Virus record (IMG/VR): IMGVR_UViG_3300009430_000004
Location: 154,089-218,088 of that record
DNA length: 64,000 nt
Reading direction: 5' to 3' (one strand)
Part shown: positions 1-64,000 of the stretch, in pieces
Layout of the letters: each line of letters starts with the position of its first letter
How positions within the stretch are numbered: the stretch's first letter is position 1
The notes under the pieces: generated by a model
What the model saw: the letters and a program-made list of their open reading frames with translations, nothing else
The model's database searches: none
Told to the model about the DNA's origin: nothing
Made by a program: the position numbers and the translations under genes

Positions 1-562
1 CAACACCAGCTTTACTACTGTCAATCCATGTTTTTCCACCTATCTGAAGGGACTCCTCCCACCCAGAGTTTGGGAAAATTAATGCACCATCAGCGTCTAG
101 GGTATCCCCTGATTTACTAAGTTTTCTAGCTGGGTCAAAATTATTATTTGACCATAATCTAGACCATGCTTTCCAATCTGTCCCAGTTGAATACCCACCT
201 CTAACCCAAGTATCAGAATTACCAGATGAATGTGATATATACATCTGTCCGATAAAATCACTTGAGCCTACATGAGTACCATATACTACAAGAACACCCC
301 ATTGATAACACCCAGCAGGGTAGTTAGAGTTTCCTCCACCATAAATATTGTCTATACTATATATACCAGGGGTTGTCAAGCTATTCCAATCGCCGACAAA
401 TTTCCCCATAGCTCGAAGCATACTAGATACTTCAAATCCATCGAGCAGGTCAGCATTTATGCCAGACCCATGCCCATGGACTAATTTTATTAAGTCAAGA
501 AGATTTCCATGGTGGGCTGTTATATACCCACCAGTTTTACTTCCACCTCTATTACTTGCCAT
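1..562 (-). CDS. Tail fibre protein with pyocin-knob-like domain (runs off left edge; not in ORF track)
   Basis: Manual translation MASNRGG...GSGINADLLDG...TPGIYSI...QWGVLVV...QMYISH...WKAWSRL; AAAGGAG RBS; paralogous to knob modules of 3648..7433. Confidence 0.8.
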   Translation of the reverse strand, partial: MASNRGGSKTGGYITAHHGNLLDLIKLVHGHGSGINADLLDGFEVSSMLRAMGKFVGDWNSLTTPGIYSIDNIYGGGNSNYPAGCYQWGVLVVYGTHVGSSDFIGQMYISHSSGNSDTWVRGGYSTGTDWKAWSRLWSNNNFDPARKLSKSGDTLDADGALIFPNSGWEESLQIGGKTWIDSSKAGV

Positions 563-599
563 GATTATTCAACTCCTTTCATAAATAGTAAGGATTCTA

Positions 600-3500
600 T
601 TAAGTTAATGTTGAAACCTCTACAATTCTATTTTGAGGTTGCACCAATCTATTAGTAAATTTAGCCCTGTTCTTAAATAAGTTATCAAGTTCTGTATCTG
701 TCATACCCCTCTTACAAACAATCAAATCACGAAAGAATGAGTTACATGGAGTTGTCGGACTATTCTCACTATCCCATCCCCAACCCCCTAGGTTTAAATC
801 GTAACCAAACTTAGTTACATAACCATTAGGAGCCATGGAATATCCCGAAATAACTCTTGTGTATACACCCTCTGTGTATGACCATTCTTTTATTGTCAAA
901 GTTGAGCCTGATTTAACAAGACTAATCATTCTTGGATTATTATAATATTTAGCTGGGTCTATATCTGTTGGTGAAGCTTCAGAAATCTTATTTACCTGAT
1001 GAGTTTTCCCCCACCAAATGTAGTTACCACCAACAGTGTTATCTCCACACCCCAAGGAATCTAAATTAAAACTACCAAACTTATCATCTGATGTACCAAC
1101 AGGTATCTTGAAATAAACTATCGACCAATCACCATTCCAATTTAAACCTAAGTCTCGATGAAGATTAAAGGCTAATAATGATCTTTCTCGGATTCCATCA
1201 ACAAATGGTGTGATAAAAGGTCGTTTTTCCCATTGTACTCCACTAACATAGATAAGCCCTTTATCAGGAGAATATCCCCATACTAATGCATCAGCCGCTA
1301 TACCCCAGTCACAACTGTCAAAGAACTTTGTTGTTAGAGATATCCTATGCCAAATATCATCCTCTATCAAATGAGCATTGTACTTATCACTTGAAGAAAC
1401 CCATGTAGCCCAGTCGGTTTTTAAAATAGCAAATGAATAAGGATTAATTCCTGCTTTATTTATTACTTTAACATATGCTGATGAAGTGATATAATCACCT
1501 ATATTACCACTGAAAGCACCATTATAGACACCTTCCCATCCATGCCACTGTTCACTATCACCAGTCTTTTCAAATTCCCATGTTGTTGGACCTATATACG
1601 GTCTTATTGTATTCTTTCGTATAATCCCTCTAACTGTCCAGGGGTCGGTATGTCCACCAACAGTAGCCCATAGGTTCTCTGTTCTTCCACCAACCCATGC
1701 ATACCCATCTTCAAATACTACATTTTCCTCTATTGCTGCTTTAAATTGTCCAGTTGTATCCTTAGTATTAATACTAAGAGGGAAATATACAGCGTCAGAA
1801 GGTATATATGGAGGTAGTTCTTTTACCTTCGTTCTTAATTCACCAGTGCTAGTTATAGGCATCATGCTACCAGTTAGACTTTGGATTTCACTCAGAGTTA
1901 AACATCTGTTATACACATGCATATCCCTAACACTACAATTAGATTTTTCATTGAAGTAAATTTTATTAGCTGAGAATTCTATTGGAATTTCAGCGGTCAT
2001 ATATAATACTTGTGGTGCTGAAGTTAATGGTGTTCCATCAACTAAACCGAATGCTCCTGCCAATCCACCATCTATATACCACATTTCAACTAGATTCCAT
2101 CCTTTAACTAATGGTATATCTACAACGGGGTTTGACGGCACATTCCAACCACCAACCCAAACTACTGGTCCATTATTAATTCTCATAGCACCCCAGTCAT
2201 CAGCAATATATTTATGCTGAACTGTTACTGCTTCTGAGCAATACACAAATGTTCTCCATACAATCCCAGCATTATACTGAGATATATTCATATTAAAATC
2301 AGGGGTATCATCATCTAAATCCTTAAATGATGGGTCAGTGTATTCACTTATTTCATACCCTCCCCTGCCGATACCAACCCCTTTTACTGTATATCGAGTC
2401 CATTTATTTTTATACTCAGTTGTTTCTAGACCATTCTTATAAATTTTAAACTCATTGCCTGTCTTTGTTAGAATAAGTTTATTGAACTTATTGTCAAGGA
2501 TATGCTTCTTCTCTGACACTAAGGTGAAATCACCATAGAAATCAAATCTTGATGTTATTTCTAGCTTAGCATCTCCTCGTTCACCATTTATTCTAGCTGT
2601 CGGACAATTTCTTTTCTCAAGTTGTATATCAGCGAAATCAACGGTTGTATGTGAAAGCTGACTATTCATGAATACCCCACTGAATCGTCTATGAGGACCT
2701 TCAACGAACGTATATGGGGCATATGCCTGTTTCCACCCATCTTCTAGATCCTCAGTATAAATTGGGAGGGTACAACGCCAAGCCCCATTATCAAGGAACC
2801 ACCACCCTATAGAAAATGGTATACCATTCCCCTTGATAACTTTAAATTTGAATGACCAAACCCATGTTTCACCAGTATTATATGTGATTTCTGGTCCTTC
2901 ATATGATATGGGCCAATCTCCTCCATTACCGTCTTTTCTAATACACCTAATTCCATTTCCATAAGGTGTTTTGATGTATTCATGAAAAGTCTGACCATCT
3001 CCAGTACCAACAACCCAATTTTTATATCCATTAGAAAAATTCCCATTTTCAATGTAATTCTTACTAGCCTCATGAATGGAAATAAAATCCTGTCCCAATG
3101 GGAATACACAGTTTGTAGCTTTTACATTAGGGTTATCTAGCATTATATAATTGATATCCCTAAATTCGATTTTATAACTCTCCCAACGACCAAAATCCTC
3201 TATTTGAAACCACGCTCTCAAGGAATGTACAAAGTCACTAGGTAATGTAAATTTAATAGCGAAATCCACCCACTGACCATTAATATCTCCAGTTCTCCAA
3301 GTTTTAGCGATTACCCATCTATGAGGATTGGGTTCTACACTCATATAGTGGAATCCTATACTGGTCAAGGATTCATCATCTGGTGTTTTCCAGCATTTTA
3401 TTTTTCCAGTTATCAGAAATGTTGAACCATCATAATCATAGTAATCTGTGAATGTTGGTCCATGTACATCTCTTGTACTTGTAATAACTTTATCTATATA

Positions 3501-3635
3501 ATATTCTGTAAGTCTATCGTGACAATTCCCATCAAACGGGAAATGGTGTATTAAACCATTTGTTACAAGGGGAAGTCGTTCTTCGACTTCCCCAGCAATT
3601 AATAAATCTCCATCCTTAAAACGCCCTGCAATCAT
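600..3635 (-). CDS. Virion receptor-binding/tail protein with LamG-, CBM- and PA14-like beta-sandwich domains
   Basis: 1011 aa; HHFPFDGN LamG-like start, KNYIENGNFS and QLEK/QWEK CBM4/9-like motifs; inside tail operon; AGGAGG RBS. Confidence 0.65.
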   Translation of the reverse strand: MIAGRFKDGDLLIAGEVEERLPLVTNGLIHHFPFDGNCHDRLTEYYIDKVITSTRDVHGPTFTDYYDYDGSTFLITGKIKCWKTPDDESLTSIGFHYMSVEPNPHRWVIAKTWRTGDINGQWVDFAIKFTLPSDFVHSLRAWFQIEDFGRWESYKIEFRDINYIMLDNPNVKATNCVFPLGQDFISIHEASKNYIENGNFSNGYKNWVVGTGDGQTFHEYIKTPYGNGIRCIRKDGNGGDWPISYEGPEITYNTGETWVWSFKFKVIKGNGIPFSIGWWFLDNGAWRCTLPIYTEDLEDGWKQAYAPYTFVEGPHRRFSGVFMNSQLSHTTVDFADIQLEKRNCPTARINGERGDAKLEITSRFDFYGDFTLVSEKKHILDNKFNKLILTKTGNEFKIYKNGLETTEYKNKWTRYTVKGVGIGRGGYEISEYTDPSFKDLDDDTPDFNMNISQYNAGIVWRTFVYCSEAVTVQHKYIADDWGAMRINNGPVVWVGGWNVPSNPVVDIPLVKGWNLVEMWYIDGGLAGAFGLVDGTPLTSAPQVLYMTAEIPIEFSANKIYFNEKSNCSVRDMHVYNRCLTLSEIQSLTGSMMPITSTGELRTKVKELPPYIPSDAVYFPLSINTKDTTGQFKAAIEENVVFEDGYAWVGGRTENLWATVGGHTDPWTVRGIIRKNTIRPYIGPTTWEFEKTGDSEQWHGWEGVYNGAFSGNIGDYITSSAYVKVINKAGINPYSFAILKTDWATWVSSSDKYNAHLIEDDIWHRISLTTKFFDSCDWGIAADALVWGYSPDKGLIYVSGVQWEKRPFITPFVDGIRERSLLAFNLHRDLGLNWNGDWSIVYFKIPVGTSDDKFGSFNLDSLGCGDNTVGGNYIWWGKTHQVNKISEASPTDIDPAKYYNNPRMISLVKSGSTLTIKEWSYTEGVYTRVISGYSMAPNGYVTKFGYDLNLGGWGWDSENSPTTPCNSFFRDLIVCKRGMTDTELDNLFKNRAKFTNRLVQPQNRIVEVSTLT

Positions 3636-3647
3636 ATATATCCCTCC

Positions 3648-6600
3648 TTAAATGAATACAATGTCTAATGCATTTTCTGAGGAATTGTGTCTTAGCTCTA
3701 TTTTGTTATTAATAGCTATAACACCTGCACTTAATCTATTATTGGTTACATTATCAGCATCACTTCTTAGGAATTGACTAGCATGTAAACCATCTACTGT
3801 ATCTGAGTTACCGCCATTAGCTGGTAATGTAGTCGGAATATCTTCCATTCTAGCAACCCTTTTCCAAGCTTCCCAAGTACCAGATTCTTTATTTCTAAAC
3901 CACATATTACCAGACCTCCACGATATTGCAATCTGTGTTGCCCATTGATGTTGAGGTCCACTAAATTGATTATGGATTACAGATTTATCTGATTCACCAT
4001 CTTCTGTTGGCACATTTACATCACAATGATAGAACCCACTATGATCTAATGTATTGGCATCTCGAGATGTTATATGAGATAATGCTAAGTTAGAAACATG
4101 ATAACCATCAATGGTATCTGCATTACCTCCATTAGCTGGTAATGTAGTAGGAAGATCCTGCATTGTAGCCATCCTAGTCCATGGTTGCCAATCATCATCC
4201 CATCCACCTCTGAAGTAAATATCCTTGTTTTGATGAGACATATACATCTGATTTACGGCATTTCCAGCACTTTTAAGACCCTTGAATACAACAAGAGTAC
4301 CATATTGATATGCATTAGCTGGAGGTGTATTTACACAACCAGTAAATTCAGAAATCGTATACATGCCAGGCTTTCTTAATGTATTAAAATCGCCTTTAAA
4401 TATAGTGCCATCACCAACAGCTCTCATGAAATCTTCAGACTCAATTCCGTCAAACTTATCAGCATCAAGCCCTGAACCAGCACCGTCATTACCTGAGTTC
4501 CAATTAGTTACCCATGGACACCATGTACCGTGAGTCTTTTCTCTTATATACATTGTATTACCATTGTTAGTCGTTGAAAATGCTAATTGTGTAACATAAT
4601 CTTTATCGGCTGAACATATTACCAAAATCTTATGCCAGTCGAGTCCTGCAACACCATATGCAGGATTTGGTACATCATACCATCCATTATCTAACAACGT
4701 ATTTAAATCATAACCTGCTGGTAATCTTTTTGCACCATTACCTAAGCCATATCCAGAAGGTGCGAAGTAGTCACGAATGTTTTTACCACTCATTATTATA
4801 TCTTTAAGAGTCATTGTACCAACAGGTGACATTCGGGCCCCTTCATGCCAACCGTTTCCATCGTCCCATCCCCATGTAAAGTAATCTTGGTTTTCAATTC
4901 CATCATCACTTATACCAAATCTCATTTCTGAGAAATTGTTATTCTCAATGTGCTTAATATATCCAGGGTCATTTGCTTGTGATGGGAAGTAAATTATTGA
5001 GTCTGTTCCTTGTTTACTAACAATCAAGGTTTTACTAACTGTCATATTACCAGCAGTTGTAGTATCGGTATCTGACCTCATAAACTGAGATGCGTGAATT
5101 CCATCCACTGTATCTGCGTCAATATTTGAGTTGTGACCAGTATTAAGGTCAGTTAAATCAAAAATCGTTGAAGCCGCTATATGCCAAACTAGATGTGCTC
5201 CTGCTGTTGGTGCAGGTCCCCCGTCAACTGCTAGGAAACCACCATCATTAAATATACCAGTTTCACCGCAAATATGGACCCTAATATACGTCTCCCACTT
5301 ACCAGTACCAACATTAGTTGATAACCAATAGTGTAATGTATTATCACCACTATCGTTAGAATAATAATTCAGATGATAACCCACTGGAAGTTTTGCTTTA
5401 AAAACCATTATGAATACGCCATTAATTCTACTATAGAAACGCTGAACCACACCTCCATAATGAGGGGATGTTGGGTTACCATTATGTCTAATTTCTAATA
5501 CTTTTTTGGTCTTATTTGGAGCAGTATTCATATCAATTCTATTTATTGCAACACCATCACTACCTGCTGAGTTATTATAAATAAAATATCCATTTAAACC
5601 ACTAGCAAATTCTTCATCTAATAATAGTTTTTTACCTTGTCTAACAGCATATGCTATAGGATTGATTGCACCCATGCCGTTATTACCAAGTATAACTTGC
5701 AGAAGTTTATATCCCTCTGAGTTAAAACTATTAGCATCAAGAGGTCCTTCAACTGTTAAATAGTTATTGATGGTGTCACCATTTTTATTAACAGCATCAG
5801 TTATTCCAATATCAGCTATTGTGGATGGATTGTCAGCGGAAGTCACTCTACCTTTACCATCAACAGTCACTCTCTTATATGTGCCAGGATTAACACCAGT
5901 ATTTTCTAATGTTAACTCAAGATAAGCTTCACTTTCACCGAGAGTTGCAGTTCCAGTAGCATCACCATAGATACTTAATCCATGGGTATGTGTTTTCATT
6001 GATCTAAGATTTAATTCATTGGCAAGCCCATCAATTGTAGAAATTGAGGGTCTTCCGTAGTTTATATAATCTCCTGGACGAAGAGTATGTCCAGTACATA
6101 ATTTAAGAGTTCCTTCTTCAGCATTTCTAACTGCTATCAATAGATGATTGGAGTCTAAACCTCCAACAACCATGGTTGAATAGTCAGCTACAAAAAGGGT
6201 TACATCAGAAGCATTACCACCAGGAGTATGCTTAGCATATAATGCTATCCAACCACCCGCAGGTCCACTCATTAAAATACCACCATCATCTACAGTTACA
6301 GGTGGACACCCAGCTAATCCTGCAATAACAGTACCAACTGGAGGCATAAAAATATCTATATATGCCGATACATTATTTTCTTTATCCATCGGTATAACTA
6401 TAAATCTATTTGTCCATTTTACTTTTGAGTTGTTCCATGATATAACACCCCCACCAGTTATGGCAAAGTGTGCTTGCATGTAGTCAACAATCTTTTGGTC
6501 TCTGGCATCAACTTCATCTTTTCTATAAGCATCGGCTATACCATAACCTGCTATAGTAGTAGGACTAGAAGCACCAGTGATACGACCTTGAGCATTGACT

Positions 6601-7433
6601 GTGAACATAGTATAGGTTCCAGGGGTAACCCCTGTGTCGGTAAGATATAATGTATTACCGTTTTTAGATAATCCTGTGCCAGGAATAATCTGACCAGCAC
6701 CACTAAATTGAACGAAATTAAGGTTTGTTACACCAACTTGAATTCCATCATCAGTAGTTAATACCCAACCAGAATCTTTATTCCAAGTACCATCTTCAAC
6801 AAATACGAACATACCTTTCTTTATAGTAGCCGTACTGTTACAATCAGTTGCTCTTTCCCAAGCACCTGCATGAGCAATCCATATACCATTTTGATTAGGT
6901 GTTGCTTGGTCTTTTACAAGAACTCTATCATTTTCATTAAGTTGTATATCATCAATTACATGAAGTCCAGCTAACGATATATCTCCTCTTGTTGCAATTC
7001 TAACAGAGTCTTTAACATCCAAACCAAGTATTACATTATCAACATAGTTCTTTGTTGCGGGATGCATAGGCTGAGTAGGGTCAGCGTGAAGTATTAAGTA
7101 TCCACGCATAGAGTCCCCGTCTTTATTAACAGGGTCATAGCCTCTTACTGTATCTGCGTCCAAACCGCTATTTAATCCATCAACTGTTTTCAATAATGCC
7201 AATATATTTGCGGCATTGAAATCAACTGCTGGAAGCTTTGTTGCCAAAGCGGCAGCTACTGTTTGAGCAAATGTTGGGTCGTTGTTAATTGAGGCGTATA
7301 AGTCCTTTAATGATATAACATTATCGAACCATTGATATCCTTTTATATCTGCTATTGTGCTAGTAACCAATCCTAACCATTCTATTATACTGACTGGTCT
7401 TTGGGGATGCATTACTAAATTTTTATCAGCCAT
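3648..7433 (-). CDS. Long modular tail fibre protein
   Basis: 1261 aa; GLDAD/DADTVDG linkers, two TG(V)xPGTY..TV...GR(I/V)T repeats, three knob modules, LPANGGN(A/S)DT repeats; late promoter upstream. Confidence 0.85.
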   Translation of the reverse strand: MADKNLVMHPQRPVSIIEWLGLVTSTIADIKGYQWFDNVISLKDLYASINNDPTFAQTVAAALATKLPAVDFNAANILALLKTVDGLNSGLDADTVRGYDPVNKDGDSMRGYLILHADPTQPMHPATKNYVDNVILGLDVKDSVRIATRGDISLAGLHVIDDIQLNENDRVLVKDQATPNQNGIWIAHAGAWERATDCNSTATIKKGMFVFVEDGTWNKDSGWVLTTDDGIQVGVTNLNFVQFSGAGQIIPGTGLSKNGNTLYLTDTGVTPGTYTMFTVNAQGRITGASSPTTIAGYGIADAYRKDEVDARDQKIVDYMQAHFAITGGGVISWNNSKVKWTNRFIVIPMDKENNVSAYIDIFMPPVGTVIAGLAGCPPVTVDDGGILMSGPAGGWIALYAKHTPGGNASDVTLFVADYSTMVVGGLDSNHLLIAVRNAEEGTLKLCTGHTLRPGDYINYGRPSISTIDGLANELNLRSMKTHTHGLSIYGDATGTATLGESEAYLELTLENTGVNPGTYKRVTVDGKGRVTSADNPSTIADIGITDAVNKNGDTINNYLTVEGPLDANSFNSEGYKLLQVILGNNGMGAINPIAYAVRQGKKLLLDEEFASGLNGYFIYNNSAGSDGVAINRIDMNTAPNKTKKVLEIRHNGNPTSPHYGGVVQRFYSRINGVFIMVFKAKLPVGYHLNYYSNDSGDNTLHYWLSTNVGTGKWETYIRVHICGETGIFNDGGFLAVDGGPAPTAGAHLVWHIAASTIFDLTDLNTGHNSNIDADTVDGIHASQFMRSDTDTTTAGNMTVSKTLIVSKQGTDSIIYFPSQANDPGYIKHIENNNFSEMRFGISDDGIENQDYFTWGWDDGNGWHEGARMSPVGTMTLKDIIMSGKNIRDYFAPSGYGLGNGAKRLPAGYDLNTLLDNGWYDVPNPAYGVAGLDWHKILVICSADKDYVTQLAFSTTNNGNTMYIREKTHGTWCPWVTNWNSGNDGAGSGLDADKFDGIESEDFMRAVGDGTIFKGDFNTLRKPGMYTISEFTGCVNTPPANAYQYGTLVVFKGLKSAGNAVNQMYMSHQNKDIYFRGGWDDDWQPWTRMATMQDLPTTLPANGGNADTIDGYHVSNLALSHITSRDANTLDHSGFYHCDVNVPTEDGESDKSVIHNQFSGPQHQWATQIAISWRSGNMWFRNKESGTWEAWKRVARMEDIPTTLPANGGNSDTVDGLHASQFLRSDADNVTNNRLSAGVIAINNKIELRHNSSENALDIVFI
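3810..4170 (-). repeat. Imperfect ~45-bp direct repeat flanking one knob module (about 3810-3855 and 4125-4170)
   Basis: Both copies contain CCATTAGCTGGTAATGTAGT (encodes TTLPANG). Confidence 0.8.
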
Positions 7434-7462
7434 AAAAAATCACTCCTTTCTAGCTATTTCTT

Positions 7463-7474
7463 TATTAAATTGTT
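7463..7474 (-). promoter_or_regulatory. Late promoter AACA-N6-TA (tail fibre operon)
   Basis: AACA ATTTAA TA. Confidence 0.7.
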
Positions 7475-7507
7475 TTTAATAACCAAAATTATTCCGAGTT
7501 AAAGGGC

Positions 7508-7557
7508 AAATGTGGGATGTAAGCAAGCTTAAAAGCAATTGCTTACATCCCATATTT
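7508..7557 (-). terminator. Intrinsic terminator, 19-bp stem
   Basis: AAATGTGGGATGTAAGCAA / TTGCTTACATCCCATATTT. Confidence 0.7.
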
Positions 7558-7563
7558 AGCATT

Positions 7564-8352
7564 TTATAACTTTCGTATATAAGTTGCACTCACAAATCCT
7601 ATACCTGACGAAATAACTGTTGTAGGCACAGGAATTGACCACCAACCATTTTGGAGGTTCATTAATTTAACTCTAGTATTCATTTCTAATTCACAGATAA
7701 CAGGGTAATTTGTGCCCCTACCTGATCTCACATTAAGCATTTTAGCAGTTGTTACTCCATATACTTCATTTGATGGAACTGCTGCTTCAGGTAATATAGC
7801 AATTCCTAAGTGGTCAAGGATACCATAAGCAATCGCAATACCCATCTTCTGTTGTTCTGGGATAGTATCCACTATCTGTTTGTCAACATCATTGTCGATG
7901 AAGGCTCCTTCAACGATAATTGCAGTCATATCAGTTTGTCTGATTACACCGTAGTAATCTGTTTTCCCATTTGTGCTTTTTTTTGAGAATGTTGGGTTAG
8001 GTCTAAAGTTTTGACCTGTTACAGTATGAACTCTTTCAACAACTTTTTTAGCTAAATCAGTGCCTTTTCCGTAGAAAATGCTATGGATAGCCTCAGCTCC
8101 GTCTCCACCACCAGCATTGTAATGGATTGAAACAAAATAGTCAGCTCCCCATTTATTAGCCATGTCGCATCTTTCTGTAAGTCCAACATACCTATCATCG
8201 CTTCGTGTTAATCCCACTGTTAACCCATGCCGAACAAGTACCTCTTTACATTTTAGTGTTGTAACAAGATTCATGTTCTTTTCAACAAGACCATTTGCTA
8301 CAGCACCAGGTTCATTTCCACCATGTCCAGCGTCTAACCATACCTTTGGCAT
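7564..8352 (-). CDS. N-acetylmuramoyl-L-alanine amidase (Amidase_3) with C-terminal SH3b
   Basis: DAGHGG..E..N, SIHYNA, IVEGAF Zn/catalytic motifs; LNVRSGRGTNY..I SH3b motif. Confidence 0.9.
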   Translation of the reverse strand: MPKVWLDAGHGGNEPGAVANGLVEKNMNLVTTLKCKEVLVRHGLTVGLTRSDDRYVGLTERCDMANKWGADYFVSIHYNAGGGDGAEAIHSIFYGKGTDLAKKVVERVHTVTGQNFRPNPTFSKKSTNGKTDYYGVIRQTDMTAIIVEGAFIDNDVDKQIVDTIPEQQKMGIAIAYGILDHLGIAILPEAAVPSNEVYGVTTAKMLNVRSGRGTNYPVICELEMNTRVKLMNLQNGWWSIPVPTTVISSGIGFVSATYIRKL

Positions 8353-8375
8353 ATTATCAGCCCCTTTCTTTTTAT

Positions 8376-8387
8376 TAATTTAATGTT
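8376..8387 (-). promoter_or_regulatory. Late promoter (amidase-SH3)
   Basis: AACA TTAAAT TA. Confidence 0.7.
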
Positions 8388-8408
8388 TGTGATATGAAAA
8401 AAATACAT

Positions 8409-8444
8409 AAAAAATAAGGAATCGTGATATAAAACACGATTCCT
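8409..8444 (-). terminator. Intrinsic terminator
   Basis: AGGAATCGTG / CACGATTCCT with A-tract. Confidence 0.75.
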
Positions 8445-8449
8445 CACCT

Positions 8450-9604
8450 TTAACCTTCTACCAATACTCTGTAGGTATTTGGTCCTACAACGCTATCATC
8501 AGCAATGTGATGATTCCATTGATATTCTTTAATTTTTCCTGCTGTAAGCGGTCCGAAACATCCATCTGGATCTGCCCCAACAGCAGTTTGAACCCATCTA
8601 ACAGCCTCTCCCCTACTACCAATTCTAAGAACTGGCATCTTAGCATAGGTACTCTTTGTTAAAGCACCAACACTACCATCAACATCAAGAAGATTTCCAT
8701 TCTTGTCTGTTATTCCAAGAGCTCTTGTTAACTCTTGGTATGCTCTAACTTTACTAGAGCCACCAGGAACAGGTTTATTTAGTTCTGCAATAGCTTCATT
8801 AAGCTTTCCTAATGTCTTAGGACCTGCAACACCATCATCTTCTCCTGCACCAAGATACTTTAATTGGAATGCTTTAACAGCAGCTTCTGTTCTTGGACCA
8901 AAATCTCCATCAGCAGATAGTTGATATCCAAGTTTAACGAGCTTTAATTGCATTTCCATAACTGTTGTACTCTTATCTCCTCTTCTGAGGCAAGTTATTC
9001 CAGGGTTTGCTTTTGGCTTCTGTACAGGAATTACTGGTGCACCATTTTGAGTAGGCATTCCAGCGGCATCCAATATGCCATGAGCTATAGCAATCCCAAA
9101 TCTTTGTTGTTCTTCAACAGTATCCACTATTTTACTATCGGCACTATCAACAAATGCTCCTTCAACAATTACAGGAGGTGCATTGTTACCTCTAATAACG
9201 CCATAATAGTCAGTTCCTCTTGAATTTAATCTTGTGTAGGTTGGCTTTGGTCTAGTATTTTGTCCTAATTCGGACACGATTCTGTTAACGATACGTGATG
9301 CTAAAATATCATCTGTCATTCCGTGGAAGATACTATGGATGGCTTCCACCCCATCCCCACCACCAGCATTGTAGTGAATGGACACAAAGAAATCAGGTCC
9401 CCAAGCATTTGACAAAGCACATCTTTCATCAAGATCGAGATAAATGTCAGTTGTTCGGGACATTCCAACAATAACACCATGTCTCTCAAGTTCTACCTTA
9501 CAAGCAATTGCTGTTGTGAGATTCATGTGTTTTTCAATTAAGTTACCAGAAACGGCACCAGGATCAGAGCCACCATGACCAGGGTCTAACCATACTTTTA
9601 GCAT
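8450..9604 (-). CDS. N-acetylmuramoyl-L-alanine amidase (Amidase_3) with three PG-binding repeats
   Basis: DPGHGGSDPGA, SIHYNA, IVEGAF; DGDFGPRTEAAVKAFQ, DGSVGALT, DGCFGPLT..IKEYQ PG_binding_1 motifs. Confidence 0.9.
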   Translation of the reverse strand: MLKVWLDPGHGGSDPGAVSGNLIEKHMNLTTAIACKVELERHGVIVGMSRTTDIYLDLDERCALSNAWGPDFFVSIHYNAGGGDGVEAIHSIFHGMTDDILASRIVNRIVSELGQNTRPKPTYTRLNSRGTDYYGVIRGNNAPPVIVEGAFVDSADSKIVDTVEEQQRFGIAIAHGILDAAGMPTQNGAPVIPVQKPKANPGITCLRRGDKSTTVMEMQLKLVKLGYQLSADGDFGPRTEAAVKAFQLKYLGAGEDDGVAGPKTLGKLNEAIAELNKPVPGGSSKVRAYQELTRALGITDKNGNLLDVDGSVGALTKSTYAKMPVLRIGSRGEAVRWVQTAVGADPDGCFGPLTAGKIKEYQWNHHIADDSVVGPNTYRVLVEG

Positions 9605-9635
9605 GGGTTGTCACTCCTTCTTTGTTATAGATTCT

Positions 9636-9647
9636 TAATAGAATGTT
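9636..9647 (-). promoter_or_regulatory. Late promoter (amidase-PGBD)
   Basis: AACA TTCTAT TA. Confidence 0.7.
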
Positions 9648-9650
9648 AAA

Positions 9651-9695
9651 AAAATAAAAGTTAAATGGTGATTAACACCATTTAACCTTATTTTC
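9651..9695 (-). terminator. Intrinsic terminator
   Basis: GTTAAATGGTG / CACCATTTAAC. Confidence 0.75.
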
Positions 9696-10184
9696 TTATT
9701 TGTGGACTTCAAATAAAATCAACTCACCAGTATTTAACCCAAACTTTAATGTTATTGTTAATCTATCAGAGTTTAAAGTCCAATCTCTAGTCCTAAAGAG
9801 CCTACCCCTAACACTGTGATATATAACTAATGAATCCTTATCAACATCATACAATGGTTGATTAATAGGACATACAGTAGTTCCATCACCAGGAGATTTG
9901 AATTCTGACTCTAATATGACAGAATTTCTTTCTAATCTGAAAGTATAAATATCCCAATCATCAGGGTTGAAAACACCAGTAACTGATTCTTTTTTACATA
10001 CGTGAAGTTTATACTTACCATCAGCAGCGTCATTTCTATATATGACATCATTACGATAGTATATTTCGTTTTCCTTAAAATCACGCACTTTGTCGATATT
10101 GTATAACACAACATCAGAAATTAACCTGATAATATTGTTAGAATCAATATTCCTCAGATTATCTTTCATAATTTCAATACTCAT
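9696..10184 (-). CDS. Putative virion protein (possible small carbohydrate-binding motif)
   Basis: 162 aa, AGGAGG RBS, co-transcribed with late gene; Y.RNDVIY...Y..HVC....FNPDDW resembles CBM5/12. Confidence 0.5.
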   Translation of the reverse strand: MSIEIMKDNLRNIDSNNIIRLISDVVLYNIDKVRDFKENEIYYRNDVIYRNDAADGKYKLHVCKKESVTGVFNPDDWDIYTFRLERNSVILESEFKSPGDGTTVCPINQPLYDVDKDSLVIYHSVRGRLFRTRDWTLNSDRLTITLKFGLNTGELILFEVHK

Positions 10185-10197
10185 GTTCTATCCCTCC

Positions 10198-11148
10198 TTA
10201 TTTATCGAGAGTCATAAGGTCGGCATAAATCTTAGCCCCATTAACGTCTACAATATCCTCAAGGACATATTGATTGTTTATATACGCCCCATTAGTAACT
10301 GACAAAACGTTGTAAAGAAAATAGGGAAATGATTCTAATGCCAGTAATGCTGCTGCATCATACATATGAATATATGCCTCCATGTAGCTCCTTACAGTTA
10401 AATCTTTAAGTCCTAGATTCATACCCTCTTTTGTTAGAGCCTTAACAAATGTTGAGAAGTCAGTGAAATCTTCTGGAACCATCATATCATTAATCTCTTT
10501 TAAAACGAAAGGATTACCATTTACACAATTTTTAAGTGCATAGTTAGTAACCATTTCACTATCGGTTAAACCCAGCATATTGATAAGATAGAACTTGCTT
10601 GCAAGGAATAGTACCTTATGCATTTTGCTCTTATCAACATTTAATGCATATTTCTTATTTAATACTCTAACGAACATGTTTGAGTACACCGCAGAACCGT
10701 TTGTAATGATAACATTACGAGTTGCTATTTGCTTACTGTAATGATAGCAGAGCTTAGCAAGATATGCAGATTCAATCATTGTATAAAGTTTCTTAGGGTC
10801 AATGTTAACATTGCCGTTTTCTTTATTCATTGTACCATACACATCAACTACAACAACAGCTACTACTTTATCAGCAGCATTTTTAGTTAAGAAGAATGGC
10901 ATACATGAAGGTATTTTAGCCCCATCTGGTGAATACATAAGCATGATATCCCCAGTTTCAACTTCATTAAGAACTTTATACTTTAATGGGAATTTAAAGT
11001 TCTTGTTTATTATCATAAATGCCTCTTCAAGGTTGTTCTTCTTGAGAACAGTTCCATTTTGTAATATTTTGGCTATATTGTTTGTAACTGCCCCGCTTTG
11101 ATTAAGATTCCTATATATGAAGGTATCTTGAAGCGTTTTGAATGACAT
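10198..11148 (-). CDS. Putative virion structural protein
   Basis: Long ORF; start moved to ATG 11148 behind GAAAGGA RBS and late promoter 11179..11190. Confidence 0.55.
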   Translation of the reverse strand: MSFKTLQDTFIYRNLNQSGAVTNNIAKILQNGTVLKKNNLEEAFMIINKNFKFPLKYKVLNEVETGDIMLMYSPDGAKIPSCMPFFLTKNAADKVVAVVVVDVYGTMNKENGNVNIDPKKLYTMIESAYLAKLCYHYSKQIATRNVIITNGSAVYSNMFVRVLNKKYALNVDKSKMHKVLFLASKFYLINMLGLTDSEMVTNYALKNCVNGNPFVLKEINDMMVPEDFTDFSTFVKALTKEGMNLGLKDLTVRSYMEAYIHMYDAAALLALESFPYFLYNVLSVTNGAYINNQYVLEDIVDVNGAKIYADLMTLDK

Positions 11149-11178
11149 ATTACCACATCCTTTCACACTTTTTAATAT

Positions 11179-11190
11179 TATTAGTATGTT
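11179..11190 (-). promoter_or_regulatory. Late promoter
   Basis: AACA TACTAA TA. Confidence 0.7.
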
Positions 11191-11242
11191 TCCATAGTAT
11201 GTAAGAAAAAATAGTCTCTGATTATTAAAATATTTTTTGACA

Positions 11243-11278
11243 AACTTTAATATAAAACAAATTAAGAGTATATATTAT
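11243..11278 (+). promoter_or_regulatory. Early motif TATATATTAT (11269) plus AACT-N6-TA variant (11243)
   Basis: Upstream of nuclease-sbcD-dnaB operon. Confidence 0.6.
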
Positions 11279-11292
11279 ATAACCGAGGAGGG

Positions 11293-11955
11293 GTGAAAAT
11301 GTATAATAGTGGGCATACTCAGTATTTTAATAGTGATAATATAGAAGTGCCTAGTGCAACGACCGTATTAAAGATTTTAAATAAACCTGCCCTTGTTAAA
11401 TGGGCTAATTATTTAGGCTTCAAGAGACAAAATGTCGATGAAGTGTTAGATGCATCAGCTACTATTGGCACATTAGTGCATCAATTGATATATAGTTACT
11501 TAATGGATAAGTATGTTATATGGATTGGGACAAGAAAATGTGGTAAAGCTACTGCAATGATGTATATGAACAGCTTCCTTGAATGGAAAAGGACACATGA
11601 AGTGAAACCTACATTCATGGAAAAACAATTTACCAGCAAAAGATTTGGTGGTACAATAGATTTTTACGGTGAAGTCGATGGTAAAAAGACAGTATTAGAC
11701 TTCAAAACATCAAAGAAACCTTATTCGTCTATGTTCCTTCAGTTAGCAGCTTACTGTATAATGTTAGAAGAGGCTGGATATGAAGTAGAACAATTGGCGA
11801 TTATAATTATTAATAACTCAGGTTATAATGAAAAGTTTATAACAAGGGAGGAGATACAAAGGTATATTGACGTATTCATAAAACTCGTGGAAGTATTTCA
11901 TAACTGGTACGACTTGAATATAGAGCATGGATGGGGGGATATACTTGCAAAATAA
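11293..11955 (+). CDS. PD-(D/E)XK family nuclease
   Basis: GTLVH, GGTIDF, VLDFKTS, QLAAY motifs. Confidence 0.85.
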   Translation: MKMYNSGHTQYFNSDNIEVPSATTVLKILNKPALVKWANYLGFKRQNVDEVLDASATIGTLVHQLIYSYLMDKYVIWIGTRKCGKATAMMYMNSFLEWKRTHEVKPTFMEKQFTSKRFGGTIDFYGEVDGKKTVLDFKTSKKPYSSMFLQLAAYCIMLEEAGYEVEQLAIIIINNSGYNEKFITREEIQRYIDVFIKLVEVFHNWYDLNIEHGWGDILAK

Positions 11956-13132
11956 TCCGTATGTTGGAGCCATTTTCGCTGACGTTCATACAGGTGCGTT
12001 TAAACCTGTTATACTATACAATGAGTTTAAGGAAGAGGCTCTAGAATATCTAGAAGGACTAGCAATCCTTGATTTTATAGTTATTTGTGGAGATTTCTTC
12101 CACACTAAGTTATCAATGAATTCAGACCACGCTAAGTATGCATTTCAAATACTGATGAGATTATTAGACATCTGTGAGAAGAAAAATGCTAAACTTAGGA
12201 TAGTTAAAGGTACTGAAAGTCATGACAATAAACAATTAGAAATATTTGAGTCTATAATCAAAATGAGCAAGTATGACTTTAAGATTATAGACACAGTTGG
12301 AACAGAAATGTTATTTGACGATATGAAGGTTCTATATATACCAGAGGAATATGTAGAAGACAAGGATGAATATTATAAGGACTATTTTGACCAAGAATAT
12401 GATATGATATTCGGACATGGTTTAGTGTCAGAAGTTGTATTCGTAGCTTCAAGGCAGGAGAGTGAAGAAACTATGGCTAAAGCTCCTGTATTTAAATCAG
12501 AAGAATTGCTCAGAATATGCAAAGGACCTGTATTCTTTGGACATATTCATACACCTCAGGTCATTAATGATAGATTTATTTATGTTGGTTCATTTTCAAG
12601 ATGGAGTTTTGGTGAAGAAGAAGATAAAGGGTTTTATACCGTATCATATGAAACTGACAGCAGTAATTTCATGACAGAGTTTATTGTCAATAAGAAAGCG
12701 AGGAAATATGATACTATTACTATAGACTATACTTCGCCAATATTTGATAAATCTGAAACTGAACAAGTAGATTATCTAATTAAGTTAGCAAATTCTCTTG
12801 TAATTGATTATTTGAGACTTGAGATAAATATACCTGAGGAATACGACAAATCGCCATTATTGGTGAATATGATTAATGATGTCTTTAATAAATATCCAAA
12901 TATAAAGACAAAGATTAATAACAACAAGAAGCTTCGACAAAAGAAAGAAACAGAAGAAAAGATAAATCTATTATTAACACGATATGGATTTATATTCGAT
13001 AAAACGCTGAGCCATGAGGAGAAACTTTCATTGTTTATTAAAGAAAAATACAACAGAAACATTCCTGTAAATAAGATGAGACAATATCTTTATGAGCAGT
13101 TAAGAGTTAGGGGGTCTCAGCATGGTGTCTAG
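11927..13132 (+). CDS. sbcD: SbcD/Mre11-like metallophosphoesterase nuclease
   Basis: ADVH, GDFFH, GTESHD, FGH, GHIH, YVGS motifs. Confidence 0.85.
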   Translation: MDGGIYLQNNPYVGAIFADVHTGAFKPVILYNEFKEEALEYLEGLAILDFIVICGDFFHTKLSMNSDHAKYAFQILMRLLDICEKKNAKLRIVKGTESHDNKQLEIFESIIKMSKYDFKIIDTVGTEMLFDDMKVLYIPEEYVEDKDEYYKDYFDQEYDMIFGHGLVSEVVFVASRQESEETMAKAPVFKSEELLRICKGPVFFGHIHTPQVINDRFIYVGSFSRWSFGEEEDKGFYTVSYETDSSNFMTEFIVNKKARKYDTITIDYTSPIFDKSETEQVDYLIKLANSLVIDYLRLEINIPEEYDKSPLLVNMINDVFNKYPNIKTKINNNKKLRQKKETEEKINLLLTRYGFIFDKTLSHEEKLSLFIKEKYNRNIPVNKMRQYLYEQLRVRGSQHGV

Positions 13133-14780
13133 AAATAATAAATTCAAGCTAGTTGAATATGAGCAAAAGAAAATACCACTAAAATTCGATATTACAATGC
13201 TAAATATGTTAGTAGGATACTTGTTTAAGAAGTCAGCACAGATTACTAGAAAGTCCTTAACAAGTATGAATAAGTTATTTACAATAATAGATGAAAGGGT
13301 ATATGAAGGCAATGAGCAACTAGAGGCTAGACTTAATTTTATAAATAGAGCATTGAAAGCAAGACTTGAGCTCGGCATGGAGAATGAAAATGTAATAATT
13401 AACTTTTGTCGAACTGACAACTATAATAAAGAGAATGACGAAATAATAAAGAACCTTGAAATATATAAGAGAATTAATTTCGAGGAAATAAAGTTTATAA
13501 ATAAGGCAGTAGAAGATAGACTTCAATATGCCGACTTATTTAATTACAAAGACCACCTATATTCAACGGTGGAGAAATTAGACTCAGGTGATTATGACTC
13601 ATTTCAAGAAATAAATAATGAGTTGCTGAGTATATGTAAGGTTATAGTTAATAATAGTAGAAAGATTAAGGTTGTTGAAGAAGTTGATACATTCAGCTTA
13701 GACCCTGAAACTTTCGAAGATAATGTAACTGATATAGTTAATAGACTGAAAGACCCATCAAGAATACTCAAGACAGGACTTCAGAAGCTTAATCAAATAT
13801 TAGCTCCTGGATACCAGTCTAAGAGACTTTATATGTATATGGGTCTTCCAGCAGGATTTAAGTCAGGTATCTTGTTGAAAACTGCAAGAGATATTAAGAA
13901 GTTCAACAAGGGTGTAATGACAAAGAAAGCAGGAAAGAGTCCATGTGTGTTATTAGTCACCATGGAAAACTCTGTGGAAGAATCAATTGAACGTCTATTT
14001 AATATGACAGTTACCCCTGATGATATCAGAAACTTCACAGCTAAACAAGTTGTTAAGATGCTTAAGGAACAAGGGGAACTCATACTTAAAGATGACGAAG
14101 ATATTGATATCATCATTAAATACTATCCAAATAGAAGTATTGATACCAATGACCTCTATACAATTATAGAGGAATTATCAGATGACAACAAAGAAGTTAT
14201 AGCTTTAATTCTTGACTATATTAAGAGAATCAGACCTGCTGAAAAAGCAAAGGATGAAAAAGAAGAATTAAAGAATGTAACAAACGAATTAAAGAATTTG
14301 GCAACAGAGTTAGATATACCAGTTATAACAGCTCATCAGTTAAATAGGGCAGGTGCTGGAGCAGTAGATGCCGCAATGCAAGCTAATAAAGAAGACTTAG
14401 CAAGATTTGTTGGTAGAGCTAATGTAGGTAGTGCTTGGGAAGTTGTAGAAAACTCAGACTGGTGCTGTATTATTAACGTTGAGAAGAAACGTGATACTGG
14501 TCAATATTATCTAACATTCAAGAGAGTTAAGATAAGGTATAGAGACCCTAATGATTTAGGTTACTTCAATCATCCATTCGTTATGGGTAATAGGATGCAG
14601 CTTATTGATGACATGGGTCTTGATAAACCATTATCTGAAGAAAGCTTATCATCAGACTTCGAGGGTGTTGAGCTTGGAAACAAGAAAGGTAAGAGAAATG
14701 CAACTGAACGTGAGGTCATTGATGATGACAATGATAGTGATATCTTTGAATTTGCATGTGCAATAAATTCAAGAAAATAA
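13122..14780 (+). CDS. dnaB: DnaB-like replicative helicase
   Basis: Variant Walker A GLPAGFKS, TMEN, LILDYI, ITAHQLNR motifs. Confidence 0.85.
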   Translation: MVSRNNKFKLVEYEQKKIPLKFDITMLNMLVGYLFKKSAQITRKSLTSMNKLFTIIDERVYEGNEQLEARLNFINRALKARLELGMENENVIINFCRTDNYNKENDEIIKNLEIYKRINFEEIKFINKAVEDRLQYADLFNYKDHLYSTVEKLDSGDYDSFQEINNELLSICKVIVNNSRKIKVVEEVDTFSLDPETFEDNVTDIVNRLKDPSRILKTGLQKLNQILAPGYQSKRLYMYMGLPAGFKSGILLKTARDIKKFNKGVMTKKAGKSPCVLLVTMENSVEESIERLFNMTVTPDDIRNFTAKQVVKMLKEQGELILKDDEDIDIIIKYYPNRSIDTNDLYTIIEELSDDNKEVIALILDYIKRIRPAEKAKDEKEELKNVTNELKNLATELDIPVITAHQLNRAGAGAVDAAMQANKEDLARFVGRANVGSAWEVVENSDWCCIINVEKKRDTGQYYLTFKRVKIRYRDPNDLGYFNHPFVMGNRMQLIDDMGLDKPLSEESLSSDFEGVELGNKKGKRNATEREVIDDDNDSDIFEFACAINSRK

Positions 14781-14798
14781 AGTGATGGGGGTTATAAA

Positions 14799-15125
14799 AT
14801 GTCTACAAATATTACTAGATTAAAAGAGTTGATTGGCAAAGAAATGGACATGGGACTTATCTATTGGGAGGAATATGATTTCAAAAAGACACACAATCAC
14901 ATGAATATCGGAACGTACAAAATCGAGTATAAAAAGATTCTGAAAGAACAGTTCGATATTGAAACTCCATACAATAAGCTAAGTGAAGAAGAAACTGCTA
15001 AAGTCTTAGATGGGTTTGAGAAAAAATTCCGTGTATCAACCGAGCTATTTAAACTCAGAAATACAGTACATCAATTCAGAGCACCACAATTACAATTGTG
15101 GATACAACTTAGTAAGAAGAAGTAA
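14799..15125 (+). CDS. Hypothetical protein
   Basis: 108 aa with GGGGG RBS, in operon. Confidence 0.6.
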   Translation: MSTNITRLKELIGKEMDMGLIYWEEYDFKKTHNHMNIGTYKIEYKKILKEQFDIETPYNKLSEEETAKVLDGFEKKFRVSTELFKLRNTVHQFRAPQLQLWIQLSKKK

Positions 15126-15141
15126 TGGGGGTATACTGAAT

Positions 15142-15369
15142 ATGAAAAAGAAGATATTAAGATTTATTCAGTTTATTACCAATGTACACAGAATACACCA
15201 TATTACGTATTCTTATGGATGGACATTTAAACCGATACCAATTGGATACTTTGATGGATATAAAGAGAAAGACTGTAAAGAAAACTGGTGGGCTCTAAAG
15301 AAAATCAAAGGATTCCATGTTATAAAAAGAAAAGATTTTCATGATTGTACCACAACGGGTACATATTAA
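15142..15369 (+). CDS. Hypothetical protein
   Basis: Start moved to ATG 15142 after GGGGG RBS; followed by terminator. Confidence 0.55.
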   Translation: MKKKILRFIQFITNVHRIHHITYSYGWTFKPIPIGYFDGYKEKDCKENWWALKKIKGFHVIKRKDFHDCTTTGTY

Positions 15370-15372
15370 TAT

Positions 15373-15416
15373 AAAAAAATAAAATCGGGGTAGCTTATGC
15401 TACCCTTAATTTTTTT
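15373..15416. terminator. Bidirectional terminator
   Basis: GGGTAGC / GCTACCC between convergent genes. Confidence 0.7.
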
Positions 15417-15702
15417 GGCTTATTGACCTATTCTTAACCTCTATCTTCGTCCAATACCCATGAAGATGAGGGGTTGTTCGTATCATATTGAAAAATGAGC
15501 TCGGAATATCTCGTTTATATGTATTACAACTTATTATATGTTTAAGTATATCCAATGACACTATATTCTGTCGTATTAAACTGAACTCAAAATCCTCATT
15601 AAAGAATTCATATATAACATGATAATACACTGATAATTTAACCCTTTCAGCAATAGTTAGGTCTTCTCCATTTACAGTCTTAATTATACTCTCCATACTC
15701 AT
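15406..15702 (-). CDS. Hypothetical protein
   Basis: 98 aa, AGGGGG RBS, downstream of CGTA-class promoter. Confidence 0.55.
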   Translation of the reverse strand: MSMESIIKTVNGEDLTIAERVKLSVYYHVIYEFFNEDFEFSLIRQNIVSLDILKHIISCNTYKRDIPSSFFNMIRTTPHLHGYWTKIEVKNRSISQKN

Positions 15703-15804
15703 ACCCCCTAAAACCTTTGTCGGAACATAAAAAATATAAGTCCAAAAGATAAACTTATAATTTTTCCAATAGAATATAATAATAGATGCCGTACCTTAAC
15801 GTCA

Positions 15805-15844
15805 TCCATTATTATAATATATATTTTCTGGATTTGAATATACG
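15805..15844 (-). promoter_or_regulatory. CGTA-N17-TATATATTAT promoter
   Basis: Plus-strand ATAATATATA 15814-23, TACG 15841-44. Confidence 0.65.
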
Positions 15845-15845
15845 A

Positions 15846-16274
15846 TTATAGTCCAGCCTCTCTATTATTGAGTTTTAGAGCATCATCCTCTAAAATAAGT
15901 ATTTCATTGATTACATCAAATATGTCCATTGTGAACAATTTTAATGTTTTCATAGTAAACTGAGACGCACTTGTCAGATTATTTATTCTAAGAATCATAG
16001 ACCATAACTCAGTTGTCCCATAAATTTCAAAACTTAATCTTTTTGGTTGAAATTTATATTTAGCGAACTCCTCTTCTGATAAAGTAACAGTTGATATTAT
16101 CTTTCTAAGATGGTCATGATATTTATCTAACAACGATGTATAATTAACGATTATTCTAGTATTGTTATTATCAATAAAAGAACTTTTTAAGTGTAGCTTA
16201 GCATGGGATATGTCTTGAGTTTTACCAAACTCAATGAGGTCTTGAATAGTATTACACTTTGTTATTGTTAACAT
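15846..16274 (-). CDS. Baseplate wedge/tail protein X-like (LysM-related) protein
   Basis: P.RLSFEIYGTTELWSMILRINN motif typical of gp53/tail-X-like proteins; AGGAGG RBS. Confidence 0.6.
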   Translation of the reverse strand: MLTITKCNTIQDLIEFGKTQDISHAKLHLKSSFIDNNNTRIIVNYTSLLDKYHDHLRKIISTVTLSEEEFAKYKFQPKRLSFEIYGTTELWSMILRINNLTSASQFTMKTLKLFTMDIFDVINEILILEDDALKLNNREAGL

Positions 16275-16285
16275 TTTTTCACCTC

Positions 16286-16663
16286 CTAAACGTTATCTGT
16301 AATATATACAGCCCTAATGTTTCTATCCATAAAACAACAAATAAATCTAGCACCTGAATGTATGATGCCGTTTATATCAGCTTTAAATTGTAAATCCGTA
16401 TTAGCAAACCTAGGTATGGTTATCCAGTTTTGTGTGGTAACTGAATTAGTTGGTGAAGGTTTGCACTCTTCGTCGTTCAAGAATATATTGCTATTGAACA
16501 CGACATTGTTAGTCGAGGGGTTACCCTTGCCTATTAATGGCATAATTTTTGGGACATTCATCTTAAATGAACCGCTACCGTGACTATGATTTCCAATCAA
16601 AAAACAATACTCCATTTGATTTATATCATATTCTTCCAGACAATCCATAATCATCTTAATCAC
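16286..16663 (-). CDS. Putative baseplate/virion protein
   Basis: 125 aa beta-rich, upstream TACA-N6-TA late-like motif, co-transcribed with tail-X-like gene. Confidence 0.45.
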   Translation of the reverse strand: MIKMIMDCLEEYDINQMEYCFLIGNHSHGSGSFKMNVPKIMPLIGKGNPSTNNVVFNSNIFLNDEECKPSPTNSVTTQNWITIPRFANTDLQFKADINGIIHSGARFICCFMDRNIRAVYITDNV

Positions 16664-16696
16664 CTCTTTCTAATATATTTCCTTATATTAATGTAG

Positions 16697-16730
16697 AAAA
16701 AAATAAGAAGAGGTGTAACCCTCTTCTTAA
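16697..16730 (-). terminator. Intrinsic terminator
   Basis: AAGAAGAGG / CCTCTTCTT. Confidence 0.7.
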
Positions 16731-17014
16731 CAAGCGACAACAAACCATAAAATCAATACGGGATGTATCATATAAGATCCATAAAACTCAATCCTAAATT
16801 CATGAGAATCAACACCAAATTTTTCCTCACAGAATAATTTGAATTTTTCAATATCTTCAGGTGTTACATCTTCATATTTTACGTCCATACCTGCTTCTTT
16901 TAAAGCCTCTGTAAATCTCTCATTAGGTGTCAACTCACGAAATGAAGGTTGGTCATACTTCGATTTGTATTCATCATCAAATTTGATAATAGCCTTTTTC
17001 TTTTCGGCTTCCAT
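16727..17014 (-). CDS. Hypothetical protein
   Basis: 95 aa, AGGAGG RBS. Confidence 0.6.
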   Translation of the reverse strand: MEAEKKKAIIKFDDEYKSKYDQPSFRELTPNERFTEALKEAGMDVKYEDVTPEDIEKFKLFCEEKFGVDSHEFRIEFYGSYMIHPVLILWFVVAC

Positions 17015-17025
17015 TGTTATCCCTC

Positions 17026-17631
17026 CTACAGATTAATCTTGATGCAAATCTTTTCAGCTCTTAATTTAGCTTTATCAAGATGACCCATCAATATAAATAA
17101 ATGTTGAGGTTTTGAAACTGAAAATCCATTAATGGAAATTGCGTGTTTACTTATCTCCAAATGCCATGATGCTAGAGTTAAATCTTCTACTATCACGGAA
17201 TGTAAGTAAATTTCTTTCTCAAGTAGAATATCAATTATTGAACACATTAATACATTATCAACCTTTGTCTTACATAAGGTAAGGACATTCTTTACATCTA
17301 AAGAATCACCATATAGAATATTACTTCTGAGGTATGTTAACTGAAATATTGGTCCAGCATCTAATAGTTTGAAATCAAATATTGGATCAAGTCCAGTTGG
17401 CTTAGTTTGTTCATATATGTCCAACACATTGGTTGGGAATAGCAATTCCATTATATCTGAATCAATTTTTCTAGCAGCTTTATTTACTGCTTCGATATCA
17501 ATATCTTTTTCCATTCCAGAAAGTTTTCTTAATATTTCTCCGAATTTGTCTTGGGGGTTTGATTTTAAATCAATACCTATAAACCCAATTGTTGGTTCTG
17601 TTCCATTCATCTTTGCTTTTTCATTAAACAT
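17026..17631 (-). CDS. Hypothetical protein
   Basis: 201 aa, AGGGAG RBS. Confidence 0.6.
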   Translation of the reverse strand: MFNEKAKMNGTEPTIGFIGIDLKSNPQDKFGEILRKLSGMEKDIDIEAVNKAARKIDSDIMELLFPTNVLDIYEQTKPTGLDPIFDFKLLDAGPIFQLTYLRSNILYGDSLDVKNVLTLCKTKVDNVLMCSIIDILLEKEIYLHSVIVEDLTLASWHLEISKHAISINGFSVSKPQHLFILMGHLDKAKLRAEKICIKINL

Positions 17632-17744
17632 GTTTCCACATCTCCCTTTGTCATATTTTTTTAGTTTATTTGATTTTTACTATCTTTAATACATTTAAAT
17701 AATATACAAATAAATCGGCGTTTGTTGATTAGAGGTGATGAAGA

Positions 17745-18917
17745 ATGGGAATAGAATTAAATTCGCAACAAACCGATACAGTTGATAGATTAGTTAAATG
17801 GTGGCATAGTAGAGATAAACAAACCTTTGAGATATCAGGACCTGCTGGTTCTGGTAAGACTACATTGGTTTATTATCTAATTGAGCGAATAGGGATAGAC
17901 CCTAAAAAAGTATTATTTATGGCTTATGTTGGCAAGGCAACAATGGCACTTGCTAGAAAAGGAAATTTTGCTAAGACTATACATAGCACTATTTATAGAT
18001 TAGTTGAAGTTCCTAAACTAGATAATGAAGGAAATCCTATAAAGAAAAATAATAGGGTTGTAACAACAACTGTTTTTCAGAAGAAGGATAAGATAGATGA
18101 TGATATACAGGCGTTAGTTATTGATGAGGGTTCTATGGTAAATAAACAGATAGCTGAGGATATACTTAGCTTTAATTTGCCAATAATTGTACTAGGAGAC
18201 CTAAACCAGCTACCCCCTGTATTCGGAGACTCTTATTTCTTACAAAAACCTGATAGTGTACTTACTCAAGTTATGAGACAGATGGAAAATGACCCAATAG
18301 TACATTTAAGTCAGAGAGCTATAAGAGGAGAATATCTAAACATAGGTAAATATGGACCTATGTGTTTTGTTATTGATAAGGAAGTTATCAATGATAATTT
18401 ATTAATTAAGTCTGATATAGTTATCTGTGGAAAAAATAAAACAAGAGAAGATATCAATAACTATGTAAGACGACAAATTAAAGGAATTAAATCTGACATA
18501 CCAGTTATGGGAGAAAAACTTATATGTAGACAGAATAACTGGAACCTATCTGTTGGAGGGGATATATTCCTCATAAACGGTTTAATAGGTTATATGGAGG
18601 GTATCTATCTTGATACCTATAATAAGAAGTCTATTTGCATAGATTTCAGACCAGAGTTTATGGAAGATGACTACTTTGAGAAGATACCAATGGACTATGA
18701 ATACTTATTCCAGACTTATGAGGAAAAAAAACGAGGCAAGAGAAGTTACTATAATAAGTTTGAATTTGCATATGCCATTACTGCACACTTAGCACAAGGT
18801 TCGCAGTATGATAAAGTAATGATATATGACGAAAGAATAGGTGACAGAGATTACTATAGGAAATGGTTGTACACAGCCATAACTAGGGCTGTTAAAGGAT
18901 TAGTAGTAGCTGTATAA
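17745..18917 (+). CDS. SF1B helicase (RecD/Dda-like)
   Basis: GPAGSGKTT, IDEGSM, GDLNQLPPV, AYAITAHLAQGSQY, YTAITRA motifs. Confidence 0.9.
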   Translation: MGIELNSQQTDTVDRLVKWWHSRDKQTFEISGPAGSGKTTLVYYLIERIGIDPKKVLFMAYVGKATMALARKGNFAKTIHSTIYRLVEVPKLDNEGNPIKKNNRVVTTTVFQKKDKIDDDIQALVIDEGSMVNKQIAEDILSFNLPIIVLGDLNQLPPVFGDSYFLQKPDSVLTQVMRQMENDPIVHLSQRAIRGEYLNIGKYGPMCFVIDKEVINDNLLIKSDIVICGKNKTREDINNYVRRQIKGIKSDIPVMGEKLICRQNNWNLSVGGDIFLINGLIGYMEGIYLDTYNKKSICIDFRPEFMEDDYFEKIPMDYEYLFQTYEEKKRGKRSYYNKFEFAYAITAHLAQGSQYDKVMIYDERIGDRDYYRKWLYTAITRAVKGLVVAV

Positions 18918-19029
18918 AAAAAATAATATGCGGGAGGTCTATCTATCCAGATATAACCTCCCTCTTCCTTAGGGTAATTGATAATTAGACTATATTTTTT
19001 AGTGTCTCAATTATCATTTATGTGTATAC
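18916..19029 (-). ncRNA. Candidate early small RNA (~110 nt)
   Basis: CGTA-N17-TATATATTAT-N6-GTA promoter, 12-bp hairpin, terminator with T-tract only on this strand, no RBS-led ORF. Confidence 0.5.
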
Positions 19030-19066
19030 ACAATTATAATATATATCTGTGTTGGACTACTTTACG
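19027..19066 (-). promoter_or_regulatory. CGTA-N17-TATATATTAT-N6-GTA promoter
   Basis: ATAATATATA 19036-45, TACG 19063-66. Confidence 0.7.
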
Positions 19067-19098
19067 GTTTTCCTAAATACAGAAAAAATAATTTAGAT

Positions 19099-19133
19099 TA
19101 TATATTATATGTAGGTATCAGAACAAATTTATA
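19099..19133 (+). promoter_or_regulatory. Early (19099) and late (19122) promoters in tandem
   Basis: TATATATTAT ATGTAG GTA; AACA AATTTA TA. Confidence 0.65.
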
Positions 19134-19150
19134 AGAAGGGATGGGTTTAT

Positions 19151-19312
19151 ATGGAACCACCAAAGGTTTTAGCAGACCTTATGAAACCTTTGACTCAAAG
19201 GAACATACAATTGGCGACAGAAACGCCAGAAGAAAAAATGCAACGAATAAAAGACCAATTTGGTCTTTACCATGGTCCTGGTAAAAGGAAGAAAAAGAAG
19301 AAGAAAAAATAA
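19151..19312 (+). CDS. 53-aa protein with poly-lysine tail (not in ORF track)
   Basis: MEPPKVL...GPGKRKKKKKKK; AAGAAGGG RBS; early and late promoters directly upstream. Confidence 0.65.
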   Translation: MEPPKVLADLMKPLTQRNIQLATETPEEKMQRIKDQFGLYHGPGKRKKKKKKK

Positions 19313-19334
19313 ATATAAAAGGAGGGTGGGTTAA

Positions 19335-19613
19335 ATGGATTTAGAAAAATTGCAACAAATTATTGCTTACCTTGGAGGAGAGAATAAAATAGCAGGATTT
19401 GTATTTGACAATAGTGGAAGAAGACTATTTGAGAAAGATTTCAGTCTTGCTAAATATCTCATTCCTGATACTGAAGTTTTAGTATTTGTGGAAAAGGATG
19501 GTTATGGAAACACGTTTAAAGTGTTTAAAGCAGTTAGTGATATCCAGACTGTAATAGGAGTCGATGATGTTGCTACCATAGACCACATAGATACAAGATT
19601 TATAAGCATGTAA
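19335..19613 (+). CDS. Hypothetical protein
   Basis: 92 aa, AAGGAGGG RBS, terminator downstream. Confidence 0.65.
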   Translation: MDLEKLQQIIAYLGGENKIAGFVFDNSGRRLFEKDFSLAKYLIPDTEVLVFVEKDGYGNTFKVFKAVSDIQTVIGVDDVATIDHIDTRFISM

Positions 19614-19661
19614 AAAGAATATGTATATAGTAGGATTTTATTCTACTATATACATATTTTT
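19612..19661 (+). terminator. Intrinsic terminator
   Basis: AATATGTATATAGTAG / CTACTATATACATATT. Confidence 0.7.
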
Positions 19662-19685
19662 AATCTATATAAAGGAGGTGGGGTA

Positions 19686-20000
19686 GTGTTTGGTTTGAAA
19701 GATTCAAATATGCCTGTAACAGAATTTGATAGAGACCCTAGGAAACAAGAACTATTAGACAGATATAATCATGGAGACCCTATAGTAAAGAATGTAGTAG
19801 ATAGACTCAATGATTTAAAGTTTAATAAATCAGAAACAATTGATTGGGTCCGATATACTATCGTTAAAGAATTTGAGGATGTTATCTATTATTGCATGAA
19901 AGCTTATCAGGCTATATTGTCAGAGAAGGTTTCAAATGCTGGTAGTATATTTATCGTAGACAAATTATTTACGGTGGATGAGTTGACAAAAAAGGATTAG
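19686..20000 (+). CDS. Hypothetical protein
   Basis: 104 aa, AAGGAGG RBS, GTG start. Confidence 0.6.
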   Translation: MFGLKDSNMPVTEFDRDPRKQELLDRYNHGDPIVKNVVDRLNDLKFNKSETIDWVRYTIVKEFEDVIYYCMKAYQAILSEKVSNAGSIFIVDKLFTVDELTKKD

Positions 20001-20030
20001 ACCAAATAAATTATAAATTATAATTGGGAT

Positions 20031-20084
20031 AACAGTTAATTAAGAAATTTAACTGATATTTCAGTTATATATTATTATGCTGTA
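20031..20084 (+). promoter_or_regulatory. Late (20031) and early (20066) promoters
   Basis: AACA GTTAAT TA; TATATATTAT TATGCT GTA. Confidence 0.65.
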
Positions 20085-20108
20085 ATCAGTAAATAAATAA
20101 TCAAAAAA

Positions 20109-20130
20109 ATAATTATATTATTAGGAGGTA
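20109..20130 (+). repeat. 22-bp shared leader, copy 1
   Basis: ATAATTATATTATTAGGAGGTA, identical at 34853 and 45321. Confidence 0.9.
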
Positions 20131-20137
20131 AACAATC

Positions 20138-20617
20138 ATGGCTAAAGGAAAAAGAAAATTCGTTGAGAAAATCGCTCGTATTAAGGAGCTTCAGAAAGAG
20201 GCTGAAAAGGAAAGAAGAAAGGCGATAATTGAGTGTGCTCACCAAAATGAAAAAGGCAAGCTCAAGATTCACCCAGTTAACGAAAAGGGTGATTATGAAT
20301 GTAAATACTGTGAAGAGCAGTTCAACATGAACTCCATCAGCAGAAGTAACATTGAGGACGCAATCGAAACAATGCACAATGCTATTCAGCAAATCAGATG
20401 TTTCTCTGATCCTGAGGACGATGCTAAGCTTGTAAGATTACTTGGCGAACTTGACTTCAACATGCAGGAAGTTGGCGAGCTCTATGAGAGAATCGTTAAC
20501 CTATACGGCAAGAACAAGAAGAAGAACAGGGGTGACAAGTACAAAGATCATGATAGCTTCGGTAGCTACGGTGCATCCTCATTAAGCTTCATTGGTGGCG
20601 GAAAGAAAAATAAATAG
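20138..20617 (+). CDS. Putative Zn-ribbon protein with basic termini
   Basis: CAH...CKYC motif; carries the 22-bp shared leader. Confidence 0.6.
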   Translation: MAKGKRKFVEKIARIKELQKEAEKERRKAIIECAHQNEKGKLKIHPVNEKGDYECKYCEEQFNMNSISRSNIEDAIETMHNAIQQIRCFSDPEDDAKLVRLLGELDFNMQEVGELYERIVNLYGKNKKKNRGDKYKDHDSFGSYGASSLSFIGGGKKNK

Positions 20618-20648
20618 TAGAAAGCTGCATCAGTCTTTTTAGGTAGCG

Positions 20649-20689
20649 GATGTGTAAGATGGAGTACTCCATCTTACACATTCATTTTT
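20649..20689 (+). terminator. Intrinsic terminator
   Basis: ATGTGTAAGATGGAG / CTCCATCTTACACAT plus T-tract. Confidence 0.75.
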
Positions 20690-20766
20690 GTCTGTTTTAC
20701 AGACAATTATTTTTTGTATCAAAAGAAATTCCAATACGTAAGGGCGTAATAAATTACAAACTAACA

Positions 20767-20778
20767 AACATTATATTG
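20767..20778 (+). promoter_or_regulatory. Late-type promoter (topoisomerase B)
   Basis: AACA TTATAT TG. Confidence 0.55.
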
Positions 20779-20804
20779 GAGTATATTTAAGAAGGGGTGA
20801 TATA

Positions 20805-23231
20805 ATGGAAAAGTTTGTAGATGATGTTATAGAGCATAAAGAGGATGACATCGAGAAAATACAGACTAAACCCAATATGTATATCAGCTACTCAGGTAGA
20901 AGGGGTTCTAAACAGTTAGCTTATGAAAACATCAATAATGGTATTGATGAATGCATTAACCCTAATTCACCTGGAGATGAGATTGATATTGTAATTGATG
21001 AGACTGAAAACTCAATAAGTGTAACCGATAATGGTAGAGGAATTCAGTTTGAAAAGATGGAACTTGTCTGTACAAAGTTACAGGCTGGAAGTAAATTTAC
21101 TAGAGAGGGAAGCGGTGGTTCTGCTGGTGAAAACGGTGTAGGTATGACCGCTATGAATGCTCTCTCAGACTGGTTTGAAATCATTTCATATAGATATGGT
21201 GAAAGAGCCAAGGTAAGATTTGAGTTAGGAAAGCTAGTTCAACCTCTTACTGTAAAGAAAGTATCTGGGGATAAACATGGAACAACGGTCGCATTTAGAC
21301 CATCATCTATGTTCCTAGGAGAAGATTGTGCTATAGACTCTGATGAGTTATTGGCATGGACTGAAAAAATTATTTGTTTAGTACCACCTGAAATAAAGGT
21401 AAACTTTAATGTGATTAAGAAAGGAAAAGAATCAACAATCCAAAAGAAATTTAGAAATAAAAATGGTCTTTACGACTATTGCAAGAAGTTGGCTAAAAAG
21501 CCGCTTATAGACCCAATTCATTTTATGAGAACAATGAAAATGATGGAGAGAGTGAATACAATAACACCATCTAATTTAGATGATGCTATGAAATCACCAA
21601 ACTCGACATTTAAAGACGTAGAACGCTTTATTGGGCTAGAAGTGGCATTTACGTTCAATTCTGGTAGTGTAGACATGGTTGCTGATTCATTCTGTAATTT
21701 TATTAACACAGTAGAGAATGGTGTGCATGTAGATGCAGTTAAAACAGGTATATTACAATACCTAACTAAACAGACAAAAGATATGATGTCTGAGAAGGAA
21801 GCTAAGAATATTGATATAACCTTTGGTGATGCAGCTCAAGGTTTAGTATTAACAGTATACTTGAGCACTAATATGCAACCTCAGTTTGCATCTCAGACTA
21901 AAGAGAAGTTAACAAATAACGATTTCTTCAAACCTCTAAGAGATATGTCTTATAGAGCTTTGGATGAATATTTTAAGAAGAATACAAAAGAGCTGAAGAA
22001 GCTTACTGATATGATAAAGACTAATGCTAAGGCTAGAATAGAAGCCAACAAGGTTAGAAACTCAGTCATTAAAGGTGAGACAACTTCACTCGATGAGCAT
22101 AAATTAAAGAACTTTGCTCCTGCAAATAATAAGGGTAGAAATGAGTATAGAGAGTTATTCTTGATAGAAGGAGACTCAGCAATGGGCTCTGCTAGACAAG
22201 GAAGATTCGATAATGACACTCAAGCACTATTTGCCCTTAAGGGAGTCCCCCTAAACTCATTTAGCTTAAAGCTTGACAAAGTATTATTAAATGATGAGTT
22301 TAGAGGATTAACAAAAGTCTTAGGTTGTAACATAGGAGAAAGATTTGACATAACTAAGTTGAAGTATAAGAAGATTATCATCATGACTGACGCAGATATT
22401 GACGGTAATAGAATTACATCACTTATTTGTGCATTCTTCTTAGTGCATATGCCTGAGATAGTAAAACAAGGTTATCTGTATAAAGCAGTTACGCCTTTAT
22501 ATAAAATAAAGGATAATAAGAAACCTTTCATACTCAATAAACAAGAGTACATTGAAGTCTTTGAGGAAAGAGTTAGAAAGAACATCAGACTTATTAATCC
22601 TGAAACAAAGGTTGTATTCAAGGAAAAAGATATGAAGGAATTCTTGTTAAATAACAGAGAATACCTTGAAGAATTAGATAGAGTAGCAAATCATTTCGCA
22701 GTACATCCTATGATAGTTGAATTCTTAGCTATACATATGGATGATAGCGACTTCCTCAAAAAGCTTAGAAAGAAATTCCCTGAATTGAAAGTTGATGAAG
22801 ACAATGTATTGTCAGGTATATATGAAGGTAGATATCAGAATATAATACTTGATAAGATATTCAATAAAAGAGTCAACACTTTGAAGACTCTTATTAGAGA
22901 AGTCAATCAGAATAAAGCTTATTACATTCTTCATGAAGTTAGAGGTAAGGAGTTCGAAGATAGAGGGTTAATGTCAATCGGTGAGTTGTTAACATTATGT
23001 GAAAAGTTCCAACCTGAGATAGAAATGAGGTATAAGGGACTTGGTGAGTTAGACCCAGCTAAACTAAGAGAAACAACTCTTGACCCGAATAATAGAATAC
23101 TTATCAAACTTACTCTTGAAGACTTGGAAGCAGAGTTAACTAAGTTTAGAATATTACACGGAGATGACTCTGAAGAAAGAAAGAAGCTTATGGCACACTT
23201 CAAAATCAATAGGGAAGATCTTGATAACTAA
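20805..23231 (+). CDS. gyrB: Type IIA topoisomerase ATPase/TOPRIM subunit (GyrB/ParE)
   Basis: ENINNGIDE, DNGRGI, EGDSA, IMTDADIDG, RYKGLGE motifs. Confidence 0.93.
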   Translation: MEKFVDDVIEHKEDDIEKIQTKPNMYISYSGRRGSKQLAYENINNGIDECINPNSPGDEIDIVIDETENSISVTDNGRGIQFEKMELVCTKLQAGSKFTREGSGGSAGENGVGMTAMNALSDWFEIISYRYGERAKVRFELGKLVQPLTVKKVSGDKHGTTVAFRPSSMFLGEDCAIDSDELLAWTEKIICLVPPEIKVNFNVIKKGKESTIQKKFRNKNGLYDYCKKLAKKPLIDPIHFMRTMKMMERVNTITPSNLDDAMKSPNSTFKDVERFIGLEVAFTFNSGSVDMVADSFCNFINTVENGVHVDAVKTGILQYLTKQTKDMMSEKEAKNIDITFGDAAQGLVLTVYLSTNMQPQFASQTKEKLTNNDFFKPLRDMSYRALDEYFKKNTKELKKLTDMIKTNAKARIEANKVRNSVIKGETTSLDEHKLKNFAPANNKGRNEYRELFLIEGDSAMGSARQGRFDNDTQALFALKGVPLNSFSLKLDKVLLNDEFRGLTKVLGCNIGERFDITKLKYKKIIIMTDADIDGNRITSLICAFFLVHMPEIVKQGYLYKAVTPLYKIKDNKKPFILNKQEYIEVFEERVRKNIRLINPETKVVFKEKDMKEFLLNNREYLEELDRVANHFAVHPMIVEFLAIHMDDSDFLKKLRKKFPELKVDEDNVLSGIYEGRYQNIILDKIFNKRVNTLKTLIREVNQNKAYYILHEVRGKEFEDRGLMSIGELLTLCEKFQPEIEMRYKGLGELDPAKLRETTLDPNNRILIKLTLEDLEAELTKFRILHGDDSEERKKLMAHFKINREDLDN

Positions 23232-23232
23232 T

Positions 23233-23260
23233 GGGCTAGAAATCTAGCCCTATTTTTTTA
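23233..23260 (+). terminator. Terminator between topoisomerase genes
   Basis: GGGCTAGA / TCTAGCCC plus T-tract. Confidence 0.7.
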
Positions 23261-23263
23261 AAA

Positions 23264-23273
23264 TATATATTAT
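23264..23273 (+). promoter_or_regulatory. Early motif (topoisomerase A)
   Basis: TATATATTAT. Confidence 0.6.
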
Positions 23274-23299
23274 TGATATAGCAATGATGAGGGAGGTAA

Positions 23300-25705
23300 T
23301 TGTTAATGGGAAAGAAAGAAAAAAAGAAACGTAATAAAACTGCCGATTATAACGGCAATATAGAAATACGTAATATAGGAAATGAATGTACAGCACTTAT
23401 GAAGATATTCGGTGCTAACAATAATCTTATGAGGCATCTTCCATTCGTAACAGATGGATTAAAGCCTGGTGAGAGAAGAATACTTTATACAATGTATGAG
23501 GAGCTTAAAGCTGTATATAATGGTAGATTTAAAAAGGTATCTGCTATTGTAGGGCAGACATTATTCTATCACCCACACGGTGAAGCTCCAGTATATGATA
23601 CAATAACAAAATTAGGTCAGCCATGGAATAACATTCAATGTCTAGTAGATGGAGGAGGAAACTTCGGTTCACCTATGGGAGATGATGCAGGAGCTTCTCG
23701 TTACATTGAGGCAAGATTGAGCTTCTATTCCCATAAGTGTTTCTTTGAAGAGTTTAGTCCTAACATAGTAGATATGAAGCTCAATTATCTTAATGATAGA
23801 AGAGAGCCTGAATATCTTCCATCAAGATATCCAAATGTGCTGATTAATAATACCTTTGGTATAGGTTATGGAGTTGCATGTGGTCTTCCTACTTATAATC
23901 TAAAAGAAGTTTTAGCTTTAACCATAAAACTTTTGGATGACCCAGATTATGAAGATGTAACTCTTATACCTGATAGTCCAACAGGGGCTTATGTTATAGA
24001 TGAAGGACAATTTAAAGAAATATCTGAGACTGGAAAAGGTAAGTTTAAAATGAGAGGTGTTATGGACATTAATGAAACTGAGAACACCTTGACTATTAGA
24101 TCAGTACCTCTACAAGTTTCAGCAATTGATGTTAAAAATGACATCATATCATTATTTGAGGAAAATAAGATACAGGGACTAAAGGATATTAGGGACGACT
24201 CTGATATCGGTTATATCGAGTTGGTTCTATATCTTAAGAAAGAAGTAGACCCAGTATCCATAATGCATACTATATACACTAAGACAAATATGGAGAAGAC
24301 ATTCCCTGTAAACTTCAAATTAATTGATGATTATGAGGATTTCGACTTCAATGTAAGGTCTTTACTTCTTAACTGGATTGACTTCAGAAGAGAAACAAAA
24401 AGAAGACTTTACAATCATAAGCTCATTAGAGCTAGAGAAAGACAGCATATTCTCGAGATACTATTATTCATATTAAATAAGGATAATGCTGAGAAAACTC
24501 TGAAGATTGTAAAGCAGTCTGAAAATAAGAAAGAAATTATAAGTAAGCTTATGAAAGAATATGGTATATCATCATTACAAGCGGATACTATTTCGGAGAT
24601 GAAAATGACTGCATTCTCAAAGGAAGCTTATAAGAGATACGTGGAAGAGAAGAAAGATATTGACGACAAAGTTGAAAAGTTTGAGAAAATAGTACGTTCC
24701 TCAAAGAAAATAGACAAGATGATTAAAGAAGAACTTGAGGAAGGTATCAAACTATTCGGAGAGGATAGAAGAAGTAAGGTAATCACAATTGATGGTGAAA
24801 CTAAGATAAGAGATACTAATCACTTAGTTGTATTGACATTGAATGGTTTCATTAAGAAACTACCTGATAAGTCAACAACTATAGGATTTATCAATCAAGG
24901 TGACTATCCAATTGAAATTATCGAGATTAAGAATACTTCTGATTTACTAATCTTCGATGAGACAGGAAAGATTTCTAAGTTGCCAATACATCTATTACCT
25001 AATAATGATTTGAACGGTGAGGGTGATAAGATAAGCAAGTATTGTGCAATCAATGGAAAGATTACAACAATAATTCCAAAACCTACAGATTTAGTGTTGT
25101 CTCAAGTTAAAGTACCAATATACTTCTTAATGGTTACAAAGAAAGGTGTCATCAAGAAGACTTTAGCTAATCATTATACTAACATCAAGAATGAGTTGTT
25201 AGGTATGATAGTTAAAGATGGTGATGAACTGAAATCAGTTAAGTTGTTAGCTGGAGATAAGAATGTCGTTATTTATACTAATAAAGGTTTTGGTGTAAGA
25301 ATATCTTCAACTGAAATAAAAGAAACTAGCAGAATGAGTATAGGTGTTAAAGCTATTGAAATGGGACTTGATGAAGAAGTCATAGGGATGGATATAGTTA
25401 ATGAGAAAGATAAATATCTATTCTGCTTAACCAATAAAGGCACAGGAAAGAAATCTTCATTGGACACTTTTGCTGTGATGGATAGGAATAGTAAACCTCT
25501 AAGATTAGTTACTTTGGATGCTGACGAGGATTTAATGTTGGTTAGAGTGGTTAAGGGTAACGAGGTTTATAAAGCATATCTAAAGAATACAGTTGAAGAA
25601 ATCAAATTGCAGGATGTAATAGAATTACCTAGATTATCTAAAGGTAAGAAACTAATTCCTGTAAGAAAAGGTGAGGTAATAATTGATATAAAAGAAGTGA
25701 AGTAG
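23300..25705 (+). CDS. gyrA: Type IIA topoisomerase cleavage subunit (GyrA/ParC) with beta-pinwheel CTD
   Basis: DGLKPGERR, YHPHG, catalytic ASRY, CTD blade repeats; GyrA-box absent. Confidence 0.93.
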   Translation: MLMGKKEKKKRNKTADYNGNIEIRNIGNECTALMKIFGANNNLMRHLPFVTDGLKPGERRILYTMYEELKAVYNGRFKKVSAIVGQTLFYHPHGEAPVYDTITKLGQPWNNIQCLVDGGGNFGSPMGDDAGASRYIEARLSFYSHKCFFEEFSPNIVDMKLNYLNDRREPEYLPSRYPNVLINNTFGIGYGVACGLPTYNLKEVLALTIKLLDDPDYEDVTLIPDSPTGAYVIDEGQFKEISETGKGKFKMRGVMDINETENTLTIRSVPLQVSAIDVKNDIISLFEENKIQGLKDIRDDSDIGYIELVLYLKKEVDPVSIMHTIYTKTNMEKTFPVNFKLIDDYEDFDFNVRSLLLNWIDFRRETKRRLYNHKLIRARERQHILEILLFILNKDNAEKTLKIVKQSENKKEIISKLMKEYGISSLQADTISEMKMTAFSKEAYKRYVEEKKDIDDKVEKFEKIVRSSKKIDKMIKEELEEGIKLFGEDRRSKVITIDGETKIRDTNHLVVLTLNGFIKKLPDKSTTIGFINQGDYPIEIIEIKNTSDLLIFDETGKISKLPIHLLPNNDLNGEGDKISKYCAINGKITTIIPKPTDLVLSQVKVPIYFLMVTKKGVIKKTLANHYTNIKNELLGMIVKDGDELKSVKLLAGDKNVVIYTNKGFGVRISSTEIKETSRMSIGVKAIEMGLDEEVIGMDIVNEKDKYLFCLTNKGTGKKSSLDTFAVMDRNSKPLRLVTLDADEDLMLVRVVKGNEVYKAYLKNTVEEIKLQDVIELPRLSKGKKLIPVRKGEVIIDIKEVK

Positions 25706-25732
25706 GGGTATCCCCTACTTCACTCTTATTTT
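25694..25732 (+). terminator. Intrinsic terminator
   Basis: AGTGAAGTAGGGG / CCCCTACTTCACT. Confidence 0.75.
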
Positions 25733-25739
25733 AAAGGAG

Positions 25740-26378
25740 TTGAAAATAATGACAATCAATTTCTATGATGTTGTAACAAAAATGAATGAATTAAAGAATA
25801 AGGTATCATATATAAGGATAGATTTTAATATTGAACAAATAAAACCTGAGAATCAAGATGCCCCTATAATAACACCAAGATACACGGTTGCTTTTATCGA
25901 GCCACCTAGATTTATTGTAAAGATAAAAATATATAAATCTTTGCATGATATGTTATTGAGGGAGATTGAATTTGACTTAAGTCAGTTCAATGTAGCATTT
26001 GAATATGTAAAGGCATTATGTATCACAGATGACCATGATCGTCATATTAGCACAATAGTCTATAATTATAATTCGGCTCAAATAGAACAACATATGGAGA
26101 AGGTAAAGAACTTCTACAGCTTCGTTGGTAATTTCAATATTAGGAATGGTGTCTATAGATCGGTTGAAGAAGCTTATAATTCCTTTGAAGCTTATAGTAG
26201 AAGATTCTATGCTTCATTTGCTTCCAGAATACCACCTATAGAGATGGGTAAGATAAATAATATGAAAGAAGAAATGAAGCAGTTATCAAGGATAATAATG
26301 GATGAGAAATATATGTATATTATAAAGGACACATTAAACTTCTCATTGTTGGATGATGAGAAACTATACTGGTTATAA
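25740..26378 (+). CDS. Hypothetical protein
   Basis: 212 aa, AAAGGAG RBS. Confidence 0.6.
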   Translation: MKIMTINFYDVVTKMNELKNKVSYIRIDFNIEQIKPENQDAPIITPRYTVAFIEPPRFIVKIKIYKSLHDMLLREIEFDLSQFNVAFEYVKALCITDDHDRHISTIVYNYNSAQIEQHMEKVKNFYSFVGNFNIRNGVYRSVEEAYNSFEAYSRRFYASFASRIPPIEMGKINNMKEEMKQLSRIIMDEKYMYIIKDTLNFSLLDDEKLYWL

Positions 26379-26407
26379 AAGGAGGATTATCCTCCTTTAT
26401 TTTTTTT
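26377..26407 (+). terminator. Intrinsic terminator
   Basis: AAAGGAGGA / TCCTCCTTT plus T-tract. Confidence 0.65.
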
Positions 26408-26419
26408 CCAATTAATTGG

Positions 26420-26431
26420 AACAAATTAGTA
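26420..26431 (+). promoter_or_regulatory. Late promoter
   Basis: AACA AATTAG TA. Confidence 0.65.
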
Positions 26432-26450
26432 ATTACCATAAGAAGGGGAG

Positions 26451-26975
26451 ATGGGGATGGATAGACAACCAAGGATTATAGATGAAACCTTTTTAATGGA
26501 GTTCGCTAAATCCTATAACACACTGAAAGACGATGGCATGATTCCAGTTGGCATCAAAAAGAAGCTAATGGTTGAATTTGAATGCAAAGAATCGTCTTAC
26601 TACAGATATCTTCAACTAGCAAGAGATAAAGGGTATGTGTCCGACAGTTATGAGGAGAACACGACAGCTATGAGAAAAAGAGAAGCCAAACTCAGAGAAG
26701 CTCATAAAGTTATTGAACCTGATATGGCTGCAACTCTTAGAGAGATACTGTACGGTAATGAAACAAAGGTAGAGGAGAAAGCTCCTGAAAAAGAAAGCGA
26801 CATATTTATAAGTTTACATAGTGGTTATGAAGACTCTAAAGATGCTGAAAAATATTTTGTTGTAAAAGAGGAGTCAAGTATCGCTCAACCCACGCCAGAA
26901 CCGCCCAGTAGGGTTAAACCTTCAATCGGTACTATCTTGATGGATTACGTCAAGAAAATTTTCACAAAAAGATAA
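26451..26975 (+). CDS. Hypothetical protein, possible N-terminal winged-HTH
   Basis: CKESSYYRYLQLARDKGY helix pattern; own late promoter and terminator. Confidence 0.5.
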   Translation: MGMDRQPRIIDETFLMEFAKSYNTLKDDGMIPVGIKKKLMVEFECKESSYYRYLQLARDKGYVSDSYEENTTAMRKREAKLREAHKVIEPDMAATLREILYGNETKVEEKAPEKESDIFISLHSGYEDSKDAEKYFVVKEESSIAQPTPEPPSRVKPSIGTILMDYVKKIFTKR

Positions 26976-27015
26976 GATATACGGCTAAAAACCGTATATC
27001 TTATCTTATTTTTTT
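26968..27015. terminator. Bidirectional terminator
   Basis: AAGATAAGATATACGG / CCGTATATCTTATCTT. Confidence 0.75.
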
Positions 27016-28180
27016 ATGCTTCTTCCTTTTCATAAAGGACATTAAATACTTCCCTTATATCCATCTTACCATCAAACATATCCTCATTGAACTTTCTTAA
27101 CCAAGCTGAAAGCATTTGTTGCTTCTCATATGTTGGGTCATTGAGGTAGTTTTCATAGTAACCTTTATAAGCTGCAAGGTTATCCTTTAATTCTTCCTTC
27201 AAATCCTTCGGAAGGTTTGGATCATCCAAATCCCTTTCGAGTTTGTTAATCATATTCTTCATTCTTGTCTGATTCTTAGGATGTACACCTATGAATGTAG
27301 ACATGATATTCTGCATAATTCCAGCTATGTCATCAATAACATTAAGAACTGGAACATTTCTAACTATTCTGTTGTACATTTTATTTGGGTCATTCTGCAA
27401 CTTATCTAACGCTGTTGCAAGTGGCTGTGCATACCCATATGATGCAGCAAAGCTATCAGAGAATCTCTCCATACCATATCTAAATAGGTTTGATATGTCG
27501 AAATTAACAACCTGTTGAGCCATAGCAAGTGGGCTACCAAGTAATGGTCCAGAAATGTGATAAAGAAGTCTATTAAGCCCAGCACCTATATTATAGAATA
27601 CTGATAGATACTTCTTAAAGAACCTTTCAACACCCATTCTGATTTCAGTTATTAACTGTACAACCCAATGCTGAACAGCCCAGCCTATAGGACTGTATAA
27701 CAGAGTTGGTATTGTGCATAGGAAGTAAAATGGAGATGTGTCAAAATTGTGTCCTATCTCATGAAGTATGATAGCCATCATTTCTTTCTCATTCAATTTA
27801 GTCTGAGAAATAAGTGCTGTGTCAAGGAACACATAGATTTTCAATCTCTCATTGATAAATTTACCTGATTCTTCCCTTTTCTCGATGTTCTTAAGATACA
27901 TCATAGGGAAAGATGATATTGGTGTGCAGGCATTAGGTACTGAATCTTGCCAGTGAATTTTAATATACTTAACTCCAAAGAAATCAGCAAGAATCTTCTG
28001 TAATTTCTGGTTAGGTTCTGATTTATCTATATCAGTCATCGCCCTGAAAATACTCTTATCGTTATCCTTTCTGATTATCTCTGCAATTTTAGCAAGTTCT
28101 GCCTCCGCTGCTTCGAATTGTTTAGGCTTACCTAGATAAGCTTCCATAACAGGGTTATTTTTTCTTGAAAAAATAGCCAC
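27014..28180 (-). CDS. Zincin-like metallopeptidase, putative virion protein
   Basis: IILHEIGH and downstream E.FSDSFAASYG motif; late promoter. Confidence 0.7.
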   Translation of the reverse strand: MAIFSRKNNPVMEAYLGKPKQFEAAEAELAKIAEIIRKDNDKSIFRAMTDIDKSEPNQKLQKILADFFGVKYIKIHWQDSVPNACTPISSFPMMYLKNIEKREESGKFINERLKIYVFLDTALISQTKLNEKEMMAIILHEIGHNFDTSPFYFLCTIPTLLYSPIGWAVQHWVVQLITEIRMGVERFFKKYLSVFYNIGAGLNRLLYHISGPLLGSPLAMAQQVVNFDISNLFRYGMERFSDSFAASYGYAQPLATALDKLQNDPNKMYNRIVRNVPVLNVIDDIAGIMQNIMSTFIGVHPKNQTRMKNMINKLERDLDDPNLPKDLKEELKDNLAAYKGYYENYLNDPTYEKQQMLSAWLRKFNEDMFDGKMDIREVFNVLYEKEEA

Positions 28181-28216
28181 AATTTTATCATCCCTTTCAT
28201 TTATTAGTTTTCCATT

Positions 28217-28244
28217 TAATTTATTGTTTTAAAACAATTAAATA
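28217..28244. promoter_or_regulatory. Back-to-back late promoters sharing a 16-bp palindrome
   Basis: ATTGTTTTAAAACAAT; AACA-N6-TA on both strands. Confidence 0.75.
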
Positions 28245-28270
28245 AGATAAAATAATAAAGGGGTGATATT

Positions 28271-29431
28271 ATGGCAAATGATAGAGTATTATTAAATGAA
28301 TTATACCCTTTAATAGAGAAGGGTCTATCCAAAAAAGAAAATACCCAGAAGCTTAAGCTGGCTGTAAGCCAATTCCTTGATAGGAACAATGAAAAATTAA
28401 CCACTAATGGTCCAGTATATAGAATTATATTCTCAGAAGAGGATGCTAATAAACTATACGAAGCTATAGAAGTTGACCCGCTTACAATCAAGGGAATAAT
28501 TAATAGGTCACCGACAATTAAGAGTCAGTGGCAGATAATGAATAATCCTTTCAACTCTGCAATAGCCTTGACTATTAGATATTATAAGGTTAACAAGAAC
28601 CCTGAAATGGTTAATGCAACGCTTATATATTTAACAATGTCAATGTATCCATCATTACACTATAAGTATTTTCAATATGAACCTAATGAAAATATAATGA
28701 ATTATACCATCAATAATCTATCAAATAAGTTTAAAATCAAACAAACTGGTACAATTTATGCTGCCTTAGTAGATACTGTACAAGTTAGTGATAGGACTTA
28801 TACTGACGATTTGATACGTGGTACTGATAAGGATATCGTTGACTATATCGAAGCAGTTAAGACAAGAATGAATAGTTTGCTTAGAAAAATATCAAATGAA
28901 TTTTATGAGAATGATAAAAAAAAGAATTATCTTAATACTGAAAGCGATAGCTTCGAAGAAGATAATTATCATGAAGCTGATAGCAATATCTACGCTGTGG
29001 AACGTGTTACTAACAATGTCGTCCTAAAACTTATAGTTAATGGACCAAATATACAGCTAGTTAATATTGCGGCTAAAATGAGCCAAGTAAGTGTTAGTGA
29101 ACTGAGGAATTATGTTAATACCTTGGTTATCGGGGAGAATCGTGAACAAATTAAGACTGTTGTTGAATGTATTTTATTCTTATATTTATTTGATTCACAG
29201 AACAAAGTTGAGGATATAGGAAGCAATAAATTCCTATTCTATTGTCTTGAAGTATATAAGAAATCTAATACTACAGACGAGAATATCATAAAGATTAAGA
29301 AGATTCTTGATGAATGGTTGGAAGACTTAGGAACATACAAAAAAACTCAGAGACTTGCTACTATCAATAATTTTAGAAGGGCTTTGTTTACCTTCTTCGT
29401 TCTAAGTATTCAACATACGGGAAATAGCTAG
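28271..29431 (+). CDS. Late all-alpha protein of unknown function
   Basis: 386 aa, AAAGGGG RBS, late promoter. Confidence 0.6.
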   Translation: MANDRVLLNELYPLIEKGLSKKENTQKLKLAVSQFLDRNNEKLTTNGPVYRIIFSEEDANKLYEAIEVDPLTIKGIINRSPTIKSQWQIMNNPFNSAIALTIRYYKVNKNPEMVNATLIYLTMSMYPSLHYKYFQYEPNENIMNYTINNLSNKFKIKQTGTIYAALVDTVQVSDRTYTDDLIRGTDKDIVDYIEAVKTRMNSLLRKISNEFYENDKKKNYLNTESDSFEEDNYHEADSNIYAVERVTNNVVLKLIVNGPNIQLVNIAAKMSQVSVSELRNYVNTLVIGENREQIKTVVECILFLYLFDSQNKVEDIGSNKFLFYCLEVYKKSNTTDENIIKIKKILDEWLEDLGTYKKTQRLATINNFRRALFTFFVLSIQHTGNS

Positions 29432-29595
29432 AAAAAAAAGCGGGGTCAGAGATAAAAGCATAAAGCCTGGCGTATAGCCCCCCATTGACCCCCCCATCAT
29501 GTGGGAAATTAAACCATGTAAACCATGGATGATGGCTGTTTAAATAGTCACCACATTATCATTTCCCAAGGAATTGACATATTATATATACACAC
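29432..29595 (-). ncRNA. Candidate early structured RNA (~160 nt)
   Basis: CGTA-class promoter, multiple stems, GGGGUCA/UGACCCC terminal stem plus U8. Confidence 0.55.
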
Positions 29596-29632
29596 ATGAT
29601 AATAATATATATTTTATTAGTGTGACTTTACG
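29593..29632 (-). promoter_or_regulatory. CGTA-N17-TATATATTAT-N6-GTG promoter
   Basis: ATAATATATA 29602-11, TACG 29629-32. Confidence 0.7.
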
Positions 29633-29638
29633 AATTAT

Positions 29639-29680
29639 AAAAAAATAAGGAAGATGATTAATTTCATCTTCCTTATTTTT
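29639..29680 (-). terminator. AATAAGG-family terminator
   Basis: AAAAATAAGGAAGATGA / TCATCTTCCTTATTTTT. Confidence 0.75.
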
Positions 29681-30212
29681 CTAACTCATTTATTAACTTA
29701 TTCATTATAACAGTATTACTTATATATCGTAATACAGTTGGATCATTACTTAATGCCTGCCTGCATATATCTTCAGTTTGAATCTTGCAGAATTGTAATG
29801 CTCTAGGAGTTTTCTTAACAGCTTCCATGCATATTTCTTCAGTCTGTTCTTTTACAAATTGTAATGCAGTACCATTCTGCCTAACAGCTTCTATACACAG
29901 CTCATGAGTTTGGTTATCCTTTATCATATTAAGTATCCTACCATTACGCTTAACAGCTTCAAGCTTCATTTCATATGTAGGATTCATTATAAACTGATAT
30001 GACAAAGGATTGTTTCTAATAGCCATTAGACATAATTCCTCAGTTTGGCTTTTAACATATTCCAAGGCATCACCATTCTGTGTAATGGCTACACGACATG
30101 CTTCCTCAGTTTGTGGACTAAAATACCTCAATAACAATCCGTCACGCCTTAAATCGTCAATAATAACAGATGGTAAATGATAGTGGTTTCCTCTCATAGC
30201 AAATTCTCCCAT
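29673..30212 (-). CDS. DUF4116-like repeat protein
   Basis: Five ~24-aa repeats of EE(L/I)C.EAV..NG.AL.(Y/F)VK.QT. Confidence 0.75.
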   Translation of the reverse strand: MGEFAMRGNHYHLPSVIIDDLRRDGLLLRYFSPQTEEACRVAITQNGDALEYVKSQTEELCLMAIRNNPLSYQFIMNPTYEMKLEAVKRNGRILNMIKDNQTHELCIEAVRQNGTALQFVKEQTEEICMEAVKKTPRALQFCKIQTEDICRQALSNDPTVLRYISNTVIMNKLINELEK

Positions 30213-30250
30213 AGATTTTATACCTCCTAATTATATTAGTATCTATATTA

Positions 30251-30281
30251 ATAATATATACTTAGCGTGTCGTAAAATACG
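30251..30281 (-). promoter_or_regulatory. CGTA-N17-TATATATTAT promoter (DUF4116 gene)
   Basis: ATAATATATA 30251-60, TACG 30278-81. Confidence 0.7.
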
Positions 30282-30325
30282 AAAAAAATAAGGATGGTGT
30301 AAAACCATCCTTATTTTCTTTTTTT
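30282..30325 (-). terminator. AATAAGG-family terminator
   Basis: AAAATAAGGATGGT / ACCATCCTTATTTT. Confidence 0.75.
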
Positions 30326-30454
30326 CTCTCTCTTAACGAATTTGTATGTTCCGTCATCATTCGTTACAAGCATCGGTGCATTATGAATTGCATACCCCAT
30401 AAACACCACAGTTACTACAACACAGGCTATAAGAATCTTTACTACTAATGGCAT
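30311..30454 (-). CDS. 47-aa membrane peptide (not in ORF track)
   Basis: MPLVVKILIACVVVTVVFMGYAIH...KREKKRK; early motif at 30489. Confidence 0.55.
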   Translation of the reverse strand: MPLVVKILIACVVVTVVFMGYAIHNAPMLVTNDDGTYKFVKREKKRK

Positions 30455-30488
30455 ACCCCATACCCCTAATATATTATTTCATACTGTG

Positions 30489-30498
30489 ATAATATATA
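30489..30498 (-). promoter_or_regulatory. Early motif
   Basis: TATATATTAT CACA GTA. Confidence 0.55.
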
Positions 30499-30511
30499 AA
30501 TATAACTTCTA

Positions 30512-30850
30512 TTAGGTCAATACTATTTTATACCCAATAAACTTTTGTATTGCTTCTCTTACACTAGGCTTATAACAAGCCACACAATTATCAATCGCAG
30601 TTTCATAGAGATTTATGGCAATTATAACGCCATTGTTGTCAAATTCTATATCCCCACGAGTTGCCCCTGGTAATCTTATTCCATAAAAATTTGGTATAGT
30701 ATTATCACATAGCATATATGTGAATCCACCATAATCTATACAAGATTTATACACATCTAATAAGTGTTCATCCATAGTTCTAGTTAGATCATTTACATAC
30801 CTATCATTATTACACTTTTCATACGGCTTCGTTGATACTAACTCTTCCAT
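30512..30850 (-). CDS. Hypothetical protein
   Basis: Start moved to ATG 30850 after AGGAGG RBS. Confidence 0.55.
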   Translation of the reverse strand: MEELVSTKPYEKCNNDRYVNDLTRTMDEHLLDVYKSCIDYGGFTYMLCDNTIPNFYGIRLPGATRGDIEFDNNGVIIAINLYETAIDNCVACYKPSVREAIQKFIGYKIVLT

Positions 30851-30860
30851 AACAAACCTC

Positions 30861-31259
30861 CTAAAATGAATTAAGAATTTCGGTAAAATAGAATAGTAAA
30901 TCATGTGTTCTGACAATGTTATTATTAAGAATAACAGAATCAATATTGTCAACTATCTTTATATAATACCTCTTATCCTTTTGTACTATTAAACCTTTCT
31001 TTGGGTCCATCATCTTGAGGATTCTCACAAATAAATCAACGGACTTTTTCTCATTATAGAAAAATATCAATGAATCCTCATAGTTTGTTTCAATTGTATT
31101 CACGACAATATCCTTAAATCCCTCTTGCTCATGATAATGTAGCATTGTCAAAGGATATATATTAACATCTGTACTCGTCTTTGTACCTAAAACCGTTCGT
31201 ATTGCATTAGGTTGCTTCTCTATAAATAAAGTTTTTGGAAATGATTTAATAAAATCCAT
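30861..31259 (-). CDS. Hypothetical protein
   Basis: 132 aa, AGGAGGGG RBS. Confidence 0.6.
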   Translation of the reverse strand: MDFIKSFPKTLFIEKQPNAIRTVLGTKTSTDVNIYPLTMLHYHEQEGFKDIVVNTIETNYEDSLIFFYNEKKSVDLFVRILKMMDPKKGLIVQKDKRYYIKIVDNIDSVILNNNIVRTHDLLFYFTEILNSF

Positions 31260-31333
31260 AATATCCCCTCCTATCTATTATATAATGGTTGGGAATATTT
31301 TATATAAGAACTCAATTTTTTCTTTACGAAAAA

Positions 31334-31345
31334 AACAATTAAATA
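31334..31345 (+). promoter_or_regulatory. Late promoter (RNAP beta-C fragment)
   Basis: AACA ATTAAA TA. Confidence 0.7.
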
Positions 31346-31374
31346 AGACTAACTAAATAGAAAGGGGTGAGTTT

Positions 31375-32094
31375 ATGGCTATAACAAAACAAACTAGAAA
31401 ACAAATGGAAGCCTTAATATATTCCGTTTTCGATGCTCTCGACCCTTCCAAAACAAATAGTAATAAATACAAGGATTTCTTCGGGGAAATGTCGGATTCA
31501 CAGTTCGATTCATTTTTTAGAAATTTCTTTAAGGATGAAAATCAGTATTTAACTCTTGATGTTGTGGATTATGAGAGAGATTTTAAGATTGAAAATGTTG
31601 AGCAAGCAGCTAAGATACTTGGGGTTCCATTATTTGAGAAAGTAGTTATGCCATTTGTTAATAAAAATACAGATAAACCAGTCATTACTAAATATGAAGT
31701 ACCTGTGGGATATGTGCATGTTAAGAGGGTTCAGCAGATGCTCAGTAAGAAGAACACTACTTCTACTGAAATAGCTTCCCGTTCAGCATTAACAGGACAG
31801 GTTGTTGGAAAGGATAAGAATGCAAGAGACTCTGATGCTGAAAACTTCGCATTAGTTACGCTTAATGCTAATGAGACATTAAGAGAGTTTATGGGTCCAA
31901 GAGCTGACGACTTAGTAATGAAGAATGAAATGTACGCTTCAATAGCACAAAAGGGATATGTTTCCCTAGACCAATTAACTAACCATGTTGAAAATAAGAC
32001 TACTTTAAATGCCCTCGATGTACATCTAATAGGTATGGGTATTAAGTCAGACCTTGTTACTCAAGGATTATTGGTTAAGAAATCACTAAAATAA
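31375..32094 (+). CDS. RNA polymerase beta C-terminal fragment, probably virion RNAP
   Basis: VPVGYVHVKRVQQ, RS.LTGQ, R.SDAENFAL, LREFMGPRADD match the beta clamp region; only a late promoter upstream. Confidence 0.75.
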   Translation: MAITKQTRKQMEALIYSVFDALDPSKTNSNKYKDFFGEMSDSQFDSFFRNFFKDENQYLTLDVVDYERDFKIENVEQAAKILGVPLFEKVVMPFVNKNTDKPVITKYEVPVGYVHVKRVQQMLSKKNTTSTEIASRSALTGQVVGKDKNARDSDAENFALVTLNANETLREFMGPRADDLVMKNEMYASIAQKGYVSLDQLTNHVENKTTLNALDVHLIGMGIKSDLVTQGLLVKKSLK

Positions 32095-32137
32095 AAAAAA
32101 TAAGGTATGGAGAAATCCATACCTTATTTTTATTTTT
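32092..32137. terminator. AATAAGG-family bidirectional terminator
   Basis: AAAATAAGGTATGGA / TCCATACCTTATTTT. Confidence 0.8.
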
Positions 32138-32466
32138 TAATATGTTACTATATACTCATCATCTTCCCCATCGAATACACGTTTTGCTTCCATAACGGAT
32201 TTGTATAAATCGAATAGAGTAATCGGATGAAAAGTATTAAGATACTCAATAAAAGTTCTTCCATCATTAACTATAGCCAAGGATTTATCACGATCAAATG
32301 TAATCGTAACCTTTTGAGTATTATCAAATTCATTGACAAATATAAACTTTGGAAAAACGTTATTAACGTTTACAAACCTAGTAGTTTGACAAACCTCATG
32401 ATTTATTGATGTTCTAACCTTGTTGTACATTGACTGATAATCTTTTAATTCAAACATTTCTTTCAC
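32137..32466 (-). CDS. Hypothetical protein
   Basis: 109 aa, AGGAGGG RBS. Confidence 0.6.
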   Translation of the reverse strand: MKEMFELKDYQSMYNKVRTSINHEVCQTTRFVNVNNVFPKFIFVNEFDNTQKVTITFDRDKSLAIVNDGRTFIEYLNTFHPITLFDLYKSVMEAKRVFDGEDDEYIVTY

Positions 32467-32476
32467 CCTCCTTATA

Positions 32477-33064
32477 TTAACCGTAAACTATAATGCCTTT
32501 TTTGGTACTGATACATCCAGTTAACCAACCAAAGGAATCTTGTTCACCTGCAAATACTCTATAACCTGCTCCTTCGACCTTCTTAATATTGGTCCAATTA
32601 CATCTTCCATTACTGGATATCAATGCACCGCAAGCTAACCCATCTATAATACGAGCAGCATCATCCTCATTATCACTATTCATGTCAATATATAATCGAC
32701 CTTCATAGTCATATGACTTAACTTCAGATTCACCAGATTCAACTTTCTTGAGCATGTCAAGAAGTTCTGTCAAGTAATCCTTAGTTTCTGGATGTATCTT
32801 CTCTTCAAGAGGTGAAGGGTAATTATCAAAATGTCTCCAACCGAGACTGAGTAAGTATTCAAAAGCTTCAGCATTTCTATTACTGCTGAAATCTGAAACA
32901 GTCATTGAGATTTTGCTATAATCTGTTCTAACATTGAAAGTCTTAGCTTCCTCATCCTTTTGTCCGAGTTCTTTCCTTGTTAGGTTAACTCCATCAAAAG
33001 ATACAATCTCAAGAATGCTACCCATATAGGTTTTAATAAAAACTGGTTTTTCTAATCTTATCAT
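32477..33064 (-). CDS. Hypothetical protein
   Basis: 195 aa, GGGAGG RBS, CGTA-class promoter; C-terminal GEQDSFGWLTGCI motif. Confidence 0.6.
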   Translation of the reverse strand: MIRLEKPVFIKTYMGSILEIVSFDGVNLTRKELGQKDEEAKTFNVRTDYSKISMTVSDFSSNRNAEAFEYLLSLGWRHFDNYPSPLEEKIHPETKDYLTELLDMLKKVESGESEVKSYDYEGRLYIDMNSDNEDDAARIIDGLACGALISSNGRCNWTNIKKVEGAGYRVFAGEQDSFGWLTGCISTKKGIIVYG

Positions 33065-33150
33065 GATTTAATTCCTCCCACAGAATCAAAATATTTTTCA
33101 CTAGCATCTATATTTACTAGCGGAACATACAAATATATTATCTACGTATG

Positions 33151-33190
33151 TACACAATAATAATATATATTCATCATGTTTTAATTTACG
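33151..33190 (-). promoter_or_regulatory. CGTA-N17-TATATATTAT-N6-GTA promoter
   Basis: ATAATATATA 33160-69, TACG 33187-90. Confidence 0.7.
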
Positions 33191-33206
33191 ATTTTAATAT
33201 TATAGG

Positions 33207-33218
33207 AACATAGAAATA
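33207..33218 (+). promoter_or_regulatory. Late promoter
   Basis: AACA TAGAAA TA. Confidence 0.65.
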
Positions 33219-33245
33219 ATCGAAAATAATTGTGAGGTGATTATA

Positions 33246-33413
33246 ATGAGTGACAAAGGAGAATTGCACATTGTAACAGAAGTTGGGACATTTGGCGATT
33301 TAAATATAACCGACCCAACAAAGAAAAAGGTGGCTAAAAAGGACGAAGATATGGATGCCCTTATAAGAGAAGCTCACCAGGAAAACATAAAAAATCTTGG
33401 ACAGAAAAAGTAA
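33246..33413 (+). CDS. 55-aa late protein (not in ORF track)
   Basis: MSDKGELHIVTEVG...; GAGGTG RBS; late promoter 33207 and terminator 33416. Confidence 0.65.
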   Translation: MSDKGELHIVTEVGTFGDLNITDPTKKKVAKKDEDMDALIREAHQENIKNLGQKK

Positions 33414-33415
33414 TT

Positions 33416-33448
33416 GGTATGGGAGTTAGTCTCCCATGCCTAATTTTT
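33416..33448 (+). terminator. Intrinsic terminator
   Basis: GGTATGGGAG / CTCCCATGCC. Confidence 0.65.
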
Positions 33449-33467
33449 ATCGTAAGGAGATGGTTAT

Positions 33468-33614
33468 ATGGAAATTCAAACAATTGGTAATGATGAGGTA
33501 AAAATAGAGCCTCTACCAATAGAAGTGATAGAACCAATCGAACCACCAGTAATTGATTGTTCTGCTGTATTTTCAGCATTAGGGGTTCCCCCTCATTTAC
33601 TAGGGGTTAAATAG
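33468..33614 (+). CDS. 48-aa peptide ending in portal-like motif (not in ORF track)
   Basis: MEIQ...CSAVFSALGVPPHLLGVK; AAGGAG RBS. Confidence 0.55.
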   Translation: MEIQTIGNDEVKIEPLPIEVIEPIEPPVIDCSAVFSALGVPPHLLGVK

Positions 33615-33635
33615 AAAGTTAATAGTTAAAATAAA

Positions 33636-33654
33636 TATATATTATCTTTCTGTA
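33636..33654 (+). promoter_or_regulatory. Early promoter (tubulin)
   Basis: TATATATTAT CTTTCT GTA. Confidence 0.65.
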
Positions 33655-33695
33655 ATCAAACATAAATAATCTAAATATAAAGGAGATGTATATCA

Positions 33696-34826
33696 ATGTT
33701 AAAAGTTTGCGTAATCGGTATAGGTAATGCTGGAAACCAAATAGCTGAGTTGGCTAAAAAGGAAAGAAACATTCCTGGGATTGCACTCAATTCAAGCGAG
33801 AAAGATATATCAACACTATGTCACGTAGATAAGTTTATCGTAGGTGACGAAAAGGGTGCTGGTAAAGATCGTAATATCGCCAAAGAGTTTATGAGACAGA
33901 ATATTCAAACACTACTGAAACAAGATTTGTTTAAGAAGATGGTTGAAGAGAATGAGGTTGTGTTTATCGTAAGTTCTACAGGCGGCGGAACAGGAAGCGG
34001 AATGGCTCCCGTATTAACAGATATACTCACAAGGGTGTATCCAATGAAAAAATTCCTGTTAACATTCATACTGCCACCATTAAGAGAAAGCGTAGCTGCA
34101 CAACAAAATACAATTGAGTATCTTAAAGAGATGAGAAAGTTTAATCCAACTTATCTTCCATATGACAACAACAAGCTTGCTGGAAGACCAACAAGTGTTA
34201 TGATGGAAGAAGTTAATAAAGAAGTTGTTGAAGACTTTTGTATCATCCGTGGAGATTATCAGTTCGCTACTCAATATAACAGCATAGATGAAAAAGACAT
34301 GCTGAAGCTTATTGAGACGCCAGGAAGATTGAGCTTTGCTAAGGTCTATAATATCAGAGAGAAAGACCTTGATGACAAATCAATCGAAGACCATTTAATA
34401 AATAATATCACAAACACATCAGTAATGTGTGAATTGGAAAGAGATAGAATCATTAAGAGACTTGGCATAATTACTAATCTTAACGAGAAGATGCACAAGT
34501 TACTAGATACTAATCTTCCAACTTTAAAAGAACTTATTGGCGAACCTGTAGAAGGGTTTGAACATATCTATGTTAATAAGGCAGATGATGAACCAAATAG
34601 AGTTATTGCAATTCTTTCAGGTTTGTCTGTTCCTGATGACAGAATTGAAAAAGTTCTGCAACGAATTGAGGATGCAGAAGAACAGCTTATGAAGACCAAG
34701 GATTCATCAATACTTGATGATGCTAAAACTGACTTGATAGATGAGTTGAGAGACACATCTGGAAGTAAGGTTGGTGCTCAAGAAGTTGACCTTGGAGATA
34801 TCTTCGACAGCTATATGAAGAAGTAA
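33696..34826 (+). CDS. Tubulin/FtsZ-family GTPase (PhuZ/TubZ-like)
   Basis: VIGIGNAGNQI, GAGKD, STGGGTGSG signature, T7-loop-like SIDEKD. Confidence 0.9.
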   Translation: MLKVCVIGIGNAGNQIAELAKKERNIPGIALNSSEKDISTLCHVDKFIVGDEKGAGKDRNIAKEFMRQNIQTLLKQDLFKKMVEENEVVFIVSSTGGGTGSGMAPVLTDILTRVYPMKKFLLTFILPPLRESVAAQQNTIEYLKEMRKFNPTYLPYDNNKLAGRPTSVMMEEVNKEVVEDFCIIRGDYQFATQYNSIDEKDMLKLIETPGRLSFAKVYNIREKDLDDKSIEDHLINNITNTSVMCELERDRIIKRLGIITNLNEKMHKLLDTNLPTLKELIGEPVEGFEHIYVNKADDEPNRVIAILSGLSVPDDRIEKVLQRIEDAEEQLMKTKDSSILDDAKTDLIDELRDTSGSKVGAQEVDLGDIFDSYMKK

Positions 34827-34843
34827 TAAAATAATTTATCAAT

Positions 34844-34874
34844 AACAAAAAAATAATTATATTATTAGGAGGTA
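34844..34874 (+). promoter_or_regulatory. Late promoter fused to 22-bp shared leader, copy 2
   Basis: AACA AAAAAA TA then ATTATATTATTAGGAGGTA. Confidence 0.75.
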
Positions 34875-34881
34875 ACCTATT

Positions 34882-35745
34882 ATGAGTATTAAAGAATTTG
34901 TGAGAGACTGGAAACCAAAGAAAATGAGTAAAGATGACAGGACATACATGCTGTATGATAACATTCCTGCCATGGTAAGCTTCTATATTAAGAGGGGACA
35001 TGCTGACCAGGATACAGTAAATAAGCTGTTTGACAAAATGGAAGATCCAAAGTTCCCTAAGACATTACTTAGAATTTTAAAGACACAGGATGAAACTCCT
35101 GTTGAGCTTGGAATGGCTGTTGTTATTGCTGACTTCTTAGAAAGAAGGCATGCCAAAGTTGATGAAGAAACTCTTGGAATGTATGATGAATCTGTAACAA
35201 AGATTCTTAAGCCAAGAATGAAAAAGCTCAGCAAGAAGCTTGGTCTTGAAAAGGATATCCTTAAGGAGCTGCTGGTTGTAGTGCCTGATACTGATGTTAT
35301 GTCAGACAAGAAGTTCATCGGCATTTATGTAATGAAGATGCTTAGAAGACTTTATATCCTTGCAAAGGATACTGACCTTGGTCTGGAAGATGTTAAAACT
35401 GTTAAGAAGCTTTTCAAAGCTCTATTCGGCGATGACCAGATTGATAATATAGCTATCAATGTACTTCTTGAAAGAAAAGAAGGAATGAAGAATTTCGGCG
35501 ATAGACAACTTGCTGTTTGGAATCTTATGACTTCTTTCGCTCTTGAGACTTTAGAAGATCACAAGAAGAAAGAAATCAAAGAAATGCTTGAGCATTATAT
35601 CGGCAGAAGAGCTAAAGATGCTGAAAAAGGTAGGGACTTCGCTAGAAGAGTGCAGTTAAGCCAGGTTGCAGAGGATAATTATCCAAAGCTTGCTGCTGCT
35701 GTAGAAGACCTTTGCGAAAAGGACAAGAATAAGAAGTTCCTGTAA
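34882..35745 (+). CDS. Charged all-alpha protein of unknown function
   Basis: 287 aa; 22-bp shared leader; late promoter. Confidence 0.65.
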   Translation: MSIKEFVRDWKPKKMSKDDRTYMLYDNIPAMVSFYIKRGHADQDTVNKLFDKMEDPKFPKTLLRILKTQDETPVELGMAVVIADFLERRHAKVDEETLGMYDESVTKILKPRMKKLSKKLGLEKDILKELLVVVPDTDVMSDKKFIGIYVMKMLRRLYILAKDTDLGLEDVKTVKKLFKALFGDDQIDNIAINVLLERKEGMKNFGDRQLAVWNLMTSFALETLEDHKKKEIKEMLEHYIGRRAKDAEKGRDFARRVQLSQVAEDNYPKLAAAVEDLCEKDKNKKFL

Positions 35746-35760
35746 AACAGAGATGAAATA

Positions 35761-35795
35761 GAAGAGGGTATAATTACTCTCTTCTTTTTCTTTTC
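35761..35795 (+). terminator. Intrinsic terminator
   Basis: GAAGAGGGTA / TACTCTCTTC plus T-tract. Confidence 0.65.
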
Positions 35796-35843
35796 CCGAA
35801 GATTGATAAAAAGACCAAATAAGTAAAAAATTACTAAGGTCAT

Positions 35844-35855
35844 AACAAATATTTA
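35844..35855 (+). promoter_or_regulatory. Late promoter
   Basis: AACA AATATT TA. Confidence 0.6.
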
Positions 35856-35884
35856 AATTAATGGTTAAGGATGGGGGAGTTAAA

Positions 35885-36769
35885 ATGATAGGTATTTATA
35901 ATGGGAGCAAAACACCATGGGCGACAAGTAAGGTGAGCGATAAGGTTTTATGTCTGTTCAAATCAAAGGAATATCCTAAGGATGGACAGGTGAACAAGAA
36001 GTCAGCTCATATAATAGCCTACAACACGCTGTTTGGCTCCACTTTAGATAATGCTTTAACGAGCATATTGAACGGGTATGTAAACATGAAAACTATGGAG
36101 ACTCTAACTGATAAGAGTACAACAATTATATTTAGTAAGAAAGATTACAATCCGTTCGTAACAGAAAGAACAAAACAGCTCAAGGATATATTCCTTATTA
36201 CACTTAGCCTCAGAGGTAAAAGAGTAATAGATATATCTAATGAGAACACTTTCCTTCTGGAAGGGTTCATCATGGGCGGCGAATTAACTGTGATAGCTTC
36301 ACTCAACAACTTTGAGAACACTTTGCAAATAAGACTGCTCGATAGTGTTCAAGCTAAGGTGGTTGTTTACACATTCCGCAGGGATGGAGAAAATAATAAG
36401 ATGGGAATGACAGTCCATACTGTTGATGCTGTTGAAGCTGATTTCGAAGCGAGTTTCTCGATGAAGAAATTCAGACCTTCAAAGCCTACCCACACAATAA
36501 TTTGCTATCGCAAAGACAAAGAACAGCTCCTTCAAGTTGTTGACACGACAGTCCATAACATCGTGGAGATTTCCAAGACAACTATGGAGCAAGTTATCAA
36601 ACAGTTAAAAGATGAGAATTACAAAGCTGTGACACTATTCGTTAATGATTCTGAGGTCAATAGTGTTACAAAGAAAATCTATGGTGCCGCAATGGTTAAC
36701 CTTTCAAAGAATTTCAAAACATATTATGAATTAATAAATACTGGAAAAGTAAGAAAAATAAAATTATAG
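35885..36769 (+). CDS. Hypothetical protein
   Basis: Start moved to ATG 35885 after GGGGGAG RBS; late promoter 35844. Confidence 0.6.
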   Translation: MIGIYNGSKTPWATSKVSDKVLCLFKSKEYPKDGQVNKKSAHIIAYNTLFGSTLDNALTSILNGYVNMKTMETLTDKSTTIIFSKKDYNPFVTERTKQLKDIFLITLSLRGKRVIDISNENTFLLEGFIMGGELTVIASLNNFENTLQIRLLDSVQAKVVVYTFRRDGENNKMGMTVHTVDAVEADFEASFSMKKFRPSKPTHTIICYRKDKEQLLQVVDTTVHNIVEISKTTMEQVIKQLKDENYKAVTLFVNDSEVNSVTKKIYGAAMVNLSKNFKTYYELINTGKVRKIKL

Positions 36770-36780
36770 ATGAAGACAAC

Positions 36781-36825
36781 AGAGCTAATCCTTATACGGG
36801 ATTAGCTCCTTTATTATTTTTTTAG
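36781..36825 (+). terminator. Intrinsic terminator
   Basis: GAGCTAATCC / GGATTAGCTC. Confidence 0.7.
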
Positions 36826-36852
36826 ACAAGTATATATTTTTATTTAGTCATA

Positions 36853-36864
36853 AACTTTATATTA
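36853..36864 (+). promoter_or_regulatory. AACT-N6-TA variant promoter (recA)
   Basis: AACT TTATAT TA. Confidence 0.45.
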
Positions 36865-36905
36865 AGGCTAAATATTTTAAATTAGGCTGAAGGGAGAGAT
36901 ATAAT

Positions 36906-38144
36906 ATGGCTAATAGAATGCTTGAAAGATTAAGAGAAAAAGATAAAAAAGGCTTATTCAAAGCCTCACAAACTTCTATAAGTTATCCGACAGGATTCGT
37001 TCCATTCGATTATAGAAATGGATATATGGTTCAGGTAAGAGACCTGGATGAGAATTTAATAACTGAGTACCCGTCAGTGGGAATGGTAGGGGGAACCTTT
37101 ATCACCATCATAGGTAAGTCGGGTACAGCAAAGACAACATTCGCTGCACAGATAGCGGCAAAGATTGTACGACCATATGAAAATGCGTTCGTACAACATT
37201 ATGACCTCGAACAAGCTTTGACATATACAAGAATAAAGAATATCACTGGCTTGTTACAGAGAGAAATGGATGATAAGTATATACTTAAGCAGGAAAAGAA
37301 CTTTATTGAGGATATCTTTGACTCAATAATGGCTATAGCTAATGAGAAAGAGGCGAATAAAGCTGATTACACATACAATACGGGATTATTGGATGAGTTT
37401 AACAGACCTATATTTGCCTATGTTCCGACAGTAATAATTGTCGACTCTATACCTACAATTGCTTCTAAAGATACAGGAGATGCAATGGAAGGTGGTACTT
37501 ATGCTAACAGAGTTGCTAAGGCATTGGCTCAGTTCTATAAGAGATTGATGCCAGTAATAAAGACTTACAACATAACTGTTATTGCTATTAATCATATCAA
37601 TCAGAAGATTGAGATTAATCCAATGATGAAGACTCAACCTCAGTTATTATATATGAAGATGGATGAGTCAATACCAGGTGGAAATGCACCAATTTACTAT
37701 GCACATAATCTTCTTAAATTTATCTCAGTTGGTTCTGAGAAATATAATATGGAAGAGCATGGATTCGACGGATTTAAAACTCGTTGTGAGCTACTCAAAT
37801 CAAGAACAAACAAAGCAGGTCAATACTGCAATCTTATTTACAATCAGGTTACTGGTTTCGACCCAGTTCTTACTATGTATGACTTTGCTAAAGAAAACGA
37901 ATTGGTTGATGGAAGAAGACCATACAACTATATCGTGGACTACAAAGACATCAAATTCGATGCTAAGGTATTTAAGAAAGAGTTCTTGACTAATGATAAG
38001 CTCAGATTTGCATTATTTGATAAGACTGTGCCTATATTACAGAAACAGCTTTCAAGGGTTGACCCTGAAGAAAGTAGCACAATGCACATTAGTGAAATAC
38101 TTGATAGACTTGAAAGGTCACAAGAAAAGGAATTCGCAGCTTAA
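36906..38144 (+). CDS. recA: RecA/UvsX-like recombinase
   Basis: GKSGTAKTT Walker A, YDLEQA, IIVDSI Walker B, INHI, PGGNAPIYYA. Confidence 0.85.
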   Translation: MANRMLERLREKDKKGLFKASQTSISYPTGFVPFDYRNGYMVQVRDLDENLITEYPSVGMVGGTFITIIGKSGTAKTTFAAQIAAKIVRPYENAFVQHYDLEQALTYTRIKNITGLLQREMDDKYILKQEKNFIEDIFDSIMAIANEKEANKADYTYNTGLLDEFNRPIFAYVPTVIIVDSIPTIASKDTGDAMEGGTYANRVAKALAQFYKRLMPVIKTYNITVIAINHINQKIEINPMMKTQPQLLYMKMDESIPGGNAPIYYAHNLLKFISVGSEKYNMEEHGFDGFKTRCELLKSRTNKAGQYCNLIYNQVTGFDPVLTMYDFAKENELVDGRRPYNYIVDYKDIKFDAKVFKKEFLTNDKLRFALFDKTVPILQKQLSRVDPEESSTMHISEILDRLERSQEKEFAA

Positions 38145-38145
38145 T

Positions 38146-38155
38146 TATATATTAT
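38146..38155 (+). promoter_or_regulatory. Early motif (nvRNAP beta-C)
   Basis: TATATATTAT. Confidence 0.6.
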
Positions 38156-38183
38156 TAGTATGGTAGAGACAGAATAATATATA

Positions 38184-40496
38184 ATGAAAGGAGACAGGCA
38201 AATGTCAAATGTTCAACCGAAACCACAATTAAGAAAAGAAAAAGACTATATTAATACGACAACGATAAGGTTGAAAGAGACCTTATGTGAAAAAGAGGAA
38301 AAGTACCATTTTAAAGATGATATATTCGGTATGACATTACTAACGAACCCTGGATATATAAGTGCTTCAAGAAATATAATGTTTACATCACATTTGAGGC
38401 AGTTCGTTAACCTGTTGAACCCTGAGTTTCCAAAGGTGTTTACCAACTATGAAAATATAGTTGGTAAATACTCAACTGGATATTATAGGGCGAAAACAGA
38501 TTTAAAGGTAGTTGATAAAATAGCTAAGTTCGGCAACGGAGTATTGGACAATCATCTATATCTTCTATTCACATATGATGAAGAGAATGATAAATATGAT
38601 GTTATTCAGAAACGTATAGTTGAAGACTTAACAGAAAAGTTCGGGTTCCCTTACAATAATGAAGTAATGGATGCTAAGGAACCAGGAGATGAAGTAAGAG
38701 CAGGAGAGGTGTTATACAAGACACCGTCATATGATGAGGACATGAATTACTGTTATGGTAAGAATGTCAAGTTCATGTATCTGCTAGATAATGACACCAT
38801 AGAGGACGCAATAAAGTGTTCTAAGTCATTTGCAAAGTCTATGAAATCTAAGGAAGTAGAAACTGTTAAAGTGTCCCTAAATGATAACGATATATTCTGT
38901 AATTATTATGGGACAAACGAAGAGTACAAGTGCTTCCCAGATATTAATGAGTTTATAAAGGATAAGATAGTTTGTGTTAAACGAAGAATACACAACAATC
39001 AGCTTTTATATGATGTAAAGAAATCAAATCTAAGAAAAATCAATTTTATGTCAGACAGCCTATCATTCTGTGAAGGTAGAATTGTAGACATAAATATCTA
39101 TTCAAATAAACCAATAGAAGAGATAGAAGACAATAGCTTTAATAGGCAATTATTAAAATATATTAAAATGCAGAGAGAATTCTACATCAAGGTTTATGAG
39201 AGATGTAAAAAGATAATAGACTCTGGCTCAAAGTATTCCAGTGAAGTTAACTTCTACTATAAGAAAGCTAAGAACATTCTCGATGAAAAGTATAAATGGA
39301 AAGAAGAAGATAATTCAGTATTCAGTAATATGATTATTGAATTCTTAATCGAGAGAGATGTTGAACTTTCAGTGGGACAGAAGATTACAGGACGATATGG
39401 AAATAAGGGAGTAGTATCTGAAATACTTCCAGACGAGGAAATGCCGTTCTTGGAAACTGGGGAAAGAGTTGATATCATATTCAATACTCTCGGCGTTATA
39501 AACAGAACAAATTCATTCCAGTTAATGGAGCAGTCAATTAACTTTATTTGTAACAGAGTAAGGGAAAGACTGAAGATTATGAATGATTTGAAAGAGAAGG
39601 AAAAATTATTATTTAAGATAATTAATTACTTCAATGACAAGCAGGCTGATAGTCTGCATGATTACTATAAGAGATTGGCTAAAGTCGACAAAGAAGATTT
39701 CTTTGAAGATATTATAGAAAGAGGAATATTTGTTCATATCCCGCCACTATGGGAAGACAGGAGTCTATTCGATAGACTTAACGACATTTATAAAGAATTC
39801 ACATGGATTAAACCATATGATGTTTATGTCAATAGGTTTGGTAGAAAGATAAAGATGTTGAAACAGTTAATAGTCGGGGATATGTACGTTATAAAATTAA
39901 AACAAACATCAAAGAAAGGTTTCTCGGTAAGAGCAACAGGTTCTCTTAGTAAGAGAGGCGTTCCAGAGAAATCTAATAAGGCTAAAAATCATCAGGAGCT
40001 TTATTCAAGAACACCTATAAGAATAGGTATTGATGAAAATCTCAATACTGCAATTGGTGTTGAAACCGAAGAAATAGCTAAGATCCACTTATTCTATAGG
40101 TCATCAGTTATAGGAAGACGAGACCTAGGAGAAAGATTAACAACAAATATTAAGGAAGTAAAGGAATTTAAATATTCACCAGAGTTTAAGAATAGAAATG
40201 TTGAGATTCTTCAAGCTTATCTTAAAGCAATGGGTCTGAAAATAGACTTTGAAGAGGATAAGTATTTCATAGATATATTCCTAGGTAGTATGGAGGAATA
40301 TAATTATGGGGATAAAACCTTTATATGCACTAGGAGAGAGTTTGAAGATAGAAAAACTAGGATGGACGTTGAAACTGACTTCCGAGAAAAGAACTATTTC
40401 GTTGGCTCTAAGGCTGAATATGAGGAAGCTGTCGATAAAAGAGTCAATGATGTCAATTTAAGAAAGTCTAAGTATGTAATAGATGTAAAAATGTAA
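38184..40496 (+). CDS. RNA polymerase beta C-terminal half, probably non-virion RNAP
   Basis: TIEDAI, GQKITGRYGNKGVVS..LPDEEMP, VDIIFNTLGVINR, VGDMYVIKLK motifs; early motif upstream. Confidence 0.9.
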   Translation: MKGDRQMSNVQPKPQLRKEKDYINTTTIRLKETLCEKEEKYHFKDDIFGMTLLTNPGYISASRNIMFTSHLRQFVNLLNPEFPKVFTNYENIVGKYSTGYYRAKTDLKVVDKIAKFGNGVLDNHLYLLFTYDEENDKYDVIQKRIVEDLTEKFGFPYNNEVMDAKEPGDEVRAGEVLYKTPSYDEDMNYCYGKNVKFMYLLDNDTIEDAIKCSKSFAKSMKSKEVETVKVSLNDNDIFCNYYGTNEEYKCFPDINEFIKDKIVCVKRRIHNNQLLYDVKKSNLRKINFMSDSLSFCEGRIVDINIYSNKPIEEIEDNSFNRQLLKYIKMQREFYIKVYERCKKIIDSGSKYSSEVNFYYKKAKNILDEKYKWKEEDNSVFSNMIIEFLIERDVELSVGQKITGRYGNKGVVSEILPDEEMPFLETGERVDIIFNTLGVINRTNSFQLMEQSINFICNRVRERLKIMNDLKEKEKLLFKIINYFNDKQADSLHDYYKRLAKVDKEDFFEDIIERGIFVHIPPLWEDRSLFDRLNDIYKEFTWIKPYDVYVNRFGRKIKMLKQLIVGDMYVIKLKQTSKKGFSVRATGSLSKRGVPEKSNKAKNHQELYSRTPIRIGIDENLNTAIGVETEEIAKIHLFYRSSVIGRRDLGERLTTNIKEVKEFKYSPEFKNRNVEILQAYLKAMGLKIDFEEDKYFIDIFLGSMEEYNYGDKTFICTRREFEDRKTRMDVETDFREKNYFVGSKAEYEEAVDKRVNDVNLRKSKYVIDVKM

Positions 40497-40532
40497 GAAT
40501 AAGGTATGGGGTTTCCCATACCTTATTTTTTT
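40497..40532 (+). terminator. AATAAGG-family terminator
   Basis: AATAAGGTATGGG / CCCATACCTTATT. Confidence 0.8.
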
Positions 40533-40556
40533 GTCAAAACTCAATAATCGTAAAAC

Positions 40557-40587
40557 CGTATTTACTCGATTATCAAATATATATTAT
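40557..40587 (+). promoter_or_regulatory. CGTA-N17-TATATATTAT promoter
   Basis: CGTA 40557-60, TATATATTAT 40578-87. Confidence 0.7.
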
Positions 40588-40636
40588 TATTGTAGATATA
40601 CATAAGATATGGGATTATGTGTATTGAATATATTCT

Positions 40637-41209
40637 ATGGGAGGAATAGAAATGAAAAGTATAGTAAACTTAATAGTATTAATTATTATCTGCGTGGTAG
40701 GAGTTGAGGTGGCAAATAAAATCGTTAGCTGTTTTAACAACGGTGAGGAGGTAAAGGTTGTAGCTATAATAACTACAATAGTTGTTGTGGCAATCATTGT
40801 TCTAGCAAAAGAATTTTTATGTGTTGGAACCGAACCTGGTATAAATGAGGAAGATGAGGACGATGACTCAAAAGGAGGTCGAGTAATTAACCTAACTCAT
40901 TACAGAAGGGAAGATGGTGAATACGCTCAAATCACACCTGTTAAGGTGATAGATAATGTCAATAAGTTTGATAATGATGAGGATTTGTATGTTCCTGCAT
41001 TATCTAGGGTTGAAAAGGAGAACTTAATACATTATGAAAGGATTGATACGGAGTCAATCAAACAAGAAGTTCTCAGGATGATTTCAACTGGCAACAGAAG
41101 AATTGAAATGGAAGTTGTCGAAAGATTAAACAGACTTGCACAAGTAGAGGACACTTCAGAGTTTATGGAAGAGAATCCTCAAGTATTAAAATTCATATTT
41201 AGTTATTAA
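40637..41209 (+). CDS. Membrane protein with two N-terminal TM segments
   Basis: Two hydrophobic stretches then acidic domain; CGTA-class promoter; true start likely ATG 40652. Confidence 0.6.
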   Translation: MGGIEMKSIVNLIVLIIICVVGVEVANKIVSCFNNGEEVKVVAIITTIVVVAIIVLAKEFLCVGTEPGINEEDEDDDSKGGRVINLTHYRREDGEYAQITPVKVIDNVNKFDNDEDLYVPALSRVEKENLIHYERIDTESIKQEVLRMISTGNRRIEMEVVERLNRLAQVEDTSEFMEENPQVLKFIFSY

Positions 41210-41229
41210 TTGAAAGGGTGGGAAATTAA

Positions 41230-42360
41230 ATGAATAAGAAAGTAAACCAAATCAGACCAACAAGAGTTATAGAGGTAGTTGAGCTAATCGAGAAAATCCG
41301 TGCAGAACATCCAACAGCAACATTGAGAAATGTATTCCAGTTGCTTAAATCAGGTAAGGCATATTCCAGATTGAATGATTATGAAAAGAAGAAAATTTGG
41401 GACGAGCCAGATATCACCGCTGCCTTACAAGTGTTTGTCAATAACTCCAATGAAGATGATAAACAACTTTTTGAAAAATCTTCAGATATGAATGAAACTG
41501 TTGACAGGATCATTGGAGACATAATGGCTGGTAAGACTTATAATTCTTCTGAAGGAGATAACGAAGAGTTGGAAACTGACAAAAATAAAGGAGAAGACGA
41601 AAACATGGAAAATTATATTAAGAAAACTGGCGAAGACACAACTCCAAAAAATATTGAAGAATACTTTAAAAGTGAAAGTGGGGAAGAAGCTATGAAAACC
41701 GAGCAAACTGGAACTAAAGGTGAAGAAAATAAATCTGAAAAGACATCACCTAAGAAATATAACGGCAAAGCCTTCATATTCAAATATAAGAAAGCAGTTG
41801 ACCTAAATGAGACTATAGAAGTCTCAATCGGAGACAAAGATGGGAACAAAGAAAGCAACAAAGATGAAAATTGGAAAACAATTGAAGGTGTTGAATACGA
41901 AACTAAAGACGGGGCTGAAGCTGGTGAAAAGAAATCTGGGATAGTAGTTGAGTTTGTTAAGAAACTTAAGATGCTACAAGAAAAGGAATCAGAATCTTTT
42001 ACAAAGCTTGTTAATATAATCAAAGAAAAGAAGAGCCTTGATCTGGATGATCTTATAGAAGAAATGGATATGAGATTATTCGGTTTGATTGGTGTAATCA
42101 TGGCGTTTGCTAGTAAGTCCAATGTTGAAAAGCATCAAATAGCACAGTACATAGTATGTACTGCTGAAGGGCTATATGATTATGCAGTTTATGAATCTGA
42201 TGTTACAGGTACTGATATAGTAGTTTCGGGTAATGTTATTCCTTTCAAGAAGAAGGAAGAAATAGTTACTAAAAAGACGGAAGACTATAGCCATATACAT
42301 TTTCCAAGTGTAAAAACTAAACTTGAAGGGATGGCTAAGAGAAGAGCATTATTCGGTTAA
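41230..42360 (+). CDS. Hypothetical protein with acidic low-complexity centre
   Basis: 376 aa, GAAAGGGTGGG RBS. Confidence 0.65.
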   Translation: MNKKVNQIRPTRVIEVVELIEKIRAEHPTATLRNVFQLLKSGKAYSRLNDYEKKKIWDEPDITAALQVFVNNSNEDDKQLFEKSSDMNETVDRIIGDIMAGKTYNSSEGDNEELETDKNKGEDENMENYIKKTGEDTTPKNIEEYFKSESGEEAMKTEQTGTKGEENKSEKTSPKKYNGKAFIFKYKKAVDLNETIEVSIGDKDGNKESNKDENWKTIEGVEYETKDGAEAGEKKSGIVVEFVKKLKMLQEKESESFTKLVNIIKEKKSLDLDDLIEEMDMRLFGLIGVIMAFASKSNVEKHQIAQYIVCTAEGLYDYAVYESDVTGTDIVVSGNVIPFKKKEEIVTKKTEDYSHIHFPSVKTKLEGMAKRRALFG

Positions 42361-42367
42361 TTTATAA

Positions 42368-42406
42368 AATAAAAATAAGGGCAAATCTTCATGCCCTTAT
42401 TTTTTT
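42368..42406 (+). terminator. AATAAGG-family terminator
   Basis: AAAAATAAGGGCA / TGCCCTTATTTTT. Confidence 0.75.
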
Positions 42407-42426
42407 CCTTTAATTCGTATTATACT

Positions 42427-42448
42427 TATATATTATAACAAAGTAATA
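42427..42448 (+). promoter_or_regulatory. Overlapping early and late promoters
   Basis: TATATATTAT AACAAA GTA and AACA AAGTAA TA. Confidence 0.65.
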
Positions 42449-42474
42449 ATAAATCGAAAGGTGGTAATTTTATC

Positions 42475-43113
42475 ATGAAGAGAACAAAAATATTTATGGG
42501 CTTAGAGTTCACAGGATTAAGAAAGGACACTAGCCTTGTGTCTATAGGATTAGTTTCAGAAGATGGTAGAGAATTCTACGCTGAAGCTACAGATTATGAA
42601 CCGATACTTGTTGACCAATGGTTAAAGGATAACGTTATAAGCAAGTTAAAATACCAAGGTGTTCAAGCATCACCATTGAATGGAGAAGGGGAAATTGTCG
42701 TTCAAGAGGAGCCTGTGGTAAACGAAGAAAATCTTCCGTTCCACATATACATGTGCGACAAATCTTCGGTGATTGCTCAAAGTCTCAGAGAATGGTTTGC
42801 ACAGTTTGATTTTGTTGAAATATGGTGCGATGTTTATGCGTATGACTGGGTTGTATTCTGCGACTTGTTTGGTACTACAGCATTTGATATTCCAGCAAAT
42901 ATATACTACATTCCATTTGACCTTGCTACTGCAATGAGGATGTGTTCAGTAAACCCAGATTTGAACAGAGAAGGTTATGTTGCTATCCCTGAAGTGAACA
43001 GAGCTACTAATCAGCATAATGCATTATGGGATGCAAAGATTCAATTGCTTACATTAGCAAGACTTCAAAAGAAATATGACTTCGCAGATAGAGCATTAAA
43101 ATTTGATTTCTAA
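42475..43113 (+). CDS. DEDDh 3'-5' exonuclease-like protein (Rv2179c-like), first Asp replaced
   Basis: G-L-EFTGL, SIGLV, YDW, HNALWDA motifs. Confidence 0.75.
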   Translation: MKRTKIFMGLEFTGLRKDTSLVSIGLVSEDGREFYAEATDYEPILVDQWLKDNVISKLKYQGVQASPLNGEGEIVVQEEPVVNEENLPFHIYMCDKSSVIAQSLREWFAQFDFVEIWCDVYAYDWVVFCDLFGTTAFDIPANIYYIPFDLATAMRMCSVNPDLNREGYVAIPEVNRATNQHNALWDAKIQLLTLARLQKKYDFADRALKFDF

Positions 43114-43142
43114 ATCAGGAAGGGTCAATCCCTTCCTGATTT
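43113..43142 (+). terminator. Intrinsic terminator
   Basis: AATCAGGAAGGG / CCCTTCCTGATT. Confidence 0.7.
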
Positions 43143-43172
43143 ATATATTATTCTCTTGTAAACATAACAATG
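43142..43172 (+). promoter_or_regulatory. Early and late promoters (ligase)
   Basis: TATATATTAT TCTCTT GTA; AACA TAACAA TG. Confidence 0.65.
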
Positions 43173-43184
43173 GAGGTGAGGTAA

Positions 43185-45269
43185 ATGATGGATAAAGACA
43201 TGCTAATTGGAGCATTGTCCACGATATATCTAACTATTGAAGAGAAAGATGATTATGCTAAAGCAATAGAAATGTTAAATGCCATGAAAATAAATAGTTT
43301 AGTTAATTATTATATTAACGTGGCTGAAGAGTATGATGAACAAGATTCTGTTATCATACAACAAATCATATGGATACTCCAAGCAATATATAATAATAGT
43401 GGGGAGATATCTCCTGTGACGGATGAAGATTATGATAAGATATATGAAATAAATAGGACATTTACTGGTGAAGAAATAGTAGGTTCCTTTAATGCTTCAG
43501 ATAGAAATATATCTAATCATAAGTATCCTGATTTAAGAGGAACCTTAGATAAGGTTCATTTTATTACCCTCGAAGATAAGGGTAAAGATAAAAGAAAGTC
43601 AATCCCAGAATGGAGAAAAGCAGTAGAAAATAAACTGGGGCGACCTTTAACCGATGATGAATGTCAAATGTATGCATTTCCTAAATTTGATGGTTTATCT
43701 GAAATATTTGAGTGTGATAATACTGGATTAGTCGAGAAAGTATTGTCGAGGGGAGATACAGATAAGAACGAAGCTGTTGATACCACTAAATTATTTAAGG
43801 GAACTAAATTCAGTATGATTGAAGGATGGAATTCACCTTATGGAATAAAGACAGAGGTTGTAATGTCAGAAGATAATTATAATGAACTCTGTTCTAAGGA
43901 AGGTGACTTTAAGAGTCCAAGAAGTGCAGTATCGTCCATATTGAATTCAAAGGAACTTGATAGGAAGTATCTAAAATATCTGACTGTAGTTCCATTACAG
44001 ATTCAGAATTATGATACTAAGCAAATAATAGTGGCACCATCAATGTTTCAACAATATCCATGGAGTCTAATAAATCTTAATGATGAAGACCATATGAGAG
44101 AAACCTTTAATGGTATAAAGAAAAAGATGGAAACAGAATATGGTGTACCTATAGACGGTATAGTTTTAAGATTTAAGAATACAAATCTTCATACTGTGTT
44201 AGGACGAGATGGTGCAATTAATAAATATGAGGTTGCATTTAAGTTTCCACCAGAGCAGAAGAAAACCATATTAAAGGATATAGACTTCTCAGTAGGTATC
44301 CTTGGAGGGGTTACCCCTGTTGCTAAAATAGAACCTGTTAAAATTAAAGGTAATACAATCAAAAGTATTAGCTTAGGTTCTATTGATAGATTTGAAAGCT
44401 TTGAATTCAGAGTTGGAGATGAGGTAATTGTAAAATATGATATTATACCTTATCTGACAAAAGATGAAACATGTAAACCTGGGATTGGAAAGAAATTTGA
44501 AACTCCTAAAGAATGTCCATTTTGTCATGAGGAGTTAAAGAAAGACCCTGTGTTAAAATGTGTTAATCTAAATTGTGAATCTAGAGCTATAGGTAAGATT
44601 CTTAATTATGTAGAAAAGATGAGAATCGCTAATATATCTATTGGTATAATAACAACCCTATTCAAGGCAGGTTATTTAAAGTCTATCGAAGACTTATATA
44701 AACTGGAAAAACATAAGAGGTCTATTGTTATGATGGACGGATTCGGTGAAACATCTTTCAATAAGATTATTGCAGGTGTAGATTCGAGAAGAGATGTATA
44801 TGACTATGAATTTATGGGGTCATTAGGTATCCCAGATATCGGTCGCAAAATGTTTAAAAAGATTTCAAATATATATTATCTAGATGAGTTAATACAGATA
44901 TGTATTAATGACAAGGCTGAAAAGCTTACTGCGATAGGAGGTATAAAGAAGAAGACAGCTAATAAAATTATAGAAGGTGTAAACCTTAATAAAGATTTAA
45001 TTACATTTCTACGTTCCGAGTTAAAAATTAGGAGGGATGAACGAAGATATACAATCAAAGTGTACTTCACAAAAGTGAGGGATAAAGAATTTGCAAAGTA
45101 TCTTGAAAGTAAAGATGTCTTAATAATGGAAAGCTATAACAATGAAGTTGATTTGTTAATCATTCCAGACAGAAATACTGAATCAAGTAAAATAACTAAG
45201 GCTCAAAAAGCTAATAAGGAAATCGTCACAATTGACGAGGCTTATAAGATGTTCGGTTATAACCAGTAA
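43185..45269 (+). CDS. ligA: NAD-dependent DNA ligase
   Basis: KFDG adenylation motif, DGIV, AFKFP, OB fold, CPFC..C...C Zn finger, BRCT tail. Confidence 0.92.
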   Translation: MMDKDMLIGALSTIYLTIEEKDDYAKAIEMLNAMKINSLVNYYINVAEEYDEQDSVIIQQIIWILQAIYNNSGEISPVTDEDYDKIYEINRTFTGEEIVGSFNASDRNISNHKYPDLRGTLDKVHFITLEDKGKDKRKSIPEWRKAVENKLGRPLTDDECQMYAFPKFDGLSEIFECDNTGLVEKVLSRGDTDKNEAVDTTKLFKGTKFSMIEGWNSPYGIKTEVVMSEDNYNELCSKEGDFKSPRSAVSSILNSKELDRKYLKYLTVVPLQIQNYDTKQIIVAPSMFQQYPWSLINLNDEDHMRETFNGIKKKMETEYGVPIDGIVLRFKNTNLHTVLGRDGAINKYEVAFKFPPEQKKTILKDIDFSVGILGGVTPVAKIEPVKIKGNTIKSISLGSIDRFESFEFRVGDEVIVKYDIIPYLTKDETCKPGIGKKFETPKECPFCHEELKKDPVLKCVNLNCESRAIGKILNYVEKMRIANISIGIITTLFKAGYLKSIEDLYKLEKHKRSIVMMDGFGETSFNKIIAGVDSRRDVYDYEFMGSLGIPDIGRKMFKKISNIYYLDELIQICINDKAEKLTAIGGIKKKTANKIIEGVNLNKDLITFLRSELKIRRDERRYTIKVYFTKVRDKEFAKYLESKDVLIMESYNNEVDLLIIPDRNTESSKITKAQKANKEIVTIDEAYKMFGYNQ

Positions 45270-45292
45270 TAATAAAAAATTATTCACTGGAT

Positions 45293-45342
45293 AACATATC
45301 AATGAAGGCAAAAATAAATTATAATTATATTATTAGGAGGTA
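45293..45342 (+). promoter_or_regulatory. Late promoter plus 22-bp shared leader, copy 3
   Basis: AACA TATCAA TG; leader 45321-45342. Confidence 0.75.
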
Positions 45343-45349
45343 GACAATT

Positions 45350-45703
45350 ATGTCAAAGGAAAATGCAAGACTTATTGAAATCAGAGAAAATGAAAAGGAA
45401 ATAATGAAGGTAGCTGAGAAAGCTCAGAAGTACCTAGAAGAAGAAAATAACATAGTTATCACTCATCCAGCAGCAATCCCAACAATCGGATATGCTTTCT
45501 TACGTTGCCTGATAGAGCACCTCAATGAGAACAAATCAGTTGGAAACAACATTGAGATTAACGTAATGCAGCTTTTCGATATGGGTATCAGCTATAGAGA
45601 GAACGATGATGCAGAGAAAGAAGGAAACTTCGATCCATATCTTAGACCTGGTCAAGAGTTCAAGCTTCTTGTTAAGGATGATGGTGAGACTGAAGAGGAT
45701 TAA
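45350..45703 (+). CDS. Divergent HU/IHF-like DNA-binding protein
   Basis: Two helices, then I.V.QLF...ISYR, F.PGQEFKLLVK pattern; 22-bp shared leader. Confidence 0.6.
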   Translation: MSKENARLIEIRENEKEIMKVAEKAQKYLEEENNIVITHPAAIPTIGYAFLRCLIEHLNENKSVGNNIEINVMQLFDMGISYRENDDAEKEGNFDPYLRPGQEFKLLVKDDGETEED

Positions 45704-45709
45704 TAGAAT

Positions 45710-45748
45710 CATAATATCGGATGGGGTTTCCCATCCGATATAATTTAT
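45710..45748 (+). terminator. Intrinsic terminator
   Basis: ATATCGGATGGG / CCCATCCGATAT. Confidence 0.7.
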
Positions 45749-45794
45749 ATATTCAGTTAAACATTTTTTTCTATTAGGAGAGGGGGTAAAAACT

Positions 45795-46295
45795 ATGTTT
45801 ACTTACAATGGTGTTAGGTTTAACGAACTTGAGGAAGTGACTGTAAAAGAAGGTCCTTTCAAGGGAGTACGAGGAAAATTTATTGGGTCTAAACACTGTC
45901 CTACAGAACAAAACCAGTTGAGATTTATTGCTGAAGTAAGAGTAGACCATATTAATACATTAGAGGTTGAATTCAGTAATTTACAAAAAGATGGTATTGA
46001 TTATATAATTTGCTTAGTTAGCGAATTTGCTGGTGAGCAAGTAATTGAGAAGATTATCCATACTGTAACGCTCCGTAATGATACTGAGCTGGGTAATTAT
46101 TTGACAGAACTTGATAGAGGACTTGCTCTAAAGACAAGGATTGAAACATTTACATCTCTTAAGATGCAGATAAATGAGAAGCTGAGATATTTTTACAAAG
46201 CTTTCTCAGCCGAAGACATGAAGCTTGAGATGTATATAGATAATATTCCTCTTCGTTCTGATGTTGTAACTTATTTTAAAAGTAGAATGATGTAG
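45795..46295 (+). CDS. KOW (NusG-CTD-like) domain protein
   Basis: EVTVKEGPFKGVRGKF ... LEVEFSNLQK. Confidence 0.55.
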   Translation: MFTYNGVRFNELEEVTVKEGPFKGVRGKFIGSKHCPTEQNQLRFIAEVRVDHINTLEVEFSNLQKDGIDYIICLVSEFAGEQVIEKIIHTVTLRNDTELGNYLTELDRGLALKTRIETFTSLKMQINEKLRYFYKAFSAEDMKLEMYIDNIPLRSDVVTYFKSRMM

Positions 46296-46306
46296 GGGGG
46301 CTGGAT

Positions 46307-46561
46307 ATGGATATGTTAGATGGAAAGCACCTTACAGAACCTTGTGAGGTGTTTATTGGTTATGTGACATTTAAAGATGGCACTAAAGAAGTATACCATA
46401 CAGCTCAGAAATCTAAAGAATCTGCACAAGCTTTCTTTGAAATAATGGCAACATCTTACGGGATGTTTGAATATAAAGATATAAAGGTTGTACCATTAAA
46501 TGAAGCTCTATTAGATTCTGGATATAAGGTTATTGCAATTGCAACAGTCCCAACGGAGTAA
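46307..46561 (+). CDS. Hypothetical protein
   Basis: 84 aa, AGGGGGG RBS. Confidence 0.6.
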   Translation: MDMLDGKHLTEPCEVFIGYVTFKDGTKEVYHTAQKSKESAQAFFEIMATSYGMFEYKDIKVVPLNEALLDSGYKVIAIATVPTE

Positions 46562-46580
46562 ACTCTAAACTGATTTTATT

Positions 46581-46599
46581 CATATATTATATATTCGTA
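46581..46599 (+). promoter_or_regulatory. Early promoter variant (nvRNAP beta-N)
   Basis: CATATATTAT ATATTC GTA. Confidence 0.6.
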
Positions 46600-46671
46600 A
46601 GGAGGTGTGAATAAAATCAGTTTTATTTTATATTGACACAAAAAATCTATGTTCCTGAAGGGGGAAATTCG

Positions 46672-48342
46672 ATGAAAGACTTTATAAAATCGTATAAAAA
46701 CCCTAACGAGAGCCGAATAAATTTCGGACTCATGAATCGAGAATACGATGATGATTTAATCCAGTATCTCGTGAATAGTTGTAAATCCCTTGAGGTTCTA
46801 AAGAATATCAAGTTTCTAGGTTATGATTATACTGATGATGAAACTAAGATAGACCTCAATGATTACATGACAACTCGTAAAAAGAGTAAGAAAAAGGTTG
46901 ATACGAAGTATATGTATCTACAAGATAGTAGATACGGGGAGCTGAAGTTAAAATTCATGCTCAAATGTAAGGATGAAACATTCCAATTAACAAAGAAACT
47001 TCTAGTCCCAGTTCCAGATGAAAATGGATACTATACAATAAAGGGAAAGAAGTATTTCTTATTATATCAGCTTGTCGATGCGTCGACATACACAACACGA
47101 CAAAACCTAACTCTGAAATCTCTTATGCCTATAACGGAAAAGAGAAATCAGAAAACCTATTCAGATACAGAAGGAAATAGCTATACTGCTCCAGCGTATG
47201 TGATATATGTATTCAGAAAAGAAGTAGACATTTTACTGTTTTATTTCGCAAAGATAGGTGTTAAGAAAACCTTAGATTACTTCTCAGTGAGTCAAATAAT
47301 TAAATTCAGAGAAGATATCGTAGACAAGGAAAACAACATCTATTTTTCGATCAATAGCAAAATGGTGCTAGAAGTAAATCGTTACTTCTTTTTGAAGTAT
47401 CAATACGTGCAGAGTATAATATTCATGATTCTAAACATTTGCTCGAATAGATTGTCATTTGATAATCTTGAGAACAAAACGTACTGGATAGAGAAAATAG
47501 GTAGCATGAATGCTACAAATGCTTATAATTATTATGAGAAAGGTTTAAGCAGTTTAACTTATTTTGATAGACTGCTGGATGAAACCACAAAGGATATTCT
47601 CAAGTTACATGATGAGAACAAGAGAAGTATCTATGCAATCGTAAGATGGATGATTCAGAACTTCAATGAGCTAAGAAAGAAAGATAATCTGGCTCTTGAA
47701 AATAAACGACTAAGATGTAATGAATATATTGCATCACTATTAACTAAAGCATTTAGTGATAGACTTAATCGTATAATAGGTTTGGGAAATAAGATATCTA
47801 TAGACAAGATAAAAGAGATATTCAAATTCCCTGGCGATATCATTATGCAACACCTATATAAGTCTGGATTGCTACGTTATGATGACAAGATTAACGACAT
47901 GGACTTCTTTAGTAAGTTCAGATATACTTTAAAGGGACCTAATAGTTTAGGTAATAAGAATGATAATAATATCTCCATAAAGTATAGGGGAATCCATCCT
48001 TCTTATATAGGAAGGATTGACATAAACGTTTGCGGTAATTCAGACCCAGGAACATCTGGTGTTATAACACCATTTTGTGAAACAGATGGGTTGTATTTTG
48101 ACGGAAAGAATGAACCAGAAGAGTTTAAATACAATTTTGAGAAAGATATTATTGACCGTAAGAGAGAGACTTCAGATAAGTATTTCATTGATGTTGGATA
48201 TGAAAACATAACAGACTACTTCAATGTCCATGAAAGATTCGCTAAGGTCAATAGAGGTATAACAATCACAGAGATTGAAAAGGAAGACTTTACTAAATAC
48301 TTTATTAAAATTAATATCAATGATGGGGATGATGAGATATAA
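46672..48342 (+). CDS. RNA polymerase beta N-terminal half, probably non-virion RNAP
   Basis: YTIKGKKYFLLYQL, SKFRYTLKGP, RGIHPSYIGRIDI..GNSDPG match beta fork/Rif regions; start moved to ATG 46672. Confidence 0.85.
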   Translation: MKDFIKSYKNPNESRINFGLMNREYDDDLIQYLVNSCKSLEVLKNIKFLGYDYTDDETKIDLNDYMTTRKKSKKKVDTKYMYLQDSRYGELKLKFMLKCKDETFQLTKKLLVPVPDENGYYTIKGKKYFLLYQLVDASTYTTRQNLTLKSLMPITEKRNQKTYSDTEGNSYTAPAYVIYVFRKEVDILLFYFAKIGVKKTLDYFSVSQIIKFREDIVDKENNIYFSINSKMVLEVNRYFFLKYQYVQSIIFMILNICSNRLSFDNLENKTYWIEKIGSMNATNAYNYYEKGLSSLTYFDRLLDETTKDILKLHDENKRSIYAIVRWMIQNFNELRKKDNLALENKRLRCNEYIASLLTKAFSDRLNRIIGLGNKISIDKIKEIFKFPGDIIMQHLYKSGLLRYDDKINDMDFFSKFRYTLKGPNSLGNKNDNNISIKYRGIHPSYIGRIDINVCGNSDPGTSGVITPFCETDGLYFDGKNEPEEFKYNFEKDIIDRKRETSDKYFIDVGYENITDYFNVHERFAKVNRGITITEIEKEDFTKYFIKININDGDDEI

Positions 48343-48369
48343 TAGGGAAACCTATTATATCTTATTATT

Positions 48370-48768
48370 TTGGAGGATGGAATAATGATAAAGACTTCTT
48401 ATTTTGCTAAGTTCAATGGAGATAATGGAGTCTCTATAGCAACTAATACACCTTGGTGGTTTAAAGGAGAAATATATCCTGAATTGGCTCCACCTAAGTG
48501 GTTGATGGTTAAATATAATAAGAAAGAAATAACTGACGAAGATTATGAAGCTTTATATAATTATCATGTGCTCAGAAAACTCATGCCATTGAAGGTTTAT
48601 AATGACCTCAATGAAAAGGTGTTACTCGGGTATAAAGAATCGGGACAGTTTTGTCATAGAAGGGTTGTTGCAAGATGGTTGAAAAAACGTCTTGGAGTTA
48701 CAATAAAAGAAATTGATTACCCAGAGGAAGGTGATAAGGATGACGATGAAGTATCACGGGAAGCATAA
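48370..48768 (+). CDS. DUF488-like protein
   Basis: IKTSYF..GVSIA..P, ELAP, FCHRR.VA.WL. Confidence 0.7.
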   Translation: MEDGIMIKTSYFAKFNGDNGVSIATNTPWWFKGEIYPELAPPKWLMVKYNKKEITDEDYEALYNYHVLRKLMPLKVYNDLNEKVLLGYKESGQFCHRRVVARWLKKRLGVTIKEIDYPEEGDKDDDEVSREA

Positions 48769-48979
48769 AGCAAACCCTATAAATCCGTATACTAAGCCAA
48801 ATAGGAAAGTTCATTTCTGGACATGTGAAGATTGCGGTTCGATACATTGGAGCACAGATAAGGAAGAACCTAATTGTTCTTGTAAGACCAGACATGAGCC
48901 AGTCCCAATATTGGCAATGGGTAAATGTGCAGTCAAGTTTTGGAAGAAATTAATGAGTTTAATAAAATACTATCCATAG
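48713..48979 (+). CDS. Small Zn-ribbon protein
   Basis: WTCEDCGS...CSC. Confidence 0.5.
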   Translation: MITQRKVIRMTMKYHGKHKANPINPYTKPNRKVHFWTCEDCGSIHWSTDKEEPNCSCKTRHEPVPILAMGKCAVKFWKKLMSLIKYYP

Positions 48980-49173
48980 AAGGTGAATTTATGGCTAAAT
49001 CAAGATTACGACAACTTGAAGATTTCAAAGCTGACTTAGAAATCGTATTTAGTTTGTTAGAAGACGATTTTAAGGAAGCTAACCAAACTATAAATGGAAT
49101 GATGGCTGTTGACCAATTCAACCATTTATATAAAACACTCTGTAGTGAGATTGATAGAGAGAAAAACAAATAA
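48925..49173 (+). CDS. Hypothetical protein
   Basis: True start probably ATG 48991 after GAAGGTG. Confidence 0.5.
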   Translation: MCSQVLEEINEFNKILSIEGEFMAKSRLRQLEDFKADLEIVFSLLEDDFKEANQTINGMMAVDQFNHLYKTLCSEIDREKNK

Positions 49174-49184
49174 TAAATAAGGGG

Positions 49185-49670
49185 ATGGGAATCTTGTTCA
49201 ACAATCCAAGGAAAATAAAAATTGAATTCAAAGAACAAATCACACGCACTCAAAATTTATTTGGTTCTATAGAAGAGCTAAAGAGTGCTGATTTATATCT
49301 GGTTGAAAGAAACCCGAATGGACATTGTTTATGTGTCTGTAAACCAAAGGACAGAGGTGAATATTTAGTAGATATACACAATGAAGATATCAAATCAATC
49401 TATGTGAGTCCTATACCAGCAGACCCAATGGCTGCTGCTATGGCTATGATGCAAGCTATAATAAATAAGGATAAGCCAGGCTGTGAATATTGTGATGAAT
49501 GTGAACATATATTTCCAACTGAGTCACAGCAGGAAATTCTTAGGAGAACAGGATATAGTAATATTCCTGACCATATGTGTTCATTAAGTCAGAAAAAGAT
49601 AATTCATAATGGGCAACATCCAAGACTACCGAAGCCTAGTGACTGTCCACTAAAAGGAGGAATGATTTAA
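49185..49670 (+). CDS. Hypothetical protein with Cys-rich C-terminus
   Basis: CEYCDECEH...C...P.DCPL. Confidence 0.6.
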   Translation: MGILFNNPRKIKIEFKEQITRTQNLFGSIEELKSADLYLVERNPNGHCLCVCKPKDRGEYLVDIHNEDIKSIYVSPIPADPMAAAMAMMQAIINKDKPGCEYCDECEHIFPTESQQEILRRTGYSNIPDHMCSLSQKKIIHNGQHPRLPKPSDCPLKGGMI

Positions 49671-49966
49671 TGGTTTATGTACCTTTTGTAATGCCATTCT
49701 TTAGGAAAAAAGAAGAGTCTAAACCATCAGGTTTTCCTTCGAAAGGTGAGGGGAGGTTTGAACCGTATTTAATGAAAGTAATTGTTAGAAATAGCCACGG
49801 CAAAAGATTCGGTACTGTAATAAGGCTAAATCTAATTGATGAATTACCTAAGAAATTAGAGCATATAGGTTTCTATAAGATTGAAGAAACTCATATACTG
49901 GATTCATTTGAGACTATGGTATATGAAGAACAAAATAAATTAGTGAAAGAGGGTAAAGAAATATGA
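49670..49966 (+). CDS. Hypothetical protein
   Basis: AAGGAGG RBS, TAATG coupling. Confidence 0.6.
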   Translation: MVYVPFVMPFFRKKEESKPSGFPSKGEGRFEPYLMKVIVRNSHGKRFGTVIRLNLIDELPKKLEHIGFYKIEETHILDSFETMVYEEQNKLVKEGKEI

Positions 49967-50205
49967 CAATCAGGGAAAAAATGGAACAAATGTTATTTGA
50001 GCACGGAATGTTTGAATCACAGGCTAAAGAGGTAATGGATAAAGTTGAGAAGGAAGAGGTTGAAATGAAAGGTAGATGGGACGATGAAGAAACTGATTAT
50101 CCAACACCTATGATTAATGTCGCATGGATTGCTGTTAAGCATCATGCTCTTGAATGGATAGATGCTAATTTACCTAAAGCTTGGTATCGACCAATGTTCC
50201 TATAA
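49963..50205 (+). CDS. Hypothetical protein
   Basis: ATGA overlap, 80 aa. Confidence 0.6.
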   Translation: MTIREKMEQMLFEHGMFESQAKEVMDKVEKEEVEMKGRWDDEETDYPTPMINVAWIAVKHHALEWIDANLPKAWYRPMFL

Positions 50206-50228
50206 TGATAAAATATAAAAAATAATTT

Positions 50229-50272
50229 AATATGAAACTTATCTTTAAGAGAGATAAGTTTCATATTTTTTT
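50229..50272 (+). terminator. Terminator containing AACT-N6-TA
   Basis: AATATGAAACTTATCT / AGATAAGTTTCATATT. Confidence 0.7.
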
Positions 50273-50289
50273 AAAGTGGTGGTGATGCG

Positions 50290-51075
50290 ATGCTTGACAT
50301 AGATATAGACAAAATAAGCAGAACGTTAATTCAACCTATTAAAGAATTAACACTAAAAATACACATAAAATTATTACAAGAGAAGGAAGGGCGTAAAGAA
50401 AACTTCCATCATTTATTTAACTTTGACGGTAATAAATACCTCAAGTTAGACTTACAGTCATTTCTCACATTAGAGATGAATGACGGGGAGTGGGCTAGAG
50501 ATAAGTCCATACTGATAGATCAAAAGAATATCTATCACATAATAAAAGGCTTTGAGACTATGATTGAGTCAATATATAACGGCGGAGTGTTTGCAGTTAA
50601 TAAAAGCGGAGAGGTTGTTATATTTTCGGACAAGATTCAAGAGCATACAGTAAAGCTATTTAATATAGGTAATAATCAGAAATTAATTCTGAAACCTGCT
50701 AAGATATTTGATGAGAACGAAGTATCATATGAAGGTGTAGTTATATTCTTTAATAAAACAGACAACTTTGTACAACTACCAATAGATGCGTTCGAGTCAT
50801 TATATTATACATTAAAACAAACCAATATATTTGTTTACTCTCAGCTTCTATTAAATTATTATATGTCATGTATTAAGGATGAGAAGATAGAGTTGAAAGA
50901 AGTTGTTAGCAAGAGTCAGGCTAAGACTCCTAAGAAGCAACATCCGTTATTTGTAGAACAAAAAGAGGAGGTTAAATCTAGTGTATTTAAGAAGGACTCA
51001 GATGAAGAGTTTTTCAACTTTAATAATGGAGGTAATAAAGATGCTGGGGTTCAACAAGAAGAGAAACCAGAATGA
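50290..51075 (+). CDS. Hypothetical protein with acidic tail (nucleic-acid binding suspected)
   Basis: 261 aa beta-rich core, DSDEEFF tail; AACT-N6-TA motif upstream. Confidence 0.6.
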   Translation: MLDIDIDKISRTLIQPIKELTLKIHIKLLQEKEGRKENFHHLFNFDGNKYLKLDLQSFLTLEMNDGEWARDKSILIDQKNIYHIIKGFETMIESIYNGGVFAVNKSGEVVIFSDKIQEHTVKLFNIGNNQKLILKPAKIFDENEVSYEGVVIFFNKTDNFVQLPIDAFESLYYTLKQTNIFVYSQLLLNYYMSCIKDEKIELKEVVSKSQAKTPKKQHPLFVEQKEEVKSSVFKKDSDEEFFNFNNGGNKDAGVQQEEKPE

Positions 51076-51280
51076 TGATGAGAAGCTCTGCACAGCAGAG
51101 TTTCTTATAACTCGGTATGAGAATTCAGAAATTGTCAAAGTGCCTATTGATGTTACTTTTGACATGGTAGAAGGAGATGATGATGAAAACTTTAAAAGAG
51201 CTTATAGGTCACTTGTAGCTTCAGATAGCTTAAGAAAGGGTGACCATATGGTAGAATTAATACGAATATATACTAAGTAA
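51041..51280 (+). CDS. Hypothetical protein
   Basis: Start moved to ATG 51041 after GGAGGT. Confidence 0.55.
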   Translation: MLGFNKKRNQNDDEKLCTAEFLITRYENSEIVKVPIDVTFDMVEGDDDENFKRAYRSLVASDSLRKGDHMVELIRIYTK

Positions 51281-51287
51281 AGGAGAG

Positions 51288-51644
51288 ATGACAATGGAAA
51301 GTAATGAATTAGTAAAATTATTTAATGAGAAGGTAGATTACCTTCTAAAGAATTCAGATTTAATGACAGTTAAAGACCATGACATCGTCGTTAAGATAGA
51401 TGGAAAAGGTGAGACTGCAACAGCTCGAAAACTAAAAGAGAAATTTATAGTCAGCACAATTAGTGAATCAATATTTATTGTCGCTAATTATGAGGTTAAT
51501 AATGACCCTAATAAATGCGATTTAATAATGACTATATCAAATTCAGGTCACACATTTGTTGCCAATATAGGCGAGTATCTTAACGCTAAGCTATTATTGG
51601 CTAAATTGCTGGATAAGGTAGAGTTGAAAAACAGAAACCTATAA
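51288..51644 (+). CDS. Hypothetical protein
   Basis: 118 aa, AAGGAG RBS. Confidence 0.6.
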   Translation: MTMESNELVKLFNEKVDYLLKNSDLMTVKDHDIVVKIDGKGETATARKLKEKFIVSTISESIFIVANYEVNNDPNKCDLIMTISNSGHTFVANIGEYLNAKLLLAKLLDKVELKNRNL

Positions 51645-51655
51645 TGCAAATTGTT

Positions 51656-51674
51656 TATATATTATATATTGGTA
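51656..51674 (+). promoter_or_regulatory. Early promoter
   Basis: TATATATTAT ATATTG GTA. Confidence 0.65.
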
Positions 51675-51690
51675 ATAATTTTGTAGAGGG

Positions 51691-52350
51691 GTGATTTGCA
51701 TGAATATAGGTGTATATACAGGAAGGCTCGTTCTCATAATGGGAGATGAGTTCTGTGAAGTTGAGCTATATCGTGAGGGGAAGAAGCTCAAAAAGGGTCT
51801 AGGGTATATAAAAGGCTCTATAGTTTATATCTATAGAGGGAAGATGGAGAAATTCAAGAAATCTGAATTGGTAGCTGGAATATATCTGGACAGGAATGAT
51901 AATTACGTATTCGTGGAACCAACAAGAGATGAAGCTATTAAATACAGCATAGATAATATATCTGAGCTAGATATAGACAAAATCTTTAATGAAGTTGGTG
52001 AAAATGAAGATGATTTTGTTCAGCCAGAAGACATCGAGATTATAAATAACAATTCGGAAGTTTATATTCCGACAATTAAGGATGATGATGACTTTTTAAA
52101 GTATATTGTCAAGAAAGTCATAATCGACAAAAAGATTAATCTGAAAAACTATAAAGATAAGTTCACAAGCCAGTATGACCTCAACAATATGAAATCAGGG
52201 TTAAATAAAGATACCAAGATGACTGTACCTAACTTTAAGAAGTGGTGTGAGGCTCTTGGTATCACTTGGGAAATGAGGATATTTGATGCTGGCGTGGATA
52301 AGTTGAATCCATTACCCGATGATATATTTATAGAAAGTGACAATTTTTAG
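51691..52350 (+). CDS. Protein with putative C-terminal XRE-like HTH
   Basis: MTVPNFKKWCEALGITWEMRI pattern; early motif upstream. Confidence 0.5.
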   Translation: MICMNIGVYTGRLVLIMGDEFCEVELYREGKKLKKGLGYIKGSIVYIYRGKMEKFKKSELVAGIYLDRNDNYVFVEPTRDEAIKYSIDNISELDIDKIFNEVGENEDDFVQPEDIEIINNNSEVYIPTIKDDDDFLKYIVKKVIIDKKINLKNYKDKFTSQYDLNNMKSGLNKDTKMTVPNFKKWCEALGITWEMRIFDAGVDKLNPLPDDIFIESDNF

Positions 52351-52370
52351 GAGGGGTGGTTAATCCGCCC

Positions 52371-52394
52371 CTCCCATATATATATATATGGGAG
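52371..52394. repeat. 24-bp perfect palindrome CTCCC(AT)7GGGAG
   Basis: Direct reading; overlaps an upstream hairpin and the downstream RBS. Confidence 0.85.
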
Positions 52395-52756
52395 ATGGGA
52401 AAATGAATGATATTAAGATAAAATTAACTAGAGATCAATTGAATAATATTATAAAATTTCTAAATACTATTATGCAGAATGATATAACATCATTCTACTT
52501 ATATCTGGATATAACACCAGATAATCCACCTACACAAGAACAGTTGGACAAACTGTATGAGTGTATTGAACGAACAGTTAAGATTTATTATCCCGAAAAT
52601 ATTTTTTCTAAATTTGAGGTTGTGTACTTAGAGCAAGGAGTTAGTGTAGATTATGATATAGATACTCCGAAGCTTGAGGCATTCCTTTCGAGGGATATTA
52701 ATAATACAAGGAAAATTTCTGATCCTAATTACTCAGCGAGTAATATACTACAATAA
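52388..52756 (+). CDS. Hypothetical protein
   Basis: 122 aa. Confidence 0.55.
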   Translation: MGDGKMNDIKIKLTRDQLNNIIKFLNTIMQNDITSFYLYLDITPDNPPTQEQLDKLYECIERTVKIYYPENIFSKFEVVYLEQGVSVDYDIDTPKLEAFLSRDINNTRKISDPNYSASNILQ

Positions 52757-52769
52757 GGGGGGTTTAATA

Positions 52770-53108
52770 ATGGAAAATCAAATTAAACAACAAGACGACA
52801 CAATACATGCAAATTTGTCTGAAAATGCATCAATTACCTTTCACATGGGGAACCCACATGTGGTCATGACTATATCTGCTGAGGGAATAATTTCCTTTCC
52901 AGATTCAATCAAGGAAGCTAATGCAGATGAGATTGCAAAGCAGGTTATAACCTTATTAGAGGATAATACTGCAACTAAAGTCGCTAATCTAAAGCAAATA
53001 CTTAGAAGTGTGGATGGAAGAAAATTTGCTGATTATGGGACAATGAATTTTGTGAAAGCTGTGTTATTTGACAAAATTTATAATTTATATATTGGGGATG
53101 GTAAGTAA
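52770..53108 (+). CDS. Hypothetical protein
   Basis: Start moved to ATG 52770 after AAGGGGGG. Confidence 0.55.
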   Translation: MENQIKQQDDTIHANLSENASITFHMGNPHVVMTISAEGIISFPDSIKEANADEIAKQVITLLEDNTATKVANLKQILRSVDGRKFADYGTMNFVKAVLFDKIYNLYIGDGK

Positions 53109-53109
53109 T

Positions 53110-53913
53110 ATGGAGCGTTTAACATTTTTCGGAACAGGGTGTTTTAATAATACCAAACTTGGAAATAACAGTGGTTTCTTTATGGTAGAAGATAATTTAT
53201 TTATCATTGACTGCGGAGAGACAGTTTTTCATAGTATACTAAAATCAGGCGTTCTTAAATATGCCAAGGACATTACGGTTATGGTAACACATGGACATGG
53301 AGACCATGTAGGTAGCTTCACATCATTTGCTTTCCATGTGTTCTATTTCATGAATAAAAAGGTTACATTGGTTACAAATAATCAGGACGATATTGTTGGG
53401 GTGTTTAACAGACAGATGGGTAACATAACAAAGTATGTTAAGCTAAAGAGTACCAACAAAGATGGCTCAGTTTCTTTTAATATTGGATGTACTGATGTGA
53501 ATATACAGTATGTAAAAGTTGACCATGTTGACTACTTAAAGAGTTATGGACTAATAGTAAATATTAATAATCCTTTATCAGGAAAGGATAGTTTCTATTA
53601 TAGTGGTGATAGTAGCGATATTAAGCCATTTATATTAAGAAAGTTTGAAAGGGGAGAAATAGAATATATTTATCAAGACGTTACATTTAAGGAATATGAA
53701 AATCAACCTCATATGTCAGTATATAAGTTGATGGAAAAAATTCCTGCTGAAAAGAGAGATAAAGTATTCTGTATGCATTTAGATCCTGATTTTGATATTC
53801 AGATTGCAATGAATCTTGGATTCTCTATACCTCCCCGTACTACAGAAGGAGGCGTTATAAGATGTCAAAGTATATCAGGACAGATTTTAGAAACCATCCT
53901 ATACTATTCGTAG
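53110..53913 (+). CDS. MBL-fold phosphodiesterase (Apyc1/RNase Z-like)
   Basis: GTG, NNS, IDCG, THGHGDH, HV..SY, YSGD, QD, H, MH metal-ligand series. Confidence 0.8.
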   Translation: MERLTFFGTGCFNNTKLGNNSGFFMVEDNLFIIDCGETVFHSILKSGVLKYAKDITVMVTHGHGDHVGSFTSFAFHVFYFMNKKVTLVTNNQDDIVGVFNRQMGNITKYVKLKSTNKDGSVSFNIGCTDVNIQYVKVDHVDYLKSYGLIVNINNPLSGKDSFYYSGDSSDIKPFILRKFERGEIEYIYQDVTFKEYENQPHMSVYKLMEKIPAEKRDKVFCMHLDPDFDIQIAMNLGFSIPPRTTEGGVIRCQSISGQILETILYYS

Positions 53914-54449
53914 ATAGGAGATTGTCTAAAGAGGAGAAAAAACCAGGTTTATACTATTATGCTATAAGACACGATGATGAACAGTGGCTTCCTGCAACAA
54001 TAGAAGAAGCTGTTCTCGTCAATCACTATGGGACAATCATCAGTAAAGAAAAGCTAGATTTAGATGTTCCTGAGTGGAGAGGTGGATATTATATCAACCT
54101 CAGTGAAGAAGAATCAGATGAATTTCTATATGTCAACAAGTTGGTGACATTGGATGAATATTTGGAGGAAGTTGGCTACGGTGTTAAGTGCAGAGTGTTT
54201 CTAGGTATACCATCAATACGAATTCATGGGAAAGAATATAAGGTAAGTATTTTTGATAGAAAAGGTTATTTCAACAAAGGTACTGCCTATATTTTTAATG
54301 ATTGGGTTTTACCATATAAAGGGACTTTACAAGAAACTGTAGGGAAATACTTGGAGCCAGGGGTTTATAAACATCATGAACATATCTTCCTTCTCTTTCC
54401 AATTTATGATGAGGAACATGTTTATAATATTGGGAATCTGGAGGAATGA
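53862..54449 (+). CDS. LPD28-like domain protein
   Basis: LFVDRR..GLYYYAIR.DD...PATIE..VLVNHYGTII motif. Confidence 0.65.
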   Translation: MSKYIRTDFRNHPILFVDRRLSKEEKKPGLYYYAIRHDDEQWLPATIEEAVLVNHYGTIISKEKLDLDVPEWRGGYYINLSEEESDEFLYVNKLVTLDEYLEEVGYGVKCRVFLGIPSIRIHGKEYKVSIFDRKGYFNKGTAYIFNDWVLPYKGTLQETVGKYLEPGVYKHHEHIFLLFPIYDEEHVYNIGNLEE

Positions 54450-54727
54450 TTATTATGGCAAGGTGGATGAAGGGGGTACTCCTTCACACTGACGTAGGTG
54501 TGAAGTTGTTGTGCTTAAAGGGAAATGGTAGACCTTGGACTAAAGAAGAGTGTTTCAGATATTGCAATTTAAGACAAGACGAGTTTGACAATAAAGTGAG
54601 GTCTAACAGATTAGTATTAAAGGCATCATTGATAGATGCGACAAATAAAAAAGGTCGGGACTGGTATAAAGATGAGAATAACTTTAAAGAAGTATCAGTA
54701 TCTATCGACTATAACAGAATGCGGTAA
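54446..54727 (+). CDS. Hypothetical protein
   Basis: 93 aa, GGAGG RBS. Confidence 0.55.
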   Translation: MIIMARWMKGVLLHTDVGVKLLCLKGNGRPWTKEECFRYCNLRQDEFDNKVRSNRLVLKASLIDATNKKGRDWYKDENNFKEVSVSIDYNRMR

Positions 54728-54740
54728 CGAGTGTTTTTTA

Positions 54741-54778
54741 ATTCCTATTACAACAAGATTGTAATAGGAATATTTTTT
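54741..54778 (+). terminator. Terminator containing late promoter
   Basis: TTCCTATTACA / TGTAATAGGAA. Confidence 0.7.
54752..54763 (+). promoter_or_regulatory. Late-type promoter inside terminator hairpin
   Basis: AACA AGATTG TA. Confidence 0.55.
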
Positions 54779-54803
54779 ATATTTTTTTAGGAGGTATTTT
54801 ATA

Positions 54804-55130
54804 ATGAATAAAAAAGAAGGAATAACAAAGATATTTAATGATTATGTAGAAAAAGGAGGTTGTGTGATGGATTTAATACCAAAGATTGAAGCTTTATACA
54901 ACGATGATGACATAACATTCAAGATTACTAATATAATAAAAGAAAAAACTATGTTCGGTTCAACAACTATAGAAGCCGAGTGTGTTCAGGATGGGGTAAC
55001 TGTTATAGTTACAATGCCGTATGATGTGGCTAATGATAATAAAAAGATAAAAGAGGTTTTGAAGCAGGCATATATGGCAAAACCTAAGCTCACTGAACAA
55101 GAAACTCTTAATGTAGGAGATATACTCTAA
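54804..55130 (+). CDS. Hypothetical protein
   Basis: 108 aa, AGGAGG RBS. Confidence 0.6.
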   Translation: MNKKEGITKIFNDYVEKGGCVMDLIPKIEALYNDDDITFKITNIIKEKTMFGSTTIEAECVQDGVTVIVTMPYDVANDNKKIKEVLKQAYMAKPKLTEQETLNVGDIL

Positions 55131-55160
55131 TACTATCAATCCGAGGATTGGGGTGAAAAG

Positions 55161-57830
55161 ATGAAGATAAAATATTTGTTATTAAAGAATTTTGCTAGTA
55201 TTTATACAGCAATGAAGAAAAAGGTAGTAGAAATAGACTTTAAAAAGTCTAAGAACAGAGTAATCCTATTAGTAGGAGATAATGGTACTGGTAAAACATC
55301 TTTATTGAGTGCTCTTCACCCATTTGCTTATCCAGGGAATATGGATGTGCGAGATACTGGAGAATTGATTTTAGATGAGGTTGATGGGTATAAAGAGGTA
55401 CATCTTGAAGATGACGGTACACTATATGTAATAAAACATCATTACTTATATACTAAGAATGGTAGAAATGTTAAAAGTTATATATCAAAAGATGGCACAG
55501 AAATGAATCCTAATGGAAATGTGACATCATTTAAAGAAATAATTTTATCAGAACTATCTCTGGAAATTGATTTCCTCAAGTTAATTAGGCTTGGTTCTAA
55601 TGTTACTAACTTTATAGATATGAAAGCATCTGAGCGTAAGAGTTTTACTTCAGAATTATTATCTGAGGTTGATGTGTATAGTAAGCTATATAAGAAGATT
55701 AATGAGGACAGTAGAGTTTTAAAGACTATGATGAAATCAGTAACTGATAAGCTAGAGAAGTTAAAAATCCTTGATGAAAAGGATGTCATAATAGTAATAG
55801 AATTATTAGAAGATAAGTTGACTTCGTTGAAAGAAGAGAAAGATTCGTACAATAGTCAAATTTGGTCTATAAATGGTTCTATTGGTACATTAATACCTGA
55901 AGGGGTTGAATCTTTCCTATATTCAATCAGGACAGATGAAGAATCATACAATGACATGGTTAGGGAGATAAAGACAAAGCAGAATAAGATAGATAAGATA
56001 CCAATGATTATAATGGGAAGTATTGAGGAATCTATATCCTCCGTAATGACTGAAATAACTAATAATGAAAATAAGATAGCTATGAACACAAATATGATAA
56101 ACTTCTACTTCACACAGTTGAATAATCTATATACTCAGAAGGAAGAGAGAGAAAATAATCTGAAGTATATAACTTCAGATTTAGAGTATACTAAGTTAAA
56201 CGACCTATATCTCGGTTTACATCGTGAGAAAGAGAAGTTGGATAAGCACTATAAAAATTATGAGCCTAAGTGTAGCAAAGATGATATGTTGTCGGCACTT
56301 AGACTTATGCAGGAAATAGAGCAGTTTGTGTCAAACATTCATACATTTAATCATAATGCTGTAACTAATGTTGTTAATCATATGCTGAATGATGAGGATG
56401 TAAATGATAATGTTCGACGTGAGATATCTAGTATTGATGATAAGATTCAGAAGAATAACTTCGAACTAATGAAGTTAAATAACATAGTTGGCAAGAAAGA
56501 CGGAGTATATGTACTATTCAAACCAACAGACTGTAAGTCCAGTAATTGCCCATATGTTAAGTTCTATGATGACCATGTTGATGCTAAGAAAGATTCTCCT
56601 GTTGAGAAACTTACTGCTGAAATAAAGAAACTTGAGAATAAACGAGAATTCTTTGAGTCTATGTATGATATTAATAAAAATATAGACTATATACTTCTCT
56701 TAATAAAATCAAATAATAAATTAATTGAGAAGTTACCTGAAGATTTCTTCAGTATAAAAAGAATTCTTAATTCAATTAAAGATTGTATACCCTTCTTTGA
56801 TGAAGATAATATCACTAATTATATAGCGGTGCTTGAGGAGTATGAGCATTATTTATCTATCAAGGAAAAGATAAAGGACATTAAGAAGGAATTATCTTTC
56901 ATTGAGAAGAATGCCACATCTCTTGCTACAATGCAGAAAGAGCTAGATGTGTTAGATAATGATATTTATAAACTTAATAATGACATTAACTCATTAAAGA
57001 AGGTCAACGAAATGTTAAGTGTGAGAAACGATAAATTATCAGACTTGAGAGAAGTTTATGAAGATTATAAAGATGGTCTTGATGAAATAAAGGACTTGAG
57101 TGATAAGGCTTCTAAGCTATTTGACAGTTTGGTAGAGCGTAGAAAGATACAGAAAAAGATAGATGAGTATATTGTCATCAAAAAGGATTATGAACGTAAA
57201 ATCTCAGTATTGGACGTTCAAATAAAGCAAGTTGACGAAGAGATAACAAACAATAAATTCAAATTAAGAGAGTTTGAGGCTCTTAAAGAAGAAAAAGCTA
57301 TCATCGAAGAACAATTCGATGATATAGACACTATAAAAGAAGCATTGTCATCTAATAAGGGAATGCCACTACTATTCATTCAGCTATACTTAAGGAAAAC
57401 TAAAGCTATTGTTAATGAGTTATTGAGTGAGTTATTCGGTGGTGAACTGGAAATAGATGATTTTGACATAAATGATAGAGAATTTAAAATACCTTATATC
57501 AAGAATGGTATTAGAGTTTCAGATATCATATCTTGTTCACAAGGTGAGAGAAGCTTTATATCTTTGGCAATATCATTTGCTCTAGTAAAGCAATCAATAG
57601 AGCGATATAATATCATGCTCTTAGATGAGATTGACTCAACTCTCGATATGACTAATAGACCAATATTCATAAAGATATTGGAAGAACAGTTAAAAGCAAT
57701 AGGCTCTGAACAGGTATTCTTGATAACACATAACAACATGTTTGATAATTACCCTGTTGACTTAATTATGACATCAGACATTGAAATAGATAATTACAAG
57801 AATACTAATGTTATCTTCAGGGCAGCATAA
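55161..57830 (+). CDS. sbcC: SbcC/Rad50-like SMC ATPase
   Basis: GDNGTGKTS, long coiled coil with central C-x4-C, CSQGE signature, LLDEID, ITH. Confidence 0.9.
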   Translation: MKIKYLLLKNFASIYTAMKKKVVEIDFKKSKNRVILLVGDNGTGKTSLLSALHPFAYPGNMDVRDTGELILDEVDGYKEVHLEDDGTLYVIKHHYLYTKNGRNVKSYISKDGTEMNPNGNVTSFKEIILSELSLEIDFLKLIRLGSNVTNFIDMKASERKSFTSELLSEVDVYSKLYKKINEDSRVLKTMMKSVTDKLEKLKILDEKDVIIVIELLEDKLTSLKEEKDSYNSQIWSINGSIGTLIPEGVESFLYSIRTDEESYNDMVREIKTKQNKIDKIPMIIMGSIEESISSVMTEITNNENKIAMNTNMINFYFTQLNNLYTQKEERENNLKYITSDLEYTKLNDLYLGLHREKEKLDKHYKNYEPKCSKDDMLSALRLMQEIEQFVSNIHTFNHNAVTNVVNHMLNDEDVNDNVRREISSIDDKIQKNNFELMKLNNIVGKKDGVYVLFKPTDCKSSNCPYVKFYDDHVDAKKDSPVEKLTAEIKKLENKREFFESMYDINKNIDYILLLIKSNNKLIEKLPEDFFSIKRILNSIKDCIPFFDEDNITNYIAVLEEYEHYLSIKEKIKDIKKELSFIEKNATSLATMQKELDVLDNDIYKLNNDINSLKKVNEMLSVRNDKLSDLREVYEDYKDGLDEIKDLSDKASKLFDSLVERRKIQKKIDEYIVIKKDYERKISVLDVQIKQVDEEITNNKFKLREFEALKEEKAIIEEQFDDIDTIKEALSSNKGMPLLFIQLYLRKTKAIVNELLSELFGGELEIDDFDINDREFKIPYIKNGIRVSDIISCSQGERSFISLAISFALVKQSIERYNIMLLDEIDSTLDMTNRPIFIKILEEQLKAIGSEQVFLITHNNMFDNYPVDLIMTSDIEIDNYKNTNVIFRAA

Positions 57831-57861
57831 AGATAGTTAAGTATTTCTTAACTATCTTTTT
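57829..57861 (+). terminator. Intrinsic terminator
   Basis: AAAGATAGTTAAG / CTTAACTATCTTT. Confidence 0.7.
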
Positions 57862-57864
57862 GAA

Positions 57865-57883
57865 TATATATTATTATGCTGTA
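57865..57883 (+). promoter_or_regulatory. Early promoter
   Basis: TATATATTATTATGCTGTA, identical 19-mer at 20066. Confidence 0.65.
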
Positions 57884-57908
57884 GATTAATTACAATATTT
57901 ATTTAAGT

Positions 57909-58454
57909 TTGGGAGGGTTCAAAATGTTAAAAGAAAAAATGACAATGGAAGATTTAATGGCTAGGCTAAAGAAGATGGGACTTTATGCGTATAGTCACAG
58001 GGGAGAACAAAATGTTGTAACAATTGTCTATGGATACACTAATCCTGACTATGAAATAGGACAGGATACACACAATGTTTGCGGTGAAACACCATTTGAA
58101 ATCTTTGAAAAGATTACAGCATGGATTAATGACAAGAAGTTCTGGTTAGAACAAGATAAATATCTAGTTCTAGATTATGCAGAAAACCCATATAATATTG
58201 ACCTTAGTTACGAGCTTTTGAAAATGGGTTTCAAGTGTGCTGACATTGAATTAGAAGAAACTAACTTTGTAGCAGTTGATTGTAGATTCTGCTATATAAA
58301 TGAAAATAAAATATTCTGCTATGACGGAATCCTGAGATTTGATAATGTTGGTAATAAGTTCTCAACTATGGAGTACATTAAAGTATGGGTTGAGAAATTC
58401 AGCATATTCTTCCCAGGGAAGGAATTTGTACCTTGTAAAAACAAAGACATATAA
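57909..58454 (+). CDS. Hypothetical protein
   Basis: True start probably ATG 57924; early motif upstream. Confidence 0.6.
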   Translation: MGGFKMLKEKMTMEDLMARLKKMGLYAYSHRGEQNVVTIVYGYTNPDYEIGQDTHNVCGETPFEIFEKITAWINDKKFWLEQDKYLVLDYAENPYNIDLSYELLKMGFKCADIELEETNFVAVDCRFCYINENKIFCYDGILRFDNVGNKFSTMEYIKVWVEKFSIFFPGKEFVPCKNKDI

Positions 58455-58490
58455 AAATAGAGCTAGGAGAAATCCTAGCTCTATTTTTTT
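58453..58490 (+). terminator. Intrinsic terminator
   Basis: AAAATAGAGCTAGGA / TCCTAGCTCTATTTT. Confidence 0.75.
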
Positions 58491-58491
58491 A

Positions 58492-58522
58492 CGTAAAATC
58501 AAGACCAATAATTATATATTAT
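58492..58522 (+). promoter_or_regulatory. CGTA-N17-TATATATTAT promoter
   Basis: CGTA 58492-95, TATATATTAT 58513-22. Confidence 0.7.
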
Positions 58523-58541
58523 AATAGTGAGGTGATAGAAT

Positions 58542-58778
58542 ATGATAGGATTAAGAATACCAAAAACGGATCAACATATAAGACATGATAATTTTGATGA
58601 TGTCAAGGCTTATGTTGAAAAGGAATACCCAAATGTTAAATTTGATGAGCTGGACGATAATGTTAAAACAGGAATGCAAATGGAATATTATCTAACCAGT
58701 AAAATCAAGATACCTGATGGAGATGCTAGTAAGTATGTAATACCTTACTCCACAGGTATAGAAGAGGATAAAAAATAA
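58542..58778 (+). CDS. Hypothetical protein
   Basis: 78 aa, GAGGTG RBS, CGTA-class promoter. Confidence 0.6.
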   Translation: MIGLRIPKTDQHIRHDNFDDVKAYVEKEYPNVKFDELDDNVKTGMQMEYYLTSKIKIPDGDASKYVIPYSTGIEEDKK

Positions 58779-58806
58779 GGACATGGTTACCCATGCCTTA
58801 TTTTTT
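58770..58806. terminator. AATAAGG-family bidirectional terminator
   Basis: AAAAATAAGGACATGG / CCATGCCTTATTTTT. Confidence 0.7.
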
Positions 58807-58810
58807 TGTT

Positions 58811-59992
58811 TTAATCATCGTCATCTTCATCAGGAGATACTACTTCAATTACTTTGTAACTTCTTCCTCTTTCATCAGTAGCGTATCTTCCATCATCACT
58901 AAATTTAACTCTACCTATATCTTTCTTTCTTGGTAGAGGGTAGTCAAATACCTGTTGATTATTTTTATCTAATGCAACAAATTCCCAGTCTCCTGTGTCT
59001 ATCCATTTCTTAACGACAACTCTAACACCTCTATTTTCATATTCGATGTATTTACTTCCCTCTTCGCTTCTAAATGGATTTTCTACACTACTGAGTCTTT
59101 CTTCTATCAGACGGGAATATCTGTCCATTTCGATGTCAGACATACCATCATCCTTACTCTTTTCAATTTGTTCAACCAATGAATCAACTTCATCATCATC
59201 GTCATCATTATTTCTAGAACCAAACTCTTTAACAAAGTTGTTTCTTCCATACTTAAGAACATTCTTAAGATATGTAGTTGCAATCATTTCTGATGTAGCT
59301 CCACCTTGAGCGTTAGCTGCATTTGTCTTACCATCAGCCTTGATTTTAAGGTCTGCAATAGTTTTCTTAATAGATGATATTTCCTTGATAATACTAAGCT
59401 TGTTTTGCTTAGATGAAAGTATGGACATAATAAGGTCATTAACATACTTACTAACGCCCCTTGTCTTACTAGCCTCTAACCCCTCGTATTTCTTATCAAG
59501 TCTTTTACCAAACTTATTAACTTCATCAAGAAGATTGTATAAAAGAGTTAATTCTTCAGCAAACTCTTTCTTATAAGGATTTTCTTCCTTCTTAAGTTTG
59601 TCATAACTCTTTTTCTGTTCATCTATGATCCCGTCATCTATACCATCTTCACTGTCTTCTCTAAATATCTCATCTATATCAATGAGATTAGCCGCACTGG
59701 TAGCATCATAATCGTCATCATTGGAACCGTCTTCATTGGTGGATACGTTTCCAATTTCACCTGCCGACATGAACTCCAGGTCACTGAATTCCTTATTCTT
59801 CTTCTTTTTTTTCTTGTCCTTTTTCTTCTTAGATAAAGAAGATAAAGTAAATACTTCCTCTTTCTCCTCAGGCTCTTTTACCTTAGGAGGTGAAGGTATT
59901 GTACTTCTCAGAGTCTTAATCTCCGAGATAAGGCTATCTTTCTTAATAGGCATATTAATATTAATAGTGTACTGGTCGCTCATAATAAACAC
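58811..59992 (-). CDS. Late coiled-coil protein with poly-Lys and poly-Asp tracts
   Basis: 393 aa, AGGAGG RBS, late promoter 60002. Confidence 0.65.
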   Translation of the reverse strand: MFIMSDQYTININMPIKKDSLISEIKTLRSTIPSPPKVKEPEEKEEVFTLSSLSKKKKDKKKKKKNKEFSDLEFMSAGEIGNVSTNEDGSNDDDYDATSAANLIDIDEIFREDSEDGIDDGIIDEQKKSYDKLKKEENPYKKEFAEELTLLYNLLDEVNKFGKRLDKKYEGLEASKTRGVSKYVNDLIMSILSSKQNKLSIIKEISSIKKTIADLKIKADGKTNAANAQGGATSEMIATTYLKNVLKYGRNNFVKEFGSRNNDDDDDEVDSLVEQIEKSKDDGMSDIEMDRYSRLIEERLSSVENPFRSEEGSKYIEYENRGVRVVVKKWIDTGDWEFVALDKNNQQVFDYPLPRKKDIGRVKFSDDGRYATDERGRSYKVIEVVSPDEDDDD

Positions 59993-60001
59993 CTCCTTAT
60001 T

Positions 60002-60013
60002 TATTATAGTGTT
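60002..60013 (-). promoter_or_regulatory. Late promoter
   Basis: AACA CTATAA TA. Confidence 0.7.
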
Positions 60014-60046
60014 TTTCTTATACTAAATTACATAGCTAAATAAATT

Positions 60047-60114
60047 TATATATTATATAAGTGATAATAAATACCATACCAATGGTTTTTAATTTTATTC
60101 TCAACAAAAATATA
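60047..60114 (+). promoter_or_regulatory. Early (60047) and late (60103) promoters (DNA polymerase)
   Basis: TATATATTAT; AACA AAAATA TA. Confidence 0.65.
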
Positions 60115-60135
60115 ATATGAGGGGAGTGATAATTA

Positions 60136-61950
60136 ATGGAGTTTCTGAAGAATATAGATAAAGACAATATTATGCTAATAAACGTAATATATCACAATGG
60201 AAAAAAAGAAACCAGTTATAACGACTATCTCGATATAGTATATAAAGAGTTAGATACAGGTAATAAGAAAGTTGTTACAATCGAAAATCCTGAAATGGAT
60301 ATATATTTTGCAAAAGAAAATTGCCGAAACTATGACTACAATAAGTCATTTATTGAGATGAAAGATGCTGAAACACATAGATGTAAGTTTAAAGAAATGC
60401 CATTCTATATCGCCAAACAAGCAGGTGATGAGTACATTAGGTATGTAAAGAACTGCATCGAGACAAAAAATAGGGCTGGGATCAATAACATACATAAGTA
60501 TAAGTATGTATTTGGTTCAGACTATGATATTGAAAATTGGTACAGGATACAATGGTATCTTAATTATACCAACGATAAACCAAAACCGATAACTAAGCAG
60601 TTCCTAGATATAGAGGTTGACGGTATTGATGTTGAGGGGGTTCCTGTTGATGGTGTCTGCCCGATTAATGCAGTAACCATAGTGGATGAACAATCACTAT
60701 CATGTCATACGTTCTTATTAAGGAATGATAAAAATCCTCAGATACAGGAGTTTGAGGATACAATTGATGATTTTATCAATGACCTCCATGAAGCATTTGA
60801 TGATGTTTATGGTAAGTTAGATTATAGGATTTACATGTATGATGAGGATAGAGAAATAGACCTTATAAGGGATATATTTAAACTCATTAATACAATGAAA
60901 CGAGATTTCCTTATGATATGGAACATGGGGTATGATATTCCGTACATCACAGGTAGGATAATTGAGCTTGGATATGACCCAGTTGAAATCATGTGTCATA
61001 AGGATTTTAAGATAAAGGAGTTATTCTATAAGAAGGATAACTTAAACTTCAAGGTAGAGAATAAGTCAGACTACTTTAAGATATCTTCATATACCTATTT
61101 TGCAGACCAAATGTTATTATATGCAGGCTTAAGAAAAGGGCAAAGTGAGTTAAGGTCTCATGCTCTTAACTATATAGCACAGGTAGAAATAGGTGATGAA
61201 AAGCTAGACTATCATGAAGAAGCTGATATCAAAACATTACCTTATGTAAACTATAAGAAGTTTGTAATGTATAATATAAAAGACGTTCTGCTACAATTAG
61301 GTATTGAGATAAAAACTCATGATATCGACAATATATACTTAAGAGCGTATTCTAATGCAACTTCTTATTATAAGATATTTAAACAGACTGTCTTCTTAAA
61401 GAATCGTGCTTATTTAGAGTTTTATCAGCAGGGATTAGTTATTGGCAATAATGTCAATATTGATTATGGTATTTCTAGGTACGATTCTAAAGATGATGAC
61501 GATGAAGATGAAAAGTTTGACGGAGCTTTAGTTGCTGACCCAATGTTAAACTGTCACACTGGTATCGAATTATTACAGCATAAGAGTATGTTTATATTCG
61601 ATAATGTAGTAGACATGGACTTCAGCAGTATGTATCCTCATATAATTATAACATTCAATGTTGCACCTAACTGCATGATAGGTAAGTTAGTCCTCAACAA
61701 AGAAATAAAGGATATGTACAATAAGAAAGATATTGACAATGATAAGTATGATGCAGGTAAAGATTTTGTTGATAACATGCTAATTAAGAATGTTGCTAAC
61801 ATGGGAACTAAGTGGTTCAAATTACCTGATGTTGTCGAGCTAGATAGCTTGGTGCGAAATAAGTTTAAAATTCAAGACACAACTAAGATAGTTATGTCTA
61901 AAGAACAATTTAGCAAGTATTTCTTAGAAGGATTAAAAATTGTTGTTTAA
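60136..61950 (+). CDS. Family B DNA polymerase, N-terminal half (exonuclease plus motif A)
   Basis: LDIE (ExoI), WN..YDIPY (ExoII), YNIKD (ExoIII), DMDFSSMYP; no motif B or C. Confidence 0.85.
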   Translation: MEFLKNIDKDNIMLINVIYHNGKKETSYNDYLDIVYKELDTGNKKVVTIENPEMDIYFAKENCRNYDYNKSFIEMKDAETHRCKFKEMPFYIAKQAGDEYIRYVKNCIETKNRAGINNIHKYKYVFGSDYDIENWYRIQWYLNYTNDKPKPITKQFLDIEVDGIDVEGVPVDGVCPINAVTIVDEQSLSCHTFLLRNDKNPQIQEFEDTIDDFINDLHEAFDDVYGKLDYRIYMYDEDREIDLIRDIFKLINTMKRDFLMIWNMGYDIPYITGRIIELGYDPVEIMCHKDFKIKELFYKKDNLNFKVENKSDYFKISSYTYFADQMLLYAGLRKGQSELRSHALNYIAQVEIGDEKLDYHEEADIKTLPYVNYKKFVMYNIKDVLLQLGIEIKTHDIDNIYLRAYSNATSYYKIFKQTVFLKNRAYLEFYQQGLVIGNNVNIDYGISRYDSKDDDDEDEKFDGALVADPMLNCHTGIELLQHKSMFIFDNVVDMDFSSMYPHIIITFNVAPNCMIGKLVLNKEIKDMYNKKDIDNDKYDAGKDFVDNMLIKNVANMGTKWFKLPDVVELDSLVRNKFKIQDTTKIVMSKEQFSKYFLEGLKIVV

Positions 61951-61965
61951 AGGAGAGGATAAAAA

Positions 61966-62616
61966 ATGGAAGAAATATTATTTGACCTTACATCAAAGGA
62001 TGTAAAGAAATTAAATGAATTCAATCAGGTTGTTAAAAAGTATTTTAATAACTATTATTTATTTGAAGATGGAGTTGTTATAGGGGAAAGTATCCTAGAT
62101 AAGGGCTCGCACTGTTGTATCTCAACTATCATACCGATGGATAATATTCCTGAAGATTCAATTCCTTATTTTAACTCATCAGCCATATTTCAGTTGATTA
62201 AAGATAGGAAAAAGGAAATAAAAGCTGTAGTCATTAGCTATGGTAGAACATGCTTAAGACTTGCTGACGGTTTGGACTATACAATTGGTGGAATTATTAA
62301 AAAAGATGAGATTAAAAAAGAAATTAAAGATAGTTATGATTTAGCAAAAAGGATCATAGAAAAAACTGATAAAGAATCTGAGAAAATTGAGGATTCCACT
62401 ATCGACCAGTTAGTGGACAATGAAATTGTCACTTATGACAACGATGTTCATAAAGTAAGAATGACTAAAGAATTAATTCCTGCATTAAAGAAGGGATTGA
62501 ATGTTAATATTGCTTTTAATGACATAGAAGGTGATGAGACTAAATTTGAAACAATATTAATGACTGATAGGGAAGACATAAAAACTTATCATAAGTATAC
62601 TTGCATTAGATTCTAG
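61966..62616 (+). CDS. Hypothetical protein next to the polymerase gene
   Basis: 216 aa, AAGGAG RBS. Confidence 0.6.
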   Translation: MEEILFDLTSKDVKKLNEFNQVVKKYFNNYYLFEDGVVIGESILDKGSHCCISTIIPMDNIPEDSIPYFNSSAIFQLIKDRKKEIKAVVISYGRTCLRLADGLDYTIGGIIKKDEIKKEIKDSYDLAKRIIEKTDKESEKIEDSTIDQLVDNEIVTYDNDVHKVRMTKELIPALKKGLNVNIAFNDIEGDETKFETILMTDREDIKTYHKYTCIRF

Positions 62617-62645
62617 TGGCGATTTATCGCCACTTTATTTTTTTA
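62615..62645 (+). terminator. Intrinsic terminator
   Basis: AGTGGCGAT / ATCGCCACT. Confidence 0.65.
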
Positions 62646-62663
62646 TAGGAGGTAAAAAGATAG

Positions 62664-62942
62664 ATGTTTTTTAAGAAGTTAATGTCAATTAGTAAATTTA
62701 AATCCACTATAAAAGAAATAGAATCTGATAGATTCTTCTATTTTAAAGAAGAAATTATGAAGGAATTGATTCATAATAAGAAACTTGGCATTGTAAGTTT
62801 TAAAATTTACTTACCTAAGTTTATTCACGACAATCCAACCCTATATAAGGAATTTGAAGCATTCCTTAATAAGTTAGGTTATCAATTGGTTAAATATAAT
62901 ATCGGGGAATATATCGAAGAAGACCCTCGGTTAAGAAAATAA
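62664..62942 (+). CDS. Hypothetical protein
   Basis: 92 aa, AGGAGG RBS. Confidence 0.6.
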   Translation: MFFKKLMSISKFKSTIKEIESDRFFYFKEEIMKELIHNKKLGIVSFKIYLPKFIHDNPTLYKEFEAFLNKLGYQLVKYNIGEYIEEDPRLRK

Positions 62943-62946
62943 TTTT

Positions 62947-62958
62947 AACATAATTATA
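62947..62958 (+). promoter_or_regulatory. Late promoter
   Basis: AACA TAATTA TA. Confidence 0.65.
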
Positions 62959-62979
62959 AAAAAGAGGAGGGGATCGAGT

Positions 62980-63141
62980 ATGGGAGAAAAATATCCTGAA
63001 TGTCCGTATGCATTACAGTGTTGCTGTCATGTTGAAGGTTCTAATACTAAGCCCTGCGTGAGAAAAGAACAAGACAAAGCGGCTGGTAAGCCGAATTCAT
63101 TCGAACCTAAGTTCTGCACATATTCAATGAATCCCCCATAA
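62980..63141 (+). CDS. 53-aa Cys-rich late peptide (not in ORF track)
   Basis: MGEKYPECPYALQCCCHVEG..PC..FCTY; GAGGAGGGG RBS; own promoter and terminator. Confidence 0.7.
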   Translation: MGEKYPECPYALQCCCHVEGSNTKPCVRKEQDKAAGKPNSFEPKFCTYSMNPP

Positions 63142-63172
63142 GGTTTTTAACCTTATGGGTTATTTCATTTTT
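63128..63172 (+). terminator. Intrinsic terminator
   Basis: CCCATAAGG / CCTTATGGG. Confidence 0.65.
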
Positions 63173-63173
63173 A

Positions 63174-63199
63174 AACAATATATTGTGAACACAATAATA
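63174..63199 (+). promoter_or_regulatory. Two tandem late promoters for the ncRNA candidate
   Basis: AACA ATATAT TG and AACA CAATAA TA. Confidence 0.65.
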
Positions 63200-63378
63200 A
63201 GTCGGGGGATTAATATAGATTTTTAGAATTTTCCACAAATAAACCTCCTTAAAGCGTTTTGTTAATTAGTGTTTTAAAAGGCCCTTAAAATTGGTGAAAA
63301 ACTATCAATTCCTCCGACTTATTATTAACATAAAAAATAACCTATGTGTACATGAGTGTGCATATAGGTTATTTTTTT
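63185..63378 (+). ncRNA. Candidate late structured RNA (~180-190 nt) with anti-SD motif
   Basis: Two tandem AACA-N6-TR promoters, closing stem with G-U pair, own terminator, no ORF. Confidence 0.6.
63332..63378. terminator. Bidirectional terminator ending the ncRNA candidate
   Basis: AAAAAATAACCTATGTG / CATATAGGTTATTTTTT. Confidence 0.75.
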
Positions 63379-63411
63379 ATCCTTTATTTTGTAGTTATTA
63401 AAATTATCGGG

Positions 63412-63423
63412 AACAAAAATATA
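63412..63423 (+). promoter_or_regulatory. Late promoter (portal)
   Basis: AACA AAAATA TA. Confidence 0.7.
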
Positions 63424-63454
63424 AATAAATTAAGGTTAAAGAAGGTGATAGATA

Positions 63455-64000
63455 ATGGCAAAGAAAGATGAAAAAAAGAATGGTGTATCTATCAAGAAAG
63501 TAGAAAAACCTTTGATTAAATTAAACTCCTTGTTTAACGATATCATTGACAATATTTCATACAATACATCTAAATCAGACAATCGAAGAGAAAAAGAGCT
63601 GAAGAAGTTATCGGATGAAATAGATGATATAGTATTCCAGGAGATTAAATCACTTACTACTTTCACAGGGGATGATATATCAACTTTCTTAGTTAAACTA
63701 TTTAATGATTATGACAATCAACAGCAAACGGCGGTTAAGGGTATAGAAGATATATTTGCATCGGAAACAAACGGCATATTCCAATTCTTTCAGGAGAGAT
63801 ATAAGAATCTTAATCTTCTCTATGATGATTTGAATATGATTTGTAGCCAATTATATGAGTTGCAAGAAGCTATTGCCGCTACAAGAGATGCTATCGTCAC
63901 TTCTGACGATTTATCTCAAACGGTTTCAAGAACTCTTAAGTTCAAGAACTCAAATGAGAAAGAAAAAGCCCATATTGCTCTTATCGAGAATATGGAGAAG
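63455..64000 (+). CDS. Portal protein, N-terminal part (runs off right edge)
   Basis: Manual translation; LYDDLNMICSQLYELQEAIAATRDAIVTSDD resembles T4 gp20/phiKZ-type portal N-terminal motif; late promoter 63412. Confidence 0.6.
   Translation, partial: MAKKDEKKNGVSIKKVEKPLIKLNSLFNDIIDNISYNTSKSDNRREKELKKLSDEIDDIVFQEIKSLTTFTGDDISTFLVKLFNDYDNQQQTAVKGIEDIFASETNGIFQFFQERYKNLNLLYDDLNMICSQLYELQEAIAATRDAIVTSDDLSQTVSRTLKFKNSNEKEKAHIALIENMEK

What the first reader, a model, noticed from the sequence alone, without database searches (positions are those of the whole stretch)
7463..63423. AR9-type AACA-N6-TR late promoters throughout suggest a uracil-DNA jumbo phage in a new host group
Seen: 24 exact AACA-N6-T(A/G) motifs, nearly all just upstream of gene starts on the coding strand (7463, 8376, 9636, 11179, 19122, 20031, 20767, 26420, 28217, 28233, 31334, 33207, 34844, 35844, 42437, 43161, 45293, 54752, 60002, 60103, 62947, 63174, 63188, 63412), plus AACT, TACA and ATCA variants. 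Structural and lysis genes have only this motif. The motif is short and occurs by chance in AT-rich DNA, so the evidence is its position. Known: Bacillus phage AR9 non-virion RNAP recognises this consensus on the template strand and requires deoxyuridines there; AR9/PBS1 DNA has U in place of T. Inference: the same mechanism is conserved, so this genome may contain dU. No dUTP-pathway or Ugi gene lies in this window.
Basis: partly seen in the sequence, partly recalled or inferred. Interest (0 to 1): 0.8.

Follow-up and report, generated by a model that had tools for sequence, protein, structure and literature searches.

The report
AR9-type promoters, but thymine DNA likely
The short AACA-N6-TA motif really does mark the late promoters of an uncultured 218-kb relative of Bacillus phage AR9, but the rest of the genome encodes a thymidylate synthase and lacks the uracil-selecting residue, so its DNA most likely contains thymine, not uracil.

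Summary

**Observation.** All 24 sites exist. The whole-window count is at chance (114 vs 118). In upstream intergenic DNA on the coding strand there are 20 sites, against 4 antisense and about 4 in shuffles. The excess occurs only at spacing N6.

**Whole genome.** I assembled the full 218,054-bp circular genome. The result replicates outside the window (43 sense, 9 antisense, 9 shuffled). Virion and lysis genes carry only this motif. nvRNAP genes carry only an AR9-type early box (TATATATTAT-N6-R). Replication genes carry both (Fisher p = 8e-7). All five AR9 nvRNAP subunits are present, including a gp226 homolog.

**Against dU.**
- The same genome has dCMP deaminase, a bona fide ThyA with its own late promoter, DHFR and a Tmk-like kinase.
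- No Ugi homolog is detectable.
- AR9's U-selective gp226 V206 is Gln here and Y210 is Gln, while the βN pocket residues R363 and K375 are kept.

**Best reading.** The AR9 two-polymerase programme is conserved in a phage that most likely has thymine DNA. It comes from groundwater and probably infects Clostridia.

The parts
7463..7474 (-). late promoter AACAATTTAATA, 41 nt before the 1261-aa virion/tail-fibre-like gene 3648-7433
8376..8387 (-). late promoter, 35 nt before endolysin 7564-8352
9636..9647 (-). late promoter, 43 nt before endolysin 8450-9604
11179..11190 (-). late promoter before virion protein 10198-11166 (ortholog of AR9 g281)
19122..19133 (+). late promoter before small ORF 19151-19312; early box at 19099 in the same spacer
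20767..20778 (+). probable late promoter (TG start) 38 nt before gyrB 20805-23231; lies inside a doubtful 46-aa ORF
26420..26431 (+). late promoter before 26451-26975, just after a terminator-like hairpin
28217..28228 (-). late promoter before 27014-28180 (AR9 g051 ortholog); one of a back-to-back divergent pair
28233..28244 (+). late promoter before 28271-29431 (AR9 g052 ortholog); partner of the divergent pair
31334..31345 (+). late promoter before 31375-32094 (matches the N-terminal part of AR9 g078, a virion RNAP-associated protein)
33207..33218 (+). late-type site before small ORF 33237-33413
34844..34855 (+). late promoter before 34882-35745; the predicted transcript starts with the repeated 18-mer leader
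35844..35855 (+). late promoter before 35885-36769
42437..42448 (+). late promoter directly after early box 42427-42436, before exonuclease 42475-43113 (AR9 g131); dual-promoter gene
43161..43172 (+). late promoter (TG) after early box 43142-43151, before NAD ligase 43185-45269 (AR9 g095); dual-promoter gene
45293..45304 (+). late promoter (TG) 57 nt before 45350-45703
54752..54763 (+). late promoter before 54804-55130 and the downstream SbcC gene 55161-57830
60002..60013 (-). late promoter before 58811-59992 (AR9 g142 ortholog)
60103..60114 (+). late promoter, with early box 60047-60056 upstream, before the DNA polymerase part 60136-61950 (AR9 g132); dual-promoter gene
62947..62958 (+). late promoter before small ORF 62980-63141
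63412..63423 (+). late promoter 43 nt before the portal gene (63455 onward, AR9 g128 ortholog, runs past the window end)
38146..38155 (+). early box TATATATTAT before the nvRNAP beta C-terminal half
46581..46590 (+). early-type box (CATATATTAT) before the nvRNAP beta N-terminal half
23264..23273 (+). early box before gyrA 23306-25705
33636..33645 (+). early box before the PhuZ-like tubulin gene 33696-34826
38184..40496 (+). nvRNAP beta C-terminal half, ortholog of AR9 gp089 (37% identity)
46633..48342 (+). nvRNAP beta N-terminal half, ortholog of AR9 gp105; -10 pocket residues R363 and K375 conserved
46307..46561 (+). 84-aa ORF at the position where AR9 has Ugi (g104); no sequence similarity to Ugi, function unknown

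Best explanation
The window is the last 64 kb of a 218-kb circularly permuted genome of an uncultured jumbo phage from groundwater, a distant relative of Bacillus phage AR9/PBS1. It keeps the AR9 transcription programme. A virion RNA polymerase reads early promoters (A-a-t-TATATATTAT-N6-purine). These drive the genes of a five-subunit non-virion polymerase: split beta, split beta-prime and a gp226-like sigma-like subunit. That enzyme then starts transcription at AACA-N6-T-A/G, with the final purine as the predicted +1. These sites lie about 30 nt upstream of the ribosome-binding sites of virion, morphogenesis and lysis genes. Replication genes carry both promoter types and would be expressed throughout infection. 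By analogy with AR9, the AACA element is read as 3'-TTGT-5' on the template strand by a pocket formed between the sigma-like subunit and beta-N. In contrast to AR9, the DNA most likely contains thymine. The phage makes its own dTMP (dCMP deaminase, then ThyA with DHFR, then a Tmk-like kinase), and thyA itself sits behind a late promoter. The sigma-like subunit has also lost the valine that excludes the thymine methyl group in AR9. Shown here: motif position, gene-class association, presence of the enzymes, residue identities. Inferred: the transcription start sites, which polymerase reads which motif, and the DNA chemistry.
For: Motif position: window 20 sense, 4 antisense, about 4 shuffled. 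Whole genome 64, 16, 13.5+-3.7. The 154 kb outside the window, an independent replication, 43, 9, 9.2+-3.1. N5 = 2 and N7 = 7. The median distance to the start codon is 41 nt. AR9 run through the same pipeline gives 76, 30, 17.2+-4.3. Six related contigs together give 45 sense sites against about 9 expected. The consensus is identical to the TSS-mapped AR9 late (AACA-6N-TA/G) and early (AAATATATATTAT-6N-G) promoters. TATATATTAT occurs 21 times in the window against 1.4 expected, and a purine follows at N6 in 46 of 49 sites genome-wide. Gene class: 15 of 19 orthologs of AR9 virion genes have the late motif only and none has an early box. Of 12 replication/transcription orthologs, none is late-only and 9 have an early box (Fisher p = 7.6e-7). 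Enzyme: orthologs of gp089, gp105, gp270 and gp154, and a gp226 homolog (HMM E = 1.4e-65, in the AR9 order GroEL-g227-g226-primase; PDB 7S01_A E = 9.6e-19). Thymine: ThyA scores 353 bits against the NCBIfam equivalog cut-off of 327 over its full length and has its catalytic Cys, RSxD, Asn, HxY and C-terminal AI. DHFR is adjacent. The pair is linked to phage genes in the JGI, ENA and Logan assemblies. thyA has AACAAATATTTA 40 nt upstream, and its GC and GC3 are typical of the genome. AR9 has no ThyA or DHFR. The literature states that dU genomes require the absence of TS/ThyX (PMC7824862). gp226 V206 is Q and Y210 is Q by MAFFT and by HMMER, and V206G makes AR9 accept T (PMC9209446).
Against: No transcript 5' ends are available (no RNA run was listed), so start sites and polymerase assignment rest on analogy with AR9. 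There are no chemical data on the DNA. Gln at the V206 position still has a C-beta and is larger than Val, so sequence alone does not show that thymine fits. The -11 position in AR9 is discriminated by DNA-backbone geometry rather than a side chain, which cannot be assessed here. No phage dUTPase was found, which is also a trait of dU phages. The dCMP deaminase and the Tmk-like kinase (below the equivalog cut-offs) would serve a dUTP pathway equally well. A weak homolog of AR9's HAD deoxyribonucleotidase exists (E = 9e-5). Ugi-like inhibitors are small and fast-evolving and could be missed.
Confidence: 0.7

Rival explanations
1. One reading: the phage is a dU-DNA phage like AR9/PBS1, and its nvRNAP needs template-strand deoxyuridines at -11/-10. 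ThyA-DHFR would then be a host-derived passenger or serve another purpose.
For: The late-promoter consensus is the same as in AR9, whose enzyme is U-dependent. The nearest cultured relatives include known dU phages. No dUTPase was found. dCMP deaminase is present and a weak HAD nucleotidase homolog exists. The beta-N pocket residues R363 and K375 are conserved.
Against: A full-length, catalytically intact ThyA with adjacent DHFR sits behind a phage late promoter and has genome-typical composition. Published analysis treats absence of TS/ThyX as a requirement for dU genomes. No Ugi homolog was found genome-wide. The valine reported as absolutely conserved in dU-phage gp226 homologs is Gln here, and Y210 is Gln.
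Confidence: 0.1
2. The motif is not a phage-polymerase promoter. It would instead be a host sigma-factor -10-like element, or an RNA-level signal (processing or translation-control site) in 5' leaders.
For: The motif lies at a rather fixed distance from start codons (median 41 nt, IQR 38-48), as a leader element might. Four late genes share an identical 18-nt leader. No transcript data exist.
Against: No conserved -35-like element lies upstream of it. The consensus and spacing equal those of the TSS-mapped AR9 late promoter. The cognate five-subunit enzyme is encoded. The motif separates virion genes from replication genes exactly as in AR9. It is similarly enriched in AR9 and in six relatives. 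It commonly follows terminator-like hairpins.
Confidence: 0.05
3. The DNA carries neither plain T nor U but a modified pyrimidine made from the dTMP/dUMP pool, with the remodelled gp226 pocket adapted to that base.
For: The 2.1bis helix is remodelled rather than simply made smaller (V206Q, V205K, Y210Q). Many genes are of unknown function, including a radical-SAM protein.
Against: ThyA scores as a canonical thymidylate synthase equivalog and pairs with DHFR, which hydroxymethylases do not need. No known hypermodification enzyme family appeared in any Pfam table. The genome assembled cleanly in four independent data sets.
Confidence: 0.07

Closest known systems
Bacillus phage AR9 / PBS1 (Takahashivirus): late promoters read by the gp226-containing non-virion RNAP
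   Same: Same late consensus AACA-N6-T-A/G and same early consensus TATATATTAT-N6-purine. Same three expression classes (early, late, dual-promoter). Orthologs of all five nvRNAP subunits and of vRNAP subunits. Local gene order is conserved (UvsX-betaC...ligase...betaN; GroEL-g227-g226-primase). The beta-N pocket residues R363 and K375 are conserved.
   Different: Protein identity is only 22-43%, and 25% for gp226. This genome encodes ThyA, DHFR, a class II RNR (NrdJ), PPK1 and a PhuZ-like tubulin, none of which matches AR9. It has no detectable Ugi. gp226 V206 is Q and Y210 is Q. The source is groundwater and the host is probably an anaerobic member of Clostridia rather than Bacillus.
AR9 gp226 V206G mutant (engineered T-tolerant holoenzyme, PMC9209446)
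   Same: Loss of the beta-branched valine at the position that abuts C5 of the -10 pyrimidine, while the rest of the recognition apparatus is kept.
   Different: The natural residue here is Gln, not Gly, and neighbouring positions (V205K, Y210Q) also differ. Whether thymine is accepted is untested.
phiKZ-type non-virion RNAP with gp68 (T-DNA, nucleus-forming jumbo phages)
   Same: A five-subunit nvRNAP with a gp226/gp68-family fifth subunit reading a very short late motif on (here predicted) thymine DNA. A PhuZ-family tubulin is present.
   Different: The phiKZ late motif is TATG at the start site, not AACA-N6-TA. No chimallin-like shell protein was detected here. By sequence this phage is far closer to AR9 than to phiKZ.

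Membership tests
AR9-type late (nvRNAP) promoter | Non-template consensus AACA-(6N)-T-A/G with strict spacing | tested here: met
   64 upstream sense sites genome-wide against 13.5+-3.7; N5 = 2, N7 = 7. Top non-SD/terminator gapped motif. Consensus from PMC5312081.
AR9-type late (nvRNAP) promoter | Sits in front of late (virion, lysis) genes, and together with an early promoter in front of continuously expressed genes | tested here: met
   15 of 19 virion-class orthologs are late-only with no early box. Of 12 replication/transcription orthologs, 9 have an early box and none is late-only. p = 7.6e-7.
AR9-type late (nvRNAP) promoter | Cognate enzyme: split beta/beta-prime core plus a gp226-family specificity subunit | tested here: met
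   Orthologs of gp089, gp105, gp270 and gp154. gp226 homolog HMM E = 1.4e-65, 7S01_A E = 9.6e-19.
AR9-type late (nvRNAP) promoter | Transcription starts at the final A/G of the motif | not testable with these tools
   No RNA run was listed for this genome.
AR9-type late (nvRNAP) promoter | Recognition on the template strand requiring dU at -11 and -10 | tested here: inconclusive
   Needs biochemistry. Proxies point away from U-dependence: V206Q and Y210Q and ThyA present. R363 and K375 of beta-N are conserved.
dU-DNA jumbo phages (PBS1/AR9, S6, phiR1-37) | No thymidylate synthase (ThyA or ThyX) | tested here: not met
   ThyA 279 aa, NF002495 353 bits against cut-off 327. Catalytic residues intact. 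DHFR adjacent. Criterion from PMC7824862.
dU-DNA jumbo phages (PBS1/AR9, S6, phiR1-37) | No dUTPase | tested here: met
   No dUTPase family in the precomputed Pfam tables or in my scans. A divergent enzyme could be missed.
dU-DNA jumbo phages (PBS1/AR9, S6, phiR1-37) | Uracil-DNA glycosylase inhibitor (Ugi-like) | tested here: inconclusive
   No tblastn hit to AR9 Ugi genome-wide at E<=0.1. An 84-aa ORF sits at the syntenic position but shows no similarity. The complex test with B. subtilis UNG returned 'no answer'.
dU-DNA jumbo phages (PBS1/AR9, S6, phiR1-37) | gp226 2.1bis helix with the conserved U-selective valine (AR9 V206) | tested here: not met
   AR9 KYSDVVIWTY against this phage YSHNKQIWTQ, so V206 aligns with Q in MAFFT and in HMMER. 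Across 158 family representatives Val occupies this position in 57%.
dU-DNA jumbo phages (PBS1/AR9, S6, phiR1-37) | Deoxyuridine replaces thymidine in virion DNA | not testable with these tools
   Requires LC-MS or UDG digestion of virion DNA.

The most novel reading that the evidence does not exclude
This phage carries a natural thymine-compatible version of the AR9 template-strand promoter-recognition system. The AACA-N6-TA promoter class and its gp226-type sigma-like factor would then be shared by a large uncultured clade regardless of DNA chemistry. Uracil selectivity would be a lineage-specific add-on set by the 2.1bis-helix residue (Val in dU phages, other residues in about 40% of family members).
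Probability: 0.55. Interest if true: 0.65.

Novelty: new variant of a known kind. Interest (0 to 1): 0.55.

Why it matters
AR9's non-virion polymerase is the only known RNA polymerase shown to need deoxyuridine in its promoter. That requirement has been proposed as the way the phage keeps a very short consensus from firing on host DNA. Here the identical consensus, with the identical early/late architecture, appears in a distant relative that encodes its own thymidylate synthesis and lacks the U-selecting valine. This suggests that the promoter class is older and broader than the uracil genome, and that U/T selectivity can switch in nature, as in the engineered V206G mutant. It gives a concrete pair of proteins and promoters for testing how a six-base template-strand motif is read on thymine DNA. 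It also warns against inferring DNA chemistry from promoter motifs alone. [quoted passage not shown]

Tried and rejected
1. Whole-window motif count as evidence: rejected, because it equals the shuffles.
2. Megablast of 20 kb against cultured phages: no match.
3. Finding this genome's gp226 with AR9 gp226 by word-indexed search and by a pattern scan of IMG/VR with a family alignment: only AR9-like sequences were returned. The exhaustive profile search gave 507 family members but no genomic context. The gene was found only by walking the contig.
4. Looking for relatives' gp226 with this phage's protein in IMG/VR: only its own contigs came back. tblastn against cultured phages gave one weak hit. 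So the planned correlation of the V206 residue with ThyA presence across genomes could not be done.
5. ThyA-bearing metagenome contigs as phage relatives: rejected, because they share only thyA and dfr.
6. Host assignment from the chemoreceptor gene in reference genomes: nothing found. From PPK1: mostly unnamed contigs of 200-270 kb.
7. RNA runs for TSS mapping: none was listed.
8. The Ugi hypothesis for the 84-aa ORF at the syntenic position: no similarity, and the complex prediction gave no answer.
9. A chimallin (phage-nucleus shell) candidate: no support.
10. The AACT, TACA and ATCA variants as a class: not supported as strand-specific, apart from a mild AACT excess.
11. A first assembly step misjoined because of a 1-bp indel between assemblies. 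It was detected and redone.

Full report
**Observation.** The window as a whole holds 114 AACA-N6-TR sites on both strands, and dinucleotide-preserving shuffles give 118, so there is no global excess. I built a simple ORF-based gene map and took the intergenic DNA upstream of each gene, oriented with the gene: 53 segments, 4,099 nt, 24% GC. That DNA holds 20 sense-strand sites, against 4 on the opposite strand and about 4 in shuffles (sd 2, maximum 13). Spacing N5 gives 0 and N7 gives 1. Permuted tetramers give 4 each. Twenty of the 27 upstream AACA tetramers are followed by N6-TR. The aligned sites read AACA-WWWWWW-T-A-A, 17-57 nt before the start codon. Four of the 24 sites (20031, 20767, 63174, 63188) are not in the canonical place.

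**What the genome is.** The 770-aa protein at 38184-40496 is an RNAP beta fragment. Its best cultured matches are AR9/PBS1 and close kin at 37% identity, then Listeria LPJP1, Staphylococcus S6-like phages and Yersinia phiR1-37. There is no nucleotide-level match to any cultured phage.

- The window is positions 154,089-218,088 of IMG/VR contig UViG_3300009430_000004.
- The same genome was assembled independently in JGI 3300025106, in ENA ERZ27245607 (218,197 bp) and in a Logan assembly of SRR5747425.
- By walking with exact-protein look-ups and tblastn-confirmed scans I closed a 218,054-bp circle that contains the window without a mismatch.
- The one listed sequencing run that holds it is a groundwater metagenome.

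**Promoters genome-wide.** On the whole genome (231 ORF-based genes, 165 upstream segments, 14,057 nt) the late motif occurs 64 times in sense, 16 in antisense and 13.5+-3.7 in shuffles.

- In the 154 kb outside the window, which played no part in forming the hypothesis, the figures are 43, 9 and 9.2+-3.1.
- The distance from AACA to the start codon has median 41 nt and IQR 38-48.
- An enumeration of all 4mer-N(3-9)-2mer patterns puts AACA-N6-TA (59 observed, 9.7 expected) first after Shine-Dalgarno and terminator-stem patterns.
- The same pipeline on AR9, where 94 late transcription start sites carry this motif (PMC5312081), gives 76, 30 and 17.2+-4.3.
- Six loci from related uncultured phages (50-67% protein identity) give 45 sense sites against about 9 expected.

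**A second motif.** TATATATTAT occurs 21 times in the window (1.4 expected) and 49 times in the genome. Its extended form, A-a-t-TATATATTAT-N6-purine (purine in 46 of 49 sites), equals the AR9 early consensus AAATATATATTAT-(6N)-G.

**Gene classes.** I mapped orthologs by tblastn against the complete AR9 record and used AR9's own annotation.

- Late motif only, no early box: 15 of 19 orthologs of virion genes. These include the portal, sheath, major capsid, prohead protease, tape measure, several virion proteins and a packaged vRNAP subunit. The remaining 4 have neither motif.
- Replication/transcription orthologs (12): 5 have the early box only (both nvRNAP beta halves, the gp226 homolog, gyrA, and one DNA-polymerase part whose nearest late-type site is 117 nt upstream). 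4 have both (the other DNA-polymerase part, ligase, exonuclease, nvRNAP beta-prime C). 3 have neither, and none is late-only.
- Fisher's exact test on late-only against any early box gives p = 7.6e-7.
- The two endolysins in the window are late-only.

This is the published AR9 scheme of early, late and continuously expressed genes.

**The enzyme.** Orthologs of all four nvRNAP core pieces are present: gp089 and gp105 in the window, gp270 and gp154. The specificity subunit was found at genome position 101,396-102,880. It is 494 aa and scores E = 1.4e-65 against an HMM of the gp226 family with near full-length coverage. It lies in the AR9 order GroEL-g227-g226-primase and sits behind an early box. 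It matches the solved AR9 gp226 chain 7S01_A at E = 9.6e-19. Orthologs of the vRNAP subunits g264, g189 and g145 are also present.

**The dU inference.** About 45 kb to the left of the window the genome carries a run of nucleotide-metabolism genes: a Tmk-like kinase, NrdJ, dCMP deaminase, ThyA and DHFR.

- ThyA (279 aa) scores 353 bits against the NCBIfam thymidylate synthase equivalog (cut-off 327), end to end.
- It has the nucleophilic Cys, the RSxD motif, the dUMP-specifying Asn, HxY and the C-terminal AI.
- It has AACAAATATTTA 40 nt upstream, after a terminator-like hairpin.
- Its GC and GC3 are typical of the genome.
- It lies on the same contigs as the polymerase genes in the JGI, ENA and Logan assemblies.
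- AR9 has no ThyA or DHFR.
- A comparative study of jumbo phages states that using U in place of T requires the absence of thymidylate synthase/ThyX and of dUTPase, as seen in PBS1-like phages (PMC7824862).
- No Ugi homolog is detectable in the genome.
- No dUTPase or ThyX was found either (and the Pfam tables).

The dCMP deaminase and the kinase would serve either pathway, so the ThyA-DHFR pair is the discriminating evidence.

**The U-selective pocket.** In the AR9 structure, the C5 atom of the -10 uracil lies 3.9 A from C-beta of gp226 V206. V206G makes the enzyme accept T, and the valine is reported as absolutely conserved in homologs from dU phages. I207 and Y210 of the same helix, and R363 and K375 of gp105, complete the pocket (PMC9209446). 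In this phage MAFFT and HMMER both align V205-V206-I207-W208-T209-Y210 with K-Q-I-W-T-Q. R363 and K375 of beta-N are conserved. Among 158 family representatives the V206 position is Val in 57% and varied in the rest. So the base-pairing-edge contacts are kept and the methyl-excluding residue is not. Sequence alone cannot show whether Gln admits a methyl group.

**Host.** The nearest cellular ThyA sequences (64-72% identity) are all from anaerobic Clostridia: Senegalia, Anaeromonas, Peptostreptococcus, Filifactor and Clostridium. They are closer than any cultured-phage ThyA (at most 58%). The metagenome contigs carrying the closest ThyA share only thyA and dfr with the phage, so the pair was probably acquired from such bacteria. 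A B12-dependent RNR, a radical-SAM protein and amidase/SH3 endolysins fit a Gram-positive anaerobe. This is a hint, not an assignment.

**Conclusion.** The motif is real and is best explained as the late promoter of a conserved AR9-type non-virion RNA polymerase. The step from 'same consensus' to 'same dU chemistry' fails on the genome's own gene content and on the specificity-subunit residue. The most likely state is thymine DNA read by a remodelled pocket. Direct proof needs nucleoside analysis, transcript 5' ends and in vitro transcription on T and U templates.

Noticed in passing
window 33696-34826 (+): A tubulin/FtsZ-family gene matching the PhuZ family (Pfam Tubulin 2.7e-20; phrog_4733 'tubulin PhuZ' 1.4e-11), behind an early box. 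It gave no tblastn match in AR9. No chimallin-like shell protein was found for the one plausible candidate (a 518-aa early-operon protein).
   Followed up: partly
window 20112-20129, 34856-34873, 45324-45341 (+); also genome position 121435: An identical 18-mer, ATTATATTATTAGGAGGT, occurs four times, always on the + strand and running into the ribosome-binding site. At 34844 the late promoter places the predicted +1 right at its start, so several genes would share one 5' leader.
   Followed up: partly
window 46307-46561 (+): An 84-aa acidic ORF (pI 4.9) lies directly upstream of the beta-N gene, exactly where AR9 has its 84-aa Ugi. There is no sequence similarity, no PHROG or Pfam hit, and the complex prediction with B. 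subtilis UNG returned no answer.
   Followed up: partly
window 53068-53913 (+): The metallo-beta-lactamase-fold ortholog of AR9 g022 lies here. One protein in the batch scan hit Pfam Anti-Pycsar Apyc1 (2e-8) and one hit Lactamase_B_2; both are most likely this protein. Outside the window an 84-aa protein has a weak Acb2/Tad1-hairpin hit (L034:4213-4467). These are possible anti-defence genes.
   Followed up: no
window 7564-8352 and 8450-9604 (-): Two adjacent Amidase_3 endolysins with different wall-binding ends (SH3_3 and PG_binding_1), each with its own late promoter.
   Followed up: no
window 28217-28244: Two late promoters lie back to back on opposite strands, 4 nt apart, and drive the divergent genes 27014-28180 and 28271-29431 (AR9 g051 and g052 orthologs).
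   Followed up: no
L024:16293-18452 (PPK1); L040:2026-4002 (chemoreceptor); L024:4050-4529 (GGDEF): The phage encodes a full polyphosphate kinase 1, a dCache_1/MCPsignal chemoreceptor-like protein and a GGDEF-domain protein. PPK1 has 55-72% identical copies on many unnamed contigs of 200-270 kb, which points to a large uncultured clade of related jumbo phages.
   Followed up: partly
L036:6988-7695 (genome position about 97.6 kb): A weak homolog (25.6% identity over 125 aa, E = 9e-5) of AR9 g151, the HAD 5'(3')-deoxyribonucleotidase that I take, from my own knowledge rather than a test here, to be a candidate dTMP-removing enzyme in AR9/PBS2. Its role next to a ThyA-encoding genome is unclear.
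   Followed up: no
L035:10987 onward (genome position 141573-153494, -): A 3,973-aa tape-measure-like protein with a Peptidase_C39_2 hit, behind a late promoter. The IMG and ENA assemblies appear to differ in length in this gene: the match spans 1,929 nt for a 499-aa query.
   Followed up: no
window 1-64000: No tRNA genes in the window (ARAGORN). Other batch-scan hits in the window are DUF4116, LPD28, DUF488-N3a and a weak MINDY deubiquitinase-like match.
   Followed up: no

What the first reader, a model, noticed from the sequence alone, without database searches (positions are those of the whole stretch)
15805..58522. Bipartite phage promoter class CGTA-N17-TATATATTAT marks accessory genes and ORF-less RNAs
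Seen: 19 exact TATATATTAT 10-mers at transcription-unit starts (plus: 11269, 19099, 20066, 23264, 33636, 38146, 40578, 42427, 43142, 51656, 57865, 58513, 60047; minus: 15814, 19036, 29602, 30251, 30489, 33160). About half have GTR exactly 6 nt downstream. Seven (15814, 19036, 29602, 30251, 33160, 40578, 58513) carry CGTA exactly 17 nt upstream, checked base by base. These seven drive only small accessory genes (DUF4116, membrane protein, hypotheticals) or RNAs without an ORF. Replication and RNAP genes have the 10-mer without CGTA. Known: phiKZ-group early promoters are described as single AT-rich TATATT-type motifs read by the virion RNAP. Inference: a -35-like second element defines an immediate-early subclass, implying a sigma4-like reader or activator that I do not know to be described for these phages.
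Basis: partly seen in the sequence, partly recalled or inferred. Interest (0 to 1): 0.85.

Follow-up and report, generated by a model that had tools for sequence, protein, structure and literature searches.

The report
Two-part early promoters of a jumbo phage
About a quarter of the early promoters of this AR9-like giant phage carry a second short signal (CGTA) exactly 17 bases upstream of the known promoter core. In the studied relative AR9 the same two-part promoters drive the genes whose transcripts peak first after infection.

Summary
TATATATTAT occurs 21 times in the window (about 1.4 expected), and seven copies have CGTA exactly 17 nt upstream. That is the strongest hit in an unbiased scan of all tetramers at all offsets (Bonferroni about 1e-11).

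The 10-mer is not new. It is the published early promoter of Bacillus phage AR9 (AAATATATATTAT-N6-G+1), read by the injected virion RNA polymerase. The window is an uncultivated AR9-like jumbo phage of 218 kb.

I did not find the upstream element described in the papers I could search. With the AR9 start-site rule it lies at -37 to -34.

- In 167 kb of this phage, 10 of 42 cores carry it, all at 17 nt.
- In AR9, 10 of about 41 mapped early promoters carry CCGTAT(T/C)AAA at exactly 18 nt.
- Yersinia phage phiR1-37 has at least three copies at 17 nt.

All eight genes that the AR9 authors called "pre-early" lie in units headed by such promoters. The 5-min/20-min transcript ratio is 1.16 for this class against 0.21 for the rest (p = 3e-5).

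My best reading is a -35-like element, read by the injected transcription machinery, that defines an immediate-early regulon. The protein that reads it is unknown, and nothing was measured in this phage.

The parts
15807..15844 (-). CGTA-class early promoter. CGTA 15841-15844, core 15814-15823, predicted start G at 15807. Drives a 98-aa ORFan (15702-15406) and ends at a terminator near 15379.
19029..19066 (-). CGTA-class early promoter. CGTA 19063-19066, core 19036-19045, predicted start G at 19029. Placed back to back with the non-CGTA promoter 19099+.
18918..19029 (-). Predicted ORF-less RNA of about 105-112 nt from promoter 19036-. It has two hairpins; the second (18935-18965) is followed by AUUAUUUUUUUU. 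If that does not terminate, the transcript runs antisense to the helicase gene 17745-18917.
   Evidence: MFE -27 kcal/mol, z = -3.6; no Rfam or tRNA hit
29595..29632 (-). CGTA-class early promoter. CGTA 29629-29632, core 29602-29611, predicted start G at 29595. The terminator T-run of the upstream unit ends 6 nt before CGTA.
29432..29595 (-). Predicted ORF-less RNA of about 156-164 nt from promoter 29602-, ending at a hairpin plus T8. Its only ORF (32 aa) has no Shine-Dalgarno sequence.
   Evidence: fold not better than shuffles, z = -0.8
30244..30281 (-). CGTA-class early promoter. CGTA 30278-30281 directly abuts the T7 of the upstream terminator; predicted start A at 30244. Drives the 179-aa DUF4116 protein (30212-29673).
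33153..33190 (-). CGTA-class early promoter. CGTA 33187-33190, predicted start G at 33153. Drives ORFans of 195 aa (33064-32477) and 109 aa (32466-32137); terminator near 32100. A paralogous cassette lies elsewhere in the genome (L331:3147+).
40557..40594 (+). CGTA-class early promoter just after the RNAP-beta gene. CGTA 40557-40560, core 40578-40587, predicted start A at 40594. Drives a 190-aa protein with two TM-like segments (40637-41209) and a 376-aa ORFan (41230-42360); terminator near 42400.
   Evidence: At the same place, relative L218 has CGTT at 17 nt and L219 has CGTA at 16 nt.
58492..58529 (+). CGTA-class early promoter. CGTA 58492-58495 lies 1 nt after a terminator T-run; core 58513-58522; predicted start G at 58529. 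Drives a 78-aa ORFan (58542-58778); terminator near 58801.
11269..11278 (+). Early promoter core without CGTA. Heads the unit with a Cas4/PD-(D/E)XK nuclease, a 401-aa protein and the DnaB-like helicase.
19099..19108 (+). Early promoter core without CGTA, divergent from 19036-.
20066..20075 (+). Early promoter core without CGTA. The unit contains gyrB (20805-23231).
23264..23273 (+). Early promoter core without CGTA, before gyrA (23300-25705). A terminator T-run ends 4 nt upstream of the core.
30489..30498 (-). Early promoter core without CGTA. Drives a small ORF and is followed by the terminator that abuts the CGTA of 30251-.
33636..33645 (+). Early promoter core without CGTA, before a tubulin/FtsZ-family gene (33696-34826).
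38146..38155 (+). Early promoter core without CGTA, before the RNAP-beta-like gene (38184-40496). It forms an 11-nt inverted repeat with 38173-38183, which explains the 'minus-strand' hit at 38174.
42427..42436 (+). Early promoter core with CGTA at the wrong spacing (7 nt), counted as non-CGTA. It precedes an Rv2179c-like exoribonuclease gene.
43142..43151 (+). Early promoter core without CGTA, before the NAD-dependent ligase gene (43185-45269).
44870..44879 (+). Core 10-mer inside the ligase ORF. It is conserved in relatives, but it encodes N-I-Y-Y with the commonest AT-rich codons. Whether it is a promoter is doubtful.
51656..51665 (+). Early promoter core without CGTA. Heads a long unit that reaches SbcC (55161-57830).
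57865..57874 (+). Early promoter core without CGTA.
60047..60056 (+). Early promoter core without CGTA, before the family-B DNA polymerase gene (60136-61950).

Best explanation
The window belongs to an AR9-like jumbo phage. Its early genes are transcribed from the AR9-type core TATATATTAT (-16 to -7; start at a G or A 6 nt downstream) by the RNA polymerase injected with the DNA.

About a quarter of these promoters carry a second recognition element, YCGTAWWWT (AR9: ACCGTATTAAA). It sits at a fixed distance, with CGTA at -37 to -34 here and -38 to -35 in AR9.

I propose that this is a positively acting, -35-like upstream element. It would be contacted by the injected transcription machinery, meaning the virion RNA polymerase or a protein that travels with it. 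It would make these promoters fire first, so they define an immediate-early ('pre-early') regulon. That regulon consists of short, terminator-insulated units encoding small ORFan or membrane proteins and possibly small RNAs.

Shown: the element, its exact spacing, its conservation in three phages, and its link to pre-early kinetics in AR9.

Inferred: that it acts positively, that the injected machinery reads it, and that start sites and kinetics in this phage follow AR9.
For: 1. Identity of the core. The AR9 early consensus is AAATATATATTAT-N6-G+1, with start sites mapped by dRNA-seq and primer extension. Early transcription does not need protein synthesis (PMC5312081). The window's RNAP-beta-like ORF is 37% identical to the AR9/PBS1 non-virion RNAP beta subunit.

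2. Statistics.
- CGTA at 17 nt is the top signal among all tetramers and offsets in the window (Bonferroni 1e-11).
- CGTA at 18 nt is the top signal in AR9 (Bonferroni 8e-12).
- In 166.8 kb of this phage, 10 of 42 cores have it, all at 17 nt and none at 16 or 18.
- None of 120 one-mismatch cores has it.

3. Only CGTA and an A/T-rich tail are conserved. The 17-nt spacers are unrelated, so this is selection and not simple copying.

4. AR9. Ten mapped early promoters have CCGTAT(T/C)AAA at 18 nt: P047, P048, P069, P108, P120, P169, P190, P234, P253 and P292. P292 was confirmed on the contiguous PBS1 sequence.

5. Kinetics in AR9.
- All eight 'pre-early' genes (g048, g109, g111, g120, g169, g235, g289, g292) lie in units headed by these promoters. 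The hypergeometric probability is 8e-5.
- The median 5'/20' FPKM ratio of the first gene is 1.16 against 0.21 (p = 3e-5).
- Leaving out genes with a mapped late promoter, it is 1.16 against 0.22 (p = 6e-5).
- FPKM at 5 min is higher for the class (304 against 85, p = 0.025).

6. A positive rather than negative role. Three AR9 promoters with the element work despite a deviant core (AAACATATATTAT, AAGCATATATTAT, AAGTATATATTAT). AACTATATATTAT without the element is silent. The 5'-end step heights at 20 min are not lower for this class. The element is asymmetric and its spacing is exact.

7. Footprint-like argument. Upstream terminators abut the core (3-5 nt away in three of four cases) in promoters without CGTA, but abut CGTA in promoters with it. 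None of 35 promoter-less terminators has CGTA.

8. phiR1-37. CGTA lies 17 nt from the core position upstream of g078, g251 and g252. All three promoters were verified by RNA-seq and all three genes are classed EARLY.
Against: No transcript, start site or timing has been measured for this phage; everything functional is transferred from AR9 and phiR1-37.

The AR9 link is a correlation drawn from three time points and one data set, and mRNA stability could contribute. Stronger promoters alone do not explain why these transcripts stop rising after 5 min while the others rise about 5-fold.

No reading protein was identified. The spacing is not rigid everywhere: uncultivated relatives show 16, 17, 18 and occasionally 19 or 22 nt. 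The closest relative (L218) has CGTT at the orthologous site.

It therefore shows only that other examples exist.
Confidence: 0.55

Rival explanations
1. CGTA is an operator for a phage-made repressor. The repressor shuts off a subset of early promoters a few minutes after infection, which gives the transient 'pre-early' pattern.
For: AR9 transcripts of this class peak at 5 min and then stay flat or fall, while other early transcripts keep rising. The three phiR1-37 genes decline.
Against: The element is asymmetric, with no dyad, and lies 17-18 nt away from the core rather than over it. The spacing is exact within each genome, which fits a contact with the polymerase better than occlusion. AR9 5'-end step heights at 20 min are not lower for this class (516 against 295). 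FPKM at 5 min is higher, not equal. The element accompanies deviant cores that still work.
Confidence: 0.2
2. CGTA is the box of a separate activator made early in infection, working like the MotA box of T4 middle promoters.
For: It is a short asymmetric box at a fixed distance from a -10-like core, found only at a subset of promoters.
Against: In AR9 this class is the earliest, not a delayed one. An activator that must first be synthesised would delay these promoters relative to core-only promoters.
Confidence: 0.1
3. CGTA belongs to something else that happens to lie next to these promoters: the end of the upstream terminator, a divergent late promoter, or a remnant of a duplicated cassette.
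For: Four of the promoters in this phage follow a terminator T-run directly. Two cassettes are clearly paralogous (window 33160- and L331:3147+). In AR9 some divergent late promoters overlap the reverse complement TACGG.
Against: None of 35 terminators without a promoter is followed by CGTA. The AR9 copies are not preceded by T-runs. The spacers are unrelated in sequence, yet CGTA is invariant at one offset in three distant phages. The distance to AR9 late promoters varies.
Confidence: 0.05

Closest known systems
AR9 / PBS1 early (virion RNA polymerase) promoter, AAATATATATTAT-N6-G+1 (Lavysh et al. 2017, PMC5312081)
   Same: The 10-mer core is identical, with an A-rich triplet before it and a G or A 6 nt after it. 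It sits in front of early-type genes, and the phage encodes AR9-like split multisubunit RNA polymerases.
   Different: The published description is a single element centred near -10. The paper does not contain the strings CGTA or CCGTA, and later reviews describe only a ~10-nt AT-rich motif. The upstream element and the promoter subclass it marks are what is added here. The spacing is 17 nt in this phage and 18 nt in AR9.
Bacterial sigma-70 promoters (-35 TTGACA, 17+/-1 bp spacer, -10 TATAAT)
   Same: Two elements on one DNA strand with a spacer that tolerates about +/-1 bp. The upstream one is centred near -35 and the downstream one is an AT-rich -10-like sequence.
   Different: The sequence is CGTA, not TTGACA. 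The distance from CGTA to the TATTAT hexamer is 21 nt, not 17. AR9-group phages have no sigma homologue in their polymerases, and their transcription does not depend on host RNA polymerase (literature).
T4 middle promoters (MotA box at -30 plus a sigma-70 -10 element; sigma appropriation by AsiA/MotA)
   Same: A short asymmetric box replaces a -35 element at a fixed distance from a -10 element and marks one temporal class of phage promoters.
   Different: The T4 class is delayed, needs early phage proteins, and uses host RNA polymerase. Here the class is the earliest, and the polymerase is the phage's own injected enzyme.
phiKZ / 201phi2-1 early promoters
   Same: They are read by an injected multisubunit virion RNA polymerase. 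Conservation is reported to extend to the -20 and -30 regions (PMC11512511).
   Different: Those motifs are continuous AT-rich stretches shared by all early promoters. They are not a discrete G+C-containing tetramer present in only a quarter of them.

Membership tests
AR9-type virion-RNAP early promoter | Core TATATATTAT preceded by an A-rich triplet | tested here: met
   There are 21 exact cores in the window (1.4 expected). The consensus of the three preceding bases is AAa.
AR9-type virion-RNAP early promoter | Transcription starts at a purine (G) 6 nt downstream of the core | not testable with these tools
   The sequence is compatible: G at 16 and A at 4 of 21 sites. No RNA data exist for this phage.
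AR9-type virion-RNAP early promoter | The phage encodes AR9-like split multisubunit RNA polymerases | tested here: met
   ORF 38184-40496 has the Rpb2 domain 6 and is 37% identical to the AR9 non-virion RNAP beta subunit. An Rpb1-domain ORF lies in L324. Gene order matches AR9.
AR9-type virion-RNAP early promoter | Activity without new protein synthesis and without host RNA polymerase | not testable with these tools
   Shown for AR9 promoters P087 and P104 only, and neither carries CGTA.
Proposed CGTA subclass (pre-early promoters) | YCGTAWW at a fixed 17 nt (AR9: 18 nt) upstream of the core | tested here: met
   7 of 21 in the window and 10 of 42 in 167 kb of the genome, all at 17 nt. AR9 has 10 at 18 nt.
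Proposed CGTA subclass (pre-early promoters) | Transcripts already maximal at the first time point | not testable with these tools
   Met in AR9 and consistent in phiR1-37. Not measurable for this uncultivated phage.
Sigma-70-type bipartite promoter | A -35 hexamer resembling TTGACA, 17+/-1 bp from a TATAAT-like hexamer | tested here: not met
   The hexamers 17 bp upstream of TATTAT read TAWWWT (for example TAAAGT, TATTTT) and show no TTGACA.
T4 MotA-type middle promoter | Delayed class that depends on an early phage activator | tested here: not met
   In AR9 this class is the earliest, with a 5'/20' ratio of 1.16 against 0.21.

The most novel reading that the evidence does not exclude
The sigma-less virion RNA polymerase of AR9-group jumbo phages has a second DNA-reading module that works like a -35 reader. 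It could be a subunit, a domain or a co-injected protein. Its reach is set per lineage at 16, 17 or 18 nt. It defines a conserved immediate-early regulon of host-takeover ORFans, membrane proteins and small RNAs in phages of both Firmicutes and Proteobacteria.
Probability: 0.4. Interest if true: 0.75.

Novelty: new variant of a known kind. Interest (0 to 1): 0.62.

Why it matters
How the injected multisubunit RNA polymerases of jumbo phages find their promoters without a sigma factor is still open; a 2026 review still lists it as unknown.

A discrete upstream element with exact spacing, present in only some promoters, gives that question a concrete test. Mutate four bases or shift the spacer in AR9/PBS1, or use the element as bait for the protein that reads it.

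It also offers a sequence explanation for the 'pre-early' genes that the AR9 authors noticed but could not explain. It lets immediate-early genes, the likely host-takeover and anti-defence functions, be predicted from sequence alone in uncultivated AR9-like phages.

Tried and rejected
- **Near matches in GenBank phages.** None found, so AR9, PBS1 and phiR1-37 served as references.
- **Spacing histogram over all IMG/VR contigs**. A TACG control gave a similar though flatter profile (17 and 18 nt: 29 of 90, against 48 of 103 for CGTA). Control loci rich in the 10-mer had no CGTA at 15-19 nt but are mostly unrelated AT-rich viruses. I use these scans only to show that other jumbo-phage contigs have such promoters (L194, L267, L293, L130, L311, L137).
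- **Cores with one or two mismatches plus CGTA.** None at one mismatch, and one probably chance hit at two mismatches.
- **CGTA as part of terminators.** Rejected.
- **CGTA as part of AR9-type late promoters (AACA-N6-TA/G).** There is no fixed relation. AACA strings occur in two spacers of this phage, at different registers.
- **A sigma-region-4-like reader.** AR9 gp148 scores 16.7 bits against a 25.7-bit cut-off, and tblastn finds no homologue in this phage.
- **Known RNAs.** No tRNA and no Rfam family in the window.
- **Function of the downstream proteins.** Pfam and PHROGs give only DUF4116 and PHROG families of unknown function.
- **Full phiR1-37 genome and expression table.** Not completed. 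Only the first 50 kb and one 6-kb piece were analysed, so the three phiR1-37 cases are examples and not a genome-wide test.
- **Remaining quarter of this phage's genome.** The last 24% (about 51 kb) was not fetched.
Full report
**1. The observation**

TATATATTAT occurs 21 times in the 64-kb window, against 1.4 expected from shuffles. CGTA-N17-TATATATTAT occurs at exactly the seven listed places, with none expected.

I then scanned every tetramer at every offset from -70 to -1 relative to the core. CGTA with a 17-nt gap is the top signal (7 of 21, p = 5.7e-16, Bonferroni 1e-11). The next signals are overlapping tetramers: TCGT and GTAA. No core with one mismatch carries it.

Ten of 21 sites have GTR starting 6 nt after the core. 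The base at that position is G in 16, A in 4 and T in 1.

Nineteen sites face a gene start. 44870+ lies inside the ligase ORF. 38174- is the other arm of an inverted repeat at the RNAP-beta promoter.

**2. What the phage is**

There is no close DNA match among GenBank phages. The RNAP-beta-like ORF 38184-40496 is 37% identical to the non-virion RNAP beta subunit of Bacillus phages AR9 and PBS1. The next hits are Listeria, Staphylococcus and Yersinia (phiR1-37) jumbo phages.

The window encodes the following:
- gyrB and gyrA
- a DnaB-like and a Dda-like helicase
- an NAD-dependent ligase
- SbcC
- a family-B DNA polymerase
- tail-fibre-like giants on the opposite strand

The gene order recalls AR9.

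The window is the last 64 kb of IMG/VR contig 3300009430_000004 (218,088 bp). The same genome is ENA contig k141_816018 (218,197 bp).

**3. The core is already known**

Lavysh et al. 2017 (PMC5312081) mapped 41 AR9 early promoters with the consensus AAATATATATTAT-(6N)-G+1. These are read by the injected virion RNA polymerase, independently of protein synthesis.

With that rule the core spans -16 to -7, and CGTA lies at -37 to -34.

**4. The upstream element across this phage**

I walked the genome with exact-protein look-ups and reached 166.8 kb, or 76% of it. That stretch holds 42 exact cores.

- CGTA occurs within 60 nt upstream at a gap of 17 nt ten times.
- It occurs once at 7 nt and once at 25 nt, the latter on a promoter that also has the 17-nt copy.
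- It never occurs at 16 or 18 nt.
- None of the 120 one-mismatch cores has it at 15-19 nt.

The consensus is aaaa(C/T)CGTA(A/T)(A/T)(A/T)T, then an unconserved spacer, then AAaTATATATTAT. The spacers are unrelated in sequence, so CGTA is kept by selection and not by copying. Two cassettes (window 33160- and L331:3147+) are nevertheless paralogous.

**5. It belongs to the promoter, not to terminators**

I found 43 hairpin-plus-T-run sites in 131 kb.

| Terminator group | Number | Position of next element after the T-run |
|---|---|---|
| Followed by CGTA within 12 nt | 4 | CGTA 0-6 nt after the T-run; all four have the core at 17 nt |
| Followed by a core without CGTA | 4 | core 3-5 nt after the T-run in three cases, 20 nt in one |
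| Not followed by a promoter | 35 | no CGTA |

So the packed genome leaves about 20 nt upstream of the start for ordinary early promoters, but about 38 nt for the CGTA class. This resembles a footprint.

**6. The units it heads**

With AR9-type start sites, the CGTA promoters head short units of 156-1806 nt, each ended by a strong terminator. Their products are as follows:
- ORFans of 78, 83, 98, 124, 195+109 and 223 aa
- a DUF4116 protein
- a 190-aa protein with two TM-like segments, followed by a 376-aa ORFan
- two units with no credible ORF

The 19029-to-18918 RNA folds well (z = -3.6). Its terminator is atypical, however, and read-through would run antisense to a helicase gene. The 29595-to-29432 RNA ends at a clear terminator but folds no better than shuffled sequence. 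Neither matches Rfam. Both remain predictions.

Five of the six real minus-strand promoters in the window are of the CGTA class, against two of thirteen on the plus strand. In the closest relative (L218, RNAP-beta 60% identical) the minus-strand cassettes are absent. The class therefore sits largely in variable, accessory islands.

**7. The same element in AR9**

I fetched the whole AR9 genome. Ten mapped early promoters carry (A)CCGTAT(T/C)AAA, with CGTA exactly 18 nt from the core: P047, P048, P069, P108, P120, P169, P190, P234, P253 and P292.

P292 runs off the end of the linear record. The contiguous PBS1 sequence confirms it.

CGTA at 18 nt is the top signal of the unbiased scan in AR9 as well (Bonferroni 8e-12).

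The AR9 paper contains neither 'CGTA' nor 'CCGTA'. The 2020 and 2026 reviews describe only a ~10-nt AT-rich motif near -10 and no sigma-like reader. The only held paper that mentions the 13-mer in a phage context is the AR9 paper.

**8. Kinetics in AR9**

The authors singled out g048, g109, g111, g120, g169, g235, g289 and g292 as most abundant at 5 min. They called them a possible 'pre-early' group and offered no sequence explanation.

All eight lie in units headed by CGTA promoters (P048, P108, P120, P169, P234, P292). Six units all falling among 10 of 38 promoters has probability 8e-5.

I compared the first gene after each promoter using their Tables S2-S4:

| Measure | CGTA class | Other early promoters | p |
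|---|---|---|---|
| Median 5'/20' FPKM ratio | 1.16 (n = 10) | 0.21 (n = 28) | 3e-5 |
| Same, leaving out genes with a mapped late promoter | 1.16 (n = 10) | 0.22 (n = 24) | 6e-5 |
| Median FPKM at 5 min | 304 | 85 | 0.025 |
| dRNA-seq 5'-end step height at 20 min | 516 | 295 | not significant |

Because the step height at 20 min is not lower, these promoters are not switched off by then.

Three CGTA promoters work with deviant cores (AAACATATATTAT, AAGCATATATTAT, AAGTATATATTAT). AACTATATATTAT without the element is silent.

**9. phiR1-37 and uncultivated relatives**

The phiR1-37 core is NATATATTAT-N6-G. CGTA lies 17 nt from the core position upstream of g078, g251 and g252. All three promoters are RNA-seq-verified, and all three genes are classed EARLY. 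Neighbouring core-only promoters drive g077 ('NO' change) and g073 (LATE). This is three cases, not a genome-wide test.

IMG/VR contigs of jumbo size show YCCGTAWWW at 16, 17 or 18 nt, and occasionally at 19 or 22 nt. I therefore use them only to show that such promoters exist elsewhere.

**10. Mechanism**

The evidence consists of:
- exact spacing within each genome
- an asymmetric element
- a position like that of a -35 element
- the footprint-like packing against terminators
- rescue of weak cores
- higher early abundance without later shut-off

I therefore favour a positively acting upstream element contacted by the injected polymerase or a protein injected with it (confidence 0.55).

A repressor operator would fit the transient pattern but not the other features (0.2). 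An activator made early is disfavoured by the timing (0.1). Terminator, late-promoter or duplication artefacts are unlikely (0.05).

The reader protein is unknown. The only sigma-like lead, AR9 gp148, scores below threshold and has no homologue in this phage.

**11. Verdict**

The core is known. The CGTA subclass is a new variant of that known promoter type. It is conserved across phages of Bacillus, of Yersinia and of an unknown host, which is probably a Firmicute judging by its Amidase_3/SH3/PG-binding lysins. It is linked to the earliest expression class by existing data. Nothing was measured in this phage itself.

Noticed in passing
window 33696-34826 (+): The first gene after promoter 33636+ encodes a tubulin/FtsZ-family GTPase (Pfam Tubulin, 2.7e-20). 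That is a PhuZ/TubZ-like protein in an AR9-like phage, a group not known to form a phage nucleus.
   Followed up: no
window 38146-38183: The promoter core of the RNAP-beta gene and its reverse complement form an 11-nt inverted repeat (TATATATTATT ... AATAATATATA) spanning the start site. In relatives (L219:9942, L256:9863) the same promoter sits inside a longer palindrome (GAGAATGTGTAT...ATACATTCTC). This may be an operator for autoregulation.
   Followed up: partly
window 44870-44879 (+), inside ligase ORF 43185-45269: This exact core, with AAA before it and G 6 nt after it, is conserved in four relatives (L218:15422, L219:17643, L256:2639, L290:2310). It encodes N-I-Y-Y with the commonest codons, so protein conservation plus codon bias may explain it. 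An internal promoter is not excluded.
   Followed up: partly
window 20082-20102 and 33652-33672: The 5' leaders from promoters 20066+ and 33636+ share GTAATCA-N3-4-ATAAATAATC right at the predicted start, and 57865+ begins similarly. The AR9 paper also mentions an unexplained motif in early 5' UTRs.
   Followed up: no
window 33120-33153, 40594-40627; L331:3163 onward: Several CGTA-class transcripts begin with (G/A)TA(C/T)ATAC-like sequences that can pair with a GTATGT a few bases downstream, giving a hairpin at the 5' end. The string TGTATGTTCC(TAG) recurs next to three promoters (33160-, L331:3147+, L329:1477+).
   Followed up: no
L326:10001-11357 (same genome, outside the window): Thymidylate synthase family, DHFR, thymidylate kinase and dCMP deaminase genes are present. 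This phage probably has thymine (or a thymine-derived base) in its DNA, unlike the uracil DNA of AR9, PBS1 and phiR1-37. The early promoter core is nevertheless identical.
   Followed up: no
window 53068-53913 (+); L329:5712-5966; L330:5339-5818; L323:21862 onward / L324:7861-10020: Candidate counter-defence and signalling genes: an Apyc1-like metallo-beta-lactamase-fold protein (anti-Pycsar family), a weak Acb2/Tad1-hairpin hit, a GGDEF-domain protein and a full-length polyphosphate kinase 1.
   Followed up: no
window 17699-17708 (-): TGTATATTAT, a one-mismatch core with G 6 nt downstream, sits in the divergent gap before the minus-strand genes 17631-16727. It may be a working variant early promoter, since AR9 tolerates some core changes.
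   Followed up: no
AR9 NC_031039.1 about 116,650-116,700 (L222): Opposite the g142 late promoter the plus strand reads CCGTATCAAAAAG-N-TATGTATTAT, that is CGTA, 17 nt, then a one-mismatch core. No early start site is mapped there, so it looks like a decayed or silent copy of a CGTA promoter.
   Followed up: no

What the first reader, a model, noticed from the sequence alone, without database searches (positions are those of the whole stretch)
18916..19066. Immediate-early ~110-nt sRNA convergent with the helicase gene
Seen: a CGTA-N17-TATATATTAT-N6-GTA promoter on the minus strand, a 12-bp hairpin with one bulge (18979-19016), then a GGGAGGU/ACCUCCC terminator whose U-tract exists only on this strand. 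The terminator stem holds an SD-like AAGGAAGAGGGAGGU with no start codon behind it. Only a leaderless 10-codon ORF (MIIETLKNIV) is possible. Inference: a second early sRNA, possibly antisense to the helicase 3' UTR or a ribosome/protein decoy.
Basis: partly seen in the sequence, partly recalled or inferred. Interest (0 to 1): 0.7.

Follow-up and report, generated by a model that had tools for sequence, protein, structure and literature searches.

The report
ORF-less early promoter–terminator cassette, jumbo phage
Just after the helicase gene of an uncultivated AR9-like jumbo phage lies a small unit on the opposite strand, made of an early phage promoter, about 112 nt of hairpin-forming non-coding sequence and a terminator; it most likely makes a short early RNA, a plausible but unproven and fairly ordinary kind of phage regulatory element.

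Summary
The window is the right third of a 218-kb groundwater jumbo phage that has two sets of RNA polymerase beta/beta' homologues. TATATATTAT-N6-G matches the AR9 early (virion RNA polymerase) promoter consensus. It occurs 49 times in the genome, 44 of them intergenic and 40 within 200 nt upstream of a co-directional gene. Eleven copies also carry CGTA exactly 17 nt upstream, an element AR9 lacks.

The copy at 19036-19066(-) predicts a start at G19029. Downstream lie a 12-bp hairpin, a 13-bp hairpin and a T8 run that overlaps the helicase stop codon. No credible ORF is present.

Among 15 relatives (helicase at least 62% identical), promoter, structure and T-run occur together in four and are all absent in eleven. 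So the hairpins are not simply the helicase terminator. The four RNAs are not alignable overall; one relative shares a suggestive hairpin 1.

No RNA data were listed, Rfam gave nothing, and no phage target scored above shuffles. The SD-like stem is common among this genome's terminators, so the decoy idea has no support.

Best reading: an autonomous ORF-less early unit whose function depends on its position, probably antisense to helicase read-through transcripts. A decayed gene cassette remains a serious rival.

The parts
19063..19066 (-). CGTA upstream element (-37..-34) of the bipartite early promoter
   Evidence: Exact CGTA-N17-TATATATTAT: 7 in the window, 11 in the genome, 0 in the reversed control. 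AR9 has no exact copy.
19036..19045 (-). TATATATTAT core (-16..-7), AR9-type early (virion RNAP) promoter element
   Evidence: 49 copies in the genome, 44 intergenic, 40 within 200 nt upstream of a co-directional gene. AR9 consensus AAATATATATTAT-(6N)-G from PMC5312081.
19029..19029 (-). Predicted transcription start (G, 6 nt after the core; RNA begins GUAUAC)
   Evidence: Inferred from the AR9 rule and from G/A at this position in nearly all copies. Not measured.
18979..19016 (-). Hairpin 1: 8+4 bp, bulged G19008, 13-nt A-rich loop
   Evidence: Fold; inverted repeat I3/I8. A similar stem base (AAUGAUAAU...AUUAUCA) occurs in relative L241.
18985..19017 (-). 10-codon mini-ORF MIIETLKNIV*; probably not translated
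   Evidence: Translation. It has a 12-nt leader without SD and its start codon lies in the stem. No counterpart was seen on reading the L005, L127 and L241 RNAs.
18932..18962 (-). Terminator hairpin GGGAGGUU-a-UAUCU-GGAU-AGAUA-GACCUCCC (13 bp)
   Evidence: dG -17.9; I7. One U-G pair forms only in the minus-strand RNA.
18916..18923 (-). T8 tract (tail ...AUUAUUUUUUUU), predicted RNA 3' end; overlaps the helicase stop codon
   Evidence: 45 of 86 intergenic terminators in this genome have TTA directly before the T-run.
17745..18917 (+). Dda/RecD-like SF1 helicase, convergent neighbour; no T-run terminator of its own
   Evidence: Pfam AAA_30, AAA_19 and UvrD_C_2. 36% identity to the PBS1/AR9 Dda-like helicase. 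No plus-strand terminator listed after it.
19099..19115 (+). Divergent early promoter (TATATATTAT-ATGTAG-G, no CGTA) for ORF 19151-19312 and downstream genes
   Evidence: It forms a 20-nt inverted repeat with the minus-strand promoter (I1).
19200..19207 (-). TATGTTCC motif on the same strand, 133 nt upstream of CGTA, inside ORF 19151-19312 (antisense)
   Evidence: The same motif lies 7-25 nt upstream of CGTA in the L005, L127 and L241 cassettes. Function unknown.

Best explanation
The feature is an autonomous early transcription cassette without an ORF, a non-coding 'moron'. It sits in inverse orientation between the helicase stop codon and the promoter of the next plus-strand gene.

Proposed mechanism:
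1. A bipartite AR9-type early promoter (CGTA at -37, TATATATTAT at -16..-7) is read by the phage's injected multisubunit RNA polymerase.
2. Transcription starts at G19029 and produces an RNA of about 112 nt with two stable hairpins.
3. It stops at the second hairpin plus U-tract, exactly at the helicase stop codon, so the helicase coding region is not transcribed antisense.

Among relatives, position, orientation, promoter and terminator are conserved while the RNA sequence is not. I therefore think the unit most likely acts in cis. The helicase has no T-run terminator of its own, so its mRNA should read through into the downstream genes. The early RNA would be perfectly complementary to that 3'UTR/intercistronic segment. 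Duplex formation, perhaps with RNase III-type processing or convergent-transcription interference, would then uncouple or tune helicase and downstream expression, as lambda OOP does for cII.

Shown: the sequence signals, their statistics and their co-occurrence in relatives. Inferred: transcription, RNA ends, timing and the antisense mechanism.
For: - Promoter family: 49 cores in the genome, 44 intergenic in a genome about 90% coding, 40 upstream of co-directional genes. 11 exact bipartite copies against 0 in the control. The consensus equals the mapped AR9 early promoters.
- Polymerases: the genome encodes two sets of RNAP beta/beta' homologues.
- Terminator orientation: 86 intergenic hairpin + T-run terminators exist, 72 co-directional with the preceding gene. 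The one at 18923(-) has no minus-strand gene upstream for 8 kb, so it makes sense only as a partner of the 19029 start.
- ORF content: no minus-strand ORF of 20 aa or more lies between start and terminator.
- Relatives: cassettes at the same slot and orientation occur in L005, L127 and L241 (helicase 69, 71 and 62% identical). Each has CGTA-N17-TATATATTAT-N6-G, a strongly structured RNA of 105-137 nt (z = -6.3, -6.1, -9.7) and a T-run abutting the helicase stop.
- All-or-none pattern: 11 other relatives have 20-75 nt spacers with no minus-strand promoter, no structure (MFE -5.2 or weaker) and, but for an A6 in L237, no A-run at the stop.
- Hairpin 1: L241 hairpin 1 contains a G-U pair and a WIN-like stem base. 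A model built from L241 hits WIN hairpin 1 on the minus strand at 14.8 bits, against 7.7 on the plus strand.
Against: - No transcript evidence: only one DNA metagenome run holds the sequence and no RNA run was listed.
- The U-tract starts 8 nt after the stem.
- The four cassette RNAs do not align overall.
- The WIN/L241 hairpin similarity is not significant in a 191-kb search, where 15-bit hits have E of about 1.4.
- Folding energies do not discriminate the strands.
- The helicase tree leaves cassette-bearing and cassette-less phages in a polytomy, so one origin cannot be told from repeated insertion.
- Helicase read-through across the cassette is inferred only from the lack of a plus-strand T-run terminator.
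Confidence: 0.4

Rival explanations
1. The unit is a relic or empty expression cassette. An early accessory gene (moron) once sat in this slot, and its ORF was lost while promoter and terminator remain. The short RNA is then a by-product without a function of its own. Recombination among the repeated promoter modules could keep the promoter intact.
For: - In L014, L015 and L041 (helicase 59% identical) the same slot holds a minus-strand early-type promoter, an SD, a 58-aa ORF and a terminator abutting the helicase stop.
- Eight of the 11 CGTA-class promoters drive small orphan proteins.
- The first 20 nt or so of the RNA resemble the leaders of sibling CGTA-class mRNAs.
- GGGAGG lies at about the distance from the start where those mRNAs have their SD.
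- Another CGTA promoter (genome 43709) is followed by 1.4 kb of SD + mini-ORF debris.
- The cassette is absent from 11 of 15 relatives.
Against: - Four lineages separated by 30-40% helicase divergence each keep a perfect 14/14 bipartite promoter, correct spacing, a strong terminator and unusually stable internal structure (z -3 to -10).
- No ORF remnant is visible.
- GGGAGGU is one arm of a 13-bp hairpin, which is not what a deletion scar would leave.
Confidence: 0.25
2. The unit is a trans-acting early sRNA or decoy that base-pairs with host or phage mRNAs, or titrates a protein or the ribosome.
For: - The RNA is predicted to be stable and structured, with a 12-nt single-stranded 5' end and an A-rich 13-nt loop.
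- Jumbo phages are reported to make short intergenic sRNAs (PMC11512511).
- Expression from an early promoter would suit host takeover.
Against: - The best duplexes of its accessible segments with all 218 phage translation-initiation regions are no better than those of dinucleotide shuffles.
- No seed is conserved among the four cassette RNAs.
- The SD-like stem arm is generic: 38 of 86 terminators have one, and here it is sequestered in the stem.
- Rfam gave no match.
- The host is unknown, so host targets could not be tested.
Confidence: 0.15
3. The hairpins are only the helicase's own (bidirectional) terminator, and the minus-strand promoter match is fortuitous or silent.
For: - The hairpins fold as well or better on the plus strand (-31.1 against -27.0 kcal/mol).
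- The plus strand has a U-rich UCUUCCUU tail after the GC hairpin.
Against: - Eleven relatives have no hairpin after the helicase.
- Hairpins appear only together with the minus-strand promoter and the minus-strand T-run (4 of 4).
- A composition-based estimate of chance occurrences of the exact bipartite motif in the whole genome is about 0.02, against 11 observed.
- The T8 run is on the minus strand only.
Confidence: 0.05
4. The unit acts at the DNA level next to the replication genes. Either the transcript primes or activates a replication origin (as with T7 or T4 promoter-origins), or the unit is a recombination module like the T4 PeSL elements.
For: - The unit lies inside the replication gene cluster (DnaB-like helicase, Dda-like helicase, gyrase B/A).
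- Terminator-promoter junctions (...TTATTTTTTT-CGTA...) recur around accessory genes. From my own knowledge, this resembles the T4-type promoter-early/stem-loop cassettes.
Against: - No AT-rich unwinding element follows the start; GC-rich hairpins follow instead.
- Cumulative GC skew in the window turns near 10 kb, not here, and follows gene orientation.
- Most relatives lack the unit, which is unexpected for a primary origin.
Confidence: 0.05

Closest known systems
Early (virion RNA polymerase) promoters of Bacillus phage AR9/PBS1 and Yersinia phage phiR1-37
   Same: The core and spacing match: AAATATATATTAT-(6N)-G(+1) in AR9 (PMC5312081) against AGATATATATTAT-AATTGT-G here. The phage also has two sets of split RNAP beta/beta' homologues and AACA-N6-TA late-type motifs. 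A weak BLAST hit of this promoter falls on an annotated phiR1-37 promoter.
   Different: This copy has an extra element, CGTA(A/T)(A/T)(A/T)T at -37, and a constrained WAWTRT discriminator. AR9 has 26 core+G sites but no exact CGTA-N17 copy. This copy has no gene behind it.
Lambda OOP RNA (77-nt antisense RNA convergent on cII); comparison from my own knowledge
   Same: Both are short RNAs with their own promoter and intrinsic terminator, no ORF, and an orientation convergent on the 3' end of a neighbouring gene. Both would be complementary to that gene's transcript.
   Different: OOP overlaps 55 nt of the cII coding sequence; here only 2 nt of the stop codon and the presumed 3'UTR overlap. 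A different polymerase is involved, there is no sequence similarity, and the effect on the target is untested.
Short intergenic or 5'UTR-derived sRNAs of jumbo phages 201phi2-1 and phiKZ found by ONT-cappable-seq
   Same: Those phages also have their own RNAPs and show transcription units where a terminator follows a start within 250 nt. Eleven such units were found in 201phi2-1, three of them intergenic (PMC11512511).
   Different: Those RNAs were detected experimentally; this one is only predicted. There is no homology, the phage clade differs, and this unit is convergent on a helicase.
Morons and T4-type promoter-early/stem-loop (PeSL) cassettes; comparison from my own knowledge
   Same: All are self-contained promoter + terminator units with presence/absence polymorphism among relatives. 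Here too, repeated early-promoter and terminator modules flank small accessory genes.
   Different: This cassette carries no ORF, and its order is promoter, structured RNA, terminator.

Membership tests
AR9-type early (virion RNAP) promoter | Consensus AAATATATATTAT-(6N)-G(+1) | tested here: met
   AGATATATATTAT-AATTGT-G at 19048-19029(-), 12 of 13 core positions plus G(+1).
AR9-type early (virion RNAP) promoter | The motif family is intergenic and points at genes in this genome | tested here: met
   44 of 49 copies are intergenic and 40 of 49 lie within 200 nt upstream of a co-directional gene. This copy is intergenic but has no gene behind it.
AR9-type early (virion RNAP) promoter | The phage encodes two multisubunit RNAPs | tested here: met
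   Two Rpb2_6 and two Rpb1_2 regions in separate ORFs.
AR9-type early (virion RNAP) promoter | Early transcription from this site, independent of protein synthesis | not testable with these tools
   No RNA run was listed.
Intrinsic (factor-independent) terminator | Stable GC-rich stem-loop | tested here: met
   13-bp stem with GGAU loop, dG -17.9 kcal/mol.
Intrinsic (factor-independent) terminator | U-tract directly after the stem | tested here: inconclusive
   The U8 run starts 8 nt after the stem (GCAUAUUA). Several other terminators in this genome behind co-directional genes have gaps of 6-10 nt. It was missed by the generic scan.
Cis-antisense RNA (OOP-like) | Own promoter and terminator, no ORF, convergent on a gene | tested here: met
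Cis-antisense RNA (OOP-like) | The opposite-strand transcript actually overlaps it, and its level or processing changes | not testable with these tools
   Only indirect: there is no plus-strand T-run terminator between the helicase and 20710.
Trans-acting base-pairing sRNA | Target complementarity above chance | tested here: not met
   Duplex energies against 218 phage translation-initiation regions are no better than shuffles. The host is unknown.
Trans-acting base-pairing sRNA | A conserved seed among homologues | tested here: not met
   WIN, L005, L127 and L241 do not align beyond promoter and tail. Only the WIN/L241 hairpin-1 stem base is shared.
Any Rfam family | Covariance-model match | tested here: not met
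   No hit at the gathering score in the window. Within 17000-21000 at E up to 1 there were only two chance-level matches, elsewhere in that region and unrelated to the finding.
Small protein gene | ORF with SD and start codon, conserved in relatives | tested here: not met
   Only an SD-less 10-codon ORF inside hairpin 1. No counterpart was seen on reading the other three cassettes.

The most novel reading that the evidence does not exclude
This jumbo-phage clade may carry a distinct class of early promoters (CGTA at -37 plus the AR9-type core) that drive accessory cassettes, several of them without an ORF: this 112-nt RNA, a ~165-nt RNA at window 29595(-) and a ~1.4-kb ORF-poor transcript at genome 43709(-). 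The slot behind the Dda-like helicase would then be repeatedly occupied by different, highly structured early RNAs. These RNAs would be genuine early regulatory or anti-defence molecules, not debris.
Probability: 0.2. Interest if true: 0.7.

Novelty: new member of a known kind. Interest (0 to 1): 0.4.

Why it matters
If transcribed as predicted, this would be an early non-coding RNA made by a phage-encoded multisubunit RNA polymerase in a clade with no cultured member. It would also be an example of a promoter-to-terminator cassette that carries RNA rather than protein. Three things follow from the comparative pattern:
- Four cassettes in one slot with different sequences offer a natural experiment on RNA function that depends on position rather than sequence.
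- The CGTA -35-like element is a testable extension of the AR9-type early promoter.
- The work gives a promoter and terminator grammar for annotating this large family of gut, rumen and groundwater jumbo phages.

Without transcript data or a host, it remains a well-founded prediction of a known kind of element rather than a surprise.

Tried and rejected
- RNA evidence: one DNA groundwater metagenome run holds the sequence and no RNA run was listed. Read laying was not used because contigs of the source sample would add nothing.
- Close DNA relatives: none in cultured phages. A distant search gave only promoter-like fragments.
- Rfam and tRNA scans: nothing.
- Collection scans for the L005 and L127 RNA 5' ends: no hits.
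- Collection scan for the bipartite motif: mostly single, probably chance hits in unrelated contigs; not pursued.
- Trans-target search among phage translation-initiation regions: no signal above shuffles.
- Strand assignment from folding energies: not discriminating.
- Helicase tree to ask whether cassette carriers form a clade: unresolved polytomy.
- Single-sequence covariance model of L241 hairpin 1: WIN hairpin 1 was not recovered in the 191-kb search. It scored 14.8 bits when only the orthologous 301 nt were searched, which is suggestive and post hoc.
- MAFFT alignments of the cassettes were uninformative or out of register.
- One translate call was off by one base and was corrected.
- Rejected: a sigma-70 reading of the region (18 sites against 15 expected), the ribosome-decoy reading, the mini-ORF, and another genetic code (coding density is about 90% under table 11).

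Full report
**Context.** The window is bases 154089-218088 of a 218,088-bp IMG/VR virus record with direct terminal repeats. Its only listed holder is a groundwater DNA metagenome. GC content is about 32%. The genome encodes two separate sets of multisubunit RNA polymerase beta- and beta'-like proteins. Gene 17745-18917(+) is an SF1 Dda/RecD-like helicase whose best cultured relatives are Bacillus phages PBS1 and AR9 at 36% identity. It sits in a replication cluster followed by small ORFs and gyrase B/A. No near-identical cultured phage exists. A second IMG/VR contig carries the same region with 1 mismatch in 9,170 bases, so the sequence is not an assembly accident.

**The observation.**
- CGTA at 19066-19063.
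- A 17-nt spacer.
- TATATATTAT at 19045-19036.
- AATTGT, then GTA from 19029.
- Hairpin 1 at 19016-18979 (8+4 bp, bulged G).
- A second hairpin at 18962-18932 (8+5 bp, loop GGAU).
- GCATATTA followed by T8 at 18923-18916, which overlaps the helicase stop codon (18915-18917).

The 113-nt RNA folds at -27 kcal/mol (z = -3.2; 1 of 200 shuffles folds as well). The only ORF is MIIETLKNIV* at 19017-18985. It has a 12-nt leader, no SD, and a start codon inside the stem.

**Is the promoter real?**
- AR9 early promoters, mapped by dRNA-seq and primer extension, read AAATATATATTAT-(6N)-G(+1) and are attributed to the injected virion RNAP (PMC5312081).
- In this genome TATATATTAT occurs 49 times. 44 copies are intergenic although about 90% of the genome is coding, and 40 lie within 200 nt upstream of a co-directional gene start, usually followed by G or A at +1, an SD and ATG.
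- Eleven copies also carry CGTA exactly 17 nt upstream, against 0 for the reversed control. From base composition I estimate about 0.02 chance occurrences.
- In the window, 13 copies match at up to 2 mismatches against 2.3 expected.
- This subclass has a constrained WAWTRT discriminator and also occurs in relatives.
- AR9 has 26 core+G sites but no exact CGTA-N17 copy. The -37 element is therefore a clade-specific addition.
- AACA-N6-TA motifs, the AR9 late-promoter type, are enriched upstream of genes without the early motif. The overall transcription grammar thus looks AR9-like.

**Is the terminator real, and whose is it?**
- A genome-wide scan found 86 intergenic hairpin + T-run sites, 72 of them co-directional with the preceding gene. 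45 have TTA directly before the T-run.
- The site at 18923(-) fits (dG -17.9, T8, tail ATTA-T8). Its 6-8 nt gap between stem and T-run is at the long end of what other terminators here show.
- No plus-strand T-run terminator follows the helicase; the next one on the plus strand is at 20710.
- No minus-strand gene lies upstream of the cassette until 27014-28180. A minus-strand-only terminator at this place therefore makes sense only as the partner of the start at 19029.
- The SD-like GGGAGGU arm is not special: 38 of 86 terminators carry a 4-nt SD-like core in the 5' arm.

**Relatives.** The helicase has more than 2,000 homologues, mostly on uncultivated contigs of 200-260 kb, and the neighbourhood is syntenic.
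- I examined 15 phages with helicase identity of 62% or more.
- Four carry, directly after the helicase stop and on the opposite strand, CGTA-N17-TATATATTAT-N6-G, then 105-137 nt of strongly structured RNA, then a T-run abutting the stop codon.
- The four are the window, L005 (z = -6.3), L127 (z = -6.1) and L241 (z = -9.7).
- The other eleven have spacers of 20-75 nt with no minus-strand promoter, no structure (MFE -5.2 or weaker) and, but for an A6 in L237, no A-run at the stop.
- Promoter, hairpins and T-run thus come and go together. This argues against the hairpins being merely the helicase terminator, and against a chance promoter.
- In L014, L015 and L041 (59% identity) the same slot holds a minus-strand early-type promoter, an SD, a 58-aa ORF and a terminator. 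The slot therefore accepts convergent early cassettes of several kinds.
- The helicase tree does not resolve whether cassette carriers are a clade.

**Are the RNAs homologous?**
- Beyond promoter, initial GUA and tail they do not align.
- WIN and L241 share the base of hairpin 1 (AAUGAUAAU ... AUUAUCA), an A6 loop motif and a C-rich flank. Their inner stems differ on both sides (AGAC/GUCU against UAUG/CAUA), and L241 has a G-U pair that forms only in the minus-strand RNA.
- A covariance model built from L241 hairpin 1 did not recover WIN in a 191-kb search, where 15-bit hits have E of about 1.4.
- Restricted to the orthologous 301 nt, the model hits WIN hairpin 1 on the minus strand at 14.8 bits (E = 0.0025), against 7.7 bits on the plus strand.
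- I treat this as suggestive and post hoc. Folding energy does not tell the strands apart.

**What does it do?**
- No RNA data could be found and Rfam gives nothing.
- Duplex predictions between the accessible parts of the RNA and all 218 phage translation-initiation regions are no better than for shuffled RNAs. The host is unknown.
- What is conserved is place, orientation, promoter and terminator, not sequence. That pattern is expected for an element acting in cis, where complementarity to the opposite-strand transcript is automatic. It is not expected for a trans-acting seed.
- The helicase lacks its own early motif. It has a near-match to the late-type motif 44 nt upstream of its ATG (TACA-TTTAAA-TA at 17690-17701), and it probably reads through the cassette into the next genes.
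- I therefore favour an early antisense or convergent unit that tunes or uncouples helicase read-through, in the manner of lambda OOP (my own knowledge).
- I put about 0.65 on the transcription unit existing as described. I put about 0.4 on the explanation as a whole.

**The main rival.** The main rival is a decayed gene cassette.
- The first 20 nt of the RNA resemble the leaders of sibling CGTA-class mRNAs.
- GGGAGG lies about where those mRNAs have their SD.
- Another CGTA promoter is followed by 1.4 kb of SD + mini-ORF debris.
- Against this rival stand the perfect promoters, the strong terminators and the unusual structure kept in four diverged lineages.

**Comparison and novelty.** The promoter is a member of the AR9/phiR1-37 early-promoter family with an added -37 element. 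A weak BLAST hit falls on an annotated phiR1-37 promoter. The unit as a whole resembles lambda OOP and the short intergenic transcription units reported in 201phi2-1 and phiKZ. I class it as a new member of a known kind. Interest is moderate. It would rise if the ORF-less CGTA cassettes (this one, window 29595(-) and genome 43709(-)) prove to be a family of early functional RNAs.

Noticed in passing
window 29428-29632 (-): A second orphan CGTA-class early promoter (predicted start 29595) is followed by about 165 nt without an ORF and a GACCCCGC-T8 terminator. It is convergent on plus-strand gene 28271-29431 (phrog_2921, unknown function). The RNA is G-rich with two G6-7 runs, has no Rfam hit and is not unusually structured (z = -0.8).
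   Followed up: partly
L240 (G000:C1:42200-43800), minus strand, genome 43709 to 42318: A third orphan CGTA-class promoter is followed by about 1.39 kb with no minus-strand ORF over 39 aa. The stretch holds several SD + start codons with immediate stops, has no Rfam hit, and ends at a strong terminator (dG -24.6, T9). It may be a decayed gene block or a long non-coding early transcript.
   Followed up: partly
window 19200-19207 (-), 15722-15729 (-), 33122-33129 (-), 33205-33212 (-), 46648-46655 (+); L005, L127, L241: The motif TT[GC]TATGTTCC recurs: TATGTTCC occurs 25 times against about 8 expected from base composition, and 10 copies are intergenic. It often lies 7-25 nt upstream of CGTA promoters on the same strand, or at +24..+28 in their leaders, where it forms the 3' arm of a 5' hairpin. 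It could be a second promoter type or a regulator or RNA element. It lies directly upstream of three of the four helicase-slot cassettes.
   Followed up: partly
window 17690-17701 (+) and genome-wide: AR9-like late-promoter motifs (AACA-N6-TA, often AAAACAAT-TAAATAA) are enriched about 40-50 nt upstream of genes lacking the early motif. The helicase has a near-match (TACA-TTTAAA-TA) 44 nt upstream of its ATG and no early motif, which suggests it belongs to a non-early class.
   Followed up: partly
window 19026-19045 / 19099-19118: The minus-strand cassette promoter and the plus-strand promoter of ORF 19151-19312 form a 20-nt, 80% inverted repeat 53 nt apart, that is, back-to-back divergent early promoters.
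   Followed up: no
L014 3737-4030 (also L015, L041): In phages with 59% identical helicase the same slot holds a convergent early-type promoter, an SD, a 58-aa ORF (MGKMEEKIYETRARL...) and a hairpin whose T7 run is on the minus strand (A7 on the plus strand), abutting the helicase stop.
   Followed up: partly
L005 3272-3979 (+): A relative carries an Anti-Pycsar Apyc1 / metallo-beta-lactamase-fold gene directly upstream of the helicase. The window phage has no such gene there.
   Followed up: no
window 38946-39950 (+) and genome 92598-93299 (-), 129468-129899 (+), 44485-44688 (-): There are two RNAP beta-like and two beta'-like coding regions. They are consistent with a virion and a non-virion multisubunit RNA polymerase as in AR9 and phiKZ.
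   Followed up: partly
window 15406-15702 (-), 29673-30212 (-), 32477-33064 (-), 40652-41209 (+), 58542-58778 (+): The protein genes driven by CGTA-class promoters are small orphans. One has DUF4116 repeats; the others have no Pfam or PHROG match. Several of their leaders begin with a 5'-terminal hairpin.
   Followed up: partly
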